DNA from: Bacteroidia bacterium
GTDB taxonomy: Bacteria; Bacteroidota; Bacteroidia; AKYH767-A; 2013-40CM-41-45
Assembly (NCBI GenBank): GCA_046330055.1
Contig: JAXLTM010000008.1
Location: 12,182 to 76,181 of the forward strand
Direction of reading: 5' to 3'
DNA length: 64,000 nt
In this document: one piece after another, positions 1-64,000 of the stretch
Position numbering within the stretch: position 1 is the stretch's first letter
Layout of the letters: every line of letters begins with the position of its first letter
Notes under the pieces: generated by a model
Seen by the model: only the letters and a program-made list of their open reading frames with translations
Database searches by the model: none
What the model was told of the DNA's origin: nothing
Made by a program: the position numbers and the translations under genes

Positions 1-2
1 TG

Positions 3-413
3 ATCGAAAATGAAATCACCCCACAATTCAAAGCCGGGGATTTTTACGCGGGTCTGAATGATGGCACCACGGCCATCATGCAAATCGTAAAGGGAGAATA
101 CAAAGCCGACAAAAAATGGAATAAAAACAACGGAGGATTTTTCCCTGTGATTATGTTCATTTTCATTTTTATCATAGTTATGTTTTTACAAGTCCGAAGA
201 GTATCCCGTTACGGCAAAATGAATAACCTCGGATTCTGGGCAGCATGGGCCTTGCTTAATGCAGCTTCAAGAAGAAGTCGCGGTTCATGGGGAGGTTTCA
301 GCGGCGGAAGCGGTTGGGGCGGCGGCGGCTGGGGAAGTGGCGGTGGAGGTGGCGGATTCGGAGGCTTCGGCGGCGGCAGCTCGGGTGGTGGTGGCGCAGG
401 CGGCAGTTGGTAA
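3..413 (+). CDS. TPM-domain (YgcG-like) protein, C-terminal part; 5' end is outside the window
   Basis: The frame is open from base 3 (IENEITPQFKAGDFYAGLNDGTTAIMQIVKGEY...). It continues into one TM helix and a Gly-rich tail (GGGGWGSGGGGGGFGGFGGG), the usual C-terminal layout of TPM/DUF477 proteins. The ORF track shows only the internal Met at 78. Confidence 0.6.
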   Translation: MENEITPQFKAGDFYAGLNDGTTAIMQIVKGEYKADKKWNKNNGGFFPVIMFIFIFIIVMFLQVRRVSRYGKMNNLGFWAAWALLNAASRRSRGSWGGFSGGSGWGGGGWGSGGGGGGFGGFGGGSSGGGGAGGSW

Positions 414-434
414 AATTCTAACGATATTCGCAGG

Positions 435-1385
435 ATGAAAAAACAACTTGTTGTATTTGCTTCTCTCCTGCTATTTCTCCTTTCGTGTCATCAGACTGAT
501 CAAAATAAACCTTCTATCGGCTTTTTGGATTTAGTGAAAGATGAAACGCTTGACAAAGCGCGACAGGGATTTTATGATGCTTTGAAAGAAGGTGGTTTCG
601 ATGAAAAAAACATCAACATCATTTACCGGAATGCACAAGGCGATCAGCCTGCTTTGTTACAGGCTTGTGATTATCTGATTTCACAAAATGTAAAACTGAT
701 TGCCACCAACCCTACTCTATCGACGATTACTGCTGTGCAGCGAACCAAAACTATTCCTGTTTGCATGATGGTCTCTCCCCGACCTGATATTGCCAAACTT
801 ACTGATGCTGCCGGAAATGCTCCGTCAAATTTGTTTGGAGCTTATGAAACACTTGACTATATCGATACAGCTGTTGCACTGATTCGTCAGATTCTCCCAA
901 ATGCAAAAAAAATTGGAACGATATTCAATCAGAGCGAACCTCAGTCGATTGATGCATTGAAAAGAATTGAAACCACTTGTGCTGCCATGGGTGTAGATGT
1001 TGTCAAACTTCCCGTAAATAATTCCAATGAAACACAGATGGTGACACAGTCGCTTCTCTCTCAAAAAATAGATGCTTTTTTTGCATTACCGGATAACACC
1101 GTTTTTTCTTCAATGGAAGTGATCGTGAAAGAATGTGATGCGGCAAAGGTACCTGTGTTCACGAGTGAAGAAGGCCTGGTGATTCGGGGTGCTACTGCAG
1201 GCTTTGGCGCCGACATGTATCACTGGGGATATCAGTCGGGCAAGCAGGCAGCAGCATTACTCAAAGGTAAACCGCTGAGTGAACTGAAACCGGAAATTGT
1301 TACAGCCCGTCGACGTGTTTATAATCCGGTGAAAGCCGCAAGCTTCGGATTCAAATTCGACAGTACATTTACAGCAGTTAAATAA
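435..1385 (+). CDS. ABC transporter substrate-binding lipoprotein (ABC_sub_bind / COG2984-like)
   Basis: 316 aa with a lipoprotein-type signal (LLFLLSC). Periplasmic-binding-protein fold motifs are present. It is the first gene of a three-gene ABC operon with 6-bp and overlapping junctions. Confidence 0.7.
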   Translation: MKKQLVVFASLLLFLLSCHQTDQNKPSIGFLDLVKDETLDKARQGFYDALKEGGFDEKNINIIYRNAQGDQPALLQACDYLISQNVKLIATNPTLSTITAVQRTKTIPVCMMVSPRPDIAKLTDAAGNAPSNLFGAYETLDYIDTAVALIRQILPNAKKIGTIFNQSEPQSIDALKRIETTCAAMGVDVVKLPVNNSNETQMVTQSLLSQKIDAFFALPDNTVFSSMEVIVKECDAAKVPVFTSEEGLVIRGATAGFGADMYHWGYQSGKQAAALLKGKPLSELKPEIVTARRRVYNPVKAASFGFKFDSTFTAVK

Positions 1386-1391
1386 GTTGGA

Positions 1392-2255
1392 ATGACGTTT
1401 TATCTTACCGCTGTTTTACTCGGACTTGCATTTTCCGCTATGGCGATGGGCATCTTCATCTCTATGCGCATCTTCAATATCCCTGATATTACAACGGATG
1501 GAAGTTTCACACTGGGCGGTGCAGTTACGGCAATACTTCTTGCAGGTAATAATTTTCCTCCGCTCTTCACCTTACCCATTGCTTTCCTCGCCGGTGCAAT
1601 GGCAGGAGCAGTTACCGGATTTATACACACTTCACTTCGGGTCCATGCATTGCTGTCCGGAATTCTGGTCATGACAGGATTGTACTCCGTGAATCTTGCC
1701 ATGATGGAACGATCAAATATTCCGCTTTTGTCGGCCCCGACTATCTTCCCTTCCGCTATTGGTACTGATCAAAACACAATTCAGTTTTTCATTCTGCTAT
1801 TCATTACACTATTGCTTTTTATTGCACTGAGTTACTTACTGAAAAGCGATTTCGGATTAGCCATGCGGGCAACGGGCAACAATGAAAAGATGATACGGTC
1901 GCTGGGGGTTCATACGGGAAGAATGAAGGTAACAGGACTGGCTTTGGCAAACGGCCTGACAGCACTGAGCGGTTCACTCATTGTGCAGGTGCAGGGATAT
2001 GCCGACATCAATATGGGTATTGGCATTGTCATTCTTGGGCTTGGCTCGGTGATGATTGGAACAATGTTTCTGAGTTTTCTTAAATCTCAAAATATTATTT
2101 TACATCTGGCATCAGTAATTGCCGGAAGTATTTTGTTCCGATTGATTCTTGCTTATACGCTGAGCATCGGAATTGATGCAATGTACCTGAAGCTAGTTAC
2201 ATCACTTTTTGTACTTCTTGTAGTAAGTATTCCGAATTTAAAGAAAAGCACATGA
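1392..2255 (+). CDS. ABC transporter permease (COG4120-like)
   Basis: 287 aa, polytopic and hydrophobic. It sits between the binding protein and the ATPase, and its stop overlaps the next start. Confidence 0.7.
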   Translation: MTFYLTAVLLGLAFSAMAMGIFISMRIFNIPDITTDGSFTLGGAVTAILLAGNNFPPLFTLPIAFLAGAMAGAVTGFIHTSLRVHALLSGILVMTGLYSVNLAMMERSNIPLLSAPTIFPSAIGTDQNTIQFFILLFITLLLFIALSYLLKSDFGLAMRATGNNEKMIRSLGVHTGRMKVTGLALANGLTALSGSLIVQVQGYADINMGIGIVILGLGSVMIGTMFLSFLKSQNIILHLASVIAGSILFRLILAYTLSIGIDAMYLKLVTSLFVLLVVSIPNLKKST

Positions 2256-3004
2256 TTGAATTCAGGAACATTTCAAAAACCTTCAACAAGAATTCTCCAA
2301 ACGAAGTACGCGCACTGGAAAACTTCAGTCTTGAAATTGGAGACGGTGAATTCGTTATTTTGATTGGCACGAACGGCTCGGGCAAGTCGACGGTATTGAA
2401 TCTGCTTAGCGGAACCATTCTGCCGGATGAAGGAACAATTCTCCTCGATCAACAGAATATCACATCACTGAAAGAATACGAGCGGAGTAAATGGATTGCG
2501 AGAATTTTTCAGGATCCACTTGCGGGAACTTCGCCTGAATTAACTGTTCTTGAGAATTTTCGTCTTGCCTCACTGCGTGGCAAATCAAAAACACTGAACA
2601 TCGGCACCGGTAAAGCATTTCGCAGCATGGTTAAGGAATTAGTTTCTTCGCTCGGATCAGAATTAAAACTTGACTCAAAATTAGATCAGAGCATGGGATC
2701 ACTCTCCGGCGGACAACGTCAGGCTCTGACGCTGTTAATGGCGACGATGAACAATTCCAAAGTACTTTTACTCGACGAGCCTGCTGCTGCCCTCGATCCT
2801 AAAACAGCACATCGCCTGATGGAGCTTTCAGAACGAATTATTCTCGAGAATAAACTTACAGCTATCATGGTTACTCATCAGGTGAAAGATATTATTCGTT
2901 ACGGCAGCCGCGTGATTCAATTGATAGAAGGAAAACAGGTTCGCGATATGAAAGGTGAAGACAAAGCAAAGCTGTCGGCCGTGGAAGTTGTGAATTGGTT
3001 TTGA
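2252..3004 (+). CDS. ABC transporter ATP-binding protein (COG1101-like)
   Basis: Walker A GTNGSGKST, signature LSGGQRQ, Walker B LLLDEP. Confidence 0.85.
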   Translation: MIEFRNISKTFNKNSPNEVRALENFSLEIGDGEFVILIGTNGSGKSTVLNLLSGTILPDEGTILLDQQNITSLKEYERSKWIARIFQDPLAGTSPELTVLENFRLASLRGKSKTLNIGTGKAFRSMVKELVSSLGSELKLDSKLDQSMGSLSGGQRQALTLLMATMNNSKVLLLDEPAAALDPKTAHRLMELSERIILENKLTAIMVTHQVKDIIRYGSRVIQLIEGKQVRDMKGEDKAKLSAVEVVNWF

Positions 3005-3016
3005 TTGGTGAAGAGC

Positions 3017-3163
3017 GATCAGAGATCAGTGATCAGTGATCAGTGATTAGTGATTAGTGATTAGTGATTGGTGATTATTGATTAGTGATTAGTGATTGGA
3101 AATTGGAAATTACTAACTACTGATTACTGATTACTAATTACTAATTACTAATTACTAATCACC
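3017..3163. repeat. Heptamer tandem-array hairpin: (GATCAGT/GATTAGT)x13, a short centre, then (TACTGAT/TACTAAT)x7
   Basis: Read directly. The left arm at 3017-3099 and right arm at 3111-3163 are complementary in several registers. It starts 13 nt after the ABC ATPase stop. Confidence 0.9.
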
Positions 3164-3244
3164 TATCCTTTTAAGCAATTCCCGGTCAGATATCATCACA
3201 ATTTTCTTTGCTAAAGGGTAAAAATTTGCTTAAATTCGGCCCAT

Positions 3245-5242
3245 ATGATGAAAAGAATCTCTGTCTTCTTTGCACTTTGGCTTACGACAATTATGTCATT
3301 CGGCCAAATGCTGGCTCCGGCAAAATGGACGTTTACAAAAACAGAAGAAAAAGACGGTGCTGCAACTCTGAAGTTCAACGTTAAACTTGATGAAGGGTGG
3401 CACCTGTACTCACAATTTACACCCGACGGCGGCCCGCTTCCGATGGTTTTTACATTTAACCCTTCTAAAGGCTACCAGCTTATAGGGAAGGTTACGGAAC
3501 CGAAGTATCACGAAGAGTACGATTCCACTTTCATGGTGAAAGTCTACTTATTTGAGAAGGAAGCAACTTTTACACAGAAAGTCAAACTCACCGGTGATGC
3601 TGTTGAGATCAAAGGGAAAATAGATTATCAGGTTTGTAAGGAGTCTTGCATTTTTCAGGATACAAGTTTCGCATTTACATTCGGCAAATCAACCGGAAGT
3701 ATTCAGCTCATCAATACTGTTCCGGGTGATACTGCTTCAGCTATACAAGTAGTTTCTCCTCCTGAAGATACGATTAAGCAAAATGCAAATTCGGGGTTGC
3801 TCGAAGAAGGATGCGGAACTACGAATGACAAACCGGACAACAAAACACAACGTACATTACTTACTATTTTCATTGCCGGAATGCTTGGGGGATTTCTTGC
3901 ACTGCTTACTCCGTGTGTGTTTCCAATGATTCCGATGACAGTGAGCTTTTTCACCAAGCGTAGCGGGAGTCGTGCCAAAGGAATCCGAAATGCGCTCATC
4001 TATGCATTGTCCATCATTGTCATATACGTAACACTCGGTTTCTTAGTCACCGTAACGTTAGGCTCGGATGCATTGAATGACATGTCGAGTAATGCTTTCT
4101 TCAATCTCTCCTTCTTTTTCATCTTCGTAATTTTTGCCATCAGTTTCTTCGGCGCATTCGAAATCACATTACCAAGTTCGTTCGTAAACAAAGCAGATGC
4201 TGCCAGTGATCGTGGCGGATTGCTTGGAATATTTTTCATGGCCTTTACGCTTTCACTCGTTTCATTCAGTTGCACCGGTCCGATCATTGGAACTTTACTG
4301 GTCGAAGCGGCGCACGGACAATCTTACCTTGGTCCGATTGCCGGAATGACAGGCTTTTCATTTGCACTGGCAATTCCGTTTGCTCTCTTTGCCATGTTCC
4401 CGGGCTGGCTGAATTCCCTGCCTAAATCAGGCGGCTGGCTTAATACGGTGAAAGTAACGTTGGGCTTTGTGGAACTGGCACTTGCAATGAAATTTTTATC
4501 GAACGTAGATCTTGCTTACCACTGGGGATTTCTCAAGAGGGAAATCTTTATTGCTATATGGATTACGATTGCCGTTGTGCTTGGATTTTATCTGCTCGGA
4601 AAAATCCGCCTATCACATGACAGTGATACGAATTACATTTCCATCGGCAGATTACTTTCGGCTCTCTTCTCATTCTCCTTTGCTGTATATCTCATTCCCG
4701 GTATCTGGGGAGCACCGTTAAAACTGATCAGCGGATTTCCTCCGCCGGAGTTTTACAAAGAATGGCAAACCGGAAAAGCTGAAGAATGTCCGCACGACCT
4801 GAATTGCTTTCATGATTACGACGAAGGAATGGCTTACGCCAAAGCGCAAGGCAAACCTGTAATGATTGATTTCACAGGCTGGGCCTGCGTGAATTGCCGG
4901 AAGATGGAAGAAAAAGTATGGAGCGATCCAAAAGTACTCAAGCATCTTCGTGAAAACTATGTCCTGATTTCACTTTATGTCGACGACAAAACCAAATTAC
5001 CTGAAAGTGAACAATACACTTCAACTTTCAGCGGCAGACGTATTGAAACCACAGGCAACAAGTGGAGCGAAAAACAAGCATCGGAATACAAAACCAATTC
5101 TCAACCATATTATGTCCTGCTTGACAACAAAGGAAAAATCCTCGCCGAACCGCGCGGATATACGCCGGACATTCCAACTTATAAAGATTTTCTGGAAGAG
5201 GGGTTGTGCAGGTTTGAGAAGAGAAAGCAATTAGCTAATTAG
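3245..5242 (+). CDS. dsbD: Thiol:disulfide interchange protein DsbD-like
   Basis: 665 aa. It has a signal peptide and an N-terminal DsbD-alpha-like domain. The central CcdA-type TM core carries LTPCVFPMIP. The C-terminal thioredoxin fold carries WACVNC. Confidence 0.85.
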   Translation: MMKRISVFFALWLTTIMSFGQMLAPAKWTFTKTEEKDGAATLKFNVKLDEGWHLYSQFTPDGGPLPMVFTFNPSKGYQLIGKVTEPKYHEEYDSTFMVKVYLFEKEATFTQKVKLTGDAVEIKGKIDYQVCKESCIFQDTSFAFTFGKSTGSIQLINTVPGDTASAIQVVSPPEDTIKQNANSGLLEEGCGTTNDKPDNKTQRTLLTIFIAGMLGGFLALLTPCVFPMIPMTVSFFTKRSGSRAKGIRNALIYALSIIVIYVTLGFLVTVTLGSDALNDMSSNAFFNLSFFFIFVIFAISFFGAFEITLPSSFVNKADAASDRGGLLGIFFMAFTLSLVSFSCTGPIIGTLLVEAAHGQSYLGPIAGMTGFSFALAIPFALFAMFPGWLNSLPKSGGWLNTVKVTLGFVELALAMKFLSNVDLAYHWGFLKREIFIAIWITIAVVLGFYLLGKIRLSHDSDTNYISIGRLLSALFSFSFAVYLIPGIWGAPLKLISGFPPPEFYKEWQTGKAEECPHDLNCFHDYDEGMAYAKAQGKPVMIDFTGWACVNCRKMEEKVWSDPKVLKHLRENYVLISLYVDDKTKLPESEQYTSTFSGRRIETTGNKWSEKQASEYKTNSQPYYVLLDNKGKILAEPRGYTPDIPTYKDFLEEGLCRFEKRKQLAN

Positions 5243-5255
5243 CTAATTAGCTAAT
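5229..5255. repeat. (TTAGCTAA)x3 palindromic octamer array
   Basis: The sequence aattagctaattagctaattagctaatt is fully self-complementary. The dsbD TAG stop (5240-5242) lies inside it. Confidence 0.9.
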
Positions 5256-5265
5256 TTAAAAAAAC

Positions 5266-5273
5266 TACCTTTG
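5266..5273 (+). promoter_or_regulatory. Candidate Bacteroidota -7 promoter box TACCTTTG
   Basis: Exact match to TAnnTTTG, 8 nt upstream of the ATG at 5282. Confidence 0.45.
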
Positions 5274-5281
5274 CGCCCGTT

Positions 5282-6744
5282 ATGCAGAGGAAATTTGTTA
5301 CGAATCTGGGGCTGGTGCTCGTGCTGAATCTGCTCATCAAGCCGTTTTGGGTGTTGGGAGTTGACAGAGCCGTGCAGAATGCAGTAGGAACTGAGCAGTA
5401 CGGATTTTACTATGCGATTTTCAATCTTTCTTTTCTCTTTAATATCCTGTTGGATTTCGGCATTACCAATTTCAACAATAAAAATATTAGTCAGAATAAC
5501 CACCTGCTGAGCAAACACCTGTCGAGTATTCTGGTGCTCAGAGTTCTTCTGGCGATTTTATTCAGCGTCATCACCTTCATCGGCGGACTCATGGATCGGG
5601 TACACGCCTGACATGATGAAATTGCTGGTAACGGTGATTGTTAATCAGATTTTAATCTCGTTCATACTTTACCTGCGTTCTAATCTGGCAGGATTGCATT
5701 TATTCAAAACCGACAGTATCATTTCCGTGCTGGACCGGTTAATCATGATTACTCATTTGCGAAAAAAAAAAAGCACTTTTGCTTACGCATAAAGAACAAG
5801 GCAGCTTTGATTTAAGGTGGTTTATCTACACGCAAACTTTTGCTTACGCCTTGGTTGCTTTCATTACTCTTATTATCGTTTTGAAAAAAGCGCATGTCAG
5901 ACGACTCTATTGGCGCTGGCCGTTTTTCATGATGATCTTAAAAAAATCATATCCATATGCAGTGCTGGTGCTGCTTATGTCGTTCTATAATCGTATCGAC
6001 AGTGTGATGCTGGAGCGGCTTCTCCCCTTCAGAATAGGTGCCAATGAAGCCGGAATTTATGCTTCAGCATACCGTTTGCTGGATGCGGCAAATATGATTG
6101 CTTTCCTCTTTGCAGGACTACTGCTGCCCATCTTCGCGAGGATGATTAAGCTGAAGCAAAATGTAGAAGAAATGGTAGTGTTATCATTTTCTTTGCTGGT
6201 CATTCCTGCATTGGTGGTGGCTATCTGCTCCTACTTCTTCAGCTATGATCTGATGAATATGCTTTACACGGGCGATCATATTGAAGAATCTGCTACGGTA
6301 TTCAAGATACTCATGTGTTGTTTCGTACCGATTTCGACGAGTTATATTTTCGGAACATTGCTGACTGCCAATGGCAGCATGCGTCAGCTGAACATTATGG
6401 CCAGTACAGGCATGATCATTAATATCGGATTAAATTTCTATCTCATTCCAAAATATTCTGCCGCAGGGGCAGCTATTTCGTCGATCTCCACGCAACTTTT
6501 CACTTCAGCGGCGCAGGTAATTATGTCAAAAAAGCTATTTGACTTTAAAACGAATATTAATCTGATCGGAAAGGTTCTTTTCTTCATCCTGTTCTGTATC
6601 GGCGTGAGCTATTTCTCTCATCAGTTGAATCTACCGTGGATGGTTCGCTTTATCATTGCCGCCGGCACTTGTATGGTTGCTGCTTTCGGACTGCGGATTA
6701 TCAATCTGAAGAACATTTACCACATTATTAAGTACGGAGAATAA
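5282..6744 (+). pseudogene. Polysaccharide flippase (MOP/Wzx-type), interrupted by at least 2 frameshifts
   Basis: Three consecutive pieces in three frames read as one flippase: 5282-5611, a middle piece (IGYTPDMMKLLVTVIVNQILISF...), and 5779-6744. The second break coincides with an A11 run at 5762-5772. Confidence 0.7.
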
Positions 6745-6947
6745 TCCAATTCCCGCACAGAATTGTTCAGGATTGCAGGTATGTCAGCGCAAGCCTCTTG
6801 AAGAATTTTAGCCGATTTCCAAAATGCACGGAAAATTCTTTCCTAGAAGTACAGAATAGTGTCAAATTCAACCACTTAAAGGGCCTTTAAAGGTTTTGGT
6901 ATTCGGTTTCCTTTTCTACCTTTGGGGCCCTTGTAATTTTCAAAATC

Positions 6948-8057
6948 ATGTTTCAAAAGGCCCGGGATACAGCTTACCTGGAATCCACCAGTTTACTGAT
7001 CCTCATGGTCAGGTGGAAAAAACCATTGCTTATTGTGATGGCAGTGGCTTTGGCCGGTTCCGTTTTTTTCTCCAGCCCATTATTTATTACACCGAAATAC
7101 AAATCCACGGTGATCTTATTTCCGTCTTCCACAAACTCGGTAAGTAAAGCCATTATGGAAGATTCTCCATCCGAAAAACAGGACATCCTCGCTTTCGGCG
7201 AAGAGGAACAGGCAGAGCAGATGTTGCAAATCCTGAATTCAGACGATATCCGTAACAGCATTATTCAGAAATATAATCTGAGAGAACACTATGAGATCAA
7301 TGCTTCTTCAGATTATCCGATGACATTGCTGACAGAAGAATTCAAAGACAATATCACTTTTTCGAGAACAGAATTTATGTCTGTAAAAATTGAAGTACTC
7401 GATAAAGATCCTCAGACAGCTGCTGATATTGCCAATGATATTGCAGCCTTGCTTGATTCTACAAAAACAAAAATTCAGCGAACCCGTGCCAATGAAGTCC
7501 TCAGCATCATTGAAAAAACGTATGCTGAGAAACAAGGCGAATTAAAAAAACTGGAAGACTCATTGCAGTCGTTGCGTGCAAAGGGAATTATGAATTATGA
7601 GTTTCAATCTGAAATCCTGAATTCTGCATACAATAATGCCCAGAATGTTTTCACAAATGAGAGCGCTGCCCTTCCTGTTCTTTTGCAGTACAAGGATGAG
7701 CGTGACACTTCTGTAATCAGTTGCAAAGCCAGAATCAAAGGTGCAGAAGCCAAGATGAAAATTCTGGGACAGCAGCTTCATGATCTTGCCCAATATGGCG
7801 GTGCAAGTATGTCGCTTAATTCGGAAATTGAAAGTCAACGAAAAGAGTTGACCAAAATAAAAGAGCAACTGGAAAAAGCCCTTATCGACGCTAACCAGAA
7901 TGTTTCCCACAAGTTTATCGTCAACCAAGCCGTGAAGGCTGAAAAGAAATCCTATCCGGTAAGATGGCTCATCGTACTTCTTACTTTGGCAGCCACTTTT
8001 GTACTGGCAATGGTTGTATTGTCAAGTCTGCAGAAATACAAAGAAATCAACATTTAA
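6948..8057 (+). CDS. Chain-length determinant (Wzz/GumC-like) protein
   Basis: 369 aa. It has an N-terminal TM after RWKKPLLIV, a long coiled-coil region, and a C-terminal TM, and it sits in a polysaccharide locus. Confidence 0.65.
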   Translation: MFQKARDTAYLESTSLLILMVRWKKPLLIVMAVALAGSVFFSSPLFITPKYKSTVILFPSSTNSVSKAIMEDSPSEKQDILAFGEEEQAEQMLQILNSDDIRNSIIQKYNLREHYEINASSDYPMTLLTEEFKDNITFSRTEFMSVKIEVLDKDPQTAADIANDIAALLDSTKTKIQRTRANEVLSIIEKTYAEKQGELKKLEDSLQSLRAKGIMNYEFQSEILNSAYNNAQNVFTNESAALPVLLQYKDERDTSVISCKARIKGAEAKMKILGQQLHDLAQYGGASMSLNSEIESQRKELTKIKEQLEKALIDANQNVSHKFIVNQAVKAEKKSYPVRWLIVLLTLAATFVLAMVVLSSLQKYKEINI

Positions 8058-8086
8058 CTCCTACACATTAGTACCATAATCATTCA

Positions 8087-9042
8087 ATGAATAATTCATT
8101 TCTCAATTCGATTGAACTCATCAGCCTATTAAACAGGTGGAAAAAACAACTGATGATAGTGGCCGGAATCAGTTTGCTGGCTTCAATCATCTTTTTCATC
8201 GCTGATGTTCGCTTAAACGAAGTTCAAATCAACGGCTATTGTTTATCCTTCCAACCTTATTGCCTACCGACAGAGAGTGCAACTGAACAGATGTTGCAGA
8301 TATGTCAGTCGTCGACTATCCGCGACCAGATTATCCGCAGTTTTAACCTGTTTTTATGGTCACGACATTGATTCAACGAAGGATCGTGCCTACAAGACGA
8401 GCGTTTACAGGATGTACGATGAAAACATCAACATCAAAAAACAGAATATGAATCAATGGAAGTTACTGTTTACGACATCAGCCCCGACACGGTTATTATG
8501 ATTGACTCCATCATTCATTTTTTCAATCTGAAAGCTCGTCAACTACAGTCAGAAAAATCAATGGAAGTAATGGTGATCACCGGAAATCAACTCACTGCTG
8601 TAAAGCAGAGATGGATTCCGGCGGAAGATTTGTTACACAATTATCAGGTGAATTACGGAATTTTGGATTTCAAACAGCAATCCAAAGAAGCTACACGCGC
8701 TTATCTGCGCGGACTTTCAAACCCTGGTGCAAAGGCGAGCATTGAGGCTAAGGATATGATGAAAAATCTCCAGGACAAAGGTGCAGAAGTAAACTCACTC
8801 ACTGAACATCTCTGGCGTGTACGCGGCACCTACAACGATTTAAAGATCGCTTATGAAAATGCCGAACGCGATGTATTCAAGAAACTCACTGCATCTTTAA
8901 CGTCATCATTTTTCCGAACCTGCCGATAAAAAGCCTACCCAATCCGCTGGCTCATCGTTGTTATTTCAGTGTTATCACTGCTGATGGCATTCACATGATC
9001 ATTCTTGTTTTCTACACTAAGAAAGAAGTTCAAAAACAATAA
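8087..9042 (+). pseudogene. Paralog of the Wzz-like gene, multiply frameshifted
   Basis: Fragments at 8087-8371, 8277-8501 and 8456-8929, plus a tail to 9042, align piecewise with the 6948-8057 protein (LLNRWKKQLMIV..., KFKSTAIVYPS..., ...YPIRWLIVVISV) in alternating frames. Confidence 0.65.
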
Positions 9043-9043
9043 G

Positions 9044-10485
9044 GTGTTACCTGAAAAAATAGAATTACGCTGGTTTTACGGGCTGATCTTTGCCTTCCTT
9101 GGCACTACAGTTTTTTGTATTGCAAAAGAATGGTATTGGATTGCCGCGCTTCCCATTTTTCTGGGAATCGTCACCGCCATTTTCTTTTCACTCGACACCC
9201 ATTCTCTATTTCTTGTTGCTTTTACATCTCTTGCCATCGTTCTCAATGACAAATCGAGCGGACCGGCATTGAGTTTACCTACAGAACCGCTGTTATTCGA
9301 ATACTCCTCCTGTTTAGTTTCAAATTAATTTTTGAAGGAGGCTACGACAGGAGAATTCTTACTCACCCTATTTCCAAAGCAATTTATTTTATTCTCGGCT
9401 GGACGGTTGCCACAAGCTTTACAACACCTATCCGATCAGTCTGAAACACCTTCTCTCACAACTATGGTTCATTGTGCCTTCTTATTTTTTAGGCATCATG
9501 CTCTTTTAAGGAGAAAAAACATCAAGAGATTCATCTGGCTTTATCTGTTCATTCAATGGTCTGCATTTACACCATTACACGACATGCAATGAAACGCATG
9601 GACACAAAAAAGGCCGCCCACTGGGTAATGACACCATTCTACAATGACCATACAGCTTATGTTGCAGCCCTTGCTCTTTATCCCTCCGGTGATTTACCTC
9701 TGAGCAGATCATACGAATACATTCAAGGAGCGTACATTTTCGGGTCTGCTTTCATTCTGTTATTGCTGGCGCTCATTCTTTCGTAGCGCTCGAGCAGCAT
9801 GGCTGAGCCTTGTTCTTGCTCGGTCTTTTTTATCGTCTACCGCATGCGAATTAAATTTACTGGGTGTTGACGATGATTGCAGGTGCATCGATCGTTTTTC
9901 TTCAAGACAGCATTACTTGATGAAACTGAAAAGAACCGACAGGACTCTGCAACTGATTTCAATAAACACATTCAGTCGATTTCAAATATCTCTACCGATG
10001 CATCCAATCTGGAACGTATCAACAGATGGAATTGTGCCATCAGGATGTGGAAACAGAAACCTTTCTGGGGCTGGGGACCGGGAACCTATCAATTCAATTA
10101 CGCTCCGTTTCAGAAGTCAAGCGAAATGACCATCATCAGTACCAATGCCGGTGATATGGGAAATGCACATAGTGAATTCATCGGGCCATTGTCGGAACAA
10201 GGCGTTCTTGGAATGGCAGCCATGATTATACTTGTTGTAGTCGTTATCTATCGCGCGTCCATTATTTTCTCCCGTTCGAAAAACAAAAACACGCAGAGAA
10301 TTACGCTGGCTATTTTACTTGGCTTAGTGACTTACTTTATTCACGGTACGATGAACAACTTCCTTGATACCGACAAACTTGCCGTGCCAGTCTGGTCGTT
10401 CATTGGAATGATTGCCGCCATAGATATTTACATTTACGGCGAAGAGAAAAAGACTCCTCCTGAAATTAATGGAATAAACAACTGA
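9044..10485 (+). pseudogene. O-antigen ligase (Wzy_C) family protein, multiply frameshifted
   Basis: The C-terminal piece 9877-10485 has the ligase-type motif RWNCAIRMWKQKPFWGWGPGTYQF...NAHSEF. The upstream TM segments are scattered over at least 4 frame changes (9005-9328, 9332-9592, 9556-9786). Confidence 0.6.
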
Positions 10486-11713
10486 GAAGCGTGATATCGT
10501 CAGTGTAGTTTTTTGTCTGACGAAATGCAGCAAGCGACGATATCAGTTTTCCGTGCAACTCTTCCAGATTCGAAAGATTTTTATTTCCTGTGAAAAATTC
10601 TCGTAACCGTTCCATTCCGAATTCACGTTCATCATCGTTTTCCACATCGGTTACGCCGTCAGTGTAACAATGCAAAACGGCATTGGCAGGAATGAAAACT
10701 TTCCCCGGATTTACAAACGGCAGACTTTCAAACATGCCAAGTCCGGTGCTGCCGTCATTGAGCATGTAAACCACTTTATCGTGAATCAGGAAAGGCGGAT
10801 TATGTCCGGCGTTCACGTAATGCAATTCTCTGGTACGGCTGTTATAGCGGCCGATGAAAAAGGTGATGAACTTCTCCCCTTTCGCACTCTTGTAAACCTT
10901 TTCGTTGAGCTGCTTTACCAGTTCCGGCAATGAATCATTATGCTTTACCAGCGCATGCAGATTCGCCTGGAAATTCGACATGAGTAATGCAGCCGGAATT
11001 CCTTTGCCTGATACATCGGCCATGCAAAAAATAAATTCATCTTCACTGATGCGAATAAAATCGTAATAGTCGCCTCCCACTTCCTGATGTGGTAAATAGG
11101 TGGCATGAATTTCATATTGCGAACCGCGTGGAAGATGAACAGGAAATAACATCGTCTGCATTTGCGCAGCGAGTTCCAGTTCTTTTCGGATACCGGCCTG
11201 ACGAACGCGTTCATTGGCCATGTGATTATTCTCAATGGCAACGACGATGAGATTGGTAATTGTCTGGATGAAATTCGTGAGTTCATTTTTCTTACGAATC
11301 ACACTTCCCGACAAACCGCCTACGAGCGCATAAGCCAGCAATTGATCCTTGTGATAAACCGGTAAAATGGTTTCGAAAGTTTTCACCCAGAGGTCTTCTT
11401 TCAATTCCTGACGATGAAGCTTATTGAGTTCACCGAGAATGTTTGCCAGATCAATATCTCTGAAAGTTTTATCTGTACCAAAAAGCAAAGCACACTTCCA
11501 GTTATGCTCATGAATCAGCAAAGCGAATTTCTCCACTTTTAACTGACTATTCATGACATGCTCGTAAACATCGAGCAACTGTTTGGTAGAAAAATTATAG
11601 TTAATTGCTTTGGTGATTTGTAGCAACCAATGCAATTGCGTTTTCTTGGCCTGAAGCTCTTCACTCAGATCAACCACTGAAGGCTGTGCAACTATTTTCT
11701 TCTCTCCGCTCAA
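10466..11713 (-). CDS. PP2C-type serine phosphatase, SpoIIE/RsbU family, with an N-terminal sensor (GAF-like) domain
   Basis: 415 aa. SpoIIE-domain motifs: GGDYYDF, ADVSGKGIPAALLMS, and TDGVTD near the C-terminus. Confidence 0.8.
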   Translation of the reverse strand: MSGEKKIVAQPSVVDLSEELQAKKTQLHWLLQITKAINYNFSTKQLLDVYEHVMNSQLKVEKFALLIHEHNWKCALLFGTDKTFRDIDLANILGELNKLHRQELKEDLWVKTFETILPVYHKDQLLAYALVGGLSGSVIRKKNELTNFIQTITNLIVVAIENNHMANERVRQAGIRKELELAAQMQTMLFPVHLPRGSQYEIHATYLPHQEVGGDYYDFIRISEDEFIFCMADVSGKGIPAALLMSNFQANLHALVKHNDSLPELVKQLNEKVYKSAKGEKFITFFIGRYNSRTRELHYVNAGHNPPFLIHDKVVYMLNDGSTGLGMFESLPFVNPGKVFIPANAVLHCYTDGVTDVENDDEREFGMERLREFFTGNKNLSNLEELHGKLISSLAAFRQTKNYTDDITLLSCLFH

Positions 11714-11718
11714 ACTGA

Positions 11719-12651
11719 TCAGTGTTTAAGTTTTTCTATGATGCCCGGTAATTGCTTTACTAAAGCGAGCTCCTTCATTTTTTCACGAGCTTCCTGTGTA
11801 GGACTGCCAAAATAGGTTTTGCCGCCTTCGAGAGATTTCGGAATTCCCGATTGTCCGAGTACAACGGCACCTTTTCCAATCGTCAGATCTTTCTGCACAC
11901 CTACTTGTCCCCAGAGAATAACATCGTCTTCGATAGTCACTACACCGGCAATTCCAACCTGTGCAGCGAACAGGCAATTTTTTCCGATCACCGTATCATG
12001 TCCCACGTGAACCATGTTATCCATCTTCGTTCCGTCGCCGATTACTGTGTCGCCGGAAACACCTTTGTCGATCGTACTTGAAGCGCCGATCTCCACGCGG
12101 TTTCCGATGATCACTCTTCCGCATGAAACCATTTTATCATATCCTTCGGGACGACGTTTAAAATAAAATGCATCGGCACCGATAACGGCTCCGGCGTGAA
12201 TCACTACATCGTCGCCTATGATAGTGTGATCGTAGATGGTTACGTTAGGATGAATGAGACAATTTTTTCCAATCGTTACATGATGACCAATGAATACACC
12301 CGGCTGAAGAATTGTACCCTCGCCGATTTTTGCAAGCGGACTGATGGCAGTATCCGATTTTTGAAACGTACGGAATTTCTTAACGATGGTGATGTAAACT
12401 GAAAATGGATCTTCTGCAAAGAGCAATGCTTTGCCTTGGGGGATTTCCACTTCTTTGTTGATGATGACGAAAGAAGCAGCCGATTGAAGCACTTTGTCGT
12501 AGTATTTCGGATGATCCACAAAAGTGATATCACCTTCTTCCACCTTATGAATTTCGTTGATGCCGGAAACCACTCTGCTGCCATCACCCAGCACTCTGGC
12601 GCCTGTGAGGGCTGCCAGTTCCTTAAGTTGTACGGGAGTATCAAATCTCAT
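11719..12651 (-). CDS. lpxD: UDP-3-O-acylglucosamine N-acyltransferase
   Basis: Left-handed beta-helix hexapeptide repeats and an LpxD-type N-terminus (MRFDTPVQLKELAALTGARVLGDG). The start was moved to the Met at 12651 because a -7 box lies at 12657-12664. Confidence 0.85.
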   Translation of the reverse strand: MRFDTPVQLKELAALTGARVLGDGSRVVSGINEIHKVEEGDITFVDHPKYYDKVLQSAASFVIINKEVEIPQGKALLFAEDPFSVYITIVKKFRTFQKSDTAISPLAKIGEGTILQPGVFIGHHVTIGKNCLIHPNVTIYDHTIIGDDVVIHAGAVIGADAFYFKRRPEGYDKMVSCGRVIIGNRVEIGASSTIDKGVSGDTVIGDGTKMDNMVHVGHDTVIGKNCLFAAQVGIAGVVTIEDDVILWGQVGVQKDLTIGKGAVVLGQSGIPKSLEGGKTYFGSPTQEAREKMKELALVKQLPGIIEKLKH

Positions 12652-12656
12652 TTCCG

Positions 12657-12664
12657 CAAAAATA
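12657..12664 (-). promoter_or_regulatory. Candidate -7 box TATTTTTG (minus strand) for lpxD
   Basis: The reverse complement of caaaaata matches TAnnTTTG. It is only 5 nt from the ATG, implying a very short or absent leader. Confidence 0.4.
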
Positions 12665-12784
12665 CAGATTTTGAGAGGCTGGAAACCCATCATACCTGCT
12701 TTTATTAACATTTCAAGGGAGAAAACTGCCTTTTCGGAGACGGAATTCCGCTGTTATTTCAACATTTCCTACATTCGGGGCCTG

Positions 12785-13915
12785 ATGAAGATTGCCGTAA
12801 ATACCCGGATGCTGATCAAGGGCAAAATGGAGGGCATTGGCTACTTTACCCTTGAGAGCATGAAACGCATCGTTTTGAGTCATCCCGAGCATGAATTTAC
12901 ATTCATCTTTGACCGTCCGTTTGACCCCTCTTTTATTTTTGCACCGAATGTGAAAGGCGTAGTGATTCCTCCACCTGCCCGACATCCTGTGCTCTGGTTT
13001 ATCTGGATGGAGATTAGTCTGCGTCTGTTTTTCAAGAAGAACAAATTTGATCTCTTCATAGGAACAGACGGCTACTTGCCGCTTAGTCTATCCTGCAAGT
13101 CAATCGCCGTCATTCACGACATCAATTTTGAGCACTACCCTCAGGATCTTCCATTCTTCAATCGAATCTATTATCGGAAATTTTTCCCTGCCTTTGCGCG
13201 TAAAGCAGATAAAATCATCGCTGTTTCGGAGTTCACTCGTCAGGACATCATTGAAAAATACAAAATTGCTCCTTCGAAAATTTCTGTCGCTTACAACGGC
13301 GTCTCTGAAGAATTCAAGCCGTTGGATGAAGCGATGATTCGTGAGACAAGAAATAAATTTTCACGAGGAAAAGCTTACTTCCTTTTCATCGGGGCTATTC
13401 ATCAGAGAAAGAATATTGCGAATCTGCTTCGTGCTTACGAGCAATTCCGGAAGGAGAATCCCGATTCAGAAATACTCCTTCTCTTTGCCGGCGCCAAACG
13501 CTGGTGGACGGAAGAGATGGAATCTGTTTTTCAGTCGATGGAATTTAAGAATGACATTATTTTCACAGGCAGAGTTTCCTTCGAAGACCTTGCTCAAATT
13601 ACGGCTTCGGCATTTGCAGTTACCTATGTTTCCACTTTCGAAGGTTTCGGTATTCCGATTGTTGAAGGCATGAAAGCCGGTGTGCCTGTGATTACATCGA
13701 ATGTCACTTCAATGCCGGAAGTTGCAGGCAATGCCGCTTTACTTTGCGATCCGTTTTCAGTGGAAAGCATTGCAGGTGCGATGAAGAAAATGGCGACCGA
13801 TGAAAATCTCAGGAGAGAACTAATCACCAAAGGCCTGAAACGCGCACAGGATTTTAGTTGGGAAGAACGGCGGAAGCGGTATGGAAGGGAATCAATTCTG
13901 AATTCTGAATTCTGA
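12785..13915 (+). CDS. Glycosyltransferase, GT4/group 1 family
   Basis: Start taken at MKIAVNTRML. The C-terminal GT1 motifs are EGFGIPIVEGMKAGVPVITS. The ORF-track start at 12557 overlaps lpxD and was rejected. Confidence 0.8.
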   Translation: MKIAVNTRMLIKGKMEGIGYFTLESMKRIVLSHPEHEFTFIFDRPFDPSFIFAPNVKGVVIPPPARHPVLWFIWMEISLRLFFKKNKFDLFIGTDGYLPLSLSCKSIAVIHDINFEHYPQDLPFFNRIYYRKFFPAFARKADKIIAVSEFTRQDIIEKYKIAPSKISVAYNGVSEEFKPLDEAMIRETRNKFSRGKAYFLFIGAIHQRKNIANLLRAYEQFRKENPDSEILLLFAGAKRWWTEEMESVFQSMEFKNDIIFTGRVSFEDLAQITASAFAVTYVSTFEGFGIPIVEGMKAGVPVITSNVTSMPEVAGNAALLCDPFSVESIAGAMKKMATDENLRRELITKGLKRAQDFSWEERRKRYGRESILNSEF

Positions 13916-13926
13916 ATTCTGAAATT
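13894..13926. repeat. (AATTCTG)x4 heptamer array
   Basis: Read directly. The glycosyltransferase TGA stop (13913-13915) lies inside the array, and the protein ends ...LNSEF. Confidence 0.9.
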
Positions 13927-14006
13927 ATTAAACAAGATGGCAAATAAATGTGACGTCTTTAGCGTGAGAAAAAATCTGCGAAAGTCAAATGTAATTTGTC
14001 AGCAAG

Positions 14007-14093
14007 CTCTGCGGAAACTCCTTTCCGTGATTTCATTTTTAATATCGGTGCTTGAAGCTTGCCTCGCCGTGGCAGGTGGGAAAAAGACACCAT
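14007..14093. repeat. Interspersed repeat family B, copy 1 (CTCTGCGGAAACTCCTTTCCGTGATTTCA ... GTGGGAAAAAGACACCAT)
   Basis: Shares its start and end blocks with 61465-61535. Flanking DNA (13965-14150) holds two further degenerate half-copies (CGCGAAAGTCAA...CTCTGCGRGAAAC). Confidence 0.6.
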
Positions 14094-14171
14094 AAGATTT
14101 TCCGCGAAAGTCAATTTTTTGTCCGCGCTCTCTGCGAGAAACAAATTTAAACCCTCTTTCAGCTTAGCTCA

Positions 14172-14202
14172 AATATTCAATTTTCAATATTCAATATTCA
14201 AT
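14172..14202. repeat. (AATATTC)n array including one AATTTTC variant unit
   Basis: This 31-mer is identical to 16469-16499 and is the reverse complement of the array type at 14930-14954. Confidence 0.9.
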
Positions 14203-14252
14203 CTCATTTCCCCCTTTGAAATCCCAATTCGCTCATTTCCTTCACTTCATCA

Positions 14253-14846
14253 ATGCTGAAGCAATTTCACCAAAAACAATTATTAGAATGCGGCGTCAAT
14301 GAAGCCGGGCGGGAGTCTTGCCGGACCCGTATTTACGTACAGTGATTTTGCCGCCAGGTTTAAGAACAAACATCTGAATGATTCCAAACAATTGTCGGAG
14401 CGGTTCGCGATGAATTACGTCCGCTGATTGAGGAGAAAGCCCTTGCCTAGGCAGTAGGTGTTGCCACACATGAGGAAATTGACCACATAAATATTCTCAA
14501 TGCTTCTTTTCTTGCCATGCACCGTGCCATTGCAGCTTTGAAAATTGAACCCGAGCTGCTGCTTATTGATGGAAATCGTTTCAAAAAATATTCAATGATC
14601 AATCACGAATGCATTGTCGGAGGCGACGGCATTTACCTTTCAATCGCTGCTGCAGTAATTTTGTGAACCCACCTGCGACGAATACATGTATCAACTCCAC
14701 GAACAATTTCCTCATATACGGCTGGAACAAAAACAAAGGCTACGGCACTTCCATTCTGTACCGCCATGAAAGAATTCGGCCTCTCCTTTTCATATGAAGT
14801 TTTCCAGCTTAAGGCGAAGCAGATGGAGATGGAGTTTGGGGGCTGA
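14253..14846 (+). pseudogene. rnhB: Ribonuclease HII, multiply frameshifted
   Basis: RNase HII motifs are readable but spread over all three frames: [81 protein letters not shown]. Confidence 0.75.
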
Positions 14847-14883
14847 GGTTGCCGGTTAGATAGTTGGCTGATTGCTGGTTTTG

Positions 14884-14954
14884 GATTGAAGATTGAATTA
14901 GAAGATTGAATTGAAGATTGAATTGAAGATTGAATATTGAATATTGAATATTTT
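14884..14954. repeat. (GAAGATTGAATT)n grading into a (ATTGAAT)n array
   Basis: Read directly. The 3' part is the reverse complement of the AATATTC arrays. Confidence 0.9.
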
Positions 14955-15011
14955 GGGATTTTAATTACTTTCGATAATTAACCTGTTTGACTGAATTATA
15001 CCCGATCAAAT

Positions 15012-15067
15012 AAGTATCCAAGCATCCAAGTATCTAAGCATCCAAGTATCCAAGCAACAAAGCAACC
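15012..15067. repeat. (AAGYATCC)x5 plus (AAGCAACM)x2 octamer array
   Basis: Read directly. It abuts the left end of the IS element. Confidence 0.9.
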
Positions 15068-15074
15068 TGTCCGT

Positions 15075-16454
15075 GCCTGAAATAGGTTGACCAAAAATCG
15101 ACCTATGAAAACAAAGAACGAAAAAATTGCTCTCTACGCCAACAGCGAATTTTCAGTCTGGAAATTCGTCGTCAAACGGTCCGTGACATTGAATCCGGAA
15201 GTGTTCTGACAGGCCAAACGCAGATGAACTGCAGGTATCTCAACAAGCAATTTATGGATGGATTCATAAATTTAGTCGATATTTAAAGAAAAAATCGACG
15301 TATGGTTATTCGAGATATGCTGAAGCCTATAAAAGCCGGGAGCTTGAAAAGAAGATCAAAGAGCTGGAAGCCATCATTGGCAAGCAAATGGAAATTGATC
15401 TGCTCAATAAGTTAATGACCGGGAATACTGAGTACAAGACTGACTTAAAAAAAAGTTATCAAAGAATCGCTCGAATGGTTCCGACTCTTCAAAGGATAAA
15501 TCATACTTACAAGATGAAGGATCTCTATTTGATTGTAGGGTTAACCAAGCAATCCCCTTGTTAAAAATATCGCCGGAGAAACAATACATGAGAATGGTGA
15601 GAGAGCAGGTCATTGATGCATGTCAGGTAATCCGAAAAGACCACAAACGGATAAGGATTTGCCGTAAGATGTACGTTATGGCTCAAGATTCGATCCGGTT
15701 GGGCGAGAGATATTGCAGGCAGATAGGATTTGATAGTGGTTTTAAAGTAAAGATAAAACGAAACACTATCAAGACGACCTGGTCACAAAGGGTTGAAGTG
15801 TATCCGAATTTACTGGAGGGGTCCAATCATTAATGGAATAAATCAAGCATGGCAATCGGACAATTTTTACCAACACCAGCAGGACACAAAAGTACTACGG
15901 TGTCAGTATTATCGATATTTATTCCGCTATTTTACTGTCATGGCACTTCCCGTTCGCTTGAAGCAATACAGACCGGAAGGGCGGTATTGAAGCGATTGCA
16001 AAAAGGCGAAAAAATCAATCTGTGAAAGGATATTCATACTGACAGGGGTATCAGTACATTAGTGACTTAGTAAAAGAATGAGTTGGAGAGCATAAGCTAG
16101 AACCAGAAGTATGTGTAAGTTGCCACAGGAAAATGCCTATGTTGAGCGAGTACAAAACACTCAAGTATGAACCTTTTCAGAAGGAACTAACAGAAGTAGT
16201 TAAAAGTCAAATAAAATCCATTAGATATCTTTATAATCACCAAAGACTATGAAGGTGGGTATACTTTTAACGCCTGCTCAATACGAACAAAGTATCAACA
16301 ATTTACCAGTGAAAGAACGCCCCAAATTAAGGATATTTAAATGGAAACATCCGATACTAACAGAATCGCCTGTTATTAACAAAAAAGAAAAAAGTAGCAA
16401 AAAAGAAAAAAACTATAGTAATATCAACCATTGAAAAGTCAACCTATTTCAGGC
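15075..16454 (+). mobile_element. IS3-family insertion sequence with a decayed transposase
   Basis: - 17-bp perfect terminal inverted repeats: GCCTGAAATAGGTTGAC at 15075-15091 and its complement at 16438-16454.
- orfA-like start at 15105, and a slippery A8G run at 15447-15455.
- The orfB N-terminal part is open to 15833 (…IRKDHKRI…GFKVKIKRN…YPNLLEG).
- The catalytic part (INQAWQSD.., DRG.QY.., YNHQR) is broken by several frameshifts. Confidence 0.8.
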
Positions 16455-16464
16455 TAGGTCAACC

Positions 16465-16499
16465 ATTCAATATTCAATTTTCAATATTCAATATTCAAT
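16465..16499. repeat. (AATATTC)n array, direct copy of 14172-14202
   Basis: The 31 nt at 16469-16499 are identical to 14172-14202. It starts 10 nt after the IS right end. Confidence 0.9.
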
Positions 16500-16660
16500 T
16501 AAATACTTACATGGCTTACAATATCTCACCCCTGATACCGTTACCATAACACACTCTTCCATGTAGCCCTCCTCTTTTCCCCGATTTTAACAGCAGTACT
16601 TTATAATTTGTATGAACTGCCGGGAAGGTGTCGATCCCCCTTAAGTAAATTGCTATCCTT

Positions 16661-19303
16661 ATGAAAAGGAAGAATCTTTTTATCCTTATTGCTGCTATAG
16701 TGATTATTGCAGTGATAGTTGGAAATTTTACCTGCTGATATGTAAAATTATCATTCGGACGGTAGGTTCACGCTATTCCTCAGGATGCGGCGTATTTTCT
16801 GGAAGTGAAAAATAATCACGATGGCGTTTCTGCTTTGGCCAAAGCGGGTTTCTTCCGTTCACTTTGTTCGGATTCTTCATTTGCTGCGATGCGGAGAAAT
16901 ATGCTGCTCATAGATAGTATTTCCGCAACAGAAGAAATCGCCTATGAAATAAGATTCAAAACAGATTGTCTATATCTCTGCTCACTACAAAGCTGATGAA
17001 TTTGACTATCTGTTTTGCGCAGAGCATCCCCTCGCGGTGAAACAGGAAAGGCGGTGACGAATGTGGTGCTTAAACTTATTGTGAAGATGAAGGGAAGAGT
17101 CGGTCAGAATATGAGGATGTGAAAGTGCCGCAGGAGTGAATACGAACAAGGCGAATGCGATTACGTTGCTGTTTCCCGTGGTATTCTGCGTACTGAGCCG
17201 TACTTCATTTCTTGTGAAAGCTGCCTTTATCAAGGCAGTGAAGTCGAGGTGTCTTTTAAAAGCAGGGCGTTTACTCTGGTGAACAAACGTGTCGGCTCCG
17301 ATGAATATGCGGCTTCGTTTGTAAACTCTGCAAATTTGCGGTTACGCTCTGCATTCGGTGATCCTTCGCATCAGCTCATACAGGAAAGTACTGGAAGAAT
17401 CTGGGACTGGTCAACGCTGAGTCGTTCCCCGCTCTCGAAGATAAAGGCATCCGTATGTTGGGGCGAAGCAATTCTTCCGAGGAATGCAGGAGCCGGTGCT
17501 GCTGCCTTCAGGAAGATGACCACCGGATGAGTCGCGTATTGCAGGCGTAGCACCGGGAAGAACAACCTTACTGATTTCGCCATCTACGGATCTGCCGAAA
17601 GTTCTGGACAGTGGAAAGGCAGCCGATTATTTTCGCGGGAGAGCGAATATCGTAAACAGCCGTCGACAGCTTCTCGAAAAAATTCAAAATTGATTGACGA
17701 AGAACAATTGGGCGAAGAATTGTCACCATCATTATGACCGGCGTCAAATTCCATTGAAAGCAATTTGTATGCTTATGTGCGCGCAGAAATGCATGACGAG
17801 GCTGTGAATCAATTGAAGAATCTTCAGACAGCTTCTTGGGGGAAATTATCAGTATCGTCAACGGCAGATCGTGCATATCTATCTAACGGCTCTTGTTCCA
17901 TTTTCAGTGAAATCAGTTTTCCGATATGCAGGATACCTGGTTTACTTCTACGGAACGACTACATTTATTTTGCCAGCCGCAGCTCATTCTGAAAGTACCA
18001 TCGATGATATCGAAGATAAAAAACACTGGATCGGTCAGCCGATTTTGGTGAATACTACTTACGGCGGCTATTGAGTGATATTGAATGTTTATTTCAATAT
18101 GAAACATGCGGAGAAAAAATTATTGCTTTCGGAAATGAAAGTATTTCACCGTTGATTTCCGAAGACGGCATTCTTAATCGTACCATTGGTCAATCACGCT
18201 TTCCGTTGGAAAAGGAAGTGATCTTTATCCAGTAAAAAGCGCATCACCGATTTTCAATTCTGCTTCCGGCAGTCCGGTTCGACTGCTCCTGCGGTCAGCT
18301 TATTGATACCGTGCCGCTTTATACTTGTAATCCGATCGTCGACGGCAGCAATGAATTAATATTATGCAGGTTTACGAAACAATCTTTATCTGCTCGACGA
18401 ATCGGAAAAATCATATGGAAAAGAAACATCAGTGAAACAATTGTAGGCAATATCAATGCAATTACGTCGAATGCGCTATCCACTCATCCGCAATTAGTTT
18501 TCAATTCCGCCACTCACCTCTTCCAACTCGACTTAAACGGCGAAACTAAGAGCAACTTCCCGTTGAAGCTTCCTGCTCCTGCAACCACAGGCTGCGTAAT
18601 TGGTCGTGCAAATGAAAACGTAAACGAAAATATTTTCATCTGGTGCAGCAATGGACTTATGTATGCTTACGAAGTTTCCGGTAAACCTGTTGATTCTTGG
18701 GTGTTCAATCAATTCGTGACGGGTCTTGTAAAATCGCCTGAGCTCATCAAAATCGGACCACAATACAACTTTATCCTGCAAAACAATGAACGCGCATGGA
18801 TATGCAGCTTCACAGGAAAACTTACTCCGCTGGGCAGCATCAAAAATTCTCCGAAAAGAATTTGTCCGCTCGAAGTGGATTCAGCAAAAAAGTTATCGCT
18901 CTACGTTCTGCAAAACGACAGCAGCTTCGGTCACATTTCAATGACAGCACCTTCTGTATTTCTTCGCTCTAATCAATCGGGAATTTCGGATTTTGCAGCG
19001 ATAAACGGAAAGGATGAAATTCTTGTTCTGCTAAAAAACGACTCGCTGCTTGCGACCGACGATGACGAAGAAGAATTCAAACTACTGAAAAGAATATCAC
19101 CGGATCAACACTTCATCCGTCAACAGAACGGAAGAAGCTATTCCGGCATTGGCAACACCGCTGATCACACCTTCTTCCTCATCAATTCTGAAGGCAATAT
19201 CCCCGCCGGCTTCCCGGCCAAAGGAAGCAGCGATTTCTACATTTCCCCGACTGAGAAGGTTTTTATTGGGGATGGGGATATGGTTTATGTTTATGGAATG
19301 TAA
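16661..19303 (+). pseudogene. Large N-terminally anchored protein (DUF3352-like N-terminus). The 5' two-thirds are decayed; the last 330 codons are intact.
   Basis: MKRKNLFILIAAIVIIAVIVGNF starts at 16661. IPQDAAYFLEVKNNHDG and YISAHYKADEFDYLF follow in shifted frames, and a continuous ORF runs 18311-19303. The family name comes from memory of the N-terminal motif only. Confidence 0.4.
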
Positions 19304-19367
19304 TTAGTAATTAGTAATTAGTAATTAGCCTAATTACTAATTACTAATCACTAATTACTAATCACTA
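19301..19367. repeat. Hairpin of (TAATTAG)x4 / CC / (CTAATYA)x5
   Basis: Its first triplet is the TAA stop of the + strand gene (19301-19303). Its last triplet is the complement of the TAG stop of the - strand cytochrome c gene (19365-19367). Confidence 0.9.
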
Positions 19368-19847
19368 TTTAGCATCATTCGCCTTCAGATATTCATAAAC
19401 CATTCCTGCTTCATGCTCAGTGAGGTTCATGTTGATCATTTGGGCAGTGTATTTTTTGAGGAGGGCGATTGACATGGAATCCTTCTGTGTCATCTCCATC
19501 GGATTGAGAATTTGATTCATGATCCATTCCGGGCGACGAATTTTGGTGATTCCTGCAAGACCGGGGCCGATGAGTTTTGTTTCATCAAGCTTATGACAAC
19601 TTACACACTTTGATTCGAAAATTACCTTACCACTGTCGGCTACAGCCTTTACATCGGCATCGGCTTTATATTCGGTAACGGGGCCGACTCCTTTGCCATC
19701 GTAGTAAATGGCGAACGGATCGGCAGCAGGAGCTGTAGTTGCATTTTCCTGAGTCGGCTGGTTCGAAGAGCAGGAAGTAATTACTGCGGCCACTCCGGCT
19801 GATACTGCCAGAAATGAAATCACTGATTTTAGGTTGATTTTTCTCAT
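19365..19847 (-). CDS. Class I c-type cytochrome lipoprotein
   Basis: CVSCH haem-binding motif. Start taken at MRKINLKSVISFLAVSAGVAAVITSC (lipobox) rather than the upstream ORF-track Met. Confidence 0.75.
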   Translation of the reverse strand: MRKINLKSVISFLAVSAGVAAVITSCSSNQPTQENATTAPAADPFAIYYDGKGVGPVTEYKADADVKAVADSGKVIFESKCVSCHKLDETKLIGPGLAGITKIRRPEWIMNQILNPMEMTQKDSMSIALLKKYTAQMINMNLTEHEAGMVYEYLKANDAK

Positions 19848-20263
19848 ATAACTGTATTTTTCACAGCGCAAAGTTGAAATAAAGTCGGCAAACAGCAATA
19901 TTTCACGAAAGAAAAATGTACTTTTGATACACCGAAACTTTTGTATTTTTCCATGAAGTTGCGGTAGTAATTCCTGATTTCCCGTTTCGCCGGTTTTTTC
20001 CCCGGATTTACAATCACCGGAAAAAACATAACCGGCAATTCCCCACACATCGCGGAGAAATTTCGTATTACGCGATTGAAATCTGAACACACACTTGTAT
20101 TCTTTGTTTTGAATTACTGAAAGAGAATTTTTATTCCATCAAACTCCTTTCAGTCGTTCAGATTATAGTTCTGATCACCTTTCACATCAGTACTAAAGAC
20201 AGTTTTAAAACCGACTACTGCTGCTATTTGCAGCCATTCATCCTACAAACTAAGTGAGTCGCT

Positions 20264-22342
20264 ATGGCACTCAGCTTCTTTTCGACATATCAAAAGATTA
20301 TCTCCGGCTTTGTGATTGCAATTGCCGCTATGGGTTATTTTCTTTTTTCCACCGTGAAATCATCGAAAGAAAATATTCAGGATAGTCGTCTGATTCGCTA
20401 CGAGCTTATGATGATGCGAAGCGCAGAGCGACTCCTGGATGACATGCAGGATATTGAAACAGCATACAGGGGATATACCATTACTCAGAATCCAATCTAT
20501 CTGAAACCAAAAATAAGTGCAAAACAAAAAATCAGGAATGATCTCTTTGAATTACTGTTCAGCACTTCATTTGATGAATCTGAAAAAGAACTTGCAGAAT
20601 TATTAAAATTTTTACTTGAAAAAATCAGTATTGCAGATACAGTTGAGAATTTAGTAAAGAGCGGGTATCGAGATTATGCAATTAGGATTATTTCAAGTAA
20701 TCGAGGATTGTATATAATGAATTCAATCAGAGAAAAGATTGAAAAATTAGAAATAAGAGGTCGCTTGCTATTAAACTTCAGTAATGAAAACAGAATGCAT
20801 TCCGCATCTATAACTACGGTGCGTCTGTTGGAGTTCACTGTTTTCGTTCTTTTTCTTCTCATTATTGTTCAATATCTTATTAGCAAAGATTTACGCAAAC
20901 GGAAGACTGAAGAATTAAAACTGTTAGAACTTAATCAGGATTTATTAAAAGAGGTGTCAAAAAAGACGAATGAAATTACAACAATTTTCGAGCGGATCTC
21001 CGATGGTTTTGTTTCACTCGACAAAGAAAATCGATTTATCTTCATTAACAATTATGCGGAAAAATTCTTAGGGAGAAAGAGAGATGAAATTCTCGGACAA
21101 AATCTAATTACACTTTTCAATAATTCCCCTGAAAGTGATTTCAGGAGAAAATTAATCAATGCCATCAACTCACACGTGTACTCGGAATTTGAAGAACTCA
21201 CCGGAGTTTCCAAACGTTGGGTGTCAGTAAAAGTATATCCTACCGAAAATTCTACTTCTATCTTTTTCCAGGATGTAACGGAGAGAAAGAACAATGAACT
21301 TGAACTAATCGAAAGCGAAAAAAAATATCGCCTGCTCTTTGAAAACAATCCGATTCCTATGTGGATTCTCGATATTAACACGAGACGAATTCTTGATGTG
21401 AACGAAGCGGCGATTAAAAACTATGGTTATTCAAGAGAGGAATTCATCGGGAAAAATGCCATTGAACTCAGAGGCAGTGAAGATCAGCGTACAGCAATGC
21501 AAATACTGAACAACAAACAAACTGATACTTTCAGTACCGGCTATTGGACGCATCGCAGGAAAGATGGCTCTACGTTAATCGTTGAAGTGATGGCTTATAC
21601 GCTCGTCTATGAAAATCGACCTGCAAGACTGATACTTTCTCGTGATGTTACTGAAAAAATCAAAGCTGAAGCAGAATTAGAATCATCCCGTGATCAGCTT
21701 CGACAATTATCGGGGCACCTGGAATCAATTCGCGAAGAAGAAAGAACTTCCATTGCACGTGAGATCCATGATGAGCTTGGCCAACAGCTCACCGGATTGA
21801 AAATGGACACAGCATGGCTGAGCAGGCACATCGATCAGAACGATCCGATGAAAGTGAAAAAAGTAGGTGAAATGATGCAGTTGATAGATGAAACAGTAAA
21901 GACCGTTCGAAAGATCGCCTCTGAACTTCGTCCGGGAATTTTAGACGACTTAGGTCTCATTTCCGCTCTGGACTGGCAAAGCAGAGAATTTGAAAAAAGA
22001 ACAGGAATTCAATGTTTTTTCACTCCTGATTCGGCAGATATGATTTTTGACAAGGCAATGTCGACAGTTATTTTCAGAATCTATCAAGAAGCACTGACAA
22101 ATGTCACCAGGCATGCAGAAGCAACTACAGTGAAATCTTTTTTAAGAATCCATGATCAGGATTGCATAGAATTTACTATTATCGACAACGGAAAAGGCAT
22201 ACGCAAAACGCCTGCTCCACCCAAAACACTTGGGTTGATTGGAATGAAAGAACGCGCAATGATGATGAATGGTACGTTGACAGTTGAAAGTGCAGAAGGA
22301 AAAGGAACTATGATAAAACTACGAATACCATTATTAAATTAA
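20264..22342 (+). CDS. Sensor histidine kinase (CHASE3-like, TM, 2 PAS, HisKA_3, HATPase_c)
   Basis: 692 aa. H-box HDELGQQLTGLKMD, two PAS-like segments, and a C-terminal ATPase (DNGKGI ... GLIGMKERA). Confidence 0.85.
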   Translation: MALSFFSTYQKIISGFVIAIAAMGYFLFSTVKSSKENIQDSRLIRYELMMMRSAERLLDDMQDIETAYRGYTITQNPIYLKPKISAKQKIRNDLFELLFSTSFDESEKELAELLKFLLEKISIADTVENLVKSGYRDYAIRIISSNRGLYIMNSIREKIEKLEIRGRLLLNFSNENRMHSASITTVRLLEFTVFVLFLLIIVQYLISKDLRKRKTEELKLLELNQDLLKEVSKKTNEITTIFERISDGFVSLDKENRFIFINNYAEKFLGRKRDEILGQNLITLFNNSPESDFRRKLINAINSHVYSEFEELTGVSKRWVSVKVYPTENSTSIFFQDVTERKNNELELIESEKKYRLLFENNPIPMWILDINTRRILDVNEAAIKNYGYSREEFIGKNAIELRGSEDQRTAMQILNNKQTDTFSTGYWTHRRKDGSTLIVEVMAYTLVYENRPARLILSRDVTEKIKAEAELESSRDQLRQLSGHLESIREEERTSIAREIHDELGQQLTGLKMDTAWLSRHIDQNDPMKVKKVGEMMQLIDETVKTVRKIASELRPGILDDLGLISALDWQSREFEKRTGIQCFFTPDSADMIFDKAMSTVIFRIYQEALTNVTRHAEATTVKSFLRIHDQDCIEFTIIDNGKGIRKTPAPPKTLGLIGMKERAMMMNGTLTVESAEGKGTMIKLRIPLLN

Positions 22343-22350
22343 CCCACTCT

Positions 22351-22977
22351 ATGAATATTTTATTAGCAGATGATCACTTTGTTGTGAGGAGGGGATTGAG
22401 AGATATCCTGCAGGAAGAATTTCCAAATGCAAAATTTGATGAAGTATCAGACGGTCATGAACTGGTGAAGAGGATCCGGACTTCTCCGTATGATATTGTA
22501 ATTTCAGATCTATCTATGCCGGGAAAAAACGGACTGGAGGCATTGAAAATAATCAAGACAGAATTCCCGACTATACCTGTTCTTATTTTATCGATACATC
22601 CGGAGGAACTTTATGCCATTCGCGTTCTTAAAGCCGGAGCAAGCGGATACATGACGAAAGAAAGCGCGCCGGAAGAACTCGTGAAAGCTGTGAAGCTTAT
22701 CATGAACGGAAGGAAATACATCACGCCAAGCTTAGCCGAGAAAATGGTTTCCAAACTTGATCACGACTTCAGCAAACTTCCGCACGAACTTTTATCAGAC
22801 CGCGAATTAGATGTTTTAAAAATGATCGCCGGCGGCAAAACCGTTTCCGAAATTGCCAACGAACTTTCACTCAGTGTCAACACTATTTCCACCTATCGCG
22901 CCCGTGTGCTTGAGAAAATGAACCTCAAGACGAATTCGGAGTTGACTTATTATGCGATATCAAATCAGCTGATTTAG
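22351..22977 (+). CDS. NarL/FixJ-type response regulator (REC plus LuxR HTH)
   Basis: 208 aa. Receiver domain (DDHFVVR...DLSMPGKNG), then LSDRELDVLKMIAGGKTVSEIANELSLSVNTISTYR. Confidence 0.9.
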   Translation: MNILLADDHFVVRRGLRDILQEEFPNAKFDEVSDGHELVKRIRTSPYDIVISDLSMPGKNGLEALKIIKTEFPTIPVLILSIHPEELYAIRVLKAGASGYMTKESAPEELVKAVKLIMNGRKYITPSLAEKMVSKLDHDFSKLPHELLSDRELDVLKMIAGGKTVSEIANELSLSVNTISTYRARVLEKMNLKTNSELTYYAISNQLI

Positions 22978-23042
22978 TGATTAGTAATTAGTAATTAGTG
23001 ATCAGCTTATTTTCTAATTACTGATCACCAATTACTAATTAC
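22975..23042. repeat. Heptamer-array hairpin (GTAATTAGTAATTAGTGATCAG / 15-nt loop / CTGATCACCAATTACTAATTAC)
   Basis: Base-by-base pairing gives a 23-bp stem (22983-23005 with 23021-23043) with one A.C mismatch. The TAG stop of the regulator is its first triplet. Confidence 0.85.
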
Positions 23043-23140
23043 TTCTTTTTGATTTGTCACATTTTCCCCTACAAACTCCATCCAGAATCTGTTTCATTTA
23101 TTGTGGGTGAAGGTCTATTAACTTAGGGACGCGGACTGCG

Positions 23141-23148
23141 TAAATTTG
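23141..23148 (+). promoter_or_regulatory. Candidate -7 box TAAATTTG
   Basis: Exact TAnnTTTG match, 3 nt before the ATG at 23152. Confidence 0.35.
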
Positions 23149-23151
23149 TGC

Positions 23152-23535
23152 ATGCCGTTACCGCAATATGGATTCAGGGTTTTGGTCGTTGAAGATTCAC
23201 TTATTATCGTGAAACGGATATGGGCCTTATTGATGGAAGTTGATGGTATCACTATGATTACGCACGCCAAAGATGGCAATGAAGCGCTGTTGCTTGCTGA
23301 GCAAATCAAACCTGATGTCATCCTTCTCGATATTAAAATACCCGGAAAAAGCGGAGTTGACGTTCTTCCATTACTGAAAGCGCGAACCAATGCCAAGGTG
23401 ATCATGCTTACGAATTACTCAGATCAGTACTATCGCAATCTGTGTTCTCGTCTGGGCGCTGATTTTTTCCTTGACAAATCACAGGAGTTCGACAAGATCA
23501 ATGACATTCTCTGTACACTCAGACCGGTGGCCTGA
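23152..23535 (+). CDS. Stand-alone receiver-domain (CheY-like) protein
   Basis: FRVLVVEDS...ILLDIKIPGKSG...VIMLTN, with no output domain. The ATG at 23152 is preferred to the TTG at 23146. Confidence 0.75.
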   Translation: MPLPQYGFRVLVVEDSLIIVKRIWALLMEVDGITMITHAKDGNEALLLAEQIKPDVILLDIKIPGKSGVDVLPLLKARTNAKVIMLTNYSDQYYRNLCSRLGADFFLDKSQEFDKINDILCTLRPVA

Positions 23536-23827
23536 GTATGTAGTCGTTTGTTTGACAGTTGTCTAATAAAACAACGACAGCGGAAACCATTGAACCACTA
23601 TAGTCGGATCACATGATTCGCGCGAACTTTGACGCAGGTTTTAAGTTTAACGATATAGATTTTGAGAGGTAAAGAAATCAGTTCAACTGCAATGAAAGCT
23701 TACATTTCCACCGCCTTCAAAAGAAAAATTGAACAGTGTGTTCTTAAGATTTATCTGGTAGATAAAAGCTAGTGTTAGGGTGATGCAGGTTGTGTGTGCC
23801 TGCATTTATGTGTGTGAAGTTCAATAG

Positions 23828-23861
23828 CCCCATCCTTCGGGATGGGGTGTTGGACTTTTTT
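23828..23861 (+). terminator. Stem-loop CCCCATCC-TTCG-GGATGGGG followed by a T6 run
   Basis: Perfect 8-bp GC-rich stem with a TTCG tetraloop. The T-run at 23856-23861 is 8 nt from the stem, so it is not fully canonical. Confidence 0.4.
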
Positions 23862-23953
23862 AGTAAGTAGTAAGTAGTAAGTGGTAAGTAGTTTTCGAAA
23901 GTATTTAGAGGGTAATTCTGAATTCAGAATTCAGAATTCAGAATTCAGAATTT
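23861..23953. repeat. (TAGTAAG)x4 array (23861-23891) and (GAATTCA)x5 array (23914-23953)
   Basis: Read directly. Confidence 0.9.
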
Positions 23954-24044
23954 TTTTGCGCTGGAAACAATGGAGGATGAAGTGGATGTGGAAGTGTAAG
24001 TGGAAGTTTCAAGAAAAAGTTGGAAGAATGGGACGCACATAAGT

Positions 24045-24162
24045 CAACCAGCAAACCAGAAACCAGAAACCAGCAAACCAGCAAACTAGCAACTCACTAA
24101 GCAACTAAGCAACTAAGCAACCAAGCAACTAAGCAACTAAGCAACCAAGCAACCAATCAACC
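24045..24162. repeat. (AAACCAG-type)n grading into a (AAGCAACY)x8 array
   Basis: Read directly. The stop codon of the minus-strand gene (24157-24159) lies inside the last units. The complement motif (GTTGCTTR)n recurs at 59263-59327. Confidence 0.9.
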
Positions 24163-24552
24163 GGCATAGTACGGCACTTCATCCCTGGATACAGCGTCTT
24201 TCTGCTGCCAGTAGGCGACTGTGACTACGTGGCCGTCGCGGGTGCGGAGGAGGCGGCCGTAGAGGTAGTTGGTAGGATTGAATCGGACGTCGGTTACGCC
24301 TACGGTGTAGGTTGATGGTCCTTCCGGAACCGGCTCGGGAGCAGGCTGTGGCGTGGCGCCGTCGGCAAGTGCTGCAGCGGCGGGTTTGGCGGCTGCTTTT
24401 GGAGGCGGACTTTTTACGACAACAACAGTAAAGTTATTTGCTTCGAGCAGGTCCTTCAAAAAAGCGACACGCGCTTCAGAGACATTTTTTTCTACGATGG
24501 CGCATTTTACGCCGTCGAGATCTTCGAAAAGATGATTCTGATTGATTGCCAT
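24157..24552 (-). CDS. Hypothetical 131-aa protein, last gene of the nuo transcription unit
   Basis: It starts 9 nt after the nuoN stop on the same strand. Two small domains are joined by an Ala/Pro-rich linker (PPPKAAAKPAAAALADGATPQPAPEPVPEG). It is visibly more GC-rich than its neighbours. No family was recognised. Confidence 0.6.
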   Translation of the reverse strand: MAINQNHLFEDLDGVKCAIVEKNVSEARVAFLKDLLEANNFTVVVVKSPPPKAAAKPAAAALADGATPQPAPEPVPEGPSTYTVGVTDVRFNPTNYLYGRLLRTRDGHVVTVAYWQQKDAVSRDEVPYYAG

Positions 24553-24561
24553 TTTTCTTTT

Positions 24562-25971
24562 TTATAAACCTAACTGAAGTCCTAATATGTATTCGTAAAT
24601 GCTTCCTGCAAAGCCGGTGAAAACAATACCTGCCAGACAAACAAACAACGCTACTTTTAAACTTACGCCCGATTTCAATGCAGGAATTGCATGTTCGTTT
24701 TTATCCATGAACATGGCTCTGATTACCCTCAGATAATAATAAAGAGCAACAATCATATTCAAGGCAGCAACAATAATCAGGGCGAAATTTCCTGTGCCGG
24801 AACCGGCTTTAAGGAGGAAAATTTTACCGAAGAATCCTGCTGTAGGCGGAATTCCTGCAAGTGAGAACAAGGCAATTGCCATGCTCCATGCAAGGAATGG
24901 ATTAGTTTTTGCCAACCCTTTATAATCGTCTATATTTTCCTTTTCAGTTTCAGCGGCAACGTGTGAAATCACTCCGAAGGCCACAATGTTGCTGAAGAGA
25001 TAAACCAGAATGAAATAAATCGTGGAAGCAATGCCTTCATTTGAACTGCCCGACAAACCGATTAATATGAAACCGATTTGTGTAATCGATGAAAAGGCAA
25101 GGAAACGTTTCAGATTCTGCTGACGAATGGCAAAGAGATTACCGGTAATCATCGTTGCAATACTTAGAATATAAAGCAATGTGTACCAGGTATCATGAAG
25201 TGCACCGAAAACATTATAGAGAATTGATGCGAAAATGATTACAGTCGCTCCTTTACTAATCACACTTAAGAAAGCAGTGACCGGAACCGGTGATCCTTCG
25301 TATACGTCGGCTGTCCAAAGGTGAAAAGGAACAACAGATAATTTAAATGCAATGCCTGTGAAAAGCATAACAAATCCGATGATGTAAACAGGCTCAAATT
25401 GCACTGTCTGCGTGAGCTGAGCGAAACTCAATGTTCCCGTAGCTCCGTAAATAAAAGATATTCCCATCAGCATCACTCCGCTGGAGAAAGCAGATGAAAG
25501 AATCATTTTCATGGCCGCTTCGCCCGACCTTCTTTCTTCCAATCCAAAATTTGCTAAAGCAGCAAGAGGAATGGATGCGAGTTCCAAAGAGAGATAGAAC
25601 ATCAGCAGATGTCCCGATGAAATCATAAAGAACATTCCCAACAAAGTAGAAAGCATCAGCAGGTAAAATTCTACGATGTGCCGGCATTGCTTCATCCAGT
25701 CTTCGGCAATCAGTCCAATCAGCAGCGTTCCAGTCATTAAAAGATTCTTCGCAAAGGCGCCGGCTTTGTAACCGATAAACATTCCTCCGAAAGCTTCACC
25801 CGTTTCTGTCGGCAGAAACCAGGCGAGCAAACAAAACACGGCCATCATTCCATTGAATGAACGTATCCAGAACGAACGACCGTTCCCGTTATCCCCTACT
25901 TTCATGATCAGCATTACTGCAATCATGAAACAGAGCATCCATTCATTTTTTAGTAGATATAGCAACTGCAT
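24562..25971 (-). CDS. nuoN: NADH-quinone oxidoreductase subunit N
   Basis: 469 aa antiporter-like polytopic protein at the last position of the nuo order. Confidence 0.85.
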   Translation of the reverse strand: MQLLYLLKNEWMLCFMIAVMLIMKVGDNGNGRSFWIRSFNGMMAVFCLLAWFLPTETGEAFGGMFIGYKAGAFAKNLLMTGTLLIGLIAEDWMKQCRHIVEFYLLMLSTLLGMFFMISSGHLLMFYLSLELASIPLAALANFGLEERRSGEAAMKMILSSAFSSGVMLMGISFIYGATGTLSFAQLTQTVQFEPVYIIGFVMLFTGIAFKLSVVPFHLWTADVYEGSPVPVTAFLSVISKGATVIIFASILYNVFGALHDTWYTLLYILSIATMITGNLFAIRQQNLKRFLAFSSITQIGFILIGLSGSSNEGIASTIYFILVYLFSNIVAFGVISHVAAETEKENIDDYKGLAKTNPFLAWSMAIALFSLAGIPPTAGFFGKIFLLKAGSGTGNFALIIVAALNMIVALYYYLRVIRAMFMDKNEHAIPALKSGVSLKVALFVCLAGIVFTGFAGSIYEYILGLQLGL

Positions 25972-25978
25972 TCTGTTC

Positions 25979-27478
25979 TCAGTTTAATGAAATGTAACGG
26001 TTCACATTTTCCATGATGGCCTGCGTGGCAGGATCAATCAGGTGGTTAATGTAAAACGGTGTAATACCAATCACGAGGATGGCGGCAATCAGCAATACGG
26101 CTGCACTCTTTTCATTCCACAGTGCATCCTTCAATCCGGAATATGAATCTTTGCCAAGCGGGCCCATCAGCGAACGTCCTGTTGCACGGAGAATATATAC
26201 CGCCGTCACAACAATCGACATACAGGCTACGATGGTAGCGACCCGATACATCGTATCAGGTTGTTGCCATGAACCAACGAAGACAGTCATTTCCGCAACG
26301 AAGCCGCTGAATCCCGGAAGTCCGAGTGAACACAGACCGGCAATGAAGAATACTGTGCTGATGAATGGCATCACCTTCAACAAACCGCCGAGTTCGGCAA
26401 TGGTTCGTGTATGTGTGCGTTCGTATAACATGCCGATGGCGGCGAAGAAGAGAGCCGTCATCAATCCGTGAGATACCATCTGAATCACTGCGCCGCTGAT
26501 AGAAGCCGGTGTGAGCATTCCGATTCCGAGCAGCACAAATCCGCAGTGCGAAACGGAACTATAAGCATTCATATACTTCAGATCCTTCTGCATCATCGTT
26601 GCAAATGCTCCGTAGAGAATGGCAATGGCAGCTAATGCAATGATATAGCCTGAATAGTAATGTGCCGCTTCAGGCATCAAATACGCAGCAACGCGCAGAC
26701 AACCATATCCGCCGAGCTTCATCGAAATACCGGCAAGGAACATAGAAGCAGCCGTTGGCGCAGAAGAGTGTCCGTCGGGAACCCAGGTATGGAATGGGAA
26801 TATTGCCGTAAAAATTCCGAAGCCAACGAAAAGAAATGGGAAGAAAATCAATTGTACATCGACAGGAATTTGAAGTTTCGATAAACTCTGCAAGCTGAAA
26901 CCTTCAGACTGAATAGGAGCGTGATAACATAAGCCGAGTAAACCCACCAGCACGAGTGCTGAGCCGCCCATAAGCATAAGCGCAAGTTTGTTGGCGCTGT
27001 ATTCCTTCTTACCACTGCCCCAGATTCCGATCAGCAAGTACTTTGGAATTACGGCAACTTCGAGGAAGAAGAACATCAGGAATAAATCCAGAGAGATGAA
27101 AAATCCGTAGGCTCCGGCGCTGAGAAGGGTCAACAGGAAGAAGAATGACTTAGGCTGCTCTTCCATATTCCACGAAACCAGAATTCCGGCAAGCACTACA
27201 CACGCAGTGAGCAGAATCATGGCAATGGTAATGCCGTCGATTCCGATGTGATAGTTGATTCCGAGTGAAGGGAACCAGGCCATCGTCGATTCAAAATAAA
27301 ATCCGGCCGACGGATTGGCATGATGTGCTTCACGATAAAGAAACATCAGCGCAATGCTCAGCAGAAGCTGAACAACTGCTCCGCCAAGGGCAACGGTACG
27401 AGCCATATTCCTGTTACCGGAAAAAGCAATTCCGGCAGCAGCAAGAACAGGGATGATTATTAGAAGGCTCAGATTCAT
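25979..27478 (-). CDS. nuoM: NADH-quinone oxidoreductase subunit M
   Basis: Antiporter-like subunit. Start set at MNLSLLIIIPVL (27478), directly after the nuoL stop. Confidence 0.85.
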   Translation of the reverse strand: MNLSLLIIIPVLAAAGIAFSGNRNMARTVALGGAVVQLLLSIALMFLYREAHHANPSAGFYFESTMAWFPSLGINYHIGIDGITIAMILLTACVVLAGILVSWNMEEQPKSFFFLLTLLSAGAYGFFISLDLFLMFFFLEVAVIPKYLLIGIWGSGKKEYSANKLALMLMGGSALVLVGLLGLCYHAPIQSEGFSLQSLSKLQIPVDVQLIFFPFLFVGFGIFTAIFPFHTWVPDGHSSAPTAASMFLAGISMKLGGYGCLRVAAYLMPEAAHYYSGYIIALAAIAILYGAFATMMQKDLKYMNAYSSVSHCGFVLLGIGMLTPASISGAVIQMVSHGLMTALFFAAIGMLYERTHTRTIAELGGLLKVMPFISTVFFIAGLCSLGLPGFSGFVAEMTVFVGSWQQPDTMYRVATIVACMSIVVTAVYILRATGRSLMGPLGKDSYSGLKDALWNEKSAAVLLIAAILVIGITPFYINHLIDPATQAIMENVNRYISLN

Positions 27479-27480
27479 GA

Positions 27481-29409
27481 TCAGATCAACTGTAAGAGGT
27501 AAAGTGTAATAGCAATAAGCGATAATGCACCGGCTAAATACCATGCTCCGTATGACTGTACTTTACCGCTTTGCCACTCACTTGTAGAATAGCTGAATAC
27601 TGAGGTGGCCTTGGCCAATGTATTCATAAAACCATCTACTATATTTTTATCAATCCATGCAGCAGGAGCTGAAATGAATTTGAAAATTACATTTTTAGTA
27701 ATGAAGAGATAAATTTCATCAATGTAAAACTTACTCTTGATTGTGGTGTAAATACCGCCGAGAGAAGCAGAAATTTTTCCAACTGAATCATTCTTCTTTC
27801 TGAAGAAAACAAAAGCAAGAATGATTCCGGTCAGCGACAATGCAACAGGTAAAATTGAAAACGAAAAATCCATGTGCGTTTCCAATGCATGTCCGTCGCT
27901 GCTGACGAAGTTTCCGAAAGGAACAAATCCTGCAACTACTGCTCCGATCGCAAGCACGACCTGTACGATCGTCATCGCCGGAGAAGTGTGTGCATGATGA
28001 TGTTCGTGCTCTACGCGATTTCCATCATTGTAGAAAATCATAAAGAACAAACGGAACATATAGAAGGATGTCAGCGCAGCGGTGGCAATGGCCAACCAGT
28101 AAATTGTGCGGTCATGTGCGTAGGCAGCAGAGAGAATTTCCTCTTTACTGAAGAAGCCGGCGAAGGGAGGAATTCCGGCGATAGCCAGACAAGCAAGCAG
28201 GAAAGTAATATGTGTAAGCGGAAGATCTTTCCGAAGTCCGCCCATATCTTTTACTTCATTACTGTGAATGAAATGAATTACCGTACCTGCACAAAGGAAT
28301 AGAAGCGCTTTAAAGATGGCGTGAGTAAACAAGTGGAACATGGATGCCATGTAGCCCAAACCTTCCTCGCCTCCATATGATGAGACTCCAAGCGCAAACA
28401 TCATGAAGCCGATTTGCGACATCGTAGAATAGGCAAGCACTCGTTTGATATCGGTTTGTGTAGTGGCAATGATGGCGGCGAAAGCGGCAGAGATGACACC
28501 TACTACGGCAACCACGTGCAAGGCGGCCGGACAAGAAATAGCGTATACAGGGAATAACCGTGCGACTAAATACACACCGGCAACTACCATTGTTGCAGCA
28601 TGGATGAGTGCAGAAACCGGTGTCGGACCTTCCATTGCGTCAGGTAACCAGATGTGCAGCGGAAACATTGCACTCTTACCGGCACCGCCGATGAAGATGA
28701 GTGTCAATGCCCATGACAATGCGGATACACCCATGAACGAAGCAGTCGAGATGGCCTGAAGATGCGGATTGGTAAAGTCGGTGTAACGACCGATGATTTC
28801 TTTGAAGTCGAGTGAGCCGGAATAGTAAGACAAGACAAGAATTCCTGCCAGGAATCCGAGATCTGCAAAACGGGTAACAATGAATGCCTTTTTAGATGCA
28901 GCGACAGCCGATGGCTTCTGAAAATAAAATCCGATCAGCAGAAAACTACTTACACCTACGAGCTCCCAGAAAACGTAAGTCTGGAAAATGTTTGTGGCAA
29001 CCACCAAACCGAGCATTGAGAAACTGAACAATGAAAGGAATGAGTAATACGTAGCGTACCGCTCCTCCCCTTTCATATAGCCCAGTGAATAAATGTGCAC
29101 CATGAGCGATACGAACGTCACCACGAGTAACATCATCACTGAAATCGGATCAATCAGTATACCGACATTGATGGACAAATCATTTGTAAAACGCAGCCAT
29201 TCCATTTCAAAAGGAATAACAGCAGCGCGAGGATTGCCGGAAGCTCCGAAGAAATATTCCGAAGCAACCATGACGGATAAAATGAAAGCAATGAGCATTG
29301 CCGCCGTTCCGAGAATGCCTGCGAAATTCTTCAGGTATTTCCTGCCCCAAATGCCGGAAACGACAAAGGAGAACAACGGAAGCAACAATATGAGTAGCGA
29401 ATAAGACAT
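27481..29409 (-). CDS. nuoL: NADH-quinone oxidoreductase subunit L
   Basis: 642 aa. It is the largest antiporter-like subunit, with a C-terminal lateral-helix region. Confidence 0.85.
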   Translation of the reverse strand: MSYSLLILLLPLFSFVVSGIWGRKYLKNFAGILGTAAMLIAFILSVMVASEYFFGASGNPRAAVIPFEMEWLRFTNDLSINVGILIDPISVMMLLVVTFVSLMVHIYSLGYMKGEERYATYYSFLSLFSFSMLGLVVATNIFQTYVFWELVGVSSFLLIGFYFQKPSAVAASKKAFIVTRFADLGFLAGILVLSYYSGSLDFKEIIGRYTDFTNPHLQAISTASFMGVSALSWALTLIFIGGAGKSAMFPLHIWLPDAMEGPTPVSALIHAATMVVAGVYLVARLFPVYAISCPAALHVVAVVGVISAAFAAIIATTQTDIKRVLAYSTMSQIGFMMFALGVSSYGGEEGLGYMASMFHLFTHAIFKALLFLCAGTVIHFIHSNEVKDMGGLRKDLPLTHITFLLACLAIAGIPPFAGFFSKEEILSAAYAHDRTIYWLAIATAALTSFYMFRLFFMIFYNDGNRVEHEHHHAHTSPAMTIVQVVLAIGAVVAGFVPFGNFVSSDGHALETHMDFSFSILPVALSLTGIILAFVFFRKKNDSVGKISASLGGIYTTIKSKFYIDEIYLFITKNVIFKFISAPAAWIDKNIVDGFMNTLAKATSVFSYSTSEWQSGKVQSYGAWYLAGALSLIAITLYLLQLI

Positions 29410-29436
29410 TCGGTATATTCTTTATCTGTGAGTCGA

Positions 29437-29751
29437 TCAGAGTTTCAATTCATCTGAGTCTTCCACATCAATCGATTTATGAGTACGGTATAAGTTGATG
29501 ATAATCGCAATGGCTACAGCCGCTTCAGCAGCAGCAATGGCAATGGTGAACAAACTGAAGAAAAGTCCTTCGGTTTGTTCAGGATGCAGGTATTTATTGA
29601 ATGCGACGAAATTGATATTAACACTGTTCAGAATTAATTCAATCGACATGAGCATGGTGATCAGATTTCTTCGCGTGAAGAAACCATAGACTCCGATAAA
29701 GAACAGAGCCGTGCTGACCATGAGAATATGTGTTAACGGAATACTGCTCAT
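29437..29751 (-). CDS. nuoK: NADH-quinone oxidoreductase subunit K
   Basis: 104 aa, 3 TM, in the conserved position. Confidence 0.85.
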   Translation of the reverse strand: MSSIPLTHILMVSTALFFIGVYGFFTRRNLITMLMSIELILNSVNINFVAFNKYLHPEQTEGLFFSLFTIAIAAAEAAVAIAIIINLYRTHKSIDVEDSDELKL

Positions 29752-30266
29752 GCTTTTTCAGGTTGTTTTTTAAGTGCAATCACAATACAGCCGATCATCG
29801 CTGCCAATAACAGCACCGATATCAATTCAAATGGCAGTGCATATCCGCCTGTTTCAACAGACAGCAGTTTTCTTCCGATCCCTTTCATCGAAGTATCCAT
29901 TACTCCTACGCTCTCGCCAAATGTAGCATGAGCGAGGAAATGTGCTATGAAAGCAAATCCACCCAGTGCCAAAGCGAGTGCAATGTATTTTCTTGAAGTA
30001 ACAGCCGGAGGTAAATCTTTACCGGTTTGCTGCGTGAGGAAAATCGAGAAAATGATCAGCACTACGATACCACCAATATAAACGATGACTTGCACTGCTG
30101 CCAGGAATTCAACATCCATCCACAGATACAAGGCTGCAATACCCATCAAAGAGAATAACAACCAGATCGCACTGCGGAAAATTTTACGCGATGTAACGGC
30201 CAGCAATCCGAAAACCAGGAGAAATGCCGAGATGGCATAAAAAGATATGACTGATGAATTCATCAT
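29748..30266 (-). CDS. nuoJ: NADH-quinone oxidoreductase subunit J
   Basis: 172 aa, polytopic, in the conserved position, with overlapping stops and starts. Confidence 0.8.
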   Translation of the reverse strand: MMNSSVISFYAISAFLLVFGLLAVTSRKIFRSAIWLLFSLMGIAALYLWMDVEFLAAVQVIVYIGGIVVLIIFSIFLTQQTGKDLPPAVTSRKYIALALALGGFAFIAHFLAHATFGESVGVMDTSMKGIGRKLLSVETGGYALPFELISVLLLAAMIGCIVIALKKQPEKA

Positions 30267-30742
30267 TCGACGCCCTCCATCAGTTTTGAGCCTGACTGAT
30301 TCAGAACTTTCGTCAATTCGGCACGATTGTACACACTGTGTTCAAAGCCCTGACCCATTTTTATCGCTCCCGTCGGACACGCATCCACGCACAGATTGCA
30401 GAGCGTACACAATTCGAGGTGATAGATAAATGTATCCAGTGCCTTTTTCTTTTTACCTTCAGGAGTCACATCAAACTTGGTGATGATCTTAATCGTTCCA
30501 TTCGGACAAGCCAGTTCACACGCAGTGCATCCGGTGCATCGGTGTTCGTTGCTTTCGGTATGTGGCATGATCACCTCCCCTTTGAATCGTTCCGGCAAAT
30601 TCAGCGTGTTTCGATTTTCCGGATATTCCTGAGTGATGATTTCCTTATGGTGAGTAAAATAATATCCCGTACGCTTCATCCCCGTGAGTAATGATTTCAC
30701 GGATGAAAAAACAGTGGAGATATATTCAGATAAAAATCCCAT
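30263..30742 (-). CDS. nuoI: NADH-quinone oxidoreductase subunit I (2x[4Fe-4S] ferredoxin)
   Basis: Two CxxCxxCxxxCP motifs (CTGCTACELACP, CTLCNLCVDACP). Start moved to the Met at 30742, downstream of the nuoH stop. Confidence 0.85.
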   Translation of the reverse strand: MGFLSEYISTVFSSVKSLLTGMKRTGYYFTHHKEIITQEYPENRNTLNLPERFKGEVIMPHTESNEHRCTGCTACELACPNGTIKIITKFDVTPEGKKKKALDTFIYHLELCTLCNLCVDACPTGAIKMGQGFEHSVYNRAELTKVLNQSGSKLMEGVE

Positions 30743-30756
30743 TCCTTTTTTTATTG

Positions 30757-31848
30757 TCAGAAATGCCAGCCCATGATCGCCACGAATGTCATCAGGATGA
30801 GATTCAGAAGTGATATTGGGAGCAGATATTTCCATTCAAGATTTAATAATTGATCAATGCGGAGTCGCGGGAAAGTCCAGCGGAACCACATAATGACGAA
30901 GATCAGGAAGAATACTTTTCCAATGAACCAAACCGATGAAGGAATGAAGTCCATAATGTGATTGAAACCTTCCCAATGTCCGATATGAAACGGCATCCAT
31001 CCTCCGAGAAATAAGGTTGCACCAATGGCGCAGGCAATAAAGATGTTTACGTATTCAGAAAGGAAGAAGAATGCGAATTTCATTCCTGAGTATTCGGTGT
31101 GGAAACCGGCCGTTAACTCAGACTCGGCTTCAGCCATATCAAACGGTGCACGATTGGTTTCGGCAGTAATTGCAATAATGAAAATGACGAAGGCAATCAA
31201 TGCAGGAATGTGGCCTTTGAATAACCACCAGCCATCGGCCTGACTATTAATGATCTCAGAAATCTTCAAACTTCCGGTCAGAATCACAATGGTGAGAATC
31301 GACAAACCTGCCGACAACTCATAACTTACGATCTGTGCACCACTTCGCATCGCTCCAAGAAGCGAGTACTTATTATTACTTGACCAGCCGGCCATGAGAA
31401 TTCCGATAACGGCAATGGATGAAACAGCGGATACATAGAGCACGCCGATGTTCATATCCCAAATCTGGAAATTCTTTGCAAAAGCAATCGGTGCCATTAA
31501 CAACATTGCACCAATCATAACGATGAATGGAGCAAGATTGAATAAAAATTTATCTGCACCATCAGGAGTGAATCCTTCTTTTACAACAAGCTTCACCGTA
31601 TCAGCTACGGTTTGAAAAATTCCTTTCGGCCCTACTCTGTTCGGACCAAGCCGCAACTGCATGTAGGCAGAAACTTTTCGCTCCATGAATACAAGCACTA
31701 ATCCAAGAACTGCAAACAAACCAAGCACCATCAGTCCGATGATGACCAGTTCAGTCAGCGTAGTCAGAGCAGGCGACAAATGCGTGCTCAGGACCTGATG
31801 TACTTTGGATGATATGCCTTCTAAACTCCACATAGAATTAACGATCAA
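30757..31848 (-). CDS. nuoH: NADH-quinone oxidoreductase subunit H
   Basis: 363 aa with NuoH/ND1 motifs (RKVSAYMQLRLGPNRVGP, FDMAEAESEL). Confidence 0.9.
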   Translation of the reverse strand: MIVNSMWSLEGISSKVHQVLSTHLSPALTTLTELVIIGLMVLGLFAVLGLVLVFMERKVSAYMQLRLGPNRVGPKGIFQTVADTVKLVVKEGFTPDGADKFLFNLAPFIVMIGAMLLMAPIAFAKNFQIWDMNIGVLYVSAVSSIAVIGILMAGWSSNNKYSLLGAMRSGAQIVSYELSAGLSILTIVILTGSLKISEIINSQADGWWLFKGHIPALIAFVIFIIAITAETNRAPFDMAEAESELTAGFHTEYSGMKFAFFFLSEYVNIFIACAIGATLFLGGWMPFHIGHWEGFNHIMDFIPSSVWFIGKVFFLIFVIMWFRWTFPRLRIDQLLNLEWKYLLPISLLNLILMTFVAIMGWHF

Positions 31849-32959
31849 TATCAGGAATCACCAAATCAAGTGTTCCCATAATAGCCACCATGTCACCAAT
31901 TTTATTTCCGCGCACCATGGTATCGAGTGCGGAAAGATTACTGAATCCCGGTGAACGGAAGCGAATACGATAAGGTGTTGTTCCGCCTTCGCTGATAATA
32001 TATACACCGAGATCACCGCGCGCAGTTTCTACTCTTTGCAGGTATTCACCTTTCGGAAGTTTCAATACTGCCTTGGTCTTTCCCTGAAAATCTCCTTCAG
32101 GAATTCCATCTATTAATTGTTCGATGATGGAAATGGATTCACGCATTTCTTGCATACGAACCAGATACCTTGCATATGAATCACAACCGGTTTCAATAAT
32201 TTCCCGGAATTTCACCTGACTGTACACATCATAAGGATACAGCTTTCTTACATCGCAGGAAACACCCGATCCGCGCGCTACAGGTCCTGAACAACCGTAT
32301 GAAATTGCATCTTCTTTCGAAAGCATACCGACATTCTGCATACGCGCCTTGAAGATGACGTTACCGGTAACCAATTCATCGTATTCATCAATTTTGGTTT
32401 TGAAGAAACGGAGAAATTCCTTCGTCCCCTTTACAAAGTCGGGATGAATATCCTGCATTACTCCACCGGGCACAACATAATTCATGGTAAGACGTGCACC
32501 GCAGGTTTGCTCCATGATGTCGTTGATCATCTCTCTTTCACGGAAAGCGTGAAAGAACGGCGTGATCGCACCAACATCCATGGCAATTGCTCCCCACCAT
32601 AATTGATGAGACGCCAAACGGGTAAGTTCATCGAGAATAACACGAATGTACTGGGCACGTTGCGGCACTTCAATCTGAAGCCCCTTTTCAACGGCAAGTG
32701 CACAGGCGTGATTATTAATATGAGAAGAAAGATAATCCATCCGCGAAGTGACGTAGATGAACTGACGGTACGTCAGACTCTCGCACATCTTTTCAATACT
32801 ACGATGAATGTATCCTAAGTGAGGTTCTACCTTTTTAACCGTTTCACCATTCAAAGTGATTACCAGATGCAAAACGCCATGCGTAGCAGGATGCTGCGGA
32901 CCTACATTTATAATGAGATCACCGGTATCAGTTGTTCCTACTTCCTGAAAATCGAACAT
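31838..32959 (-). CDS. nuoD: NADH-quinone oxidoreductase subunit D
   Basis: 373 aa with 49-kDa subunit motifs (GPQHPATHGVL, LGYIHRSIEK), ending ...DLVIPDIDR. Confidence 0.9.
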   Translation of the reverse strand: MFDFQEVGTTDTGDLIINVGPQHPATHGVLHLVITLNGETVKKVEPHLGYIHRSIEKMCESLTYRQFIYVTSRMDYLSSHINNHACALAVEKGLQIEVPQRAQYIRVILDELTRLASHQLWWGAIAMDVGAITPFFHAFREREMINDIMEQTCGARLTMNYVVPGGVMQDIHPDFVKGTKEFLRFFKTKIDEYDELVTGNVIFKARMQNVGMLSKEDAISYGCSGPVARGSGVSCDVRKLYPYDVYSQVKFREIIETGCDSYARYLVRMQEMRESISIIEQLIDGIPEGDFQGKTKAVLKLPKGEYLQRVETARGDLGVYIISEGGTTPYRIRFRSPGFSNLSALDTMVRGNKIGDMVAIMGTLDLVIPDIDR

Positions 32960-32965
32960 CGTGTT

Positions 32966-33412
32966 TTACAGTTTAATCATATTAACCGGATCATCGTAGT
33001 CCTTGCGTAACGGCCAGCCTTGCCAGTCGTCAGTCAATAACAATCTTCGCAGATCAGGATGATGAATGAAACGAATGCCCATGAGATCGTATGCTTCACG
33101 TTCCTGTAATTCGGCCGTGCGCCAGATGTCACAAACAGTTTCTACTTCAGGGTTATCGCGGTTATCAATTTTTGCTTTCACAACCAGGCGATGACGAAAT
33201 TCCGTTGACTCGAAATGATAGACAACAGTGAAGTGCGTCTTCCAGTCAACAGCTGTGATGCAAAAGAGATAATCAAATTTCAATTCGGAATCATTCCGCA
33301 ACTCAATGGCAAGTGCACGGAATTTAGAAGCATCGACTTGCACGGAGAGAATCTCGCCGGTTTCGTCGATGACAGCTTCAGGGAAAAGTGCGGAGATTTT
33401 TTCTTTTAACAT
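32966..33412 (-). CDS. nuoC: NADH-quinone oxidoreductase subunit C
   Basis: 148 aa, 30-kDa subunit (EREAYDLMGIRFIHHPDLRRLL). Confidence 0.85.
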   Translation of the reverse strand: MLKEKISALFPEAVIDETGEILSVQVDASKFRALAIELRNDSELKFDYLFCITAVDWKTHFTVVYHFESTEFRHRLVVKAKIDNRDNPEVETVCDIWRTAELQEREAYDLMGIRFIHHPDLRRLLLTDDWQGWPLRKDYDDPVNMIKL

Positions 33413-33413
33413 C

Positions 33414-33923
33414 TTACTTTCCCTCCTTCACTTTCTGTTGTAAGGCAATGAGTGCATGCAGTAGTGCCTCCGGACGAGGAGGACAACCGGCCACATACAC
33501 ATCGACAGGAATTACGTGATCAGCGCCTTTGACAACTGAATACGTATTATAAAAGAATGGTCCGCCTGATGTTGCACAAGCGCCCATAGCAATTACATAT
33601 CTCGGTTCCGGCATCTGATCGTACAGTCGTTTCAGTACCGGAGCCATTTTATTTACTATCGTTCCGGCAATGATGATCACATCAGCCTGACGAGGAGTAG
33701 CGCGCGCTACTTCAAAACCAAAACGCGACCAGTCGTATTTTGCAGAAGCTGCCGACATCATTTCAATTGCACAACAACTCGTACCGAATACCAGTGGCCA
33801 GAGTGAATTGGAGCGTGCCCAGTTAATGACATCATCGAGCTTGCTGACGAGAATTCCGCCACCTGGTGTCGGATGAACCTGACCGGGAAATGTCGACTTC
33901 GGATCTTTTGTGTTTACATCCAT
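33414..33923 (-). CDS. nuoB: NADH-quinone oxidoreductase subunit B
   Basis: 169 aa. PSST subunit cysteines ([24 protein letters not shown]). Confidence 0.9.
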
Positions 33924-34264
33924 TTCAATGCACCTTTCTTATGCGCGTACAAAAATCCGAGGAAGAGTATGAAAAAGAAAACCAGAATTTCAATCAATGC
34001 AGGTATACCCAGTTCCTTCACAACTACAGCCCACGGATACAGGAAGACCAATTCAACATCAAAAATCAAAAAGAGCAGAGCGAAGAGATAATAGCCGACG
34101 TTGAACTGAATCCATGATTGTCCGATCGTTGGTACACCACATTCGTAAGGCTGACCTTTCTGAGCATTGGTGGATTTACGGGAAAGAAGATTGGAAACTA
34201 TGATTCCTCCTCCGGCAAAAGCCACTCCGCAAAGGATCAGGAGAAGTAAGGAAATTGCACCCAT
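33914..34264 (-). CDS. nuoA: NADH-quinone oxidoreductase subunit A
   Basis: The 3-TM ND3-like protein ends ...HKKGALKWM. Start placed at MGAISLLLL (34264) because a -7 box covers the upstream TTG used by the ORF track. Confidence 0.8.
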
Positions 34265-34294
34265 AGGCCGAAAAATTCCACTTTTTTGAGGCTT

Positions 34295-34302
34295 CAAACC
34301 TA
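34295..34302 (-). promoter_or_regulatory. Candidate -7 box TAGGTTTG (minus strand) for the nuo operon
   Basis: The reverse complement of caaaccta matches TAnnTTTG, about 30 nt upstream of the nuoA ATG. Confidence 0.45.
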
Positions 34303-35003
34303 CATGCTATTTTTTAAAATAACAATAGAAAAGATCATATAAGAATCCACCGAATCCTTCAATGCTGCGTGATAAAAGTCATTCAAAGGTTGGGCAGGTA
34401 AAACTCTGTTTGTTTGACTACTCCTCACTCTTAACTAAGAGTCAAGCAATTACGGACACATTCACAGCATGGCCCTATCCTTCCGCGTTTGAATTCAGCT
34501 TTAGCAGACTTAAAGTGTCAGCACTCCATGCAAAATAGTTTCAAAAAAATCTTGAAGAAGCAGGCCGCCTGAAACGGAACAGGCGTACTTCTTAAGTGGA
34601 ATTGAAAGAAGTGGAGGAAGCTCGCGGTCTGTCCGCACTGCTTCTACTTCTGTGCATCCAACGCGGAAAACTATTTAATTTCAAAAATTCCGAATTAGAT
34701 CTAAGCTATCAGATTTCATTTCTTAGTTTTTTTTCTCGTCAAATGAAGCATGGAAAAAATCATTGCCTCAGTACTATTTTTGCAAAGGTCATATGATAAT
34801 AATTGACCGGGGCCTATAGGTTTGCCATCGAGCTTTTTATTTATACTCATTCGTTTTTCCTTCTCATCCAAAGGAAGATGTAGTTTTCGCTTTTTACTAT
34901 AATCGGCACACTACTCATTTTTTTCAATAACTATTTGCATATGTTGAAAATAATTCTATCTTTACTTGTATGGTGATTTTTCCATACATAAAATCTAATT
35001 ATT

Positions 35004-35243
35004 ATGACTCTTTTACGAGAAAATCCGCGGGTCGCCCGCGAAGTTGTCATGACAAATGGCAAAGAAACATTGGTAAAGTTCATCGTCGTCGCTGATGGCA
35101 TGGACCAACAGAACATCGCACTCGCTAAACGCGCACTGCGTCAAGAGGTCGAGAAGTTCAAGGATACGGTCGGGAAACCGTTCAACGGCTACGCTGGGGA
35201 AGAGAATCCGTTCGTCTACTTTGTGTTGCATGACAACATGTAA
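35004..35243 (+). CDS. Hypothetical 79-aa protein
   Basis: ORF with clearly higher GC than its surroundings, followed 8 nt later by a strong intrinsic terminator. No family was recognised. Confidence 0.45.
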   Translation: MTLLRENPRVAREVVMTNGKETLVKFIVVADGMDQQNIALAKRALRQEVEKFKDTVGKPFNGYAGEENPFVYFVLHDNM

Positions 35244-35250
35244 CAAAAAA

Positions 35251-35283
35251 ATCCCGTCAGAGAATCTCCTGACGGGATTTTTG
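35251..35283. terminator. Bidirectional intrinsic terminator (ATCCCGTCAG-8 nt-CTGACGGGAT, A7 upstream, T5 downstream)
   Basis: Perfect 10-bp stem flanked by an A-run and a T-run. Confidence 0.75.
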
Positions 35284-35573
35284 TAAGCTAAGACGATCAA
35301 TATACTACATACTTTCATTCAGCATCACCCTTTAAACCGCACTATCTTGTCGTGCTGTTCCCGCAGCAGGCGGTTGAGCTCCTCCAGAGCCTCTTGTTGG
35401 TCCGCGATCTTCTCCTTCATTTTTCCGATGAACCCGTTCTTGACAGAGCCGAAGAATTGAAGAAGCCGGTTTGCTGAAACAAAACAAGCGTACTTCTGAC
35501 TTAGGTAAGCCAGAAATACGCCTGTTAATTTAAATTGAGATAAATGATAATTGCCTTTTGTAGAGAAGCCTGA

Positions 35574-36035
35574 TTATCTCATTCCTGCCATGATAAGAGC
35601 GAAAATTGCGATCACAAGGTATAAGCTCAGAATAACGATTGTCAGAATTCCGAAGAACCTGAAATTCGATTTCAACCAACGGAAAGCTTGTGTCATTTGC
35701 TCTGTATTTCTGGAATCAATGGCTGTTTGCGCATTTACTGAGAATCTGTAGAGATAAAGGCAAGGGAAAAAATACAGCAAGGAAAAGAGTATATAAACAA
35801 AACCTACCAGTCCTCCCATTCCCGCTGCTCCAAGAGCTCCGCCACCACCCATTGTACCAAGCATACTGCCGGCAAAGATTCCGCCGAGTATCATTATTGC
35901 GCAAAAAATAAATCCTAAAATGGCAAAGAACTTTGCCCACTTTGCTGTTTGACGAATGTAATCTAATGCATCCAGCGACAAGCCAATTTCAGCAGAACCG
36001 GATTTCATTTGTTGATCTAAAACATTATTTTCCAT
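35574..36035 (-). CDS. Hypothetical integral membrane protein (4 TM, Gly-rich loop)
   Basis: 153 aa of hydrophobic segments with GTMGGGGALGAAGMGG. No confident family call. Confidence 0.55.
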   Translation of the reverse strand: MENNVLDQQMKSGSAEIGLSLDALDYIRQTAKWAKFFAILGFIFCAIMILGGIFAGSMLGTMGGGGALGAAGMGGLVGFVYILFSLLYFFPCLYLYRFSVNAQTAIDSRNTEQMTQAFRWLKSNFRFFGILTIVILSLYLVIAIFALIMAGMR

Positions 36036-36186
36036 GTGGTGTTTATTTTAAAGTTTGGCTAAAACTATAAAGAAAATTATAAAGTACAAGCATCTTATTT
36101 TTCGGCCTCCTCTATAAAAGAACTTCTGAATAAAGGCGAAAACCTGAATGAAAGTTTAGTGTCTTGTTTTTCCTATCTTCGTCAGC

Positions 36187-36648
36187 ATGTCTACTGATAT
36201 AATCGACTCCTTCACTTCCATCGAACCGCCTTATAAGCGGAATCTGCCCGCTTCAAACACAAAGCGCTTTCTGAATTACCTCATCGACACTATTGCATTT
36301 TATGTAATTGCTCTTATCGGTGCCGTTTACTTCCAGCTGCGAAACGGCGAACTCACCATGCCTGAAGTATACGGACTTACAGCCTTGTCCATCATCATCT
36401 ATTATTTTCCTCTCGAAGCTCAGTCCGGAAAAACGCTCGGTAAACTGATTACCGGTACACGCGTGGTCACTGTTGAAGGAAATATCCCTACCTGGCAAAA
36501 CATTCTCGGCCGTACTCTTTGTCGATTCATCCCCTTCGATAATTTTTCTTTCCTTTTCACTACCGGCTTTCATGATAATTTTTCGAAAACAATCGTGGTT
36601 GACGAAAAGAAATTCGTTGAAGAAGCTGATAGTTGGGGACGTAATTAA
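36187..36648 (+). CDS. RDD-family membrane protein
   Basis: 153 aa with an RDD-type core (RFLNYLIDTIAFYVIALI ... GKTLGKLITGTRVV). Confidence 0.7.
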   Translation: MSTDIIDSFTSIEPPYKRNLPASNTKRFLNYLIDTIAFYVIALIGAVYFQLRNGELTMPEVYGLTALSIIIYYFPLEAQSGKTLGKLITGTRVVTVEGNIPTWQNILGRTLCRFIPFDNFSFLFTTGFHDNFSKTIVVDEKKFVEEADSWGRN

Positions 36649-36669
36649 ATAATTCGCTAAGTATTTGAA

Positions 36670-37401
36670 TTATCTTGTTAAAACAATATAATCCCTGATC
36701 AGCCCCTGTAAAAACGAAACCGGACTACCTTCAACGACGGTAATATTCAATCGTTTTCGGAGTATGGATGAAAGTTCGGCGAGGGCCTGAGCATGAGCCT
36801 GATTGGGATATTTGACATATTGATCAATCGCTGATTTAATAATCAACATCTCCTTCTCCGACATTTGTAACACTTCGCGGTATTTAGGCGGCGAATCGGA
36901 AATGGTGCGCATACGCTCGAGTTGCTTTAAGCCGAAGAGTTGCCCTTTTAACTTGACCTTGATTACTGTTGTATTGGCAAGAATATCGCCCAGTCGTTGA
37001 CTTCGTGTGGTTGAATTCACCATCACCGTACCCAAAACCCCTAATGAAAAGTAGATATCGATGACTCTGAATGCCCACCGGATAAGATAATCTGAAATGC
37101 GCGCTTCCGTTCCGTTCACTTTCACCACTTTTATTCCCAACACGCGCTTGCCTATACTCGTGCCGTTTCCTCTGATTTCTGAAACCAGTGAATAAAAGAA
37201 CAGCACAGGGAGGATGGAAAAGTACTCTTTATATTCGCTAAGATAAGGACCGAATAGAGTTCCGTAAATGATACTCAAGACTAACATGATGATGAGCATT
37301 ACAAGAATATCAACCAACAATGCCAGGCCCCGTTCTTTTACATCGGCAAGCGTGTATTCAATGGTGACATTTTGTGCTGTCCGTATCTCAAGAGTTCTCA
37401 T
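36670..37401 (-). CDS. RDD-family membrane protein with a C-terminal soluble extension
   Basis: 243 aa (RGLALLVDILVMLII ... TSIGKRVLGIKVV). It is divergent from the SpoIIM-like operon. Confidence 0.7.
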   Translation of the reverse strand: MRTLEIRTAQNVTIEYTLADVKERGLALLVDILVMLIIMLVLSIIYGTLFGPYLSEYKEYFSILPVLFFYSLVSEIRGNGTSIGKRVLGIKVVKVNGTEARISDYLIRWAFRVIDIYFSLGVLGTVMVNSTTRSQRLGDILANTTVIKVKLKGQLFGLKQLERMRTISDSPPKYREVLQMSEKEMLIIKSAIDQYVKYPNQAHAQALAELSSILRKRLNITVVEGSPVSFLQGLIRDYIVLTR

Positions 37402-37471
37402 CCAAAAATATTCTTTACATTTAGGGCAATTCTGACAACTTTCTACAGCTGAACCGGAAGATTACCACTTT

Positions 37472-39277
37472 ATGAAGGAAACGAATTTCATCGACCAAAA
37501 TAAGGATAAATGGCAGGAACTGGAAACACTTTTAAAGAAGAACGAAAAGATCCTGACAAACTTTCCAGTCTCTTTATTAAAGTTTCCGATGACCTTTCTT
37601 ATGCACGCACCTTTTATCCGAACCGTTATGTAAGGAGTTTATCTGAACGATCTTGCTCAGCAACTCTTTCATTCCCTTTACAAGAATAAGAAAAATAAAT
37701 CCAATCGCTTCTTTCTGTTCTGGAAAGAACAACTGCCTGATTTAATGTACAGCGTGAGAAAAGAATTACTCACCTGTCTGGTCATCTTCATCATTTCTGT
37801 TGTCATCGGTGTGTTTTCAATGCGTCACGATCCGGGATTTGCAAGAATCATACTCGGCGACAGTTATATTAAGATGACGGAAGAAAACATCAGAAAGGGG
37901 GATCCGATGGGTGTGTATAAACAAAGTGAAGGAACCATTATGTTTCTTCAGATCGCAATAAACAACCTGCGTGTCGACTTTTACATTTTTGTGCTTGGTG
38001 TCGTTGTAGGAATTGGCTCGGTTTTCATGGTCATGTATAATGGAATTATGGTGGGAGTATTTCAGTACTTCTTTTTCCGGGCCGGATTATTTCTGACATC
38101 GTTCCTTAGCATCTGGCTGCATGGAACACTGGAAATGTCGGCAATGATCATTGCCGGAGCCGCCGGAATTACCATGGGCAAAGGCCTTGTTTTTCCGGGA
38201 ACTTTCAGGCGAAATCAGTCTTTCTTTATAGGCACCAGGAAAGGAATTAAAATTCTCATCAGCACATTTCCGATAACGATTGTTGCCGCTTTGATCGAAA
38301 GCTACCTCACTCGTCATACTGAAATGCCTGCAGTGTGGAAAGGACTTCTCATTTTCGCCAGCTTCACCTTCATATTACTCTACTTTGTAATCTATCCTTA
38401 CCTGCGTCACAAACGCGGACACATGGCAACGATCGAAGAAGCCGATCTGCAGCCTGAGTCTACAGATACTTACGATTATCAGTCTGTTCAAAGCAGCGGT
38501 AATATCTTCAAGGAAGTCTTCAATTTCTTCCGTGACGACGGCGGAAAAATTCTTCGGATGTCATTAGGAGCCGGAATTGCAGCCACAGCTTTAACAGCGG
38601 CCATCAATCACTACATGGGTTATAACAGATCCATGACACAGTGGACTCCGCTGATTTCTATTTTTCATTATGGCTTATTCCCTCCCGCTTATTTTATTAA
38701 TACCATTTTTCTTGCACTCATCTTTTACTACACTTCACTCTTTATTTGCCGAAGGGAAAATCGAGCCTTCAGAACCGGACGATTTACTATCCTGCAAACA
38801 ATACTATTCAGTGCATTGATCAATCTGATCCCATACACTCCATTGTGGGCAATTCTTCTTATCTTGATTTTTCTCGGACCAATGCTTTTTCTCTGGTATG
38901 GCCAGTTCTATTATCATCGGACTAATCTGTTCAAAGGACTTTTCAAATCCTACAAATTATTTTCCGCTACTGTGCTGACGTGTTACGGCAATTACTTTCT
39001 GTTACTTCTCACTGCCACATTAGGCTTTTTGATTTTACAATCACCGTTACTCGCATTTTACATTGCCATCATACAGTGGAATTATACCGGCGACGATGCT
39101 TCTGCCAAATTATTCGGTCATCTGATTGTCGACTTCACTTCCTATTTTGGTCTTGGAATTATAGTGCCGTTTCTGATCGCAGGAAACTTCCTGAACAGTT
39201 TTCATATCAATGAAATTGTAAGCGCCGGAGGATTGCTCAAAAAAATACGTTCACTTCAAATTGATCAGGAAAAATGA
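37472..39277 (+). pseudogene. SpoIIM-like (DUF95) membrane protein with an extra C-terminal polytopic domain; the 5' end is disrupted
   Basis: MKETNFIDQNKDKWQELETLLKKNEK reads in frame A. The conserved DPDKLSSLFIKVSDDLSYARTFYPNRYVR reads in frame B. The sequence then returns to frame A for VYLNDLAQQLF..., which continues into the 37745-39277 ORF. SpoIIM core motifs are present (YNGIMVGVF, WLHGTLEMSAMIIAGAAG). Confidence 0.6.
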
Positions 39278-39963
39278 AATGGGCAAGCACTCCGGGCATT
39301 CGTTTATTACTGATTTTATTAATCGGCTTTTCCCTGCTGATTACACCATCCTATATATCTGTTTCAGCAGCCGCTACTTCAAAAAATGAAATCAGCAAGT
39401 CAAGCTGGAAACAAAAAACAAGCGAATATAAATTTAAGCTTCCCCCCCGCCCTTCTCTTCCTAAAGACAGAAAGAAAATGGATTTCTCTTTTCTGGATGG
39501 TCTTTCCAAACCGCTTGGATATGTCCTGATCACTATCGTAGTAATCCTGCTTGTCTATTTCGTAATCAGAACGCTCATTGAAGCTCCTGATAAAAAGTTC
39601 AAAGATATAGCTTCAGAAACCGCTACTGATGACGATGAAATCACGATAGAATCTGACCTGGAAAGCTTGTTAAAAGAAGCACTCAATTCAGGGAATTACC
39701 GTGCTGCAATCAGAATTTATTATTTGAAAGCACTGAAATTACTCGGCGAAAAAAACATTGTCAGCCCGTCGAGAGAAAAAACCAACTTCGAATACCTTGT
39801 AGAAATCGGTCCGCATCCCGTGTTTAATCTTTTCAGGGAAATGACAATGATTTTCGAACGCAACTGGTTCGGGCGCGACATACCATCAGAAAGTACGCTG
39901 AATGATTATGCCGGAAAGCATAACAACCTACAGCAAATCATTCAAAGCAACGGGGAAAAATGA
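39274..39963 (+). CDS. DUF4129-domain membrane protein
   Basis: 229 aa with a signal/TM, a second TM, and a C-terminal segment ...YYLKALKLLGEKNIV...NWFGRD typical of DUF4129. Its ATGA overlaps the upstream gene. Confidence 0.6.
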   Translation: MKWASTPGIRLLLILLIGFSLLITPSYISVSAAATSKNEISKSSWKQKTSEYKFKLPPRPSLPKDRKKMDFSFLDGLSKPLGYVLITIVVILLVYFVIRTLIEAPDKKFKDIASETATDDDEITIESDLESLLKEALNSGNYRAAIRIYYLKALKLLGEKNIVSPSREKTNFEYLVEIGPHPVFNLFREMTMIFERNWFGRDIPSESTLNDYAGKHNNLQQIIQSNGEK

Positions 39964-41345
39964 AATCGAGAAACACCATTTTCCCAATTGCAATTGGCGC
40001 TGTACTTGTTGTAGTACTGACGTTGGTATATCTGAATTTACCCAACTCTTCGAACTGGCAGAAGTTGTACAGGAATGATAAATCAGACCCCTACGATGTT
40101 CGAATGATCTATGAATTGCTTCTTGACAGTAGAAACGGCAAAGATAACCACGTCATATTCGAAGGCAACGACCATGCACTTCAGACAAGAATAGAAAAAT
40201 CCAACTACGTTTTTATCGGAGAAAGATATTTTGGAGATTCAGCAGATGCAGAACACCTTCTTCGTTTTATTGAACGGGGGAATACAGCCTTCATCGCCGT
40301 AGAGCAATGCCCGGATTTTTTAGCTGAACTTTTAGAATACACTTATACCTCAACTGACTCCACAAGTACAGAGGTTGATGATGAAGTCACCGATGAAGTT
40401 GATTCTGTTTTGACAGAAGAGTCACCTGATTCTACTGAAGACTCCGATGCGGCTCCACCTCCCTACGACACAGCAGGATTCATTCAAGCGTACCAGCCCC
40501 AAAGTTTTTTTCGTTCACTCGTTGACTCTGTAGGAGCCAGTACGCTGACTGATTCAAGCTATGCCTCTGTAATCTGCAAAGTCCAAAAAATTAATTTTCT
40601 TTATTTCCCGGAGAACTGGCAGGGAGTTGACACATCATTAGTTTACATAAAAGATGATGTCACCCTAAAAGGCAAATTGAACTATACCATTTTTAATTAC
40701 TTCGAAATAAAATATGGGAAAGGCAAAATTCTTCTGCACCTGACTCCAATTAATTTCACGAATTATTCAATCCTTTCTGAAGACAATTTTGATTACAATC
40801 GCGCCGTTTTTGCAGGACTGAATGATGGTCCAATTATTTGGGATGAGTACGATAAACAATACCGTTTCCTCGACAAAACAACCAATGAGGAAGAGTTACC
40901 GCCATCACCATTTCGTTACATCTTATCTCAGAGTAGCCTGAAGCAAGCCTGGTACCTGAGTCTTGCACTTATACTTATATATTTTGTGTTTATAGGTAAA
41001 CGAAAACAAAGAGTGATCCCCGTAATCGAACCGGTCAGAAATACGTCGCTCGAATTTGTCAAGACAGTCGGACAAGTATATTATCTTGAAAGGAATCACC
41101 GCAGTATTTGTTTGCATAAGATCCGACTCTTTTATCAGTTCATTAAACACCGCTATCACCTTTCCACTCCGGAGAATACGCAAGTATTCCGCGAAAGGCT
41201 TTCTACCATTTCAGGAATAGATATCGAACTGATCAATGAAATATTCAACGAATTCACCATCATAGAAAAAGAAATTTCCGTGGAAGACAAAAAATTTATT
41301 CACTTCCATCAATTACTCACAAGATTTTATAAAGACTGCAAATAA
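39960..41345 (+). CDS. DUF4350-like membrane protein with an acidic Ser/Thr/Asp/Glu-rich insert
   Basis: 461 aa with an N-terminal TM, an acidic linker (TSTDSTSTEVDDEVTDEVDSVLTEESPDSTEDSD), and a late TM. It occupies the position between DUF4129 and MoxR typical of this cluster type. The family name is from memory. Confidence 0.5.
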   Translation: MKSRNTIFPIAIGAVLVVVLTLVYLNLPNSSNWQKLYRNDKSDPYDVRMIYELLLDSRNGKDNHVIFEGNDHALQTRIEKSNYVFIGERYFGDSADAEHLLRFIERGNTAFIAVEQCPDFLAELLEYTYTSTDSTSTEVDDEVTDEVDSVLTEESPDSTEDSDAAPPPYDTAGFIQAYQPQSFFRSLVDSVGASTLTDSSYASVICKVQKINFLYFPENWQGVDTSLVYIKDDVTLKGKLNYTIFNYFEIKYGKGKILLHLTPINFTNYSILSEDNFDYNRAVFAGLNDGPIIWDEYDKQYRFLDKTTNEEELPPSPFRYILSQSSLKQAWYLSLALILIYFVFIGKRKQRVIPVIEPVRNTSLEFVKTVGQVYYLERNHRSICLHKIRLFYQFIKHRYHLSTPENTQVFRERLSTISGIDIELINEIFNEFTIIEKEISVEDKKFIHFHQLLTRFYKDCK

Positions 41346-41347
41346 CC

Positions 41348-42349
41348 ATGGAATCAACACCTGAAGAAAGACCGGAAAGTACTCCAAAACCGGAAAACAC
41401 TGAACTGATGATGTTCAGCGAAGACATTGTTCGTCTGAAAAACGAAATCAGAAAAGTGATTATCGGTCAGGACAAAACCATTGACTTGATGCTGGCAGGC
41501 TTCTTAAGCGGCGGACATGTATTGCTGGAGGGTGTACCCGGCATTGCAAAAACAATGATTGCAAAAACGCTGGCAAAAACCATGTCGGTCAATTTTTCGC
41601 GCATTCAATTTACGCCTGATATGATGCCGACTGATGTCACAGGTACTTCAGTTTACAACCTGCAGAAATCGGAATTCACTTTTAATAAAGGACCGATTTT
41701 CTCCAACTTCATTCTCATTGACGAGATCAATCGTGCTCCGGCAAAAACGCAGGCTGCTTTATTTGAAGTCATGGAAGAAAAGCAGATCAGCATCGACGGC
41801 ATCACTCACTTTCTTGAATTTCCGTTTTTTGTTATCGCCACACAGAATCCGATCGAACAGGAAGGTACTTACAAACTTCCGGAAGCACAGCTTGATCGTT
41901 TTATATTCAGGTTACTCATGGACTACCCCGATCTGAAGCATGAAGAAGAAATTCTGAAACGTTTTTCGGAAGACTTCAATATGAAAACCATTGATAGCGT
42001 TCAGCCGGTGTTAACCATTGCCAAACTGGCCGCTTTCCGTAAGCTTATTGAGAAAGTGCTGATTCGCGAAGAGCTCATTCAGTACATTGCCAAGATTACA
42101 CATGCCACCAGAAATCACGGCGCAATTTTCCTTGGCGCTTCACCACGTGCATCTCTTGCAATATTGAAAACAGCCAAGGCCTGTGCGGCTATGCAAGGAC
42201 GGGATTTCGTAACACCTGATGACATCAGAAAAGTTGCAGAGCCCGTTCTGAATCACCGTATCATTATTAATCCGGACAAAGAAATGGAAGGCTATACAGC
42301 CGCTGCCGTTATCCGCGAAATCACGCAAAGCATCGAAGTGCCTCGTTAA
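41348..42349 (+). CDS. MoxR-family AAA+ ATPase
   Basis: 333 aa. Walker A GVPGIAKT, Walker B ILIDEINRA, and the MoxR-type motif ATQNPIEQEGTYKLPEAQLDRF. Confidence 0.9.
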   Translation: MESTPEERPESTPKPENTELMMFSEDIVRLKNEIRKVIIGQDKTIDLMLAGFLSGGHVLLEGVPGIAKTMIAKTLAKTMSVNFSRIQFTPDMMPTDVTGTSVYNLQKSEFTFNKGPIFSNFILIDEINRAPAKTQAALFEVMEEKQISIDGITHFLEFPFFVIATQNPIEQEGTYKLPEAQLDRFIFRLLMDYPDLKHEEEILKRFSEDFNMKTIDSVQPVLTIAKLAAFRKLIEKVLIREELIQYIAKITHATRNHGAIFLGASPRASLAILKTAKACAAMQGRDFVTPDDIRKVAEPVLNHRIIINPDKEMEGYTAAAVIREITQSIEVPR

Positions 42350-43680
42350 TGCAGAAGATCAGAGAAATATTTCTTCCGGTTCGCTTCTTTCTCGCAGGGG
42401 CAATGATCTGCTTTGTCTTTATCAGCGGATTCTTCTTCCCTGTGATGATTTCCGTAGCACAATTCTTACTGATGCTGCTGCTTGGAATTGTCGTCGCAGA
42501 AAGCATCTTTCTGTTCAGAAGTGTTGAACCTGTTCATGCAGAACGGACTTCACCGGCAATAATGAATCTGAGCGATGAAAATTCATTTACAATTACCGTT
42601 CAGAGCAGAATGAAAACGAAAGCTGAAATTACGATGATCGACGAACTGCCGGATCAGTTTCAGCGAAGAAATTTCTCCTATGATTTTACTCTGAAACCCG
42701 GCGAAGAAAAAAAGTTCACGTACACCCTTCGCCCGGTAACCCGAGGTGTGTATGCATTTGGAAAAATCCACTTCTTTGTCTCCATTTTTTCAGGAATGGT
42801 TCAACGAAGATACAGTGTGAATGAATCTGAAAACGTTGCCGTTTACCCTTCTATTCTTCAAATGAAGAATATGGAGCTAAAAGCTTTCTCACGCATTTCA
42901 CTTCAGAGCGGAATCAAACGCCTTCGCCGGATTGGCCACAGTTATGAATTCGAACAAATCAAAAATTACGTGGCAGGAGACGACATTCGGAGCATAAACT
43001 GGAAAGCAACAGGAAGAAGAGCTGCACTGATGTCGAATCAATATGAAGACGAAAAATCCCAGCAGGTATATTTCATCCTCGACAAAAGCCGCAGCATGGG
43101 ATTACCATTTAATGATCTTAGTCTGCTCGATTATTCCATCAACACTTCCCTGGTGATGGCAAACATTGCGCTTCGAAAAGGCGACAAAGCAGGATTAATA
43201 TCCTTCGGTTCAAAAATTGAAACACTGCAGAAAGCGGACCGCACACACAGTCAGTTACGCCGCATTTTACAGTTGCTCTATAAAGAAAAAGAGCATCACG
43301 GTGAAGCGAATTACGAAATTCTTTATTCGGCAGTACGCAATGTTGTACGCATCCGAAGCATGATTATTCTCTTCACGAATTTCGAAAGCACCTATGCTAT
43401 GGAACGCGCCATGCCGGTTCTCAGGAAAATCAACCGTTTTCATTTACTCGTTGTCGTTATATTTAAAAATACGGAAATCGAAAACTTTGCCGCCCGACCG
43501 GCTCATTCCATCAGCGATATATACTTACAGACCATCGCCGGCAAATACAACTCCGATAAAGAACACATGGCTACACAGATGCAACTCTACGGCATCCAAA
43601 CCATCTACACCGAACCCGAACATCTCTCGGTAAATGTACTCAACAAGTATCTGGAGTTGAAGGCGAGGGGGATGATTTGA
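42349..43680 (+). CDS. DUF58-domain protein (vWA-like) with an N-terminal 2-TM anchor
   Basis: 443 aa. DUF58 signature region YVAGDDIRSINWKATGRRAALMSNQYEDEK...YFILDKSRSM. Its start overlaps the moxR stop. Confidence 0.85.
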   Translation: MQKIREIFLPVRFFLAGAMICFVFISGFFFPVMISVAQFLLMLLLGIVVAESIFLFRSVEPVHAERTSPAIMNLSDENSFTITVQSRMKTKAEITMIDELPDQFQRRNFSYDFTLKPGEEKKFTYTLRPVTRGVYAFGKIHFFVSIFSGMVQRRYSVNESENVAVYPSILQMKNMELKAFSRISLQSGIKRLRRIGHSYEFEQIKNYVAGDDIRSINWKATGRRAALMSNQYEDEKSQQVYFILDKSRSMGLPFNDLSLLDYSINTSLVMANIALRKGDKAGLISFGSKIETLQKADRTHSQLRRILQLLYKEKEHHGEANYEILYSAVRNVVRIRSMIILFTNFESTYAMERAMPVLRKINRFHLLVVVIFKNTEIENFAARPAHSISDIYLQTIAGKYNSDKEHMATQMQLYGIQTIYTEPEHLSVNVLNKYLELKARGMI

Positions 43681-43818
43681 ATTAGCTAATTGGATAATTA
43701 GCTAATTTGCCAATTAGCAATTTAGTTTTGTCGCAAGTTCATTATTCTACTAAACTACTAATCTTCTAATCTGCAATTAGCAAATCAGCTAATTGGCTAA
43801 TTGGCTAATTAGCTAATT
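43681..43818. repeat. Two (TTAGCTAA/TTGGCTAA)-type arrays (43681-43726, 43774-43818) flanking a 47-bp spacer
   Basis: Read directly. The arrays are mutually complementary because the unit is palindromic. The DUF58 TGA abuts the left array, and the msrB stop (43809-43811) lies inside the right array. Confidence 0.9.
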
Positions 43819-44189
43819 CGAAATCCCAGCGACACCGAATTCACACAATACCTCATCCCTGTCTCTGTGGGGCCGTCGTCGAAGATGTGGCCGAGATGGG
43901 AGTTGCAATTGGCGCATAGAATTTCGATGCGAATCATGCCGTGTGAAGTGTCGCGCTTTTGAATAATTTTTCCGCCGGCGATTTCCCGGTCAAATGAAGG
44001 CCAGCCGCAACCGGAATCGAATTTCATGTCGGACGTAAACAACTCTGCACCACATGCAGCACATACATATACGCCTTTCTCTTTGTGCAGATAATATTTT
44101 CCGGTGAACGGTGCTTCCGTTCCTTTCTCACGTAATACTCTGTACTCCTCAGGAGTCAGTATTTTTTTCCACTCTTCCTCTGATTTCAT
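43809..44189 (-). CDS. msrB: Peptide-methionine (R)-S-oxide reductase
   Basis: 126 aa. It has two CxxC zinc motifs (CAACGAEL, CANCNSHLGH) and RYCVNS. Confidence 0.9.
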   Translation of the reverse strand: MKSEEEWKKILTPEEYRVLREKGTEAPFTGKYYLHKEKGVYVCAACGAELFTSDMKFDSGCGWPSFDREIAGGKIIQKRDTSHGMIRIEILCANCNSHLGHIFDDGPTETGMRYCVNSVSLGFRIS

Positions 44190-44206
44190 GATGACTATGT
44201 TTTGTG

Positions 44207-44214
44207 CAAAGGTA
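44207..44214 (-). promoter_or_regulatory. Candidate -7 box TACCTTTG (minus strand) for msrB
   Basis: The reverse complement of caaaggta is an exact TAnnTTTG match, 17 nt upstream of the ATG. Confidence 0.5.
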
Positions 44215-44228
44215 AGAAGCGGAAAGTC

Positions 44229-44257
44229 AAATTAGCTAATTAGCTAATTAGCTAATC
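44229..44257. repeat. (TTAGCTAA)x3 array
   Basis: Read directly. Same unit as 5229-5255. Confidence 0.9.
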
Positions 44258-44262
44258 TAAAT

Positions 44263-44373
44263 AGAAGGAAAGGAAGAAAAATCGGCTGTCCTGAAAACGC
44301 AGGGGTGTATCGGGAATTCCGCACGAAAAATCATATTTTCATATGATTTTGCAGCTTTTTTTTGTTTACAAAA
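44263..44373. repeat. 110-bp direct repeat, copy 1 (flanks the IS982 remnant)
   Basis: Identical to 45149-45257 except for two homopolymer lengths (A5 vs A4, T8 vs T6). It contains the palindrome AAAATCATAT-TTTC-ATATGATTTT. Confidence 0.9.
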
Positions 44374-45148
44374 GGCCTGATAAGCTTCATCGGTCTTTTA
44401 GAATTCGATTTTCGTTGAATTAATATTTTAATGCCTTCTGCTTCATAAGCGTCATCCTCAATTGATAATCTGTATAACCGGCATCTCCGTAAACCTTGCT
44501 TTCTGAAGCTATGTTAAGTGGTAATTTTTTCAATCCTGCACTGTCATTTTCATTTCCCGGCACGAAACTAAATTCTACCGGAATACCATCGCTAGTGGTC
44601 AACACATGTATTTTGACTCCATAAAAGTATCGGTGCATACTTGCGTGTTTGCCTCTCCATTGCTTGCCTTGAATCAGTTTGCATCGACTAATTCGCATAT
44701 TATCACAAACCGGCACCGGAAAGGAATCTACTAAATAATCCGAAGCTCCTGCTATCATTTTCAAGTATTCCCCAACCTGAAAGAACAACATGACAATAAT
44801 GTCCTGCAGTGCATGAAGACGTCTACAAAAGCGACTCTTGTCTAACATGTTCGGGCACATTTTTGTCATTCTCATGAATTGACGGGCGTTATCCAAATGA
44901 CCACCGAAATACAAGCTGGAAACAATGGCAGTGGTGATGATCTCGCTGTCACTAACTTTTCGATTTTCGTGCTCCTTATGATGAATTCCTTTAAGCAGAT
45001 CATCGATTATACAATAAATTGATATAATTTTACCTTCCTGAAGCATTGTGCGATATTTTAGGACGTCGTAATCTCAAAAATACTCAAGCAATGCTTCTTT
45101 ATTTACTCCTTGTCTGATTTTTAATAACTAGCAACTTAGGAAAGACAA
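44374..45148 (-). mobile_element. IS982-family element remnant (transposase ORF 44420-45046, 3'-truncated)
   Basis: The 208-aa ORF has an IS982-type N-terminal and DDE region (YCIIDDLLK..., DSFPVPVC, GDAGY). A frameshifted tail (..RKSNSKRP..) runs into repeat copy 1. No matching inverted repeat was found at the truncated end. Confidence 0.65.
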
Positions 45149-45257
45149 AGAAGGAAAGGAAGAAAATCGGCTGTCCTGAAAACGCAGGGGTGTATCGGGA
45201 ATTCCGCACGAAAAATCATATTTTCATATGATTTTGCAGCTTTTTTGTTTACAAAAA
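45149..45257. repeat. 110-bp direct repeat, copy 2
   Basis: See copy 1. Confidence 0.9.
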
Positions 45258-45293
45258 TCCATCTATATTGCCGCATAAACGTGACCGCCAGAT

Positions 45294-46775
45294 GTGTTGT
45301 TTTTAAGGCGGATTCAGCTACTTAGTATACTGGTACTGTTTCCGTCGATCGCTTTTTCACAGGATATTTATTTTCCTGACAGCCTTACTACCTCCTGCAA
45401 TGAACGACTTGAATTGCTTAAAAAGCAATTTGAAGAAGATAAAAAGTCATTGAAACAAATCTCTTACAAGGATGAAAGGGAGTATGTCGAAAACAGATTT
45501 CAGTCAAGATTTGATTTTTATAAGTATTCCATCGAAGCAGGTGACTTTCTAATCAATTCTTCCTTCGAAAAATATATCCGAAATCTGATTGACATTATTG
45601 TTACTGCTAATCCTGAGTTAAAAAAAGATTATCTGGTTTTTATTTCCAGAAGCCGTGTGCCAAATGCATTTAACACCGGAAACGGGAACATTGTAGTAAA
45701 TATCGGAATTCTTGACAAAGTTGAAAACGATGCACAGATGATGTATATACTTTGTCATGAACTTTCTCACGATCACTTTAATCATGTAAATGCCTCAATT
45801 TTTATGAAGGCAAAAAAGTACATGAACAAAGAGTTCCAAAGCAAATTGAAGAAAACTCTTAAGGAAGAATATAATGTAAAGAAAAAACTAAAAGAGTTTA
45901 TCCTGCCTGAACTGTTCAATGATATGCGATTCAGTCGAAGCGATGAAACGCAAGCTGATTCAATGGGATTGATCTTTTTCAGGAAAACAGGATTCAAAGC
46001 TGCAGAAGCACTGAAGAGCATGGATATGCTTAGTAAAATCGATGAGTTTTACAGTGACAAGAAAATTGACATCAAAGAAGCAATTAATACACCCACCTTT
46101 CCATTTAAAGCGGAATGGCTGACAGGCAATCACGATTCTTCTCTTGGGACATTTGAGAAAGAAAAAAAAGATTCACTGGAGGATTCTTTAAAAACGCATC
46201 CTGATACAAAAATCAGAAGAGAACTTCTGGAAAAATTGGTGGGAAATGATTCACTCACTGCGGGGAAGCAATTCTTATCAACAAGGGAAGATTTTGATAA
46301 AGTTCATCTGACTTCTGAAGAAGAAAATATTTATTCAACATTCCTCGATCAAAATCTGGGGCGCTCGCTTTTTCTTTCCACGATTTTGTTGAATGAAAAA
46401 CCCGATGATCCTTTCGCCAGAATCATGCTAAGCTGGGGATTTAGCAGACTTGCAATGCTTATGAAAGAACATAAAATGCAATTAGAAGTTTCACTGCCTG
46501 ATATCAATTATAGTGAAACTTACAATAATTACATTGACTTCCTGAATCAACTTACATTTAGTGATGCTTCCGGAATAGGATTGGCAATGCTCCCTCCTGC
46601 TGATGACCGCTTTGTTAAGTCGGAAGAATATCAGGCAGCTAATATCACTTCCTATTTTATAAAAGGAGATAAAGGAAAAGCAGAACAATTATACAATGAT
46701 TACAAACAAAATTTTTCCAAAGGAAAATATCTCGAACATTTCAAACCATTATTTATAAAAACCACAAAAAAGTAA
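45294..46775 (+). CDS. M48-family zinc metallopeptidase, secreted
   Basis: 493 aa with a signal peptide, HELSHDHFNH (HExxH), and a downstream ETQADSMG. GTG start. Confidence 0.75.
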   Translation: MLFLRRIQLLSILVLFPSIAFSQDIYFPDSLTTSCNERLELLKKQFEEDKKSLKQISYKDEREYVENRFQSRFDFYKYSIEAGDFLINSSFEKYIRNLIDIIVTANPELKKDYLVFISRSRVPNAFNTGNGNIVVNIGILDKVENDAQMMYILCHELSHDHFNHVNASIFMKAKKYMNKEFQSKLKKTLKEEYNVKKKLKEFILPELFNDMRFSRSDETQADSMGLIFFRKTGFKAAEALKSMDMLSKIDEFYSDKKIDIKEAINTPTFPFKAEWLTGNHDSSLGTFEKEKKDSLEDSLKTHPDTKIRRELLEKLVGNDSLTAGKQFLSTREDFDKVHLTSEEENIYSTFLDQNLGRSLFLSTILLNEKPDDPFARIMLSWGFSRLAMLMKEHKMQLEVSLPDINYSETYNNYIDFLNQLTFSDASGIGLAMLPPADDRFVKSEEYQAANITSYFIKGDKGKAEQLYNDYKQNFSKGKYLEHFKPLFIKTTKK

Positions 46776-46776
46776 A

Positions 46777-48330
46777 ATGAAAAAGACCGCTGCTTTGCTA
46801 TTATTCGTTTTAATGGCTGTTGGATTTGCAAAAGCGCAAACCCAGACATTTGAAAACGTTTTAAAAATGGATCTCCGAAACAAGGGATACATTATGGAGA
46901 ACGACAATCTTGTCGGAACCTACTTGTTTTACCTTAATGAAAAAGTTGATAGAAAAACAGATTCCTATTTGCTAAAAATTCTAGACAACAATCTTTCTTT
47001 GGTAAAATCGATTGAAATCGAACGTCCACGTAAATCTTACCTATTAGAAATGGTTTTCAACGGAAAAGCATTTATGATGATGTTTTTTACCGCTAAAGGA
47101 AATCTCGATCTGGTTACCTATGACAAGAATGGAACAAAATTAGGCGAGAAAAATTTTGAAGACTTGACTCGAATGGAAAAGTACACCTATCAAATGAGTC
47201 AAACAAATGGCACTACCAACGCTACCATTTATCCAACCGGTGATGGAGGATTTGTACGCCAGGCTTACGCAAAAAATGAAAAGGACGGATATCGCATTGA
47301 AGCGTACGATAACAACCTGAATCAAATCTGGACTGCCGGTTCTGATGAAAAATCTGAAATGGTTGAAGGCGGTGATATTATTTACTCAAGCACTCAATAC
47401 ACAGGATTAAATGTGCTGAGAAAAAAGAAAAGGACAAGTAGAGAGTATGACTTATTCTTCCAACTTATTGACTCTAAAACAGGAAAACTGGTTTTCGAAA
47501 AACCTCTAAAGGATAATGGCGCTGATTTATCAATGCTGACTTGCTTTATCGATGAATAAAGTAAACAAGTAATCATCGGAGGTGAATATTTCGCTCCGGG
47601 AGAAGATCAGGGAAAAGCTAAGAGTCAGGGTATGTTCATGATGACTTTTGACTTCACAGGAACACAAAAGCAACTCAAAAAGCTTTCATGGGCGCTGGAT
47701 TTTGCGAAGATGAAGATTGATGAAGATGCCGCAAAATCTAAAAATAATATGTCAATCTACTTTCATCGTATCCTTCGTTCAAAAGATGGTAAATGGGTAG
47801 CCATTGGCGAACAGTACAAAAAACAAGTCAGCGGACTTGGCATGGCAAGTCAGATTATGAATGGCGGCAATAGTTCAACTTCCGCATTCTCCATCTTTGT
47901 TTACAATATGGTCGTTATTGAATTTGACGAACAATTCAACATCACCAACATCACGACTGTAGACAAGAAAAAATCAGAAGTAATGCTCCCTGCCGGTGCC
48001 GCCTATTACTCTTCAGCATTCCTGGCAAAATATGTTAATGCAGTCGGTGGATTTGATTACATCTTCACTTCACAAGATGCAACTAAAGACAACTATTCAA
48101 CGATTTATACTGACATGAACCGAAAAGATGATGACGGTAAAAAAGCTGACATGATGATTGGAGCCATCAATTACAAAGGAGGAAAAATCACTACTGAACG
48201 CTTCCCTTTAAATACAGAAGGCAATAGTATTTGGTTCTCCCCTGCCAAACCTGGCTATATTGCAGTGTCTGAATACTTCCGGAAGAAAAAAATGATCATC
48301 GTTCATCTGGAGAAGATTTCTTATCAGTGA
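46777..48330 (+). pseudogene. Secreted hypothetical protein (about 517 codons) interrupted by one in-frame TAA
   Basis: ORFs 46777-47559 and 47632-48330 are in the same frame. The only interruption is the TAA at 47557-47559, and codons 47560-47631 are open (SKQVIIGGEYFAPGEDQGKAKSQG). It has a signal peptide. No family was recognised. Confidence 0.6.
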
Positions 48331-48337
48331 TAAATTA

Positions 48338-48430
48338 TAAGTAAGTGGTAAGTAGTAAGTGGTAAGTGACAAACAATTATTAGCACTAAACACTTTCTAC
48401 TTACTACTCACTAATTACTAATTACTCACC
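48338..48430. repeat. Hairpin-type pair of arrays: (GTAAGTR)x4 ... (CTTACTA/CTAATTA)x4
   Basis: Read directly. The right arm ends 2 nt before the SET-gene ATG. Confidence 0.85.
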
Positions 48431-48432
48431 AA

Positions 48433-48846
48433 ATGTCCCACCTCGAAAAATACCTCGTCATCAAGAAGTCGCTCATTCCAAAAAGCGGCAAGGGACTTTT
48501 TACCAAAATCAACATTCCCAAAAAAACGATTATTGTCGAATACAAAGGTAAGCTTCAGCCATGGAAGGATGTGAAAGACGAAGACGGATACAATGGCTAC
48601 ATTTTTCAGATCAGCAACCGCTGGGCAGTGAATGCTCTGCACAACAAAAAGGATTTTGGCAGATACGCCAATGATGCCCGCGGCTTTTCCCGTGCTCCGG
48701 GGCAACGAAATAACGCACAGTATATCGTTATAGGCAGAAAAGTATATATCGCAGCAACCCGAAAAATCCATGCCGGAGGTGAAATATTTGTTGACTATGG
48801 TCGTGGGTACTGGCGACTGCTTGAAAAGTTGGGACTTCGCAAGTAG
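48433..48846 (+). CDS. SET-domain protein (putative protein-lysine methyltransferase)
   Basis: 137 aa. SET-like blocks are KGLFTKINIPKKTIIVEYKG, FGRYANDA (the NH-motif position), and GGEIFVDYG. Confidence 0.65.
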   Translation: MSHLEKYLVIKKSLIPKSGKGLFTKINIPKKTIIVEYKGKLQPWKDVKDEDGYNGYIFQISNRWAVNALHNKKDFGRYANDARGFSRAPGQRNNAQYIVIGRKVYIAATRKIHAGGEIFVDYGRGYWRLLEKLGLRK

Positions 48847-49020
48847 ACAGCGATAATTCAAAACTACATTTTGTGATCGGATTCTTTACAAAACGGATTC
48901 GCTTTTCGATTATACAATACCTTGTCAGGGTTTCGCCCTATTTCTATGCCTGTTGACATAAAACATAACTCGGCGTAATCAAAATTCTGCCTACCTTCAA
49001 ACTATAAATGCTAACCAATC

Positions 49021-50533
49021 ATGAAAAGATTCTTTTCGCTCACTTTTCTCGCCTCGTTTTAACAATGACACAGGCACAAGACTATCAACTTTTCATCAGC
49101 AATCGCGCTTATGAATTTGAATTCTCTTTCGGAGGACAAAACCATTTTGCACGCTTTCGCTCTGTGCCGCCGACAGTAACGGCTAATGACAGCATCTTTC
49201 ACAACTACCCTTGCGGAAATGACGATAATCTTTTGGTCCACCGGCGAATGGACAGGAATATTTTTCCGATACAGCATGGAGCGGATATCAGATTGTTGTT
49301 TCACCCAATGGCGACAATCTGCTTCTCAACCGATTCTCAGATACACTTCTATTTAAAACCTTTGCACAACCGGGCGACAACTGGACATTCTATCAATTCA
49401 CAAATGGCGATTATTTTCTTGCAAGCCTCGACTCTGTAAAGCTTGATTCAGTTATGGGGTTGACTGATTCAATTAAGTACATCTCTATTGCCCGCTTCGA
49501 TCAAATCGGAAATCCCGTTTTCGATTCGCTTAATCAGTTTACGTTTGCAGTCAGCAAAACATATGGCCTGGCAAAAACGGTTAACATCAAACACTTTCCG
49601 CTTTCCACAACCATTTACCAATTAAGAGGTATTGAGTCTTTAGCCGGAGAGCAACGGATGACTCCGGGAACAATTTTCAATTATGACCCCGGCGACGTTT
49701 TTCATTACACCTATTTCGAGCGCACTTCACTTGATCTGTATACCACAAAACTGGAAAAAAGAAGAGTGCTCAGCCGAACGGTTCAATCCAACTCTATTGA
49801 CTACACTATTGAAGACTCACTCTACGTCAGCATTTACAATTCCGCTACAACAACAACAAGTGATACAATGATTGTTGACACTATCCTTGAAACCGTCAAT
49901 ACAGGATTATATGATTTTGATTCTCTGTGCAGCAAAGAGCCGTACTTTGCATCAATGTTTTCAATCACTCCATACAATTACATGACGTCGTGGCACAGAG
50001 GCGTGAATGACAGAAGAGCGATTTACACCGTCCCATGTCTGGAATCATTCGGTGTTACACCACCATTTAATATCATGCGTTCGATTGCCGGATGTACAAG
50101 TTCCGGTTATGCTTTCCCAAACAGTGAAAATGTTTTTGTTGAAGGATTGGGCTTATTTCACGAAGACTCATCGTTAGATTCAGCCTCATCTGTTTATTCC
50201 AGTGAGAAAGACCTCGTGTATTATCAGAAAGGCAGTGAGAGCTATGGTACACCACTGGCATTTCCTCTCATCAATAACATTCGCACCCCGGAAACCGACA
50301 ACATCACCCTCTACCCCAATCCTGCCCGCGATATCATCACCATAAGCGGTCTGGCCGGCACAGAAGAACTAACACTCTACACCCCACTGTTGCAAAAGAC
50401 TTCAATCTCCACCAGAGCCACAGAAAAGAAGATCCAACTTCAGGTATCCACTCTGCCTCCGGGAATGTATTTGCTTTCGATCTCTTCCTCAAGCTATCAG
50501 TGGTGGAAGAGAATTGTAGTTTCAAGGCAGTAG
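49021..50533 (+). pseudogene. T9SS-sorted secreted protein, 5' third frameshifted
   Basis: MKRFFSLTFLASF starts at 49021, followed by at least 3 frame changes before the intact 49454-50533 ORF. The C-terminal T9SS type A domain is ITLYPNPARDIITI...LPPGMYLLSI. Confidence 0.65.
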
Positions 50534-50548
50534 GTGATGGGAAAGAAT

Positions 50549-50582
50549 AATTCAGAATTCAGAATTCAGAATTCAGAATTTA
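50549..50582. repeat. (AATTCAG)x4 array
   Basis: Read directly. Confidence 0.9.
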
Positions 50583-50618
50583 TTTTTTAAATCTCTTGCG
50601 CAGTCAAATAACTGCATA

Positions 50619-50626
50619 TATATTTG
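50619..50626 (+). promoter_or_regulatory. Candidate -7 box TATATTTG overlapped by an inverted repeat (CTGCA-8 nt-TGCAG)
   Basis: Exact TAnnTTTG match 20 nt before the ArsR-family ATG. The inverted repeat is at 50612-50629, and the direct repeat ATAACTGC is at 50608 and 50634. Confidence 0.45.
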
Positions 50627-50646
50627 CAGCCATATAACTGCGTATT

Positions 50647-50979
50647 ATGGAAACAAGAAGAGACGTGTTTCAGGCCATTGCTGATCCTACGCGACGGGCG
50701 ATATTGACGTTAGTGGCCTTACAGGCTATGACGCCGGGAGCTATTGCGGAGAACTTTGAATCATCGCGCCAAACGATTTCTAAACACATTCAGATACTCA
50801 CTGAATGTCAGCTGCTCAAGCAGGAACAGTCTGGCAGAGAAATCCTTTACCATTTCAACCCCAAAAAAATGAAAGAAGTAAACGACTGGATTCAACCGTT
50901 CCGTGCTATGTGGGAAGACCGATTTGACCGCATGGATAAAGTGCTTGAGCAGATGAAAAAGAATAGAAAACAATCTTAA
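50647..50979 (+). CDS. ArsR/SmtB-family transcriptional regulator
   Basis: 110 aa with a winged HTH ([16 protein letters not shown]...ISKHIQIL). Confidence 0.8.
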
Positions 50980-50991
50980 AATTCAGAAGAA

Positions 50992-51477
50992 ATGAAAACT
51001 CAAATTATTGCCGAACCCGGCCAACAAGAACTATTTATCATTCGCGAATTTGATGCTCCACGAGATTTGGTTTACCGGGCATTCTCGGAAACAGAGTTGA
51101 TCCGGGAATGGATGGGGCCAAAAGATCTAACATGTGAGATAGAATTTCTCGACAACCGCTCTCATGGTTCCTGGAGGTTTATTCACACTGCTCCCGATGG
51201 AAATAAGTACGCATTCAACGGCGTCATTCATGAAGTGTGCCCTCCGGAGCGCATTATCCGAACTTTTGAATTTGAAGGAATGCCGGAAAGAGGTCATGTT
51301 TCGCTGGAGTTTCTTACATTGGAGAGTTTACCGAATGACAGAACAAAAACTGTCATTCATGTCATATACAAATCAGTTATGGATCGCGACGGTCATGTGA
51401 TGTCGGGCATGGAGAGAGGCGTTACAGAAGGGCATGAGCGCCTGGATCAACTTTTATTGAATTTAAAATCGAATTAA
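50992..51477 (+). CDS. SRPBCC / AHSA1-domain protein
   Basis: 161 aa, with the common ArsR-AHSA1 gene pairing (RDLVYRAFSETELIREWMGP). Confidence 0.7.
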   Translation: MKTQIIAEPGQQELFIIREFDAPRDLVYRAFSETELIREWMGPKDLTCEIEFLDNRSHGSWRFIHTAPDGNKYAFNGVIHEVCPPERIIRTFEFEGMPERGHVSLEFLTLESLPNDRTKTVIHVIYKSVMDRDGHVMSGMERGVTEGHERLDQLLLNLKSN

Positions 51478-51493
51478 TCCTAAACTACTTTTC

Positions 51494-51925
51494 GTGGAAA
51501 CAAAAGGAAATAATTTGTTCAATGGCATTTCCGAGCCGGAACTGGTGGATGAGTATATGGAAAAACTGAAACACCCCTTGAAAGAGGTTGTAGAGTATGT
51601 GCGTGCATTCATTTTATCAGTCGATAAAAAAATCGGCGAAGGAATTTATTGGAATGCGCCTTCGTTTTACTACATCGGAAAAATGAAGCCATTTGCACCT
51701 AAGGAATACAAGAGATACATAATTGGCTTTGTATTGAATCGCAAGGACATGATCAGAATGGTTTTTCTGACCGGGGCAAAAGTAGACGATCAAACCGGAA
51801 TTCTGGAAGGCGATTACAAAGACGGAAGAAGGCTTATCACTTTCAAAACGATTGATGAATTTAAAACGAAAGAAAAGAAATTGAAAAAGGCGATTAAGGA
51901 TTGGATCAAATTAATAGATAAATAA
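51494..51925 (+). CDS. DUF1801 (YdhG-like) domain protein
   Basis: 143 aa, GTG start, with the motif GIYWNAPSFYY. Confidence 0.55.
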   Translation: METKGNNLFNGISEPELVDEYMEKLKHPLKEVVEYVRAFILSVDKKIGEGIYWNAPSFYYIGKMKPFAPKEYKRYIIGFVLNRKDMIRMVFLTGAKVDDQTGILEGDYKDGRRLITFKTIDEFKTKEKKLKKAIKDWIKLIDK

Positions 51926-52346
51926 TGGGAACAATTAAAATTGAGCGACTCTTTGATGCGCCGGTTGAATACGTGTGGAAAGCACTAACAGAATATGAAT
52001 TGATGAAACAATGGTATTTTGATCTGCCCGATTTCAAAGCAGTCAAAGGTCATGAATTCAGATTCTACGGTGGTCCAAGCCCGGAAAGGCAGTACCTGCA
52101 TGTTTGCACCGTTCTCGATGTCATCGAAAATAAAAAGCTTAGTTACAGCTGGAGATACGAAGGCTATGCAGGTAATTCTGTTGTCACTTTTGAACTCGAA
52201 GCGAAAGGGAAAACACATTGCTTAGATTCTCTCATAGCGGTTTAGAATCCTTCCCGGCCGACAATGCAGATCTCGCTTCTTCGAATTTCGAAATCGGATG
52301 GAATCATATCATCAATACTGCTCTGCTCAACTTCATCAACAAATAA
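51925..52346 (+). pseudogene. Second SRPBCC/AHSA1-domain gene with one frameshift near 52205-52220
   Basis: ORF 51925-52245, then continuation in the +1 frame (..LRFSHSGLESFPADNADLASSNFEIGWNHIINTALLNFINK) to the TAA at 52344-52346. Confidence 0.6.
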
Positions 52347-52347
52347 T

Positions 52348-52563
52348 ATGAGTGAAGTTGAAATTTTCAAAACCAACGTCAGTGCCTCGCATCAAGCCGA
52401 AGAAATCTTAGGAACGTTGCACTTCAACTTCCCTACCCTTCAATTCAACTTCGATCTCGACGATACTGATAAAATCCTCCGCGCCGAAGGCCCGAACATC
52501 GAACCGGCTACAATTATTTCGTTCGTACAAAATCTTCAATTCGACTGTGAACACATTATGTGA
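52348..52563 (+). CDS. Hypothetical 71-aa protein
   Basis: MSEVEIFKTNVSASHQAEEILGTLHFNFPTLQFNFDLDDTDKILRAEG... The start is 1 nt after the preceding stop. Confidence 0.5.
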   Translation: MSEVEIFKTNVSASHQAEEILGTLHFNFPTLQFNFDLDDTDKILRAEGPNIEPATIISFVQNLQFDCEHIM

Positions 52564-52588
52564 TACTCTGAACAAATTGAAGCATTGT

Positions 52589-52760
52589 TTCAGCGGGTGG
52601 CATTTCATTTTTTTTACCACAAGTGCACAAGGAACACAGAGAGGCACAAGGAATTCAGAATTATGAATTCAGAATTCAGAATTTAAACATATCTGCCTCT
52701 CTTCGTGAATCTCAGTGCTCTTTTGTGGCCTTTGTGGTAAAAAAAGATTCCTTGTAATGA
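52589..52760. repeat. Palindromic composite element family A, copy 1
   Basis: TTTTTTACCACAAGTGCACAAGGAACACAGAG, then a central (GAATTCA)n, then CTCAGTGC..CTTTGTGGTAAAAAAAGATTCCTTGTAAT. The outer blocks are mutually complementary. Confidence 0.85.
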
Positions 52761-52827
52761 GTCTCCACTTTTTTAAACAACCAACTAATTTAAACATCAT
52801 CCAAAGGCCCGTACAAAATGCAATCGC

Positions 52828-54230
52828 TTAGAGGATGATCAATTTCACAAGCCGACCAGTTAAAATGAATGCTGACCTGATAAATTCTTTTGGAAGATTC
52901 TTTGTACTTATTTCGTATTGAAGTATGATGAAGTTTCTGAACTGGAAATCATCCTGCCTTCCATATCGGTTATATCAACCCTTCCCTGCTCAGCCCGACA
53001 TGATTGTACTGATTGAAACACTTCCCGGTAGACGGGTTCGGGAAAATTTTAAAAGAAAACTGCGCTGATCAGATTCCGAAATACTTTGACCGAACACCAT
53101 GATGTTAAATCAGGCCCCAATTGAAAATTCGGATGATTCGGAATACTGTGATAATAAATTCTTGTAGTTACATACCGTTGTTGAAAATGACAACTGACTC
53201 CGGGTAAATCCGAAATTCAATCCGATGAAAGGAATGCGTACTGCTTCGTCGTCATGTATATTTTTCCGTCACGAGCTAAGGCCATATAGAAAATTGAGTA
53301 GACAACCAACTATCTTCAAAAGCTCCATCCCAAATGCCTATCAAGGTTTTCGACTGAGACAAATTTGCCACCTGAGTGTCGTACTGGTAAATATAATTTG
53401 TATTTGAGAGATATAATACTGGAATTAGAGAAAAGCAATTCCGTAAGCACCAATTATTGTATCTACGTAAGGAACATATCTTGCAGAACTGAATGCCCGG
53501 TGCACCGATCGAAGTCAAATAGCTGCAAGCCAACTATATCGAAACTGACATACTGATGTCCATCAGAGAAAAACAAGAGTAACCAAGAACGCTCGTATTT
53601 CCAATCTGTTGTCTGCTTACTAACTGAATCCTGAATCAGAAATGAGAAAACGGTTCGCTTTGGTCCATGTTGTTCAGCAATTACCAGCCACCAGTCATGG
53701 CCGTTGCCATGCTACACGCGGATAATTGTCCCGGCTGAATTGAATCATTGAAGACAGAAACATTTTTAATTGTTACGGCCCCAAGACCGAATTCAAACGC
53801 ATATCCACTTTTGCAAAAGTTAAACGCACGATGCACTGCCTGTCCACTCACTCGGATTGTAAAAAACATAGTATTGATTTGTATTCCGTGATCGGGAATA
53901 ATAATGGATTCCTGAGGTATAGCTTCCGTCATTTGAAGGATCACAACCATCGAGACAAATTAAACTATCACCATTTTGCATAATATGATTGGAAGAATCA
54001 CCAATCTTTGCTCCATTGATTGCAAAAAAACCTTCCATCCGGCGACGAAATGGAAGTGGCACATCCTGCAAAATAAATTCTGTCGATTGAAGCAGTATCC
54101 GGCGTTGAATACAAAATCCATGTTTGATCCGCCATACCTCGGTACCGAATAATTACTGTAACTCATTACCCAATGGTTTTCAAATTGCCCAAATACAGGA
54201 ACTGAGTCAGAAGAAATAAACAAGTACAAG
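52828..54230 (-). pseudogene. Heavily decayed T9SS-cargo gene remnant
   Basis: Only short minus-strand ORF fragments remain. A CTD-like end (..LPKEFIRSAFILTGRLVKLIIL*) stops at 52828-52830. The upstream boundary is approximate. Confidence 0.35.
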
Positions 54231-54235
54231 ATTTC

Positions 54236-55680
54236 TCATTGAATCACCAGAAATTTATGAATATAATTTCCCGCTTCATCTTCAATCAATATTAAATACA
54301 AACCATTTGTTTAAATGACAATTCCTGAGTCATTGAAAATGTCGACTTATTAAACGAGTAAGTGTTTTCCACGCGACCATTCAGGTCAATAGTAGTGACT
54401 GATACTTTTCCGTAGTGCGGAGAATTAATGGTCGTAGGCATTTCAAAATGATTTCAACACTAATAAAAACATTGCCGGAATTTTCGATAGCATTGGTAGT
54501 AAAAATATCGTATCGTCTGTTGTTGCAATACAAGGATAGTAACCCGAATAAAGTATATCTGAAAATATATATTGCATAGTGAGAGTAAATGGAAAGCGCC
54601 AACGGTTGAATACGAATTGTAGGCGATGGGACCTATACTCTGAAAAGGAACTTCGGAAATGTCCAGCGCCAACTTAACTCTTTCGGGAAATGTCCGGTTT
54701 GAAAAGTAATTTGTTGATTTAAATAAGCCGGATCCGTATGATAAAATGAGGGAGTGTCGGATTGTCCAATTCCGAATGAATAGAATCCATTCCATTGGCA
54801 TTGTAAACAACCATATCGACTGTTTGAGAAGCTTTGGAACTGTAAGTATAGTAAGGACTGAATTCAGAAACGGTTCCACCGGAAAATACCAACGTACTGA
54901 ATCAGGAGCGCCAATGAGGTATTCAGAAAATGACTGTTAAGCCATCGCAATAAGTATAACTTTAAAGGAAGCCTGAGGCGGATCGGGCGTGTGACTGTTT
55001 ACGATTACGGAATAATCTTCCATATCATTTACATGATACCAATCCTGACCCGATTAAAAAATGGGACGTTCCGATAGTAGTGCAAACTACTCTTAATCTT
55101 AATGGCACCCTGAAGAGACTATCTTTGACATGAGGAACAACTATCCGAAACGAATGGTTTGTTAACGCACTGCTCTCACCAACAATTTCTTCCTCTGAAA
55201 TCGCCCATCGGCATTTGCATCCAGAAAAACAGTTATGTATTCCTTATCTAAGGTATCGTTAGAAGCCTGATAAACTGACCTTCATTCAGGATTACCTGAT
55301 CGCTGCGCGTAGTCATCAACTACACAATCTCCGTAAGCCGTTCCGGAGGATTTATTATACCATTCAATTGGAGTTAAAAATAATTCCCCAAAGTATTACA
55401 ATGCGTTTTATAATTGAACACAGGATGAGTTATGATTGATATCTGTACAGTATCAGTAAAGGAATCAACAGGAAGGCCCCAGAATTGAGGTAACGATAAT
55501 ATTTAATAAAGTAAGTTCCGGAATTGAGGTATTGATGAATCATATATGTAGAAAGCCTCCCCCATCACCGAAATTCGCCTTCTTCTCATAGAATCCGGTT
55601 GTTGTGTCATTGATGATTACGTAATCCTTTAAACTCAAAAACGGATTATTGAATGCAATAGCCTTCCCGTGGTGAAACAT
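54236..55680 (-). pseudogene. Heavily decayed T9SS-cargo gene remnant
   Basis: A CTD end is readable (..IDLNGRVENTYSF.. / ..GLYLILIEDEAGNYIHKFLVIQ*) with its stop at 54236-54238. The upstream coding sequence is fragmented over all frames, and the 5' boundary is approximate. Confidence 0.4.
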
Positions 55681-55935
55681 ATCATCACAATGAAAACAAA
55701 TCTTATAAATACATTATTGCGCATTCCCGGAAGATGGTATGGGTATTGAATTCGAATTTGAATTGAAATCGAAATCTGAAATTTTACATTTATGCAATAT
55801 ATTTAGATTTTCTCAGAAAGCCAGCTTTTCCTTGATCCATGCATTATTGTGATCTTGCAGCAAAAAGAGTGAAATTTAATCAGTCAGGGCTTTATTCAAT
55901 ATGATTGTGAGTGCTTTAACACAGCGTAGATTTAT

Positions 55936-56117
55936 TTCAGTGGGCGTACATTTTCTTTTTTTACCACAAGTGCACAAGGAACACAGAGGGAATTCTGAAT
56001 TATATTTCAGAAATTCTGAATTCAGAATTCAGAATTCAGAATTTTAAGCATATCCAACTTTTCGGAACCTCTGTGCAACTCGTGCCCTTGTGGTAAAAAA
56101 GAATTCCTTGTAATTAG
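55936..56117. repeat. Palindromic composite element family A, copy 2
   Basis: Same terminal blocks and orientation as 52589-52760, with a longer central (GAATTCW)n. Confidence 0.85.
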
Positions 56118-56291
56118 CTTCCCAAAACCCAAACAGTACCCGAAAAAATAAAACAACAACCCCACGACCTCTCGCCCCAGCAATAGTGACCTCTCGGTGG
56201 CCAATCTCTTTGTCAAATCAACTAAGCTCTTTTAAGAATTCAGAATTCAGAATTTCTTTGGCTTTGCCTTCTGACCTTTAACTTACTTATG

Positions 56292-56360
56292 TAGCCCGTG
56301 CGGAATCGAACCCGCGTTTCCTCCGTGAAAGGGATGTCCTAACCCCTAGACGAACGGGCC
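56292..56360 (-). tRNA. tRNA-Glu(UUC)-like sequence, apparently degenerate (69 nt)
   Basis: - The reverse complement reads GGCCCGT TC GTCT AGGGGTTA GGAC A TCC CTTTCAC GGAGG AAAC GCGGG TTCGATT CCGC ACGGGCT A.
- The acceptor stem, D arm, CTTTCAC loop and T loop fit tRNA-Glu.
- The 5' strand of the anticodon stem is 2 nt short, and the T stem lacks one C.
- No CCA is encoded. Confidence 0.5.
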
Positions 56361-56498
56361 ATCTTTTGGGGACGGCAAGGTAGTGTTTTTGATTAAAAAA
56401 CCAACTTTGTTGAGAAAAATATGCGTTTTGTTAGGGATTGAAAAAGAGGAGATTGTGCGGAAAAACTCGTTTCTTTCGCCCTTCCGCCACCTCGCCTG

Positions 56499-58164
56499 CT
56501 ATTGCTTTAGCAATCGCTTCCATAATTGACCGGAATCCCCGGTGACTTCCACGGTATAAAGTCCCGAATCCAGCCCTGAGCCCCTAACTGAATCTGACCG
56601 GCATTCTCTACTCTTTCCTGCATCACCACTCGACCGGTGGCATCATACACTTTCAACATCGACCCGGTAAATGCTTCCGGCAAACGAACCGTGAATTGTT
56701 GTGAAACCGGATTCGGATATAAAGTGAGCTCCTTCGAACCAATCTCAGGAACTTTGTTGATCTGCGGTACTACAATGAACTGCCCCATCATACCGTCGTC
56801 TTCGTGCATGAGGATATGACAATGGTACATGTATGACATCATGGAATCAGCATAGTCTTCAAACTTGGTGATGAATCGCACGGTTTGCTGCGGACCAACC
56901 ATGACAACATCTTTCGGCCCCGCTTCCTGAGGTGGAGCAGTTACTCCATCACGATCGAGTACATAGAATTGTACATCGTGAATATGGAATGGATGTGCTA
57001 CCATCGTTACGTTGGAGATCGTCCACACTTCAATGTTGTCGAGCGGAATCGTATAATCAATACGATTCATGTCAAATAAATTTCCGTTGAAATAAAAGGG
57101 CCCGTCCATCGACATCATATTCTGCGCTGTAATCGTAATTGCTCTCGACATCATCGATTGCGATTCCAACCAAGGTGTATTGATGGCAAGTGTTGTCGGG
57201 ATAGTCATCACCGGATTCACAGTCGGAACGGTAACATTGAATTGAAGAATATTGAAGTCGATACCGTTGATCGGAGAATACATTGCTGTATCCATTCCCG
57301 GCATCGGTGTTCCGCCCTGAATTCCGAAACCGAATTCGCTGGCGTAACTCATCAGATAAAGTGTCTGACCAATCTCAGCCGAAAAATCAACCAACACCTC
57401 CGCTCTTTCGCCCGGTGATAAACGGATGCGTGTTACCTGCACCGGTGCATTGAGCAAACCACCATCGTTACCGATGACATAAAATGTTTTATTGCCGGTT
57501 AATCCGAAATTGTAATTTCTTTCCTGTGAGGCATTCAATAAACGCAGACGAACAACCTGCCCGGGAACATCAAGCGATGGATTCTCCACACCATTAACGA
57601 ACATTGTACTATCGTGCATTCCTCTCCAGAGAATCTGATTATCGGAATCAAATTGTTGTGACTGGACAACGATCGGAAAATCATCGATACCATATCTTCT
57701 CGGCAAATTCAACGTCGCTTCCTGAGAGTCGCGAACGATGATAAGTCCGGCTGCACCACGCATTGCCTGCTGTCCGGTTTTCATATGTGTATGCGGATGA
57801 TACCAGAATGTAGAAGCATTGTTTTTCACTTCAAACATCGGACTCCATGTATCGCCACTGAGAATGACCGTATGCGGACCACCATCTGCCATAGCCGGTA
57901 CATGCAAACCATGCCAGTGAACGGTAGTGGTATCCGGTAACGTGTTCGTGACATTCATCGTCATCATATCACCGCTGATAGAGCTTGATCGTCGGGCCCA
58001 GATAGGAATACTGATTGAAAGCGATTCGTATAAGTTTCGTCCCGGCAAAACTGAACACTGTCAGGATGCATGGTCAGATTAATAGTTGTCCCTGTCAGTG
58101 TATCAGGAATCGGAATCAGGTTTTGTGAATAACATTTGCCGGCAATAAGAGCTAATGCCAGCAT
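56499..58164 (-). pseudogene. Multicopper oxidase with a T9SS C-terminal domain, at least 3 frameshifts
   Basis: The core ORF 56507-58048 has the copper sites HWHG, HPHTH, HPFHIH and HCHILMHED. The N-terminal signal part (57964-58164) is in another frame. The CTD end (..LDSGLYTVEVTGDSGQLWKRLLKQ*) is in a third frame and stops at 56499-56501. Confidence 0.7.
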
Positions 58165-58228
58165 CAGAAGGAGATTCTCATGTGCGGTTTTTCTAACTAT
58201 AAGATTATATTATTGTGTTGAATGTTAA

Positions 58229-58268
58229 TTTTCAAATTCACAAAATCTAAGCGTTCAAAGTATAGATC
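58229..58268. repeat. Interspersed repeat family C, copy 1
   Basis: TTTTCAAATTCACAAAATCTAAGCGTTCAAAGTATAGATC matches 60357-60396 at 36 of 40 positions in the same orientation. Confidence 0.8.
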
Positions 58269-58282
58269 AACTGCCCTCCAAA

Positions 58283-59161
58283 TTAGTCCACGATCACCCG
58301 GAAAACACGGGCACCTTCGGAAGATTCAACTCTGAAGTAATAATTTCCTGCAGGGAGCGAACGAACATCAATCTGATTCACCATGCCCCTTTCAAGTTGC
58401 TTCGTAGCGCGTACCATTCGGGACAGGTTGTCATAAATCGTCAGCGAAAACTCACCGTTCTGAATGCTGGAAAGATCAATGCGAACTTCATCTTTTACAG
58501 GATTCGGATAAAGCATTAGGCTGCTTAATCCATTCACTTCTGAAATTCCGCTGGCAGTACCGGTGAATGCAAGATTATCGACATACAGATAATCATTTGC
58601 TGCGCCGCCGCTACTTCCGCTTGCTGACATGCTAATTAAGCAAGTATCAGGATTACCACCATCCGAATAAGTCAGAGGAATGGTAAAGGCCGTCCAGCTC
58701 ATTGCCATACCTGATAAATCGTAATAGGCAAAACCAACTACAACCTGCGACTGAGAAGTAGCATCCCAGCGTGTAAGCAACACGTTAATATATCCCTGAT
58801 CCGTACCAAAGATCATATGCTGAAAATTACCCGTAAGGTTTGCCGGGCGCTGGGAAAATGGAAAACCGGTAGTTGGAGTTCCTGATCCGCCTGCATCACT
58901 GCTGATGGCGATTCCCGGAACAATACCAAGTCCTGTAGCCGACAAAGTAGTAAGCTTCAGATACGAGCTTCCAGGACTACCGGGCGTTCCCTTGGTACAT
59001 GTGAAAACACTTAATGGTGCAGTTATATTATTCATTGTCCACCATGAATCAGGGTTGTTATATGTTCCCATATTTGTCCAGCTTTCAAATCCTCCATTCG
59101 GAATTTGTGCGAACAATGACAGACCAACAAATTGCAAGACTATGAGTAGAGAGTATTTCAT
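58283..59161 (-). CDS. T9SS-sorted secreted protein
   Basis: Start taken at MKYSLLIVLQFVGLSLFAQ (signal peptide). The C-terminal type A sorting domain is LMLYPNPVKDEVRI...LPAGNYYFRVES. Confidence 0.75.
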   Translation of the reverse strand: MKYSLLIVLQFVGLSLFAQIPNGGFESWTNMGTYNNPDSWWTMNNITAPLSVFTCTKGTPGSPGSSYLKLTTLSATGLGIVPGIAISSDAGGSGTPTTGFPFSQRPANLTGNFQHMIFGTDQGYINVLLTRWDATSQSQVVVGFAYYDLSGMAMSWTAFTIPLTYSDGGNPDTCLISMSASGSSGGAANDYLYVDNLAFTGTASGISEVNGLSSLMLYPNPVKDEVRIDLSSIQNGEFSLTIYDNLSRMVRATKQLERGMVNQIDVRSLPAGNYYFRVESSEGARVFRVIVD

Positions 59162-59262
59162 AGGTTTTAAGGTTTGAGTTAGTGAATATACTATTTTGAT
59201 CTCAGGCTTCCAAAGGTACGTATTTGCCACCGGTTGAAGTGTGACTAAAATCACTGAGCCCG

Positions 59263-59327
59263 GTTGCTTGGTTGCTTGGTTGCTTGGTTGCTTGGTTGCT
59301 TAGTTGCTTGGTTGCTTAGTTTCTTGG
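59263..59327. repeat. (GTTGCTTR)x8 octamer array
   Basis: Read directly. It is the complement of the (AAGCAACY) array at 24091-24162. Confidence 0.9.
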
Positions 59328-59355
59328 CAATTCAAATATAAGTCATTTAAGCACT

Positions 59356-59415
59356 CTGATCGCTGATCGCTGTTAACCGATTTCTAATCACTAATTACTA
59401 GTTACTAATTACTAC
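59356..59415. repeat. (CTGATCG)x2 followed by a (CTAATYA/CTAGTTA)x4 array
   Basis: Read directly. It ends 8 nt before the methyltransferase ATG. Confidence 0.85.
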
Positions 59416-59423
59416 CTTTCGCC

Positions 59424-60020
59424 ATGCAAAACTTCTGGAACGACCGCTACTCATCTACTTCCGATTTCATTTACGGAAAGGAGCCAAATGAATTTTTTAA
59501 GTCACAAATTGATCTTTTAAAGCCCGGGAAAATCCTTTTGCCTTGTGATGGCGAAGGGAGAAATGGCGTATATGCTGCAAGAATTGGTTGGGATGTATTC
59601 GCCTTTGACCAGAGTATGGAAGGTCAAAAAAAGGCGATGTCGCTGGCGAAAGAATATAGCGTCGGACTTAACTATGAGATCGCCGATGCGCTTGCAATCA
59701 CTTATCTGGAAAATTCTTTCGATGCCATCGCATTAATTTTTTCTCATCTCCCTACAGCGGTAAGAGAAAAATTTCATGCAAAAGCAATATCATGGTTAAA
59801 ACCCGGCGGAACATTAATTCTTGAAGCATACAATCCGCTTCAGTTAAATAATAACACGGGAGGACCGAAAGACGTTTCTATGTTATACACTCCTGAATTA
59901 ATGAAAGCCGATTTCGGCCGTCTCTCCAAACTCGACATCAAAACCGAACACCTCGCGATCAACGAAGGAGAATTCCACAGCGGAATTTCAGACGTAATCA
60001 GAGTCATCGGCGTAAAATGA
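59424..60020 (+). CDS. Class I SAM-dependent methyltransferase
   Basis: 198 aa with a glycine-rich SAM motif region (ILLPCDGEGRNGVYAA) and an acidic loop (FAFDQS). Confidence 0.75.
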   Translation: MQNFWNDRYSSTSDFIYGKEPNEFFKSQIDLLKPGKILLPCDGEGRNGVYAARIGWDVFAFDQSMEGQKKAMSLAKEYSVGLNYEIADALAITYLENSFDAIALIFSHLPTAVREKFHAKAISWLKPGGTLILEAYNPLQLNNNTGGPKDVSMLYTPELMKADFGRLSKLDIKTEHLAINEGEFHSGISDVIRVIGVK

Positions 60021-60125
60021 TTCACCAATTTAGCAATACTTGAATGTGTAAGGTTCTGTGATAATATATTTTCGGAATTGGTCATCTACAATCTACAAAT
60101 GTATGGATTGTACATTGCCTTGATT

Positions 60126-60159
60126 TTTCTTTCTTTTTGCTTCGCCAAAAAGAAAGAAA
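60126..60159. other. Perfect 14-bp homopurine/homopyrimidine inverted repeat (TTTCTTTCTTTTTG-CTTCGC-CAAAAAGAAAGAAA)
   Basis: Read directly. There is no adjacent T-run, so it is not called a terminator. Confidence 0.8.
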
Positions 60160-60356
60160 CAAAGAAAAAGGCGACCACGGCAGCCTCCTTCTCGGCCTAC
60201 AAATTTACACAGCTTTCATATTTACTAACATTTGTTCTTTTAATATTCTTCTTCCTTCGATTCGTCACCGAGAAGGAGGCCGCACGCGCGTGGACGGCCC
60301 CCCACAACATTCTGATTCCTGTATACATTCTTCAAATTTTGGTGTTTCGTGATGGA

Positions 60357-60437
60357 TTTTCAAATCCACAAAACCTAAACGTTCAAAGTATAAATCCCAC
60401 ATAGTACTACTTACTACTTACTAATTACTAATTACTG
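60357..60437. repeat. Family C copy 2 (60357-60396) followed by a (TACTACT/TACTAAT)x5 array (60403-60437)
   Basis: Read directly. Confidence 0.85.
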
Positions 60438-60512
60438 CCCAATGTAACCAAGGTAACAAACTCCCACCTCAACTCCTCCTATCTTCGCCCAATCTGAAAC
60501 CCCAACACCAAC

Positions 60513-60725
60513 GTGCATTACATTCGTAAATACAAACTGATTCTTATCGGAGCAGTTGTCGGAGCCGCAGGCGGTTATGCCTAGTATTATTTTGTTGGCT
60601 GCGCAAGCGGAACTTGTCCGATTACCTCGGACCCGATGAATAGTACTATTTATGGAGCTATCATGGGGGCATTACTGTTTGACTTATTCAGAAAATCCCC
60701 GGAGAAAAACAAAACCAGCGTATGA
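60513..60725 (+). pseudogene. Small 2-TM protein with a CxxxxC motif (DUF6132-like), interrupted by an in-frame TAG
   Basis: (M)HYIRKYKLILIGAVVGAAGGYA*YYFVGCASGTCPITSDPMNSTIYGAIMGALLF... The TAG is at 60582-60584. The stop overlaps the next ATG (ATGA). The family name is from memory. Confidence 0.5.
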
Positions 60726-61426
60726 AAAGCATCAGGACTTTCTTACTGATTACTCTAATCGGATTAATCAATCTTGCTACTAATGGGCAGGTAAAAACCT
60801 TACTCACTCCTTCCGAATTCAATTCTCAGTCGAAGGCGTCAAAGAAAGCAGTGATACTTGATGTTCGTACGCCGAATGAATTTGCAGGCGGACATCTTGA
60901 GAATGCCGTCAACATCAACTGGAATGATCCTTCGTTCGATGCGGCAGCGATGAAGCTTGATAAGAAGAAAGACATTTTTGTGTATTGCCTTAGCGGTGCC
61001 AGAAGTGCAGCCGCCGCACGACATTTACGCGAAGCCGGTTTTACTTCTGTCTTTGAAATGGGAGGTGGAATCATGAAATGGAGAGCTTCCAATCTTCCTG
61101 TTGTGACCGCCGAAAATTCTCAGAAGAAAACCGGAATGACTGCCGAACAGTTTAAGCAGCTCACCAATTCAAATCCGAAAGTCCTCATCGACTTTTATGC
61201 CGACTGGTGTGCGCCCTGCAAGAAAATGAAACCGTGGTTAGACACGTTGGAAAAAGATACACAAGGCAAAGTGAAAGTTATCCGCATTAACGCCGACGAA
61301 AACGCCGAACTCTGCAAACAACTCGGCGTCGACGCCTTACCGGTTCTCCAACTTTTCGAAAACGGCAAAATGACCTGGACCAAAAAAGGCCTCACCGAAA
61401 AATCCGAAGTCCTCACCCTTCTGTAA
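60722..61426 (+). CDS. Rhodanese-domain / thioredoxin fusion protein, secreted
   Basis: 234 aa with a signal peptide, a rhodanese active-site loop (CLSGARS), and a C-terminal thioredoxin motif (WCAPC). Confidence 0.8.
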   Translation: MKSIRTFLLITLIGLINLATNGQVKTLLTPSEFNSQSKASKKAVILDVRTPNEFAGGHLENAVNINWNDPSFDAAAMKLDKKKDIFVYCLSGARSAAAARHLREAGFTSVFEMGGGIMKWRASNLPVVTAENSQKKTGMTAEQFKQLTNSNPKVLIDFYADWCAPCKKMKPWLDTLEKDTQGKVKVIRINADENAELCKQLGVDALPVLQLFENGKMTWTKKGLTEKSEVLTLL

Positions 61427-61464
61427 TTCTATTTTTTAGCGTTTTCATTTTCATTTTCTGCGTC

Positions 61465-61535
61465 CTCTGCGGGAACCCCCTTTCCGTGATTTCACATTAA
61501 AATTTCCGTGCTTTCCGTGGGAAAAAAAACCATGC
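61465..61535. repeat. Interspersed repeat family B, copy 2
   Basis: CTCTGCGGGAACCCCCTTTCCGTGATTTCA...GTGGGAAAAAAAACCAT. The TTTCCGTG block occurs three times. Confidence 0.6.
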
Positions 61536-61617
61536 ATTTCCACCCTCCCCCCACCAACTTTCACCAATAAAATAGGATTTCTCTCCTGAATTCGATTAGA
61601 TTTGTATTCAGAAATCA

Positions 61618-64000
61618 ATGAAAAATCTGCGTTTTCGCAGATATAACATGTCCCGATTACTGCGTCGATACATATTCTTATTGCTGACGGTATTTTCTCC
61701 GATTTCCGCCTTTTCTCAGACACTTATCATGAACGAGGTTTCCAACGGCCCGACCGGAAATCAGGAGTATGTGGAATTTGTCGTCGTCAGTAATAGCGTT
61801 ACCTACGATTGCACGAGTCCGACTCCACCTTGCATCGACATCCGCGGATGGATCTTCGACGATAACAGTGGCTATCACGGTACAGACGGTATCGCCACCG
61901 GAGCAGTAAGATTTTCTCAAGATCCGATTTGGTCATGTGTTCCGCTTGGAACCATTATTCTCATCTACAACGGCGCCGATAGAAATCCTGCCATTCCACC
62001 TGATGATATTTCGATGGCAGATAATAACTGTACTATCATAGCACCAATTAACAGCACTACACTTTTTGAAAGTAACACAACAACACCCGGCGCTGTCGCG
62101 TGTTCATACCCTGCAACAGGATGGACTGCCGGTGGCAACTGGAATAACACAGTACTTGCCAACCCTGCCGATTGTGCGCGTATCGTGAATCTTGCAGGCT
62201 GTGAGGTGTTTTCACTCTGCTACGGAACCGACAATCTGAACAACTTGATTTATTTTCCCGGAACCGGAGGACAAACCTGCTGGTACTTCAACGATGTTGA
62301 CCCGATGAATCAGGCGAATTGGTCACAAGGTAGCGCAAGTCCTTCTCCTGGCGATCAGACTCCCGGCCTTCCGAACAATGCCGCCAATGCCGCTTATATC
62401 GGTTCGTTTAATAACAATTGTCAACCAATCACACCGATCAATGTAACTGCCAGCTCTACTCCTTCCGGTTGCTCTTGTAACGGAACGGTGACTGCAACGG
62501 CTACCGGTTCTATTGGCGGTTATACCTATGTTTGGTACGATGCAGCTTTCAATCCAATCGGACAAAACACTGCTACTGCAACCGGACTTTGCCCCGGAAC
62601 TTATGTGGTCATTGCAACTTCGCACATCGGTTGTCCGGATACAACTTACACTACGGTTGCCTCATCCGGAAGTGTTACGCAAAGCATCAATGCAGCAACG
62701 ATATGTAATGGTGCAAGCGCAACGCTAACTGCAACACCTTCTATCAATGGAGGAACATTCAGCTGGTCACCCGGCGGAGCGACCACTCAAAGCATCACAG
62801 TAAGTCCTTCTTCGACCACGGTTTATTCCTGCACGTACACGTACACAGGTTGCACAACAACGGCGACAAGTACGGTCACGGTGAATCCGGTGCCGACACT
62901 TACTGTCAATTCACCAACGATTTGCTCCGGTTCAAGTGCAACGCTGACCGCCAACCCGTCTATTGCGGGTGGTACCTATACCTGGTCAGGCGGTGGCGGA
63001 AATTCGGCTACGGCTACCGTTAGTCCGGCTGCAACCACAACGTATACGGTAGATTATTTACTTGCAGGATGTCCTGCTTCTGCAATTTCTACTGTTACCG
63101 TGAATCCATTGCCGGTTGTTTCTTTGAACGCTTCAACGATTTGTTCGGGAGCAAGTGCAACGCTTACAGCAACTGTGGCTCCTGCAGGAGGAACATATAG
63201 CTGGTCGCCGGGCGGGCAAACTACGGGAACGATATCTGTTTCACCTGCTGCTACAACAACTTATTCTGTTACCTATACAAATGCGGGTTGTACTTCTACG
63301 GCAAGTAATTCCGTCACCGTAAATCCGCTTCCGACAGTTTCTGTAAATGCTTCTACAATTTGTGCAGGTTCTGCCGCAACGCTGACAGCTACGGTCTCGC
63401 CGGCAGGCGGAACATATGCATGGTCACCCGGAGGGCAAACCACAGGATCGATTTCAGTTTCACCTTCATCGACGACAACTTATTCTGTTACTTACACGAA
63501 TGCCGGTTGTACATCCACTGCAACAAATAGCGTGACGGTCAATCCGCTTCCAACTCTTTCAATTAACTCATCAACGATCTGCGCCGGAAGTTCGGCGACA
63601 CTAACCGCTACACCATCCATTGCAGGCGGAACATACTCATGGTCACCCGGCGGGCAAACCACTGCAGGAATTACCGTCACTCCTGCAACGACCACTACGT
63701 ACACTGCTACTTATACGGCTTCAGGCTGTTCTGCCACCTCATCATCGACTGTTACTGTAAACCCGCTGCCGACTGTGAGCGTTAATTCGACATCTGTATG
63801 CTCCGGCAGTTCTGCAACACTGACGGCAACACCATCTATAATTGGCGGAACCTATTCATGGAGTCCCGGAGGACAAACTGCAAATTCAATTTCAGTCTCA
63901 CCTGTAGCCAGTACAAATTACACGGTGACTTATGATCTTTCCGGTTGTACTGCTACTGCTACTTCCGCAGTTACAGTGATTCCCTTACCTACAGTGAATG
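61618..64000 (+). CDS. Large secreted adhesin-like protein, 3' end outside the window (signal peptide, LTD-like N-domain, one SprB-type repeat, at least 6 Ig-like 73-aa repeats)
   Basis: - Hand translation from the ATG at 61618 gives 794 codons with no stop.
- The sequence reads MKNLRFRRYNMSRLLRRYIFLLLTVFSPISAFSQTLIMNEVSNGPTGNQEYVEFVVV..., then CSCNGTVTATATGSIGGYTYVWYD...GLCPGTYVVIATSHIGC.
- Repeated units then follow: TICxGSSATLTA..GGTYSWSPGGQT..ISVSP..TTTYxVTY...GC...VTVNPLP.
- It is absent from the supplied ORF track, presumably because no stop codon falls in the window. Confidence 0.8.
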   Translation, partial: MKNLRFRRYNMSRLLRRYIFLLLTVFSPISAFSQTLIMNEVSNGPTGNQEYVEFVVVSNSVTYDCTSPTPPCIDIRGWIFDDNSGYHGTDGIATGAVRFSQDPIWSCVPLGTIILIYNGADRNPAIPPDDISMADNNCTIIAPINSTTLFESNTTTPGAVACSYPATGWTAGGNWNNTVLANPADCARIVNLAGCEVFSLCYGTDNLNNLIYFPGTGGQTCWYFNDVDPMNQANWSQGSASPSPGDQTPGLPNNAANAAYIGSFNNNCQPITPINVTASSTPSGCSCNGTVTATATGSIGGYTYVWYDAAFNPIGQNTATATGLCPGTYVVIATSHIGCPDTTYTTVASSGSVTQSINAATICNGASATLTATPSINGGTFSWSPGGATTQSITVSPSSTTVYSCTYTYTGCTTTATSTVTVNPVPTLTVNSPTICSGSSATLTANPSIAGGTYTWSGGGGNSATATVSPAATTTYTVDYLLAGCPASAISTVTVNPLPVVSLNASTICSGASATLTATVAPAGGTYSWSPGGQTTGTISVSPAATTTYSVTYTNAGCTSTASNSVTVNPLPTVSVNASTICAGSAATLTATVSPAGGTYAWSPGGQTTGSISVSPSSTTTYSVTYTNAGCTSTATNSVTVNPLPTLSINSSTICAGSSATLTATPSIAGGTYSWSPGGQTTAGITVTPATTTTYTATYTASGCSATSSSTVTVNPLPTVSVNSTSVCSGSSATLTATPSIIGGTYSWSPGGQTANSISVSPVASTNYTVTYDLSGCTATATSAVTVIPLPTVN
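62677..64000 (+). repeat. 219-bp (73-codon) in-frame tandem repeats, 6 full units plus the start of a 7th
   Basis: Unit boundaries fall at 62677, 62896, 63115, 63334, 63553, 63772 and 63991. Adjacent units look roughly 75-85% identical by eye. Confidence 0.85.

Follow-up and report, generated by a model that had tools for sequence, protein, structure and literature searches.

Dense, lineage-specific arrays of 7- and 8-bp tandem repeats between the genes of a Bacteroidia bacterium

Why should short tandem repeats accumulate between the genes of a Bacteroidia bacterium, and what, if anything, do they do there? The question is raised by a 64,000-nucleotide genomic stretch, here called the window, in which a sequence-only reading had noticed arrays of 7–8 bp units. 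All the arrays that it listed are present, at coordinates exact or off by a few bases (TRF and the sequence itself), and its assignment of the host to Bacteroidota is borne out by T9SS Por_Secre_tail and CHU_C-type Ig domains and by homologues labelled Bacteroidota or Bacteroidia. The arrays are real, dense and lineage-specific, and repeats of their kind have been described before in cyanobacteria and a small number of other bacteria.

A permissive TRF search of the whole window, with overlapping hits merged, yielded 27 tandem arrays with units of 7 or 8 bp and at least 2.7 copies, spanning 1,198 bp, or 1.9% of the window and ~17% of its clearly intergenic DNA (the sum of gap lengths). A strict scan, defined by at least three near-perfect copies, retained 14 period-7 and four period-8 arrays, 18 altogether, and found none in the window at periods 4–6 and 9–12. 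The same scan applied to 20 shuffles of the window returned no arrays at periods 6–12, with a background of 0.55 arrays per shuffle at period 4 and 0.05 at period 5. The motif vocabulary is small, with the same motifs recurring at unlinked loci, and comprises at least 13 families within 64 kb. A 6-bp palindrome is found in 16 of the 22 heptamer arrays against an expectation of 10.9%; with each motif family counted once, palindromic units make up 4/8 (P = 0.007). Adjacent units form runs of one-mutation variants, as in the gradients from GATCAGT to GATTAGT and from AACCAGCA through ACTAAGCA to ACCAAGCA.

All 27 arrays lie outside open reading frames (P ~1e-19, assuming a generous 20% non-coding fraction), and TRF detected no array of three or more copies inside the ORFs of the window; period-7 rows in coding DNA reach at most 2.9 copies at 75–80% match. 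The absence of arrays from coding sequence, as first described, thus holds, whereas the description of the intergenic DNA as "saturated", with an array in nearly every gap longer than 60 bp, went too far: about 14 of the 27 gaps of at least 57 bp carry one. Arrays occupy 5/5 convergent, about 10/16 co-directional and 1/7 divergent gaps (Fisher P = 0.023 for divergent gaps against those that contain the 3′ end of a gene). Reading array and gene coordinates together, at least 13 arrays in the window begin −21 to +16 nt from a stop codon, so that the earlier statement that arrays sit at both 3′ and 5′ ends understated a clear 3′ bias. Arrays extend from the stop codon, which they often supply, to about 25–100 nt before the next start, and they also abut stop codons in three relatives (L097, L282 and L283). 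Compared with short-read contigs, the window shows many indels of 1–3 bases at 8.2–9.9, 13.9–15.1 and 53.9–58.2 kb, which means that several of its seemingly long non-coding stretches are in fact broken genes.

The individual loci, delineated by TRF and in places by the sequence itself, folding or strain contigs, illustrate this placement. A ~60-bp hairpin at 3002–3159 (−73.2 kcal/mol, z −13.2) starts at the stop of an ABC ATPase gene (2252–3004). Its left arm (3002–3097, ~13.7 units) grades from (GATCAGT)n into (GTGATTA)n and is identical across five independent contigs; its right arm (3108–3159) holds 7.4 units of (TGATTAC/TAATTAC)n, and the arms are predicted to pair via 10 G-U pairs on the plus (sense) strand. 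At 5229–5256, (AATTAGCT)3.5, with an 8-bp palindromic unit (TTAGCTAA), provides the final codons and stop of DsbD (3245–5242). The array (GAATTCT)4.3 at 13894–13923 overlaps the stop of a glycosyltransferase gene, and (AATATTC)4.4 at 14172–14202 lies upstream of an RNase HII gene that is broken in the window. An inserted IS separates the arms of a split hairpin, (GATTGAA/ATTGAAT)n at 14884–14952 and (ATTCAAT)5 at 16465–16499, the latter complementary to 14917–14952 (92–100%); just left of the IS terminal repeat stands the direct array (AAGYATCC)6.6 at 15012–15064 (MFE −1, z 0.1). A complete hairpin at 19301–19371, (GTAATTA)4 then (CTAATTA)~6 (−28.4 kcal/mol, z −8.6), fills an entire convergent gap, both genes' stop codons falling within the arrays. 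The arm pair (TTAGTRA)n and (CTAATTA/CTGATCA)n at 22974–23043 begins at the stop of a response-regulator gene and is followed by a T-run. Unstructured (AGTAAGT)4.6 at 23861–23892 (MFE 0) begins directly past the T-run of a GC-rich stem-loop (stem 23828–23847, T6 23856–23861); beyond it lie self-complementary (GAATTCW)5.6 at 23914–23952 (−15.7 kcal/mol, z −4.4), trailed by T7, the direct array (AACCAGMA)~6 at 24046–24092, and (AAGCAACY)8.2 at 24096–24161, which overlaps the stop of the minus-strand gene 24157–24552.

In the distal part of the window, a hairpin beginning at the stop of a DUF58 gene occupies a convergent gap (43680–43818; −44.4 kcal/mol, z −6.4). Its left arm is (AATTAGCT/AATTGGAY)n (43680–43725), its loop region contains (TCTACTAA)3.4 (43746–43772), and its right arm, (AATTAGCT/AATTGGCT)n (43775–43818), overlaps the stop of msrB (43809–44189, minus strand). 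A further (AATTAGCT)3.4 at 44230–44256 (−14 kcal/mol, z −5.7) separates the msrB start from a DDE transposase fragment. The hairpin formed by (GTAAGTR)4 at 48341–48368 as left arm and (ACTTACT/ACTAATT)5 at 48392–48426 as right arm, with a folding energy of −27.9 kcal/mol (z −4.3), likewise lies in a convergent gap, and (GAATTCA)4.6 at 50549–50580, 16 nt past the stop of a gene for a T9SS-tailed protein, runs into a T-run. Two copies of a ~172-bp imperfect palindromic element, 74% identical to each other, occur at 52589–52760 (−49.9 kcal/mol; (GAATTCW)4.7 centre at 52651–52683) and 55936–56117 (−64.9 kcal/mol; (GAATTCW)7.7 centre at 55990–56043). Next, (GAATTCA)2.9 at 56235–56254 lies about 38 nt past the 3′ end of a minus-strand tRNA (56292–56360). 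The array in a divergent (promoter) gap, (GGTTGCTT)8.2 at 59262–59327, is complementary to the array at 24096, and 8 nt separate it from where gene 58283–59254 is called to start; (CTAATYA)5 at 59380–59414, a lone arm with neither partner nor structure, is 10 nt upstream of a methyltransferase start. Finally, (TACTACT/TACTAAT)4.6 at 60405–60436 is unstructured and begins 1 nt past a stop codon.

Roughly 40% of the arrays consist of inverted arm pairs or of self-complementary units, either a 6-bp palindrome extended by a single spacer base or TTAGCTAA, a palindrome of 8 bp, and seven loci are predicted to fold strongly (z ≤ −4, −14 to −73 kcal/mol), in keeping with the hairpins that the sequence-only reading had proposed. 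About ten loci, about half, lack predicted structure, for example those at 15008, 23857, 59376, 60401 and 56231; a terminator role therefore cannot cover all arrays, as had been anticipated. Because stop codons are adjoined by unstructured and hairpin arrays alike, hairpin function cannot explain the placement either. T-runs come after only 3–4 of 8 hairpins (those at 22970, 23910 and 50545), the stems are AT-rich, and folding energies showed no consistent asymmetry between sense and antisense strands. The conventional GC-rich stem-loop and T-run at 23828–23861, upstream of arrays, make the arrays unneeded for termination at that site.

The error-like, indel-rich patches of the window suggest that the arrays could be assembly or sequencing artefacts of its source assembly. 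This explanation is refuted, and we give it next to no credence: independently assembled MEGAHIT, SPAdes and Logan contigs, drawn from at least eight other samples, reproduce the same arrays to the base, and strains differ by whole repeat units. Relative to the window, strain L001 carries three additional units at 13924 (L003 matches the window count), a divergent strain two additional units at 22990 along with three substitutions that leave the hairpin able to form, L087 one at 23952 and L285 one at 59262; most arrays are identical among the sampled strains. In a 93–96%-identical strain, the 22970 hairpin, with its two extra units and three substitutions, is more stable than in the window (−33.8 vs −27.0 kcal/mol). 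Nor are the arrays confined to the window, as the array (CCAAGCAA)n with which contig L001 opens lies 5.6 kb upstream and contig L286 switches to a different locus inside the (GGTTGCTT)n array at 59262. Short-read contigs often terminate inside arrays.

Array density follows lineage. By strict counts, the density is about 280 arrays per Mb in the window and 3.5 per Mb across 80 further Bacteroidota loci (2.8 and 0.035 per 10 kb). A relative at 79% DsbD identity carries 3.8 per 10 kb, three at 70–73% carry 1.4, 0.9 and 0.45, and two at 67–72% have no strict arrays. Motifs differ in part among the array-bearing relatives at 70–79% DsbD identity, and comparison of the window species with the 79% relative shows turnover of motifs as well as of positions. 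In these two species the gap after DsbD bears an array hairpin built from different motifs, pointing to independent colonisation; the array-free relatives have no strong hairpin in that gap. Similar array hairpins, with a common conserved loop sequence, are present in most gaps of the structural gene module of phage contigs.

Taken together, these data favor, at about even confidence, a model in which the arrays are slippage-driven, STRR-like microsatellites kept by selection to the stretch that separates a stop codon from the promoter after it, and in which those that form hairpins probably serve as 3′-end RNA structures. Hepta- and octanucleotide microsatellites (STRR or long-SSR type) would have multiplied within a single uncultured clade of Bacteroidia; whole-unit gain and loss between strains and runs of one-mutation variants are what replication slippage produces. 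Selection would purge arrays from coding DNA, because neither 7 nor 8 is divisible by 3 and stop codons occur in most units, and presumably also from promoter and 5′-leader DNA, which would leave the DNA downstream of genes as the only room in which they could build up. Self-complementary or paired arrays there would form 15–60-bp AU-rich hairpins right past stop codons, whose most likely role is at the transcript level, as terminators, read-through insulators or protective 3′-end stem-loops; since both arms are periodic, such a stem can re-pair in a new register after unit gain or loss. The same slippage bias most likely also gave rise to the unstructured arrays, as by-products without a function. 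Slippage alone leaves two points unaccounted for: the restriction to 7- and 8-bp units, and the recurrence of a few motifs at unlinked loci.

A purely neutral account, in which a lineage-specific replication or repair quirk favors 7–8-nt slippage and no array is functional, hairpins included, strikes us as possible though rather unlikely. Inverted arm pairs would then stem from older hairpins or intrastrand template switching. The indifference of stop-codon placement to structure, the arrays lying past a conventional terminator-like stem-loop, the turnover relative to the 79% relative and the two relatives without arrays or strong hairpins at orthologous gaps are all consistent with it, and polymerase-linked slippage was proposed for heptamers by Mrazek in 2007, as relayed in later papers (PMC4679880, PMC4692102). 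Against it stand the strong enrichment of units for self-complementarity, the 22970 hairpin, kept and strengthened despite multiple changes on both arms, the hairpins of differing motif after DsbD in two species, and the phage contigs, whose compact genomes are not expected to tolerate junk DNA.

We consider it improbable that the arrays are cis-regulatory, whether as DNA or RNA binding platforms for a sequence-specific factor or as phase-variation switches altering promoter-to-gene spacing. The recurring small vocabulary points that way, as do the CAGT/ACTG-type heptamers GATCAGT and GATTACT, which resemble those of phage-contig and TAACTGA arrays, and the one-unit strain difference in the 59262 array beside a called start codon; yet a single divergent promoter gap in seven holds an array, sister species differ in motif at the same gap, at least 13 families in 64 kb are too many for one factor, most arrays do not vary among strains, and no protein emerged as a candidate binder. 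Small non-autonomous mobile elements (MITE- or REP-like palindromic units) spreading the repeats seem more doubtful still. Recurrence at many unlinked loci, the two copies of the roughly 175-bp palindromic element with its (GAATTCW)n centre, the shared loop of the phage-contig hairpins and the contigs that end inside arrays, as at dispersed repeats, would fit; however, BLAST of the array loci found no similarity outside the repeat units, length and arm composition differ at every locus, the simple arrays show no evident terminal repeats or target duplications, and strains differ by whole-unit steps rather than by element presence or absence.

How, then, do the arrays compare with known systems? 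Heptanucleotide contingency-locus SSRs control hmw expression in Haemophilus influenzae and likewise combine a 7-nt repeat near genes with unit-number polymorphism, but contingency SSRs occupy few loci per genome, in promoters, 5′ UTRs or reading frames, whereas the arrays described here number hundreds per Mb and lie mostly downstream of genes. Intrinsic (Rho-independent) terminators and REP/BIME elements share hairpins just past stop codons, some with T-runs, and bidirectional hairpins between convergent genes; the window differs in its AT-rich, 15–60-bp stems of tandem units, the lack of a family-wide consensus and the half of its arrays that form no hairpin. The closeness to STRRs proposed at the outset is supported by 7–8 bp tandem repeats in non-coding DNA. 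The STRR motifs CCCCAGT and CAACAGT share a CAGT core with the GATCAGT units of the window. STRR heptanucleotides of heterocystous cyanobacteria (Calothrix, Nostoc, Anabaena) and long SSRs with 5–11-bp units (Mrazek et al. 2007), in the accounts given by PMC4679880 and PMC4692102, resemble the window arrays: units of 7 nt stand in tandem, a genome holds several motif families, loci are numerous between genes and absent within them, lengths vary between relatives, and slippage is the proposed origin. The window departs from them in its Bacteroidota host, its 8-nt units beside 7-nt units, its AT-rich and mostly palindromic units, its large fraction of inverted or self-complementary arrays and their typical abutment to stop codons. 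The GGGAATC/GGGGAYT SSRs of Xanthomonas and Nostoc (Rehm et al. 2015, PMC4692102) are also intergenic heptamer arrays, about 180 per genome, with extensive length and sequence variation at the same gaps among close relatives and some inverted pairs able to make stem-loops, but they are G-rich and quadruplex-forming, whereas the window arrays are AT-rich without G-runs. TAACTGA direct repeats (MacGregor 2015, PMC4679880), intergenic heptamer arrays with a sporadic distribution across marine Beggiatoaceae, some of the cyanobacteria and five Bacteroidetes, were proposed as binding platforms for a sequence-specific factor in Beggiatoaceae. They comprise one dominant motif, absent from the at least 13 families of the window, and in Beggiatoaceae and Flexibacter lie in forward orientation, a few nt ahead of start codons, unlike the window arrays at gene 3′ ends; Gramella forsetii and Aequorivita sublithincola carry long TAACTGA arrays alongside other heptamer repeats (PMC4679880). 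The sequence-only reading, which knew of no described equivalent in Bacteroidota, is corrected on this point: heptamer arrays in a few Bacteroidetes were already reported in 2015, and the window is a dense further case.

The window holds a real and statistically overwhelming, lineage-specific proliferation of STRR-like 7–8-bp microsatellites with a strong 3′-end and hairpin flavour. Under a strict definition (at least three near-perfect copies), 14 arrays of period 7 and four of period 8 (18 in total) were detected, and none of periods 4–6 or 9–12; in 20 shuffles of the sequence, the same scan gave 0.55 (period 4) and 0.05 (period 5) arrays per shuffle, with no strict arrays at periods 6–12. 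Merging of the more permissive TRF rows gave 27 arrays of 2.9–13.7 copies each, which sum to 1,198 bp and conform to the description of long SSRs, a tandem unit of 5–11 nt repeated for longer than chance. All 27 lie outside ORFs (P ~1e-19 with a generously assumed non-coding fraction of 20%), as is the rule for mostly intergenic SSRs whose unit is not a multiple of three. TRF found no array of three or more copies inside the ORFs of the window, and period-7 rows in coding DNA reached at most 2.9 copies at 75–80% match. Every array located by the sequence-only reading coincides with TRF rows and is also plain in the raw sequence; the tandem-repeat search with a coding/intergenic tally that it had proposed, run on the window, placed none of the arrays in coding DNA.

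The arrays are distributed unevenly among gene contexts. They are present in all five convergent gaps, in about 10 of 16 co-directional gaps and in one of seven divergent gaps (Fisher P = 0.023, divergent gaps compared with all gaps that hold a gene 3′ end). Because roughly half of all gaps of 57 bp or longer have no array, the earlier description of the intergenic DNA as saturated was too strong. Read off the array and gene coordinates, at least 13 arrays start between −21 and +16 nt from the upstream stop codon, which is often supplied by the array itself, and 25–285 nt then separate the array from the next start codon; placement in relatives is the same. The motif AAAAAAACTACCTTTGCG directly follows an array both in the window (5262–5281) and in a relative with 79% DsbD identity (contig L097, 8757–8780). 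Within it, TAccTTTG matches the Bacteroidota −7 promoter consensus, TAnnTTTG, and this conserved resemblance suggests that the arrays stop where the promoter of the next gene would start.

The repeat units are themselves patterned. A 6-bp palindrome (GAATTC, TAATTA, AATATT or TGATCA) with a single additional spacer base makes up the unit in 16 of the 22 heptamer arrays, where 10.9% would be expected; with each motif family counted once, four of eight are palindromic (P = 0.007). Four of the nine octamer arrays are repeats of the 8-bp palindrome TTAGCTAA, and the other heptamers can be ordered so that each differs from the next by one base (GATCAGT, GATTAGT, AATTAGT, AAGTAGT and AAGTGGT).

At least eight other samples yielded MEGAHIT, SPAdes or Logan contigs of this organism by exact-protein matching, and their arrays agree with those of the window, mostly base for base; as independent assemblies reproduce them, the arrays are not the assembly artefact that the sequence-only reading had wished to exclude. 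Differences between strains at arrays come in whole units. Such whole-unit indels, the copy-number variation associated with slippage and the subject of a further question of that reading, were observed at four of the ~16 arrays covered by other strains: +3 units at 13924 in contig L001 relative to the window and contig L003, +2 at 22990 in a 93–96%-identical strain, and +1 at 23952 and at 59262. Nor are the arrays confined to the window, since a (CCAAGCAA)n array forms the start of L001, 5.6 kb upstream, and contig L286 jumps to another locus within a (GGTTGCTT)n array, directly past the stop of a 485-aa gene. The locus switch may be a genuine rearrangement or come from a chimeric assembly; in both cases it shows a further (GGTTGCTT)n copy elsewhere in the genome. 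The genome-wide extent of the arrays is supported only indirectly, by way of these two contigs. Many short-read contigs terminate within arrays, which thus break short-read assemblies of these organisms.

Comparison with the independent short-read contigs also located dozens of 1–3-base indels in window patches 8190–9930, 13860–15200 and 53894–58210 (83 gap openings in 15 kb; 79 in 4.4 kb). The indels break the Polysacc_synt, Wzy_C and RNase HII ORFs and two large minus-strand genes at ~52.8–55.8 kb, and probably also the DUF6770 gene split at 47559/47632. Judged from the alignments, the patches look like unpolished long-read assembly errors, not pseudogenes; as several genes are broken by them, they generate false long “non-coding” stretches in the window. 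At gathering threshold, Rfam detected a single tRNA (56292–56360, minus strand, 36.2 bits), ARAGORN found no tRNA in the window, and this miss may be due to the indel errors in that patch. A different kind of strain variation was noted on contig L285, where, relative to window position 58210, ~355 extra bases (4422–4837) are found between the gene for the multicopper oxidase and that for a T9SS-tailed protein; they match the region of a 108-aa gene at 60048–60396 with 87% identity, and represent a duplicated-segment polymorphism.

Folding separated the arrays into two sets. Seven of 20 folded loci (3014–3163, 19296–19372, 22970–23048, 23910–23956, 43676–43822, 44226–44260 and 48336–48430) are far more stable than their shuffles (z −4.3 to −13.2; −14 to −73 kcal/mol), while about ten, such as 15008–15068, 23857–23895, 59376–59418 and 60401–60440, are essentially without structure; the hairpin-forming arm pairs described in the sequence-only reading are borne out by the first set. 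A general role as intrinsic terminators would suit the position of the hairpin arrays, yet several features count against it. The stems of the seven stable loci are AT-rich, where those of intrinsic terminators are usually GC-rich. U-tracts directly 3′ of the stem occur at 22970, 23910 and 50545; the one at 3014 is weak, and 19296, 43676 and 48336 have none. About one hairpin in two lacks a T-run. A conventional terminator-like stem-loop, CCCCATCC-TTCG-GGATGGGG, GC-rich and followed by T6, stands at 23828–23861 in a convergent gap, directly upstream of (AGTAAGT)n and (GAATTCA)n arrays. G–U pairs could make one strand fold better than the other, and the 3014 hairpin is indeed stronger in the sense (−73 kcal/mol) than in the antisense (−37 kcal/mol) strand; the other hairpins favour the antisense or neither strand, leaving no consistent asymmetry. 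Generic scans of the window, uninformative for Bacteroidota, placed sigma-70 promoter-like sites at or below shuffle expectation and terminator-like sites modestly above it, with the 23914 array alone flagged among the arrays. In the 93–96%-identical strain, one arm of the 22970 hairpin is two units longer and the other carries three substitutions, and the predicted structure is more stable than in the window (−33.8 versus −27.0 kcal/mol). We think that the hairpin subset probably acts as 3′-end RNA structures, because these predicted hairpins occupy terminator positions, some have T-runs, and one has been kept through changes on both arms; the unstructured arrays probably have no function. 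Metatranscriptome mapping could test termination at the arrays.

Other readings fare less well. Were the palindromic units restriction-site decoys, the same sites should be avoided elsewhere, but GAATTC, TAATTA, AATATT and TGATCA are not avoided outside arrays (0.75–0.94 of expectation; 56 occurrences of GAATTC). Phase-variation (contingency) SSRs occupy promoters, 5′ UTRs or reading frames; with arrays in one of seven divergent gaps, the sole gap that offers such a position is the divergent gap at 59255–59423. Nor do the simple arrays resemble MITE- or REP-like mobile elements, whose copies would have a conserved sequence in common, along with terminal inverted repeats and a target-site duplication; the arrays share nothing beyond their units and have no common flanks. 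Two ~175-bp imperfect palindromes are a separate case (52589–52760 and 55936–56117; 74% identical, strongly folding). Their outer arms consist of TTTTTTTACCACAAGTGCACAAGGAACACAGAG and a complement ending GTGGTAAAAAAA, their centre is a (GAATTCW)n array, and conserved flanks, TTCAGYGGG on one side and TTCCTTGTAAT on the other, run past the palindrome; Rfam has no match to them. Judged by this architecture and by their two copies in the window, they could qualify as a MITE/REP-like small mobile element or be an RNA gene.

Insertion sequences also adjoin arrays. The element at 15068–16461, bounded by 24-nt terminal inverted repeats (15068–15091 and 16438–16461), lies between the arms of a split hairpin, 14917–14952 and 16465–16504, which are 92–100% complementary; contigs L001 and L003 stop shortly after entering it, with an HTH_28 gene called there on L001. 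An IS fragment at 44374–45148, holding a DDE transposase fragment (44420–45046, minus strand), is apparently absent from the strain of contig L095, which joins window 45149–45314 to 44373 and below, a ~110-nt stretch matching both sides. By this alignment, the fragment would be a polymorphic insertion adjoining the (AATTAGCT)n array.

The placement of the host in Bacteroidota by the sequence-only reading is borne out by several proteins with T9SS C-terminal sorting domains, one with a CHU_C-type Ig domain, and by DsbD homologues labelled as Bacteroidota or Bacteroidia MAGs; the lineage is uncultured, with GCA_016720655.1 as one relative. Going by sample and accession names, its environment is likely activated sludge or freshwater. 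The large ORF 61618–63999+ contains a 219-bp (73-aa) tandem repeat at 63157–63662 (~2.2 copies, 75–79% identity), which corresponds to repeated CHU_C-associated Ig-like domains. Graded by DsbD identity, strict arrays per 10 kb number 2.8 in the window, 3.8 in L097 (79%), 1.4 in L282 (72%), 0.9 in L283 (73%), 0.45 in L284 (70%) and 0 in 22 kb each of L101 (72%) and L100 (67%). A background of DsbD loci from other Bacteroidota (80 loci, 1.42 Mb in all; at most 61% identity, among the matches listed from a genome-collection DsbD scan) gave 0.035 per 10 kb; per Mb, the window has 281 strict arrays versus 3.5 in this background. By these densities, the array trait is clade-level but patchy inside the clade. 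Motifs are partially shared between species: ATTGAAG is common to the window and the 79% relative, GGTAAGT to the window and L282, and TCTTAGTG and GTTGCGG occur in the 79% relative only. Relatives keep the gene order of the DsbD neighbourhood without keeping its arrays. Between the ABC ATPase gene and DsbD, the window has 240 bp that include a 60-bp hairpin, whereas in relatives this gap is array-free and 57–93 bp long. Downstream of DsbD, the window and the 79% relative both have an array hairpin, built from different units, and the array-free relatives have no strong hairpin. Heptamer arrays were also seen in another Bacteroidota genome, that of the cultured flavobacterium Ichthyenterobacterium magnum DSM 26283, with two long, nearly perfect (TTCTCTA)n arrays of ~15 and ~18 units (contig L045, 997–1102 and 4065–4192) within 22 kb.

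Beyond Bacteroidota loci, (GAATTCW) arrays of at least four units were retrieved from at least 120 metagenome contigs of 32–70% GC. Among the matches listed, they are mostly uniform direct arrays, many beside arrays of heptamers one mutation away (AATGCAG, AATTCCG, AATCCAG and GCCAGAA); some of the contigs also hold CCCCAGT-type (STRR1-like) arrays. Crude ORF calling, unreliable in high-GC DNA, placed 44 of the arrays on the 120 contigs listed “inside ORFs”. In viral contigs, GAATTCW gave 4, TAATTAS 26 and GATTACW 29 hits; these counts, at least 120 metagenome contigs and only four viral hits, give no evidence that GAATTCW is a universally favoured motif. The GATTACW hits come mostly from one ~60%-GC phage contig family in IMG/VR (L253–L281; for example L263, 1–9130) encoding a head-tail connector, a Gp77 adaptor/tail-adaptor and tail S. 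Most gaps of its structural module pair (CAGTAAT/CAGTGAT)n with (ACTGACC/ACTGATT)n arrays, up to 14 arrays in 9 kb, which form periodic hairpins (z −3.6 to −8.3), several sharing the loop AAAGGCAAAA. Array-built hairpins are thus not unique to the Bacteroidia clade of the window, and their predicted occurrence in phage genomes, which are compact, hints mildly that such hairpins can be of use. It is conceivable, though we consider it improbable, that hairpins with tandem 7–8-nt array arms constitute a distinct class of self-adjusting 3′-end RNA element, with a stem tuned by slippage and serving as tunable terminator, insulator or RNase III target, used by this clade and, independently, by the high-GC phage family with its (CAGTAAT)n/(ACTGACC)n hairpins, and that CAGT/ACTG-type heptamers recur in Bacteroidota, phages, cyanobacteria and Beggiatoaceae through a shared molecular interaction, not by chance. 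Were this true, stems would lengthen or shorten in unit steps, with periodic arms re-pairing in any register.

Strains differ by whole units, variant units grade into one another within arrays, ORFs are free of arrays, and the arrays lie between stop codon and promoter; for the origin of the arrays, these facts point to a generator and a filter. The generator would be replication slippage, and the filter purifying selection, as 7- and 8-bp units shift the frame and most hold stop codons; promoter and leader DNA would be likewise constrained. If hairpin-forming microsatellites are a guide, slippage may favour self-complementary units, whose slipped-out strand is able to fold on itself. The array-free relatives within the clade make the cause of the proliferation testable, and the reason why 7–8-nt slippage is favoured could emerge from comparing the replication and repair genes of array-rich relatives with those of array-free ones. 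Stop-codon abutment, the split between hairpin and unstructured arrays, palindromic units and the presence of relatives with and without arrays are all features that can be tested in this clade.

Heptanucleotide SSRs are reportedly over-represented in bacterial intergenic DNA, in accounts that include STRR reports from 1990 and Mrazek 2007, and no function or mechanism is known to have been established for this; the arrays bear on that old open question. The STRR1–3 motifs of heterocystous cyanobacteria are reportedly CCCCAGT, TTGGTCA and CAACAGT (Mazel 1990). The arrays described here are not STRR1–3 in the strict sense, as the host is Bacteroidota and the motifs differ, with no more than the CAGT core of GATCAGT in common. 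In many bacteria, no class of long SSR is more over-represented than the heptanucleotides (Mrazek 2007, cited in PMC4679880 and PMC4692102), and described examples comprise cyanobacterial STRRs, GGGAATC arrays of Xanthomonas, inverted pairs included, and TAACTGA arrays of Beggiatoaceae (PMC4679880, PMC4692102). The statement in the sequence-only reading that Bacteroidota have no described equivalent fails, because MacGregor 2015 includes heptamer arrays in five Bacteroidetes (PMC4679880). Only 18 of the bacterial species studied by Subirana and Messeguer 2019 exceed four satellites per Mb (PMC6749651); against that mark, the ~280–420 arrays per Mb of the window are high, with detection criteria that differ between the two counts. 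Less familiar in the window are the combination of 7- and 8-nt units, the palindromic units, the arm pairs and the abutment on stop codons; the proliferation is of moderate interest, being unusually dense and well structured for a repeat class that has long lacked an explanation.

Follow-up and report, generated by a model that had tools for sequence, protein, structure and literature searches.

The Bat (Bacteroides aerotolerance) operon, with the gene order MoxR-DUF58-BatA-BatB-BatC(TPR)-BatD-BatE, and the E. coli RavA-ViaA pair, which acts on Nuo and fumarate reductase, are built around a MoxR ATPase and its vWA partner. A MoxR and DUF58 core, then a membrane protein with an extracytoplasmic domain, also makes up the MoxR-DUF58-transglutaminase operons, namely P. 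aeruginosa PA2875-PA2874-tgpA, whose first two genes we take to be MoxR and DUF58, and the bifidobacterial PFNA cluster. TgpA-type proteins presumably end in a DUF4129 domain, as does the 229-aa protein of the cluster described here. The cluster differs in that the transglutaminase core is missing and DUF4129 forms a stand-alone bitopic protein. RT-PCR established co-transcription of the three genes of the transglutaminase operons (PMC3507681). MoxR ATPases and their vWA partners are established maturation or assembly factors (reviewed within PMC11834572, PMC8430577).

The gene association described here is not new, since its computational prediction dates from 2015. Makarova, Galperin, and Koonin (PMC5898192) predicted that DUF4350, MoxR, and vWA proteins form a secretion or membrane-remodelling complex and noted bacterial SpoIIM homologues adjoining vWA and COG0714 genes. 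The archaeal DUF4350 (arCOG01314)-MoxR (COG0714)-vWA neighbourhood has three core families in common with our cluster, and its DUF4350, like that of the cluster, combines a GldG-like extracytoplasmic domain with a TM helix at the C-terminus. The archaeal set adds Ig-like S-layer-type proteins, with SpoIIM and RDD unlisted among its components, whereas the cluster adds SpoIIM with a fused second polytopic domain, RDD, and DUF4129; functions for both sets are predictions. In mycobacteria, Rv3689-Rv3695 (MAB_0386c-MAB_0392c) are annotated and co-regulated, and their orthologues in M. chelonae are jointly down-regulated (PMC8191103). Likened by annotation, these families match the cluster (Rv3691 DUF4350, Rv3692 MoxR, Rv3693 DUF58, Rv3694c SpoIIM, Rv3695 RDD, and Rv3689 a TM protein), in a different phylum and envelope type and with a permuted gene order. 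In M. tuberculosis, Rv3694c (SpoIIM) and Rv3695 (RDD) co-purify with the bait Rv0954 (PMC8093794).

The window analyzed here is a 64,000-nucleotide stretch of DNA from a Bacteroidia bacterium, and the operon within it is compact and genuine, encoding one AAA+ ATPase (MoxR) and five to six membrane proteins. Re-reading the open reading frames reproduced every coordinate and strand given in a preliminary description of this DNA. Pfam HMM searches confirmed each domain name it had given, namely RDD, SpoIIM, DUF4129, DUF4350, MoxR (AAA_3), and DUF58/vWA, with DUF4129 of the window below its cut-off (21.5 vs 24.8 bits) and DUF4350 above (35.8 vs 30.4 bits). The five plus-strand genes at 37472-43680 had been described as overlapping or abutting, and the junction sequences bear this out. 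An ATGA at 39274 joins SpoIIM and DUF4129, another at 39960 joins DUF4129 and DUF4350, TAAccATG at 41343-41350 leaves a 2 nt gap between DUF4350 and MoxR, and in TAATG at 42347-42351 base 42349 is common to MoxR and DUF58. From these overlaps we infer translational coupling and co-transcription. Strongly hydrophobic segments occur in every product except MoxR, in line with the membrane anchoring proposed for them; our topology assignments come from crude hydrophobicity and charge counts. The analysis thereby supports the earlier proposal of a co-operonic, mostly membrane-anchored MoxR/DUF58 system. The statement that it has no assigned function also holds, as literature searches for the gene set returned no experimental function, only prediction (PMC5898192). 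Since the cluster recurs across Bacteroidota, Alphaproteobacteria, and mycobacteria and no functional report was found, it is a sound, though not new, candidate for an uncharacterised envelope machine. On balance, and with modest confidence, we favor a membrane-tethered MoxR–DUF58 chaperone module that would assemble or remodel an inner-membrane complex of the SpoIIM core, RDD, DUF4129, and DUF4350.

The neighbourhood is not unique to this genome, because the gene set is conserved far outside it. All seven modules occur in the same order in 27 of 56 informative Bacteroidota loci, with partial sets in most of the remainder, and the cluster is also present in Prevotella, Spirosoma, and Mucilaginibacter. 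In Rhizobium, Paracoccus, and Leisingera, these families make up a fully overlapping operon with a permuted order. Recurrence in many species of three phyla puts the arrangement far beyond what chance would give. Its breakpoints fall between modules. DUF4129 remains adjacent to DUF4350 where the cluster splits: among the 14 loci whose DUF4350 gene has become detached from the remainder of the cluster, 10 keep the two paired. The RDD/SpoIIM pair stands alone in Bernardetia. The linkage of DUF4350 to MoxR/DUF58 is strong, not obligatory, since the DUF4350 gene, with or without DUF4129, lies apart from them in about one quarter of informative loci. The recurrent neighbours over 80 loci (tRNA methyltransferase, histidine kinase, OmpA-PD40, TPR, and radical-SAM genes) reflect lineage synteny only, and flanking synteny is stable within lineages. 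In the window, nuoA-D lie about 2 kb upstream, and the Spirosoma cluster has succinate dehydrogenase/fumarate reductase genes close by; on the model of RavA-ViaA in E. coli, the MoxR-vWA pair might then serve as a chaperone for the neighbouring respiratory complex I. However, respiratory genes do not recur among the neighbours of the 80 loci, and the flanks of the Alphaproteobacteria and Mucilaginibacter clusters are unrelated. A complex I chaperone is already disfavoured, and we consider it extremely unlikely.

The remodelling machine that we favor would include an RDD protein. Two RDD genes had been reported upstream, one of them divergent. Both are present, but only the divergent one, RDD2, is a conserved partner. 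RDD1 (36187..36648, plus strand, Pfam RDD 54.3 bits) encodes a short RDD-family membrane protein of 153 aa. A counterpart at the same position occurs only in the same population (L001-L004), and additional short RDD genes lie 3' of DUF58 in two related loci (L007 and L062). RDD1 is thus a lineage-specific accessory. RDD2 (36670..37401, minus strand, 243 aa, Pfam RDD 63.9 bits) combines an RDD membrane domain with a conserved C-terminal domain of about 100 aa and lies adjacent to SpoIIM, divergently, without exception in 41 related loci. Both of its ends are conserved, the extreme C-terminus as FLxxLxxDYIVxTR. In Alphaproteobacteria its counterpart is co-directional with SpoIIM, with a 4 nt overlap. 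A small 3-TM membrane protein of 153 aa (35574..36035, minus strand), DUF5362-like by a Pfam score of 23.3 bits against a cut-off of 25, has a homologue at the opposite cluster end in one related locus (L006) and is absent from most other loci. It is possibly an accessory outside the core.

The SpoIIM-family fusion gene (37472..39277, plus strand, Pfam SpoIIM ~120-121 bits) encodes 601 aa when intact, in which an N-terminal cytoplasmic helical domain (DUF8413) precedes the SpoIIM polytopic core and a linker joins this core to a second polytopic domain; the precomputed annotation of the intact product gives DUF8413 and SpoIIM. The frame disruption noticed earlier in this gene is real and is caused by two 1-nt indels. 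One A is lost from the run at 37534-37536 and one A is gained at 37636, resulting in an in-frame TAA at 37631-37633. Four assemblies of the same population (L001-L004) are free of both indels and encode the intact 601-aa protein, and the window is 99.6% identical to L001 over the cluster. That the gene is disrupted in the window itself was counted against the proposed machine. The second polytopic domain, also pointed out before, is fused in 44 of 45 related loci. A gene of its own encodes it in Spirosoma and Mucilaginibacter and apparently, judged by position only, in Prevotella. For an orthologue of 60% identity, AF2 gives an all-helical model (pLDDT 81). The fusion model found no fold match in the PDB, so only the conserved residues would speak for an enzymatic or transport role, a further point against the proposed machine. 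N165, Y189-N190-G191, H217-G218, E221, R247, and E276 are invariant across phyla, and the core keeps N165, N190, H217, E221, R247, and E276 despite 22% overall identity between phyla.

The cluster protein shares its Pfam family (PF01944, ~120 bits) with SpoIIM of Bacillus subtilis and with the DUF95 proteins found in circular-bacteriocin clusters, which are likewise polytopic membrane proteins and act with extracytoplasmic partners or substrates. A DUF95/SpoIIM-family membrane protein is a hallmark of circular-bacteriocin clusters and is implicated in leader cleavage, circularisation, or secretion (PMC6131525, PMC13463998). By analogy, the locus could be a peptide maturation and export system, and the invariant His, Glu, Asn, and Arg of the SpoIIM core would be compatible with an active site. 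We regard this as very unlikely, since no precursor peptide gene, ABC-transporter ATPase, or small cationic immunity protein lies in or beside the cluster, none of these recurs across loci, and the cross-phylum chromosomal conservation is housekeeping-like, in contrast to patchy bacteriocin loci. SpoIID/SpoIIP genes are likewise absent nearby. Unlike these relatives, the cluster protein has the extra N-terminal DUF8413 and the C-terminal polytopic domain and is paired with RDD and MoxR/DUF58.

DUF4129 and DUF4350 would form the bitopic part of the machine. The DUF4129 protein (39274..39963, plus strand, 229 aa) falls short of the Pfam cut-off in the window, whereas its orthologues score 46.2 and 40.5 bits. 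It carries KTNFEY, a motif of the TxxEY type that belongs to the Pfam DUF4129 entry, and the conserved motifs are KTNxxYxxE and TxxFExxW(Y/F)G. Its hydrophobic segments, at residues 3-33 and 73-106, correspond to a signal or TM segment at the N-terminus and a single TM helix, and the DUF4129 helical domain follows at the C-terminus. This domain is probably cytoplasmic, the orientation of the protein being ambiguous because a Lys/Arg-rich segment precedes the TM helix. The DUF4350 protein (39960..41345, plus strand, 461 aa), from a family of 4,722 cluster representatives at 50% identity, is predicted to be anchored by an N-terminal TM segment, to expose an alpha/beta GldG/GIFT-like domain to the periplasm, and to end, past a C-terminal TM helix, in a four-helix domain in the cytoplasm. 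The strongly acidic insert ascribed to it is evident, residues 126-175 holding 16 D/E, 0 K/R, and 16 S/T. This Ser/Thr-rich insert lies within the periplasmic domain and is disordered in the AF2 model (pLDDT 75; insert 133-218 <50; helices 363-460 >90). Weak but consistent Foldseek matches to the GH42 trimerisation domain, the IFT52 GIFT domain, and STM1381 suggest a GIFT/GldG-like fold for the ectodomain, in agreement with the GldG-like HHpred result in PMC5898192. The most conserved stretch of DUF4350 is a near-invariant cytoplasmic juxtamembrane motif, KRxQRxIPV...NTSLEF, which fits a contact surface for cytoplasmic partners.

A novel protein secretion system, in which the membrane proteins would be the conduit and MoxR would power or gate export, draws on these same features. 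The published prediction covers DUF4350, the COG0714 ATPase, and vWA (PMC5898192), the weak Foldseek matches liken the DUF4350 ectodomain to GldG from the gliding ABC transporter, and most components are membrane or extracytoplasmic. The Ig-like S-layer-type proteins of the archaeal model (arCOG02884 and others) are, however, absent from the cluster, and a survey of 80 loci turned up no cargo gene, secretin, outer-membrane component, or secreted neighbour that recurs. Polypeptide translocation is also not known for MoxR ATPases, and secretion therefore appears unlikely.

The energy source of the favored chaperone module would be the MoxR-family AAA+ ATPase (41348..42349, plus strand, 333 aa; AAA_3 212 bits, AAA_lid_2 98 bits), the sole soluble, cytoplasmic component of the cluster. 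Its catalytic motifs are intact and conserved (GVPGIAKT, Walker A; LIDEINR, Walker B; TQNP; LDRF), and it matches 2R44 in the PDB at E = 3.7e-86. MoxR also matches Pfam bpMoxR (44.7 bits) and, weakly, AAA+ components in PADLOC such as DolB, IetA, and mad8, as might be expected of an anti-phage or conflict system with MoxR and vWA at its base, comparable to the MoxR-vWA-beta-propeller ternary systems. These matches are generic AAA+ similarity, the other cluster proteins have no PADLOC match, and effector domains are absent. The cluster sits among housekeeping genes (nuo, msrB), outside any defence island, and the stable flanking synteny also speaks against such a system, which we consider highly improbable.

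The DUF58 protein (42349..43680, plus strand, 443 aa; DUF58 64.4 bits, VWA_2 29.8 bits) has an N-terminal TM hairpin (hydrophobic segment at residues 6-60) and a conserved cytoplasmic region ending in a vWA domain. It is highly conserved over its whole soluble part, and a sequence search of the PDB found no relative. In its MIDAS-like site D245 (40/40), S247 (37/40), E346 (38/40), and T/S285 are conserved, with D245 invariant across phyla. Position 249 is A/S/V in the family and S in the window copy, the third Ser being found in only 12 of 40. Metal-mediated substrate binding is uncertain because most members of the family have a degenerate form of the canonical MIDAS DxSxS.

MoxR, DUF58, membrane-anchored partners, and occurrence in Bacteroidota are common to this cluster and the Bat operon, the only compared relative with mutant phenotypes: MoxR/Bat mutants of Riemerella, Francisella, and Bacteroides are affected in stress tolerance and virulence (PMC11834572). 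A Bat-type operon variant, with a MoxR-DUF58 core for oxidative or heat stress resistance, would also fit the TPR gene between MoxR and DUF58 in Spirosoma. The preliminary description was right to separate the two, since the TM-vWA genes BatA/BatB and the TPR gene are absent here, the TPR gene is absent in most loci, and SpoIIM, RDD, DUF4129, and DUF4350 are non-Bat components found instead. This variant is quite unlikely. The Bat operon, known defence systems, and circular-bacteriocin clusters were each rejected as the identity of the cluster.

The favored MoxR–DUF58 assembly or remodelling module can be pictured as part of one inner-membrane machine made of three two-gene modules. In the first, providing energy and an adaptor, MoxR, presumably a ring like other AAA+ ATPases, would dock on the vWA domain of DUF58, itself held at the membrane through its N-terminal TM hairpin. 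The second would be the polytopic core, consisting of the SpoIIM-family protein with its fused domain and the RDD protein, and the third the bitopic DUF4129 and DUF4350 pair, each with a cytoplasmic helical tail and DUF4350 presenting its putative GldG/IFT52-like (GIFT) interaction domain in the periplasm. ATP-driven MoxR, targeted by DUF58, would assemble the membrane complex or switch its conformation, acting through the cytoplasmic domains of its partners (DUF8413 of SpoIIM, the RDD C-terminal domain, DUF4129, and the DUF4350 tail). The invariant polar cluster (His, two Glu, two Asn, and Arg) would lie in the membrane part of the SpoIIM core, and it may be this core that does the work on a substrate in the envelope or outside the cytoplasm.

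Two noncoding elements border the operon. The 70 nt divergent intergenic region between RDD2 and SpoIIM (37402..37471, read from sequence) is the presumed promoter region. In it, TACATTTA at 37417-37424 fits 7 of 8 positions of TAnnTTTG, the Bacteroidota -7 promoter consensus; a sigma-70 scan of the same region did no better than shuffles. Between the convergent DUF58 and msrB genes lies an AT-rich imperfect inverted repeat of AATTAGCT units (43680..43818), a motif with 12 matches in the window against 0.29 expected. Its RNA fold reaches -40.2 kcal/mol (z = -5.6 vs shuffles), and the repeat may be a bidirectional terminator.

The cluster starts with two RDD-family genes, RDD1 (36187–36648, plus strand; PF06271, 54.3 bits, cut-off 24.1) and the divergent RDD2 (36670–37401, minus strand; PF06271, 63.9 bits, same cut-off). 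It continues with five plus-strand genes from 37472 to 43680, encoding a SpoIIM fusion protein, DUF4129 and DUF4350 proteins, MoxR and a DUF58 protein. The junctions (ATGA at 39274 and 39960, TAAccATG at 41343–41350 and TAATG at 42347–42351) and the gene coordinates of the preliminary description match the sequence exactly. The family names given there, RDD, SpoIIM, DUF4350, AAA_3 and DUF58, were each confirmed above the Pfam cut-off. A hydrophobicity scan gave strong membrane segments in every product but MoxR, as had been proposed. We divide the cluster into seven modules, namely RDD2, the SpoIIM core, a second polytopic domain in the same gene, DUF4129, DUF4350, MoxR and DUF58. No specific NCBIfam model matched any membrane component of the cluster, and Rfam, searched with the entire window, gave no match in or near it. 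A sigma-70 promoter scan returned 19 sites against 18.6 expected and was uninformative, its model not being suited to Bacteroidota. Upstream, a 79-aa ORF (35004–35243) between nuoA and a DUF5362-like gene has no Pfam match and is called as a gene in four assemblies from the same population (L001–L004).

MoxR ATPases are known to cooperate with vWA adaptors in the assembly or maturation of specific target complexes. The MoxR protein matched AAA_3 (PF07726, 212.1 bits, cut-off 27) and AAA_lid_2 (PF17863, 97.6 bits), and PDB 2R44 is a close solved relative (E = 3.7e-86). Its GVPGIAKT (Walker A), LIDEINR (Walker B), TQNP (sensor 1) and LDRF (arginine-finger region) motifs are at least 90% conserved in 56 orthologues and kept in the window copy. 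The first base of the DUF58/VWA_2 gene is also the final base of the stop codon of moxR, so a vWA partner directly adjoins MoxR. This partner (PF01882, 64.4 bits, cut-off 23.4; VWA_2, 29.8 bits, cut-off 27) has an N-terminal hydrophobic hairpin and a soluble part that is highly conserved throughout. In its MIDAS-like site, D245 is found in 40/40 family members, S247 in 37/40 and Ser at the third position in only 12/40; the window copy reads DKSRS and has the third serine of DxSxS. T/S285 is present, E346 stands in place of the usual Asp, and D245 is invariant even between phyla. A Bat-type stress operon would have only this MoxR-DUF58 pair in common with the cluster. The TM-vWA proteins BatA/BatB and the TPR protein BatC are missing, as a convergent msrB follows the DUF58 gene and the cluster holds no second vWA or TPR gene, which upholds the earlier distinction from the Bat operon.

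The DUF4129 assignment was the one family name that stood only in part. The window copy scored 21.5 bits against PF13559, below the gathering cut-off of 24.8, while positional orthologues in Spirosoma and at locus L009 reached 46.2 and 40.5 bits, and that of Mucilaginibacter is annotated as DUF4129. KTNFEY (residues 169–174) corresponds in the window protein to TxxEY, which we take from the Pfam description to be the conserved motif of the family; K169, T170, N171, Y174 and E177 are at least 90% conserved among 69 orthologues. Homology between the DUF4129 tail and the cytoplasmic tail of DUF4350 was considered and rejected (hhalign probability 5%).

The DUF4350 protein (PF14258, 35.8 bits, cut-off 30.4) has hydrophobic segments at 3–30 and 327–345, both helical in a structure model built from 37 homologues (mean pLDDT 75), giving an N-terminal anchor and a C-terminal transmembrane segment. 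The model consists of an N-terminal helix, an alpha/beta domain, a disordered insert (133–218), a transmembrane helix (325–348) and a confidently modeled C-terminal four-helix domain. The insert had been described as strongly acidic, and residues 126–175 indeed contain 16 D/E, no K/R and 16 S/T. Foldseek matched the ectodomain best to GH42 trimerisation domains, the IFT52 GIFT domain and STM1381, matches that are weak but coherent (probability 0.9–0.99, E of 0.01 or worse, low TM-scores). The modeled fold class appears consistent with that found by HHpred, which placed the ectodomain with GldG (Makarova et al., PMC5898192). The best conserved stretch is the cytoplasmic juxtamembrane KRxQRxIPV...NTSLEF, which is specific to Bacteroidota. 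Between phyla, what persists in this family of about 4,700 clusters at 50% identity is limited to the architecture, an arginine-rich juxtamembrane segment and a P..(F/L)(T/N)N motif. Neither the single sequences nor the profiles of DUF58, DUF4350 and SpoIIM had a sequence match in the PDB.

DUF4350 also invites comparison with the secretion system proposed for Archaea (PMC5898192). The archaeal DUF4350 complex (Makarova 2015) combines Ig-like S-layer-type membrane proteins (arCOG02884, arCOG03442 and arCOG02487) with DUF4350, MoxR and vWA proteins, whereas the window cluster has SpoIIM, RDD and DUF4129 as partners instead. The products of the cluster matched no Pfam family beyond those named for them, Ig-like families included. 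A secretion system of the archaeal kind would lack here its Ig-like components and any cargo.

The SpoIIM protein is a strong family member (PF01944, 120.7 bits, cut-off 26.9). Its source is a Bacteroidia genome, and the sporulation partners SpoIID/SpoIIP of the DMP engulfment complex were not found in the cluster or its flanks. We modeled the fusion on a 60%-identical, 601-aa orthologue (47 sequences, pLDDT 81). The model is all-helical: three N-terminal helices lead into a polytopic core, and a linker of about 25 residues joins this core to a second polytopic bundle. The N-terminal helices, which make up the DUF8413 region, are rich in K/R and therefore probably cytoplasmic. Compared with PDB folds, the model returned only non-specific transporter matches (TM-scores at or below 0.16) and no solved fold. 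Between Bacteroidota and Alphaproteobacteria the core is 22% identical, and N165, Y189-N190-G191, H217-G218, E221, R247 and E276 are kept. Such conservation would fit a functional polar site within the membrane better than a passive scaffold. A system for circular-bacteriocin-like peptides would have the DUF95/SpoIIM member in common with the cluster and nothing else; the window cluster has no precursor peptide, no ABC-transporter ATPase/permease and no small immunity protein, and none of these is recurrent in 80 related loci.

The SpoIIM core and the second polytopic domain are encoded by one ORF in 44 of 45 loci. They occur as separate genes in Spirosoma (314 and 295 aa) and Mucilaginibacter (322 and 315 aa), and the fused domain resembles the stand-alone Mucilaginibacter protein with an hhalign probability of 95%. 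Prevotella has a separate ORF where this domain is expected, for which hhalign found no homology. DUF5362 and RDD1 were also tried as relatives of the domain and proved unrelated. In Alphaproteobacteria, a gene for a small DUF805 membrane protein always precedes the cluster (3530–4629, 4251–4691 and 6785–7234 in loci L087, L088 and L090), and Rhizobium has two copies there; the idea that DUF805 stands in for the second polytopic domain was rejected (hhalign 0.2%).

To define conservation within Bacteroidota, DUF4350 relatives were collected by a degenerate-pattern scan of one genome per species for the motifs KR[KTQ]QR[VI]IPV and NTSLEF, with patterns drawn from a 13-sequence alignment (trimmed from 37). 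Both motifs occurred together in at least 563 species. The best 80 of these loci were searched with profiles of the window proteins, and 56 had enough flank. All seven modules stood in the order of the window, with RDD2 divergent, in 27 of the 56, and 15 more carried partial sets. The remaining 14 had DUF4350 among unrelated genes, still paired with DUF4129 in 10. Prevotella sp. oral taxon 299 has the gene order of the window, and a Bernardetia locus retains only the divergent RDD|SpoIIM-fusion pair. Where linkage is lost, the break falls between the three pairs RDD|SpoIIM, DUF4129-DUF4350 and MoxR-DUF58 and not inside them. Distances between genes were short or negative in most loci, a measure in which the choice of start codons is biased toward short distances. 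The Spirosoma arcticum locus has two extra genes between MoxR and DUF58 (12417–14242 of L005), encoding a 333-aa protein with weak lipocalin-like matches only and a 275-aa TPR protein. By analogy, the latter recalls BatC and hints that parts may have been exchanged between this cluster and Bat-type operons.

The genes around the cluster gave two further leads. A respiratory role analogous to that of RavA-ViaA was suggested by nuoA-D upstream of the cluster and by sdh/frd genes near the Spirosoma cluster. We clustered 781 flanking ORFs from about 80 loci, and this link was rejected because they show only lineage-level synteny; the nuo linkage is not conserved. Anti-phage defense was likewise not supported. 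PADLOC matched no system, giving only weak generic AAA+ matches for MoxR and none for the other six proteins, and the genomic context is one of housekeeping genes.

Outside Bacteroidota, tblastn of the N-terminal half of SpoIIM against plasmid records matched Rhizobium and Paracoccus replicons. The genes there are annotated as DUF805, a 255-aa protein, a 424-aa protein, MoxR, DUF58, SpoIIM and RDD; they share a single strand, and their stop and start codons overlap. Pfam assigned the two unnamed proteins to DUF4129 (19 bits, weak) and DUF4350 (34 bits). The same operon is chromosomal in Leisingera, and relatives are spread over Rhizobiales and Rhodobacterales. In Mycobacterium chelonae, adjacent genes annotated as DUF4350, MoxR, DUF58, SpoIIM, RDD and membrane protein are jointly down-regulated and are orthologues of Rv3691, Rv3692, Rv3693, Rv3694c, Rv3695 and Rv3689, respectively (PMC8191103). 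Rv3694c and Rv3695 of M. tuberculosis co-purify with the divisome-associated Rv0954 (PMC8093794). Our plasmid tblastn with DUF4350 matched Prevotella only, and a protein search seeded from Rhizobium gave matches confined to Alphaproteobacteria; the mycobacterial link therefore rests on published annotation. The cluster is clearly conserved beyond this genome, since the gene set recurs in other phyla, with loci in Bacteroidota and Alphaproteobacteria beside the annotated mycobacterial genes.

On balance, we lean toward a general scheme in which a membrane-tethered MoxR-DUF58 module would assemble or switch a complex of the SpoIIM core, RDD, DUF4129 and DUF4350. The DUF58 adaptor is itself membrane-anchored, and the other four partners present conserved domains on what is probably the cytoplasmic face, comprising residues 1–90 of SpoIIM, 145–243 of RDD2, 107–229 of DUF4129 and 346–461 of DUF4350. 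These two features favor the tethered-module scheme, together with the vWA-adaptor role of MoxR ATPases and the breaks in linkage between the three pairs. The SpoIIM core would be the working part of this complex, and DUF4350 could provide a periplasmic interaction platform. That the products form a physical complex, and which topology and substrate it would have, we infer from these features. A bolder version, which we consider improbable, holds that Bacteroidota, Proteobacteria and Actinomycetota, including M. tuberculosis, have in common an as yet unrecognized type of envelope machine, in which a DUF58-tethered cytoplasmic MoxR ring would drive a SpoIIM-family enzyme or transporter via DUF4129/DUF4350. 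The bitopic proteins DUF4129 and DUF4350 would carry ATP-driven work across this membrane, the inner one, and so switch on an intramembrane enzyme or transporter that would use a conserved His-Glu-Glu-Asn-Asn-Arg site. The substrate that this SpoIIM-family member would process or move might be an envelope polymer or peptide, and the division site is a possible place of action.

We know of no demonstrated biochemistry for DUF58, DUF4129, DUF4350, RDD or the non-sporulation SpoIIM homologues, all of them widespread. In at least three phyla, one of them with a major pathogen (orthologues Rv3689–Rv3695), these families occur as one linked set. A function for the set would annotate thousands of genes at once, would give a second worked example, beside Bat, of MoxR-DUF58 modules at the membrane, and could illuminate DUF95 chemistry in circular-bacteriocin maturation. 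The DUF4350-MoxR-vWA association, as well as bacterial SpoIIM homologues near vWA and COG0714 genes, was described in 2015 (PMC5898192), and NCBI annotates these genes with the same family names in many genomes. When the literature was searched for the DUF names, for SpoIIM with MoxR and for the Rv numbers, nothing came up beyond omics tables and the 2015 prediction. Most subscription journals lay outside the scope of these searches, so an earlier report may have been missed. The system thus still appears to have no assigned function, although it is less novel than first thought; the original observation itself was confirmed and its interpretation supported overall. The gene set alone is no surprise to a specialist; even so, it ranks among the larger conserved membrane systems that have no assigned function, and M. 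tuberculosis carries it. What is added here is the seven-module definition, the break points, the fusion and split history of SpoIIM, the residues invariant across phyla and tractable carriers, for which Mucilaginibacter or Pedobacter, Rhizobium leguminosarum with its plasmid-borne copy and M. smegmatis with its orthologues of Rv3689–Rv3695 are candidates. The window copy is little more than one further instance, and its use lies in the modules, the residues to mutate and the carriers.

The frame disruption reported in the first gene is real. The SpoIIM gene starts at ATG 37472, yet in the window it reads open only from ATG 37745, and three-frame translation places the conserved middle segment DPDKLSSLFIKVSDDLSYARTFYPNRYVR in another frame. 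Aligned with the other assemblies, the window lacks one A in the run at 37534–37536 and has a surplus A at 37636; an in-frame TAA (37631–37633) lies between the two positions. The two indels lie 100 nt apart and together restore the frame, leaving the stop codon in between. Neither occurs in L001–L004, where the gene is an intact ORF of 601 aa in all four; the intact form is clearly ancestral. Apart from both indels, the window differs from L001 by 28 substitutions over the entire cluster (99.6% identity). The indels may be consensus errors or a real inactivation at the strain level. If they are assembly errors, further window genes are possibly affected too; stretches 13915–18311 and 50533–56507 contain no ORF of 180 aa or more. 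Other assemblies from this population encode exactly this DUF4350 protein, which is 100% identical to an entry annotated 'MAG: Bacteroidia bacterium'. The lineage is poorly sampled, because the nearest other species is only 43% (DUF4350) or 60% (SpoIIM) identical.

An IS element of the window strain, absent from L001, accounts for an 883-nt insertion (44358–45240) between msrB and an M48 peptidase gene. Its 208-aa ORF (44420–45046, minus strand) contains part of a DDE transposase domain (DDE_Tnp_1_3, 53.7 bits). Rfam matched the window only once, at a single tRNA gene (56292–56360, minus strand). An 8-nt unit, AATTAGCT, occurs in tandem and inverted copies at three intergenic sites (5229–5256, 43680–43818 and 44230–44257), two of which flank msrB, with 12 matches in the window against 0.29 expected. 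The site after DUF58 (43680–43818) forms a long hairpin (−40 kcal/mol, z = −5.6), and the copies may be a genome-specific intergenic repeat or terminator.
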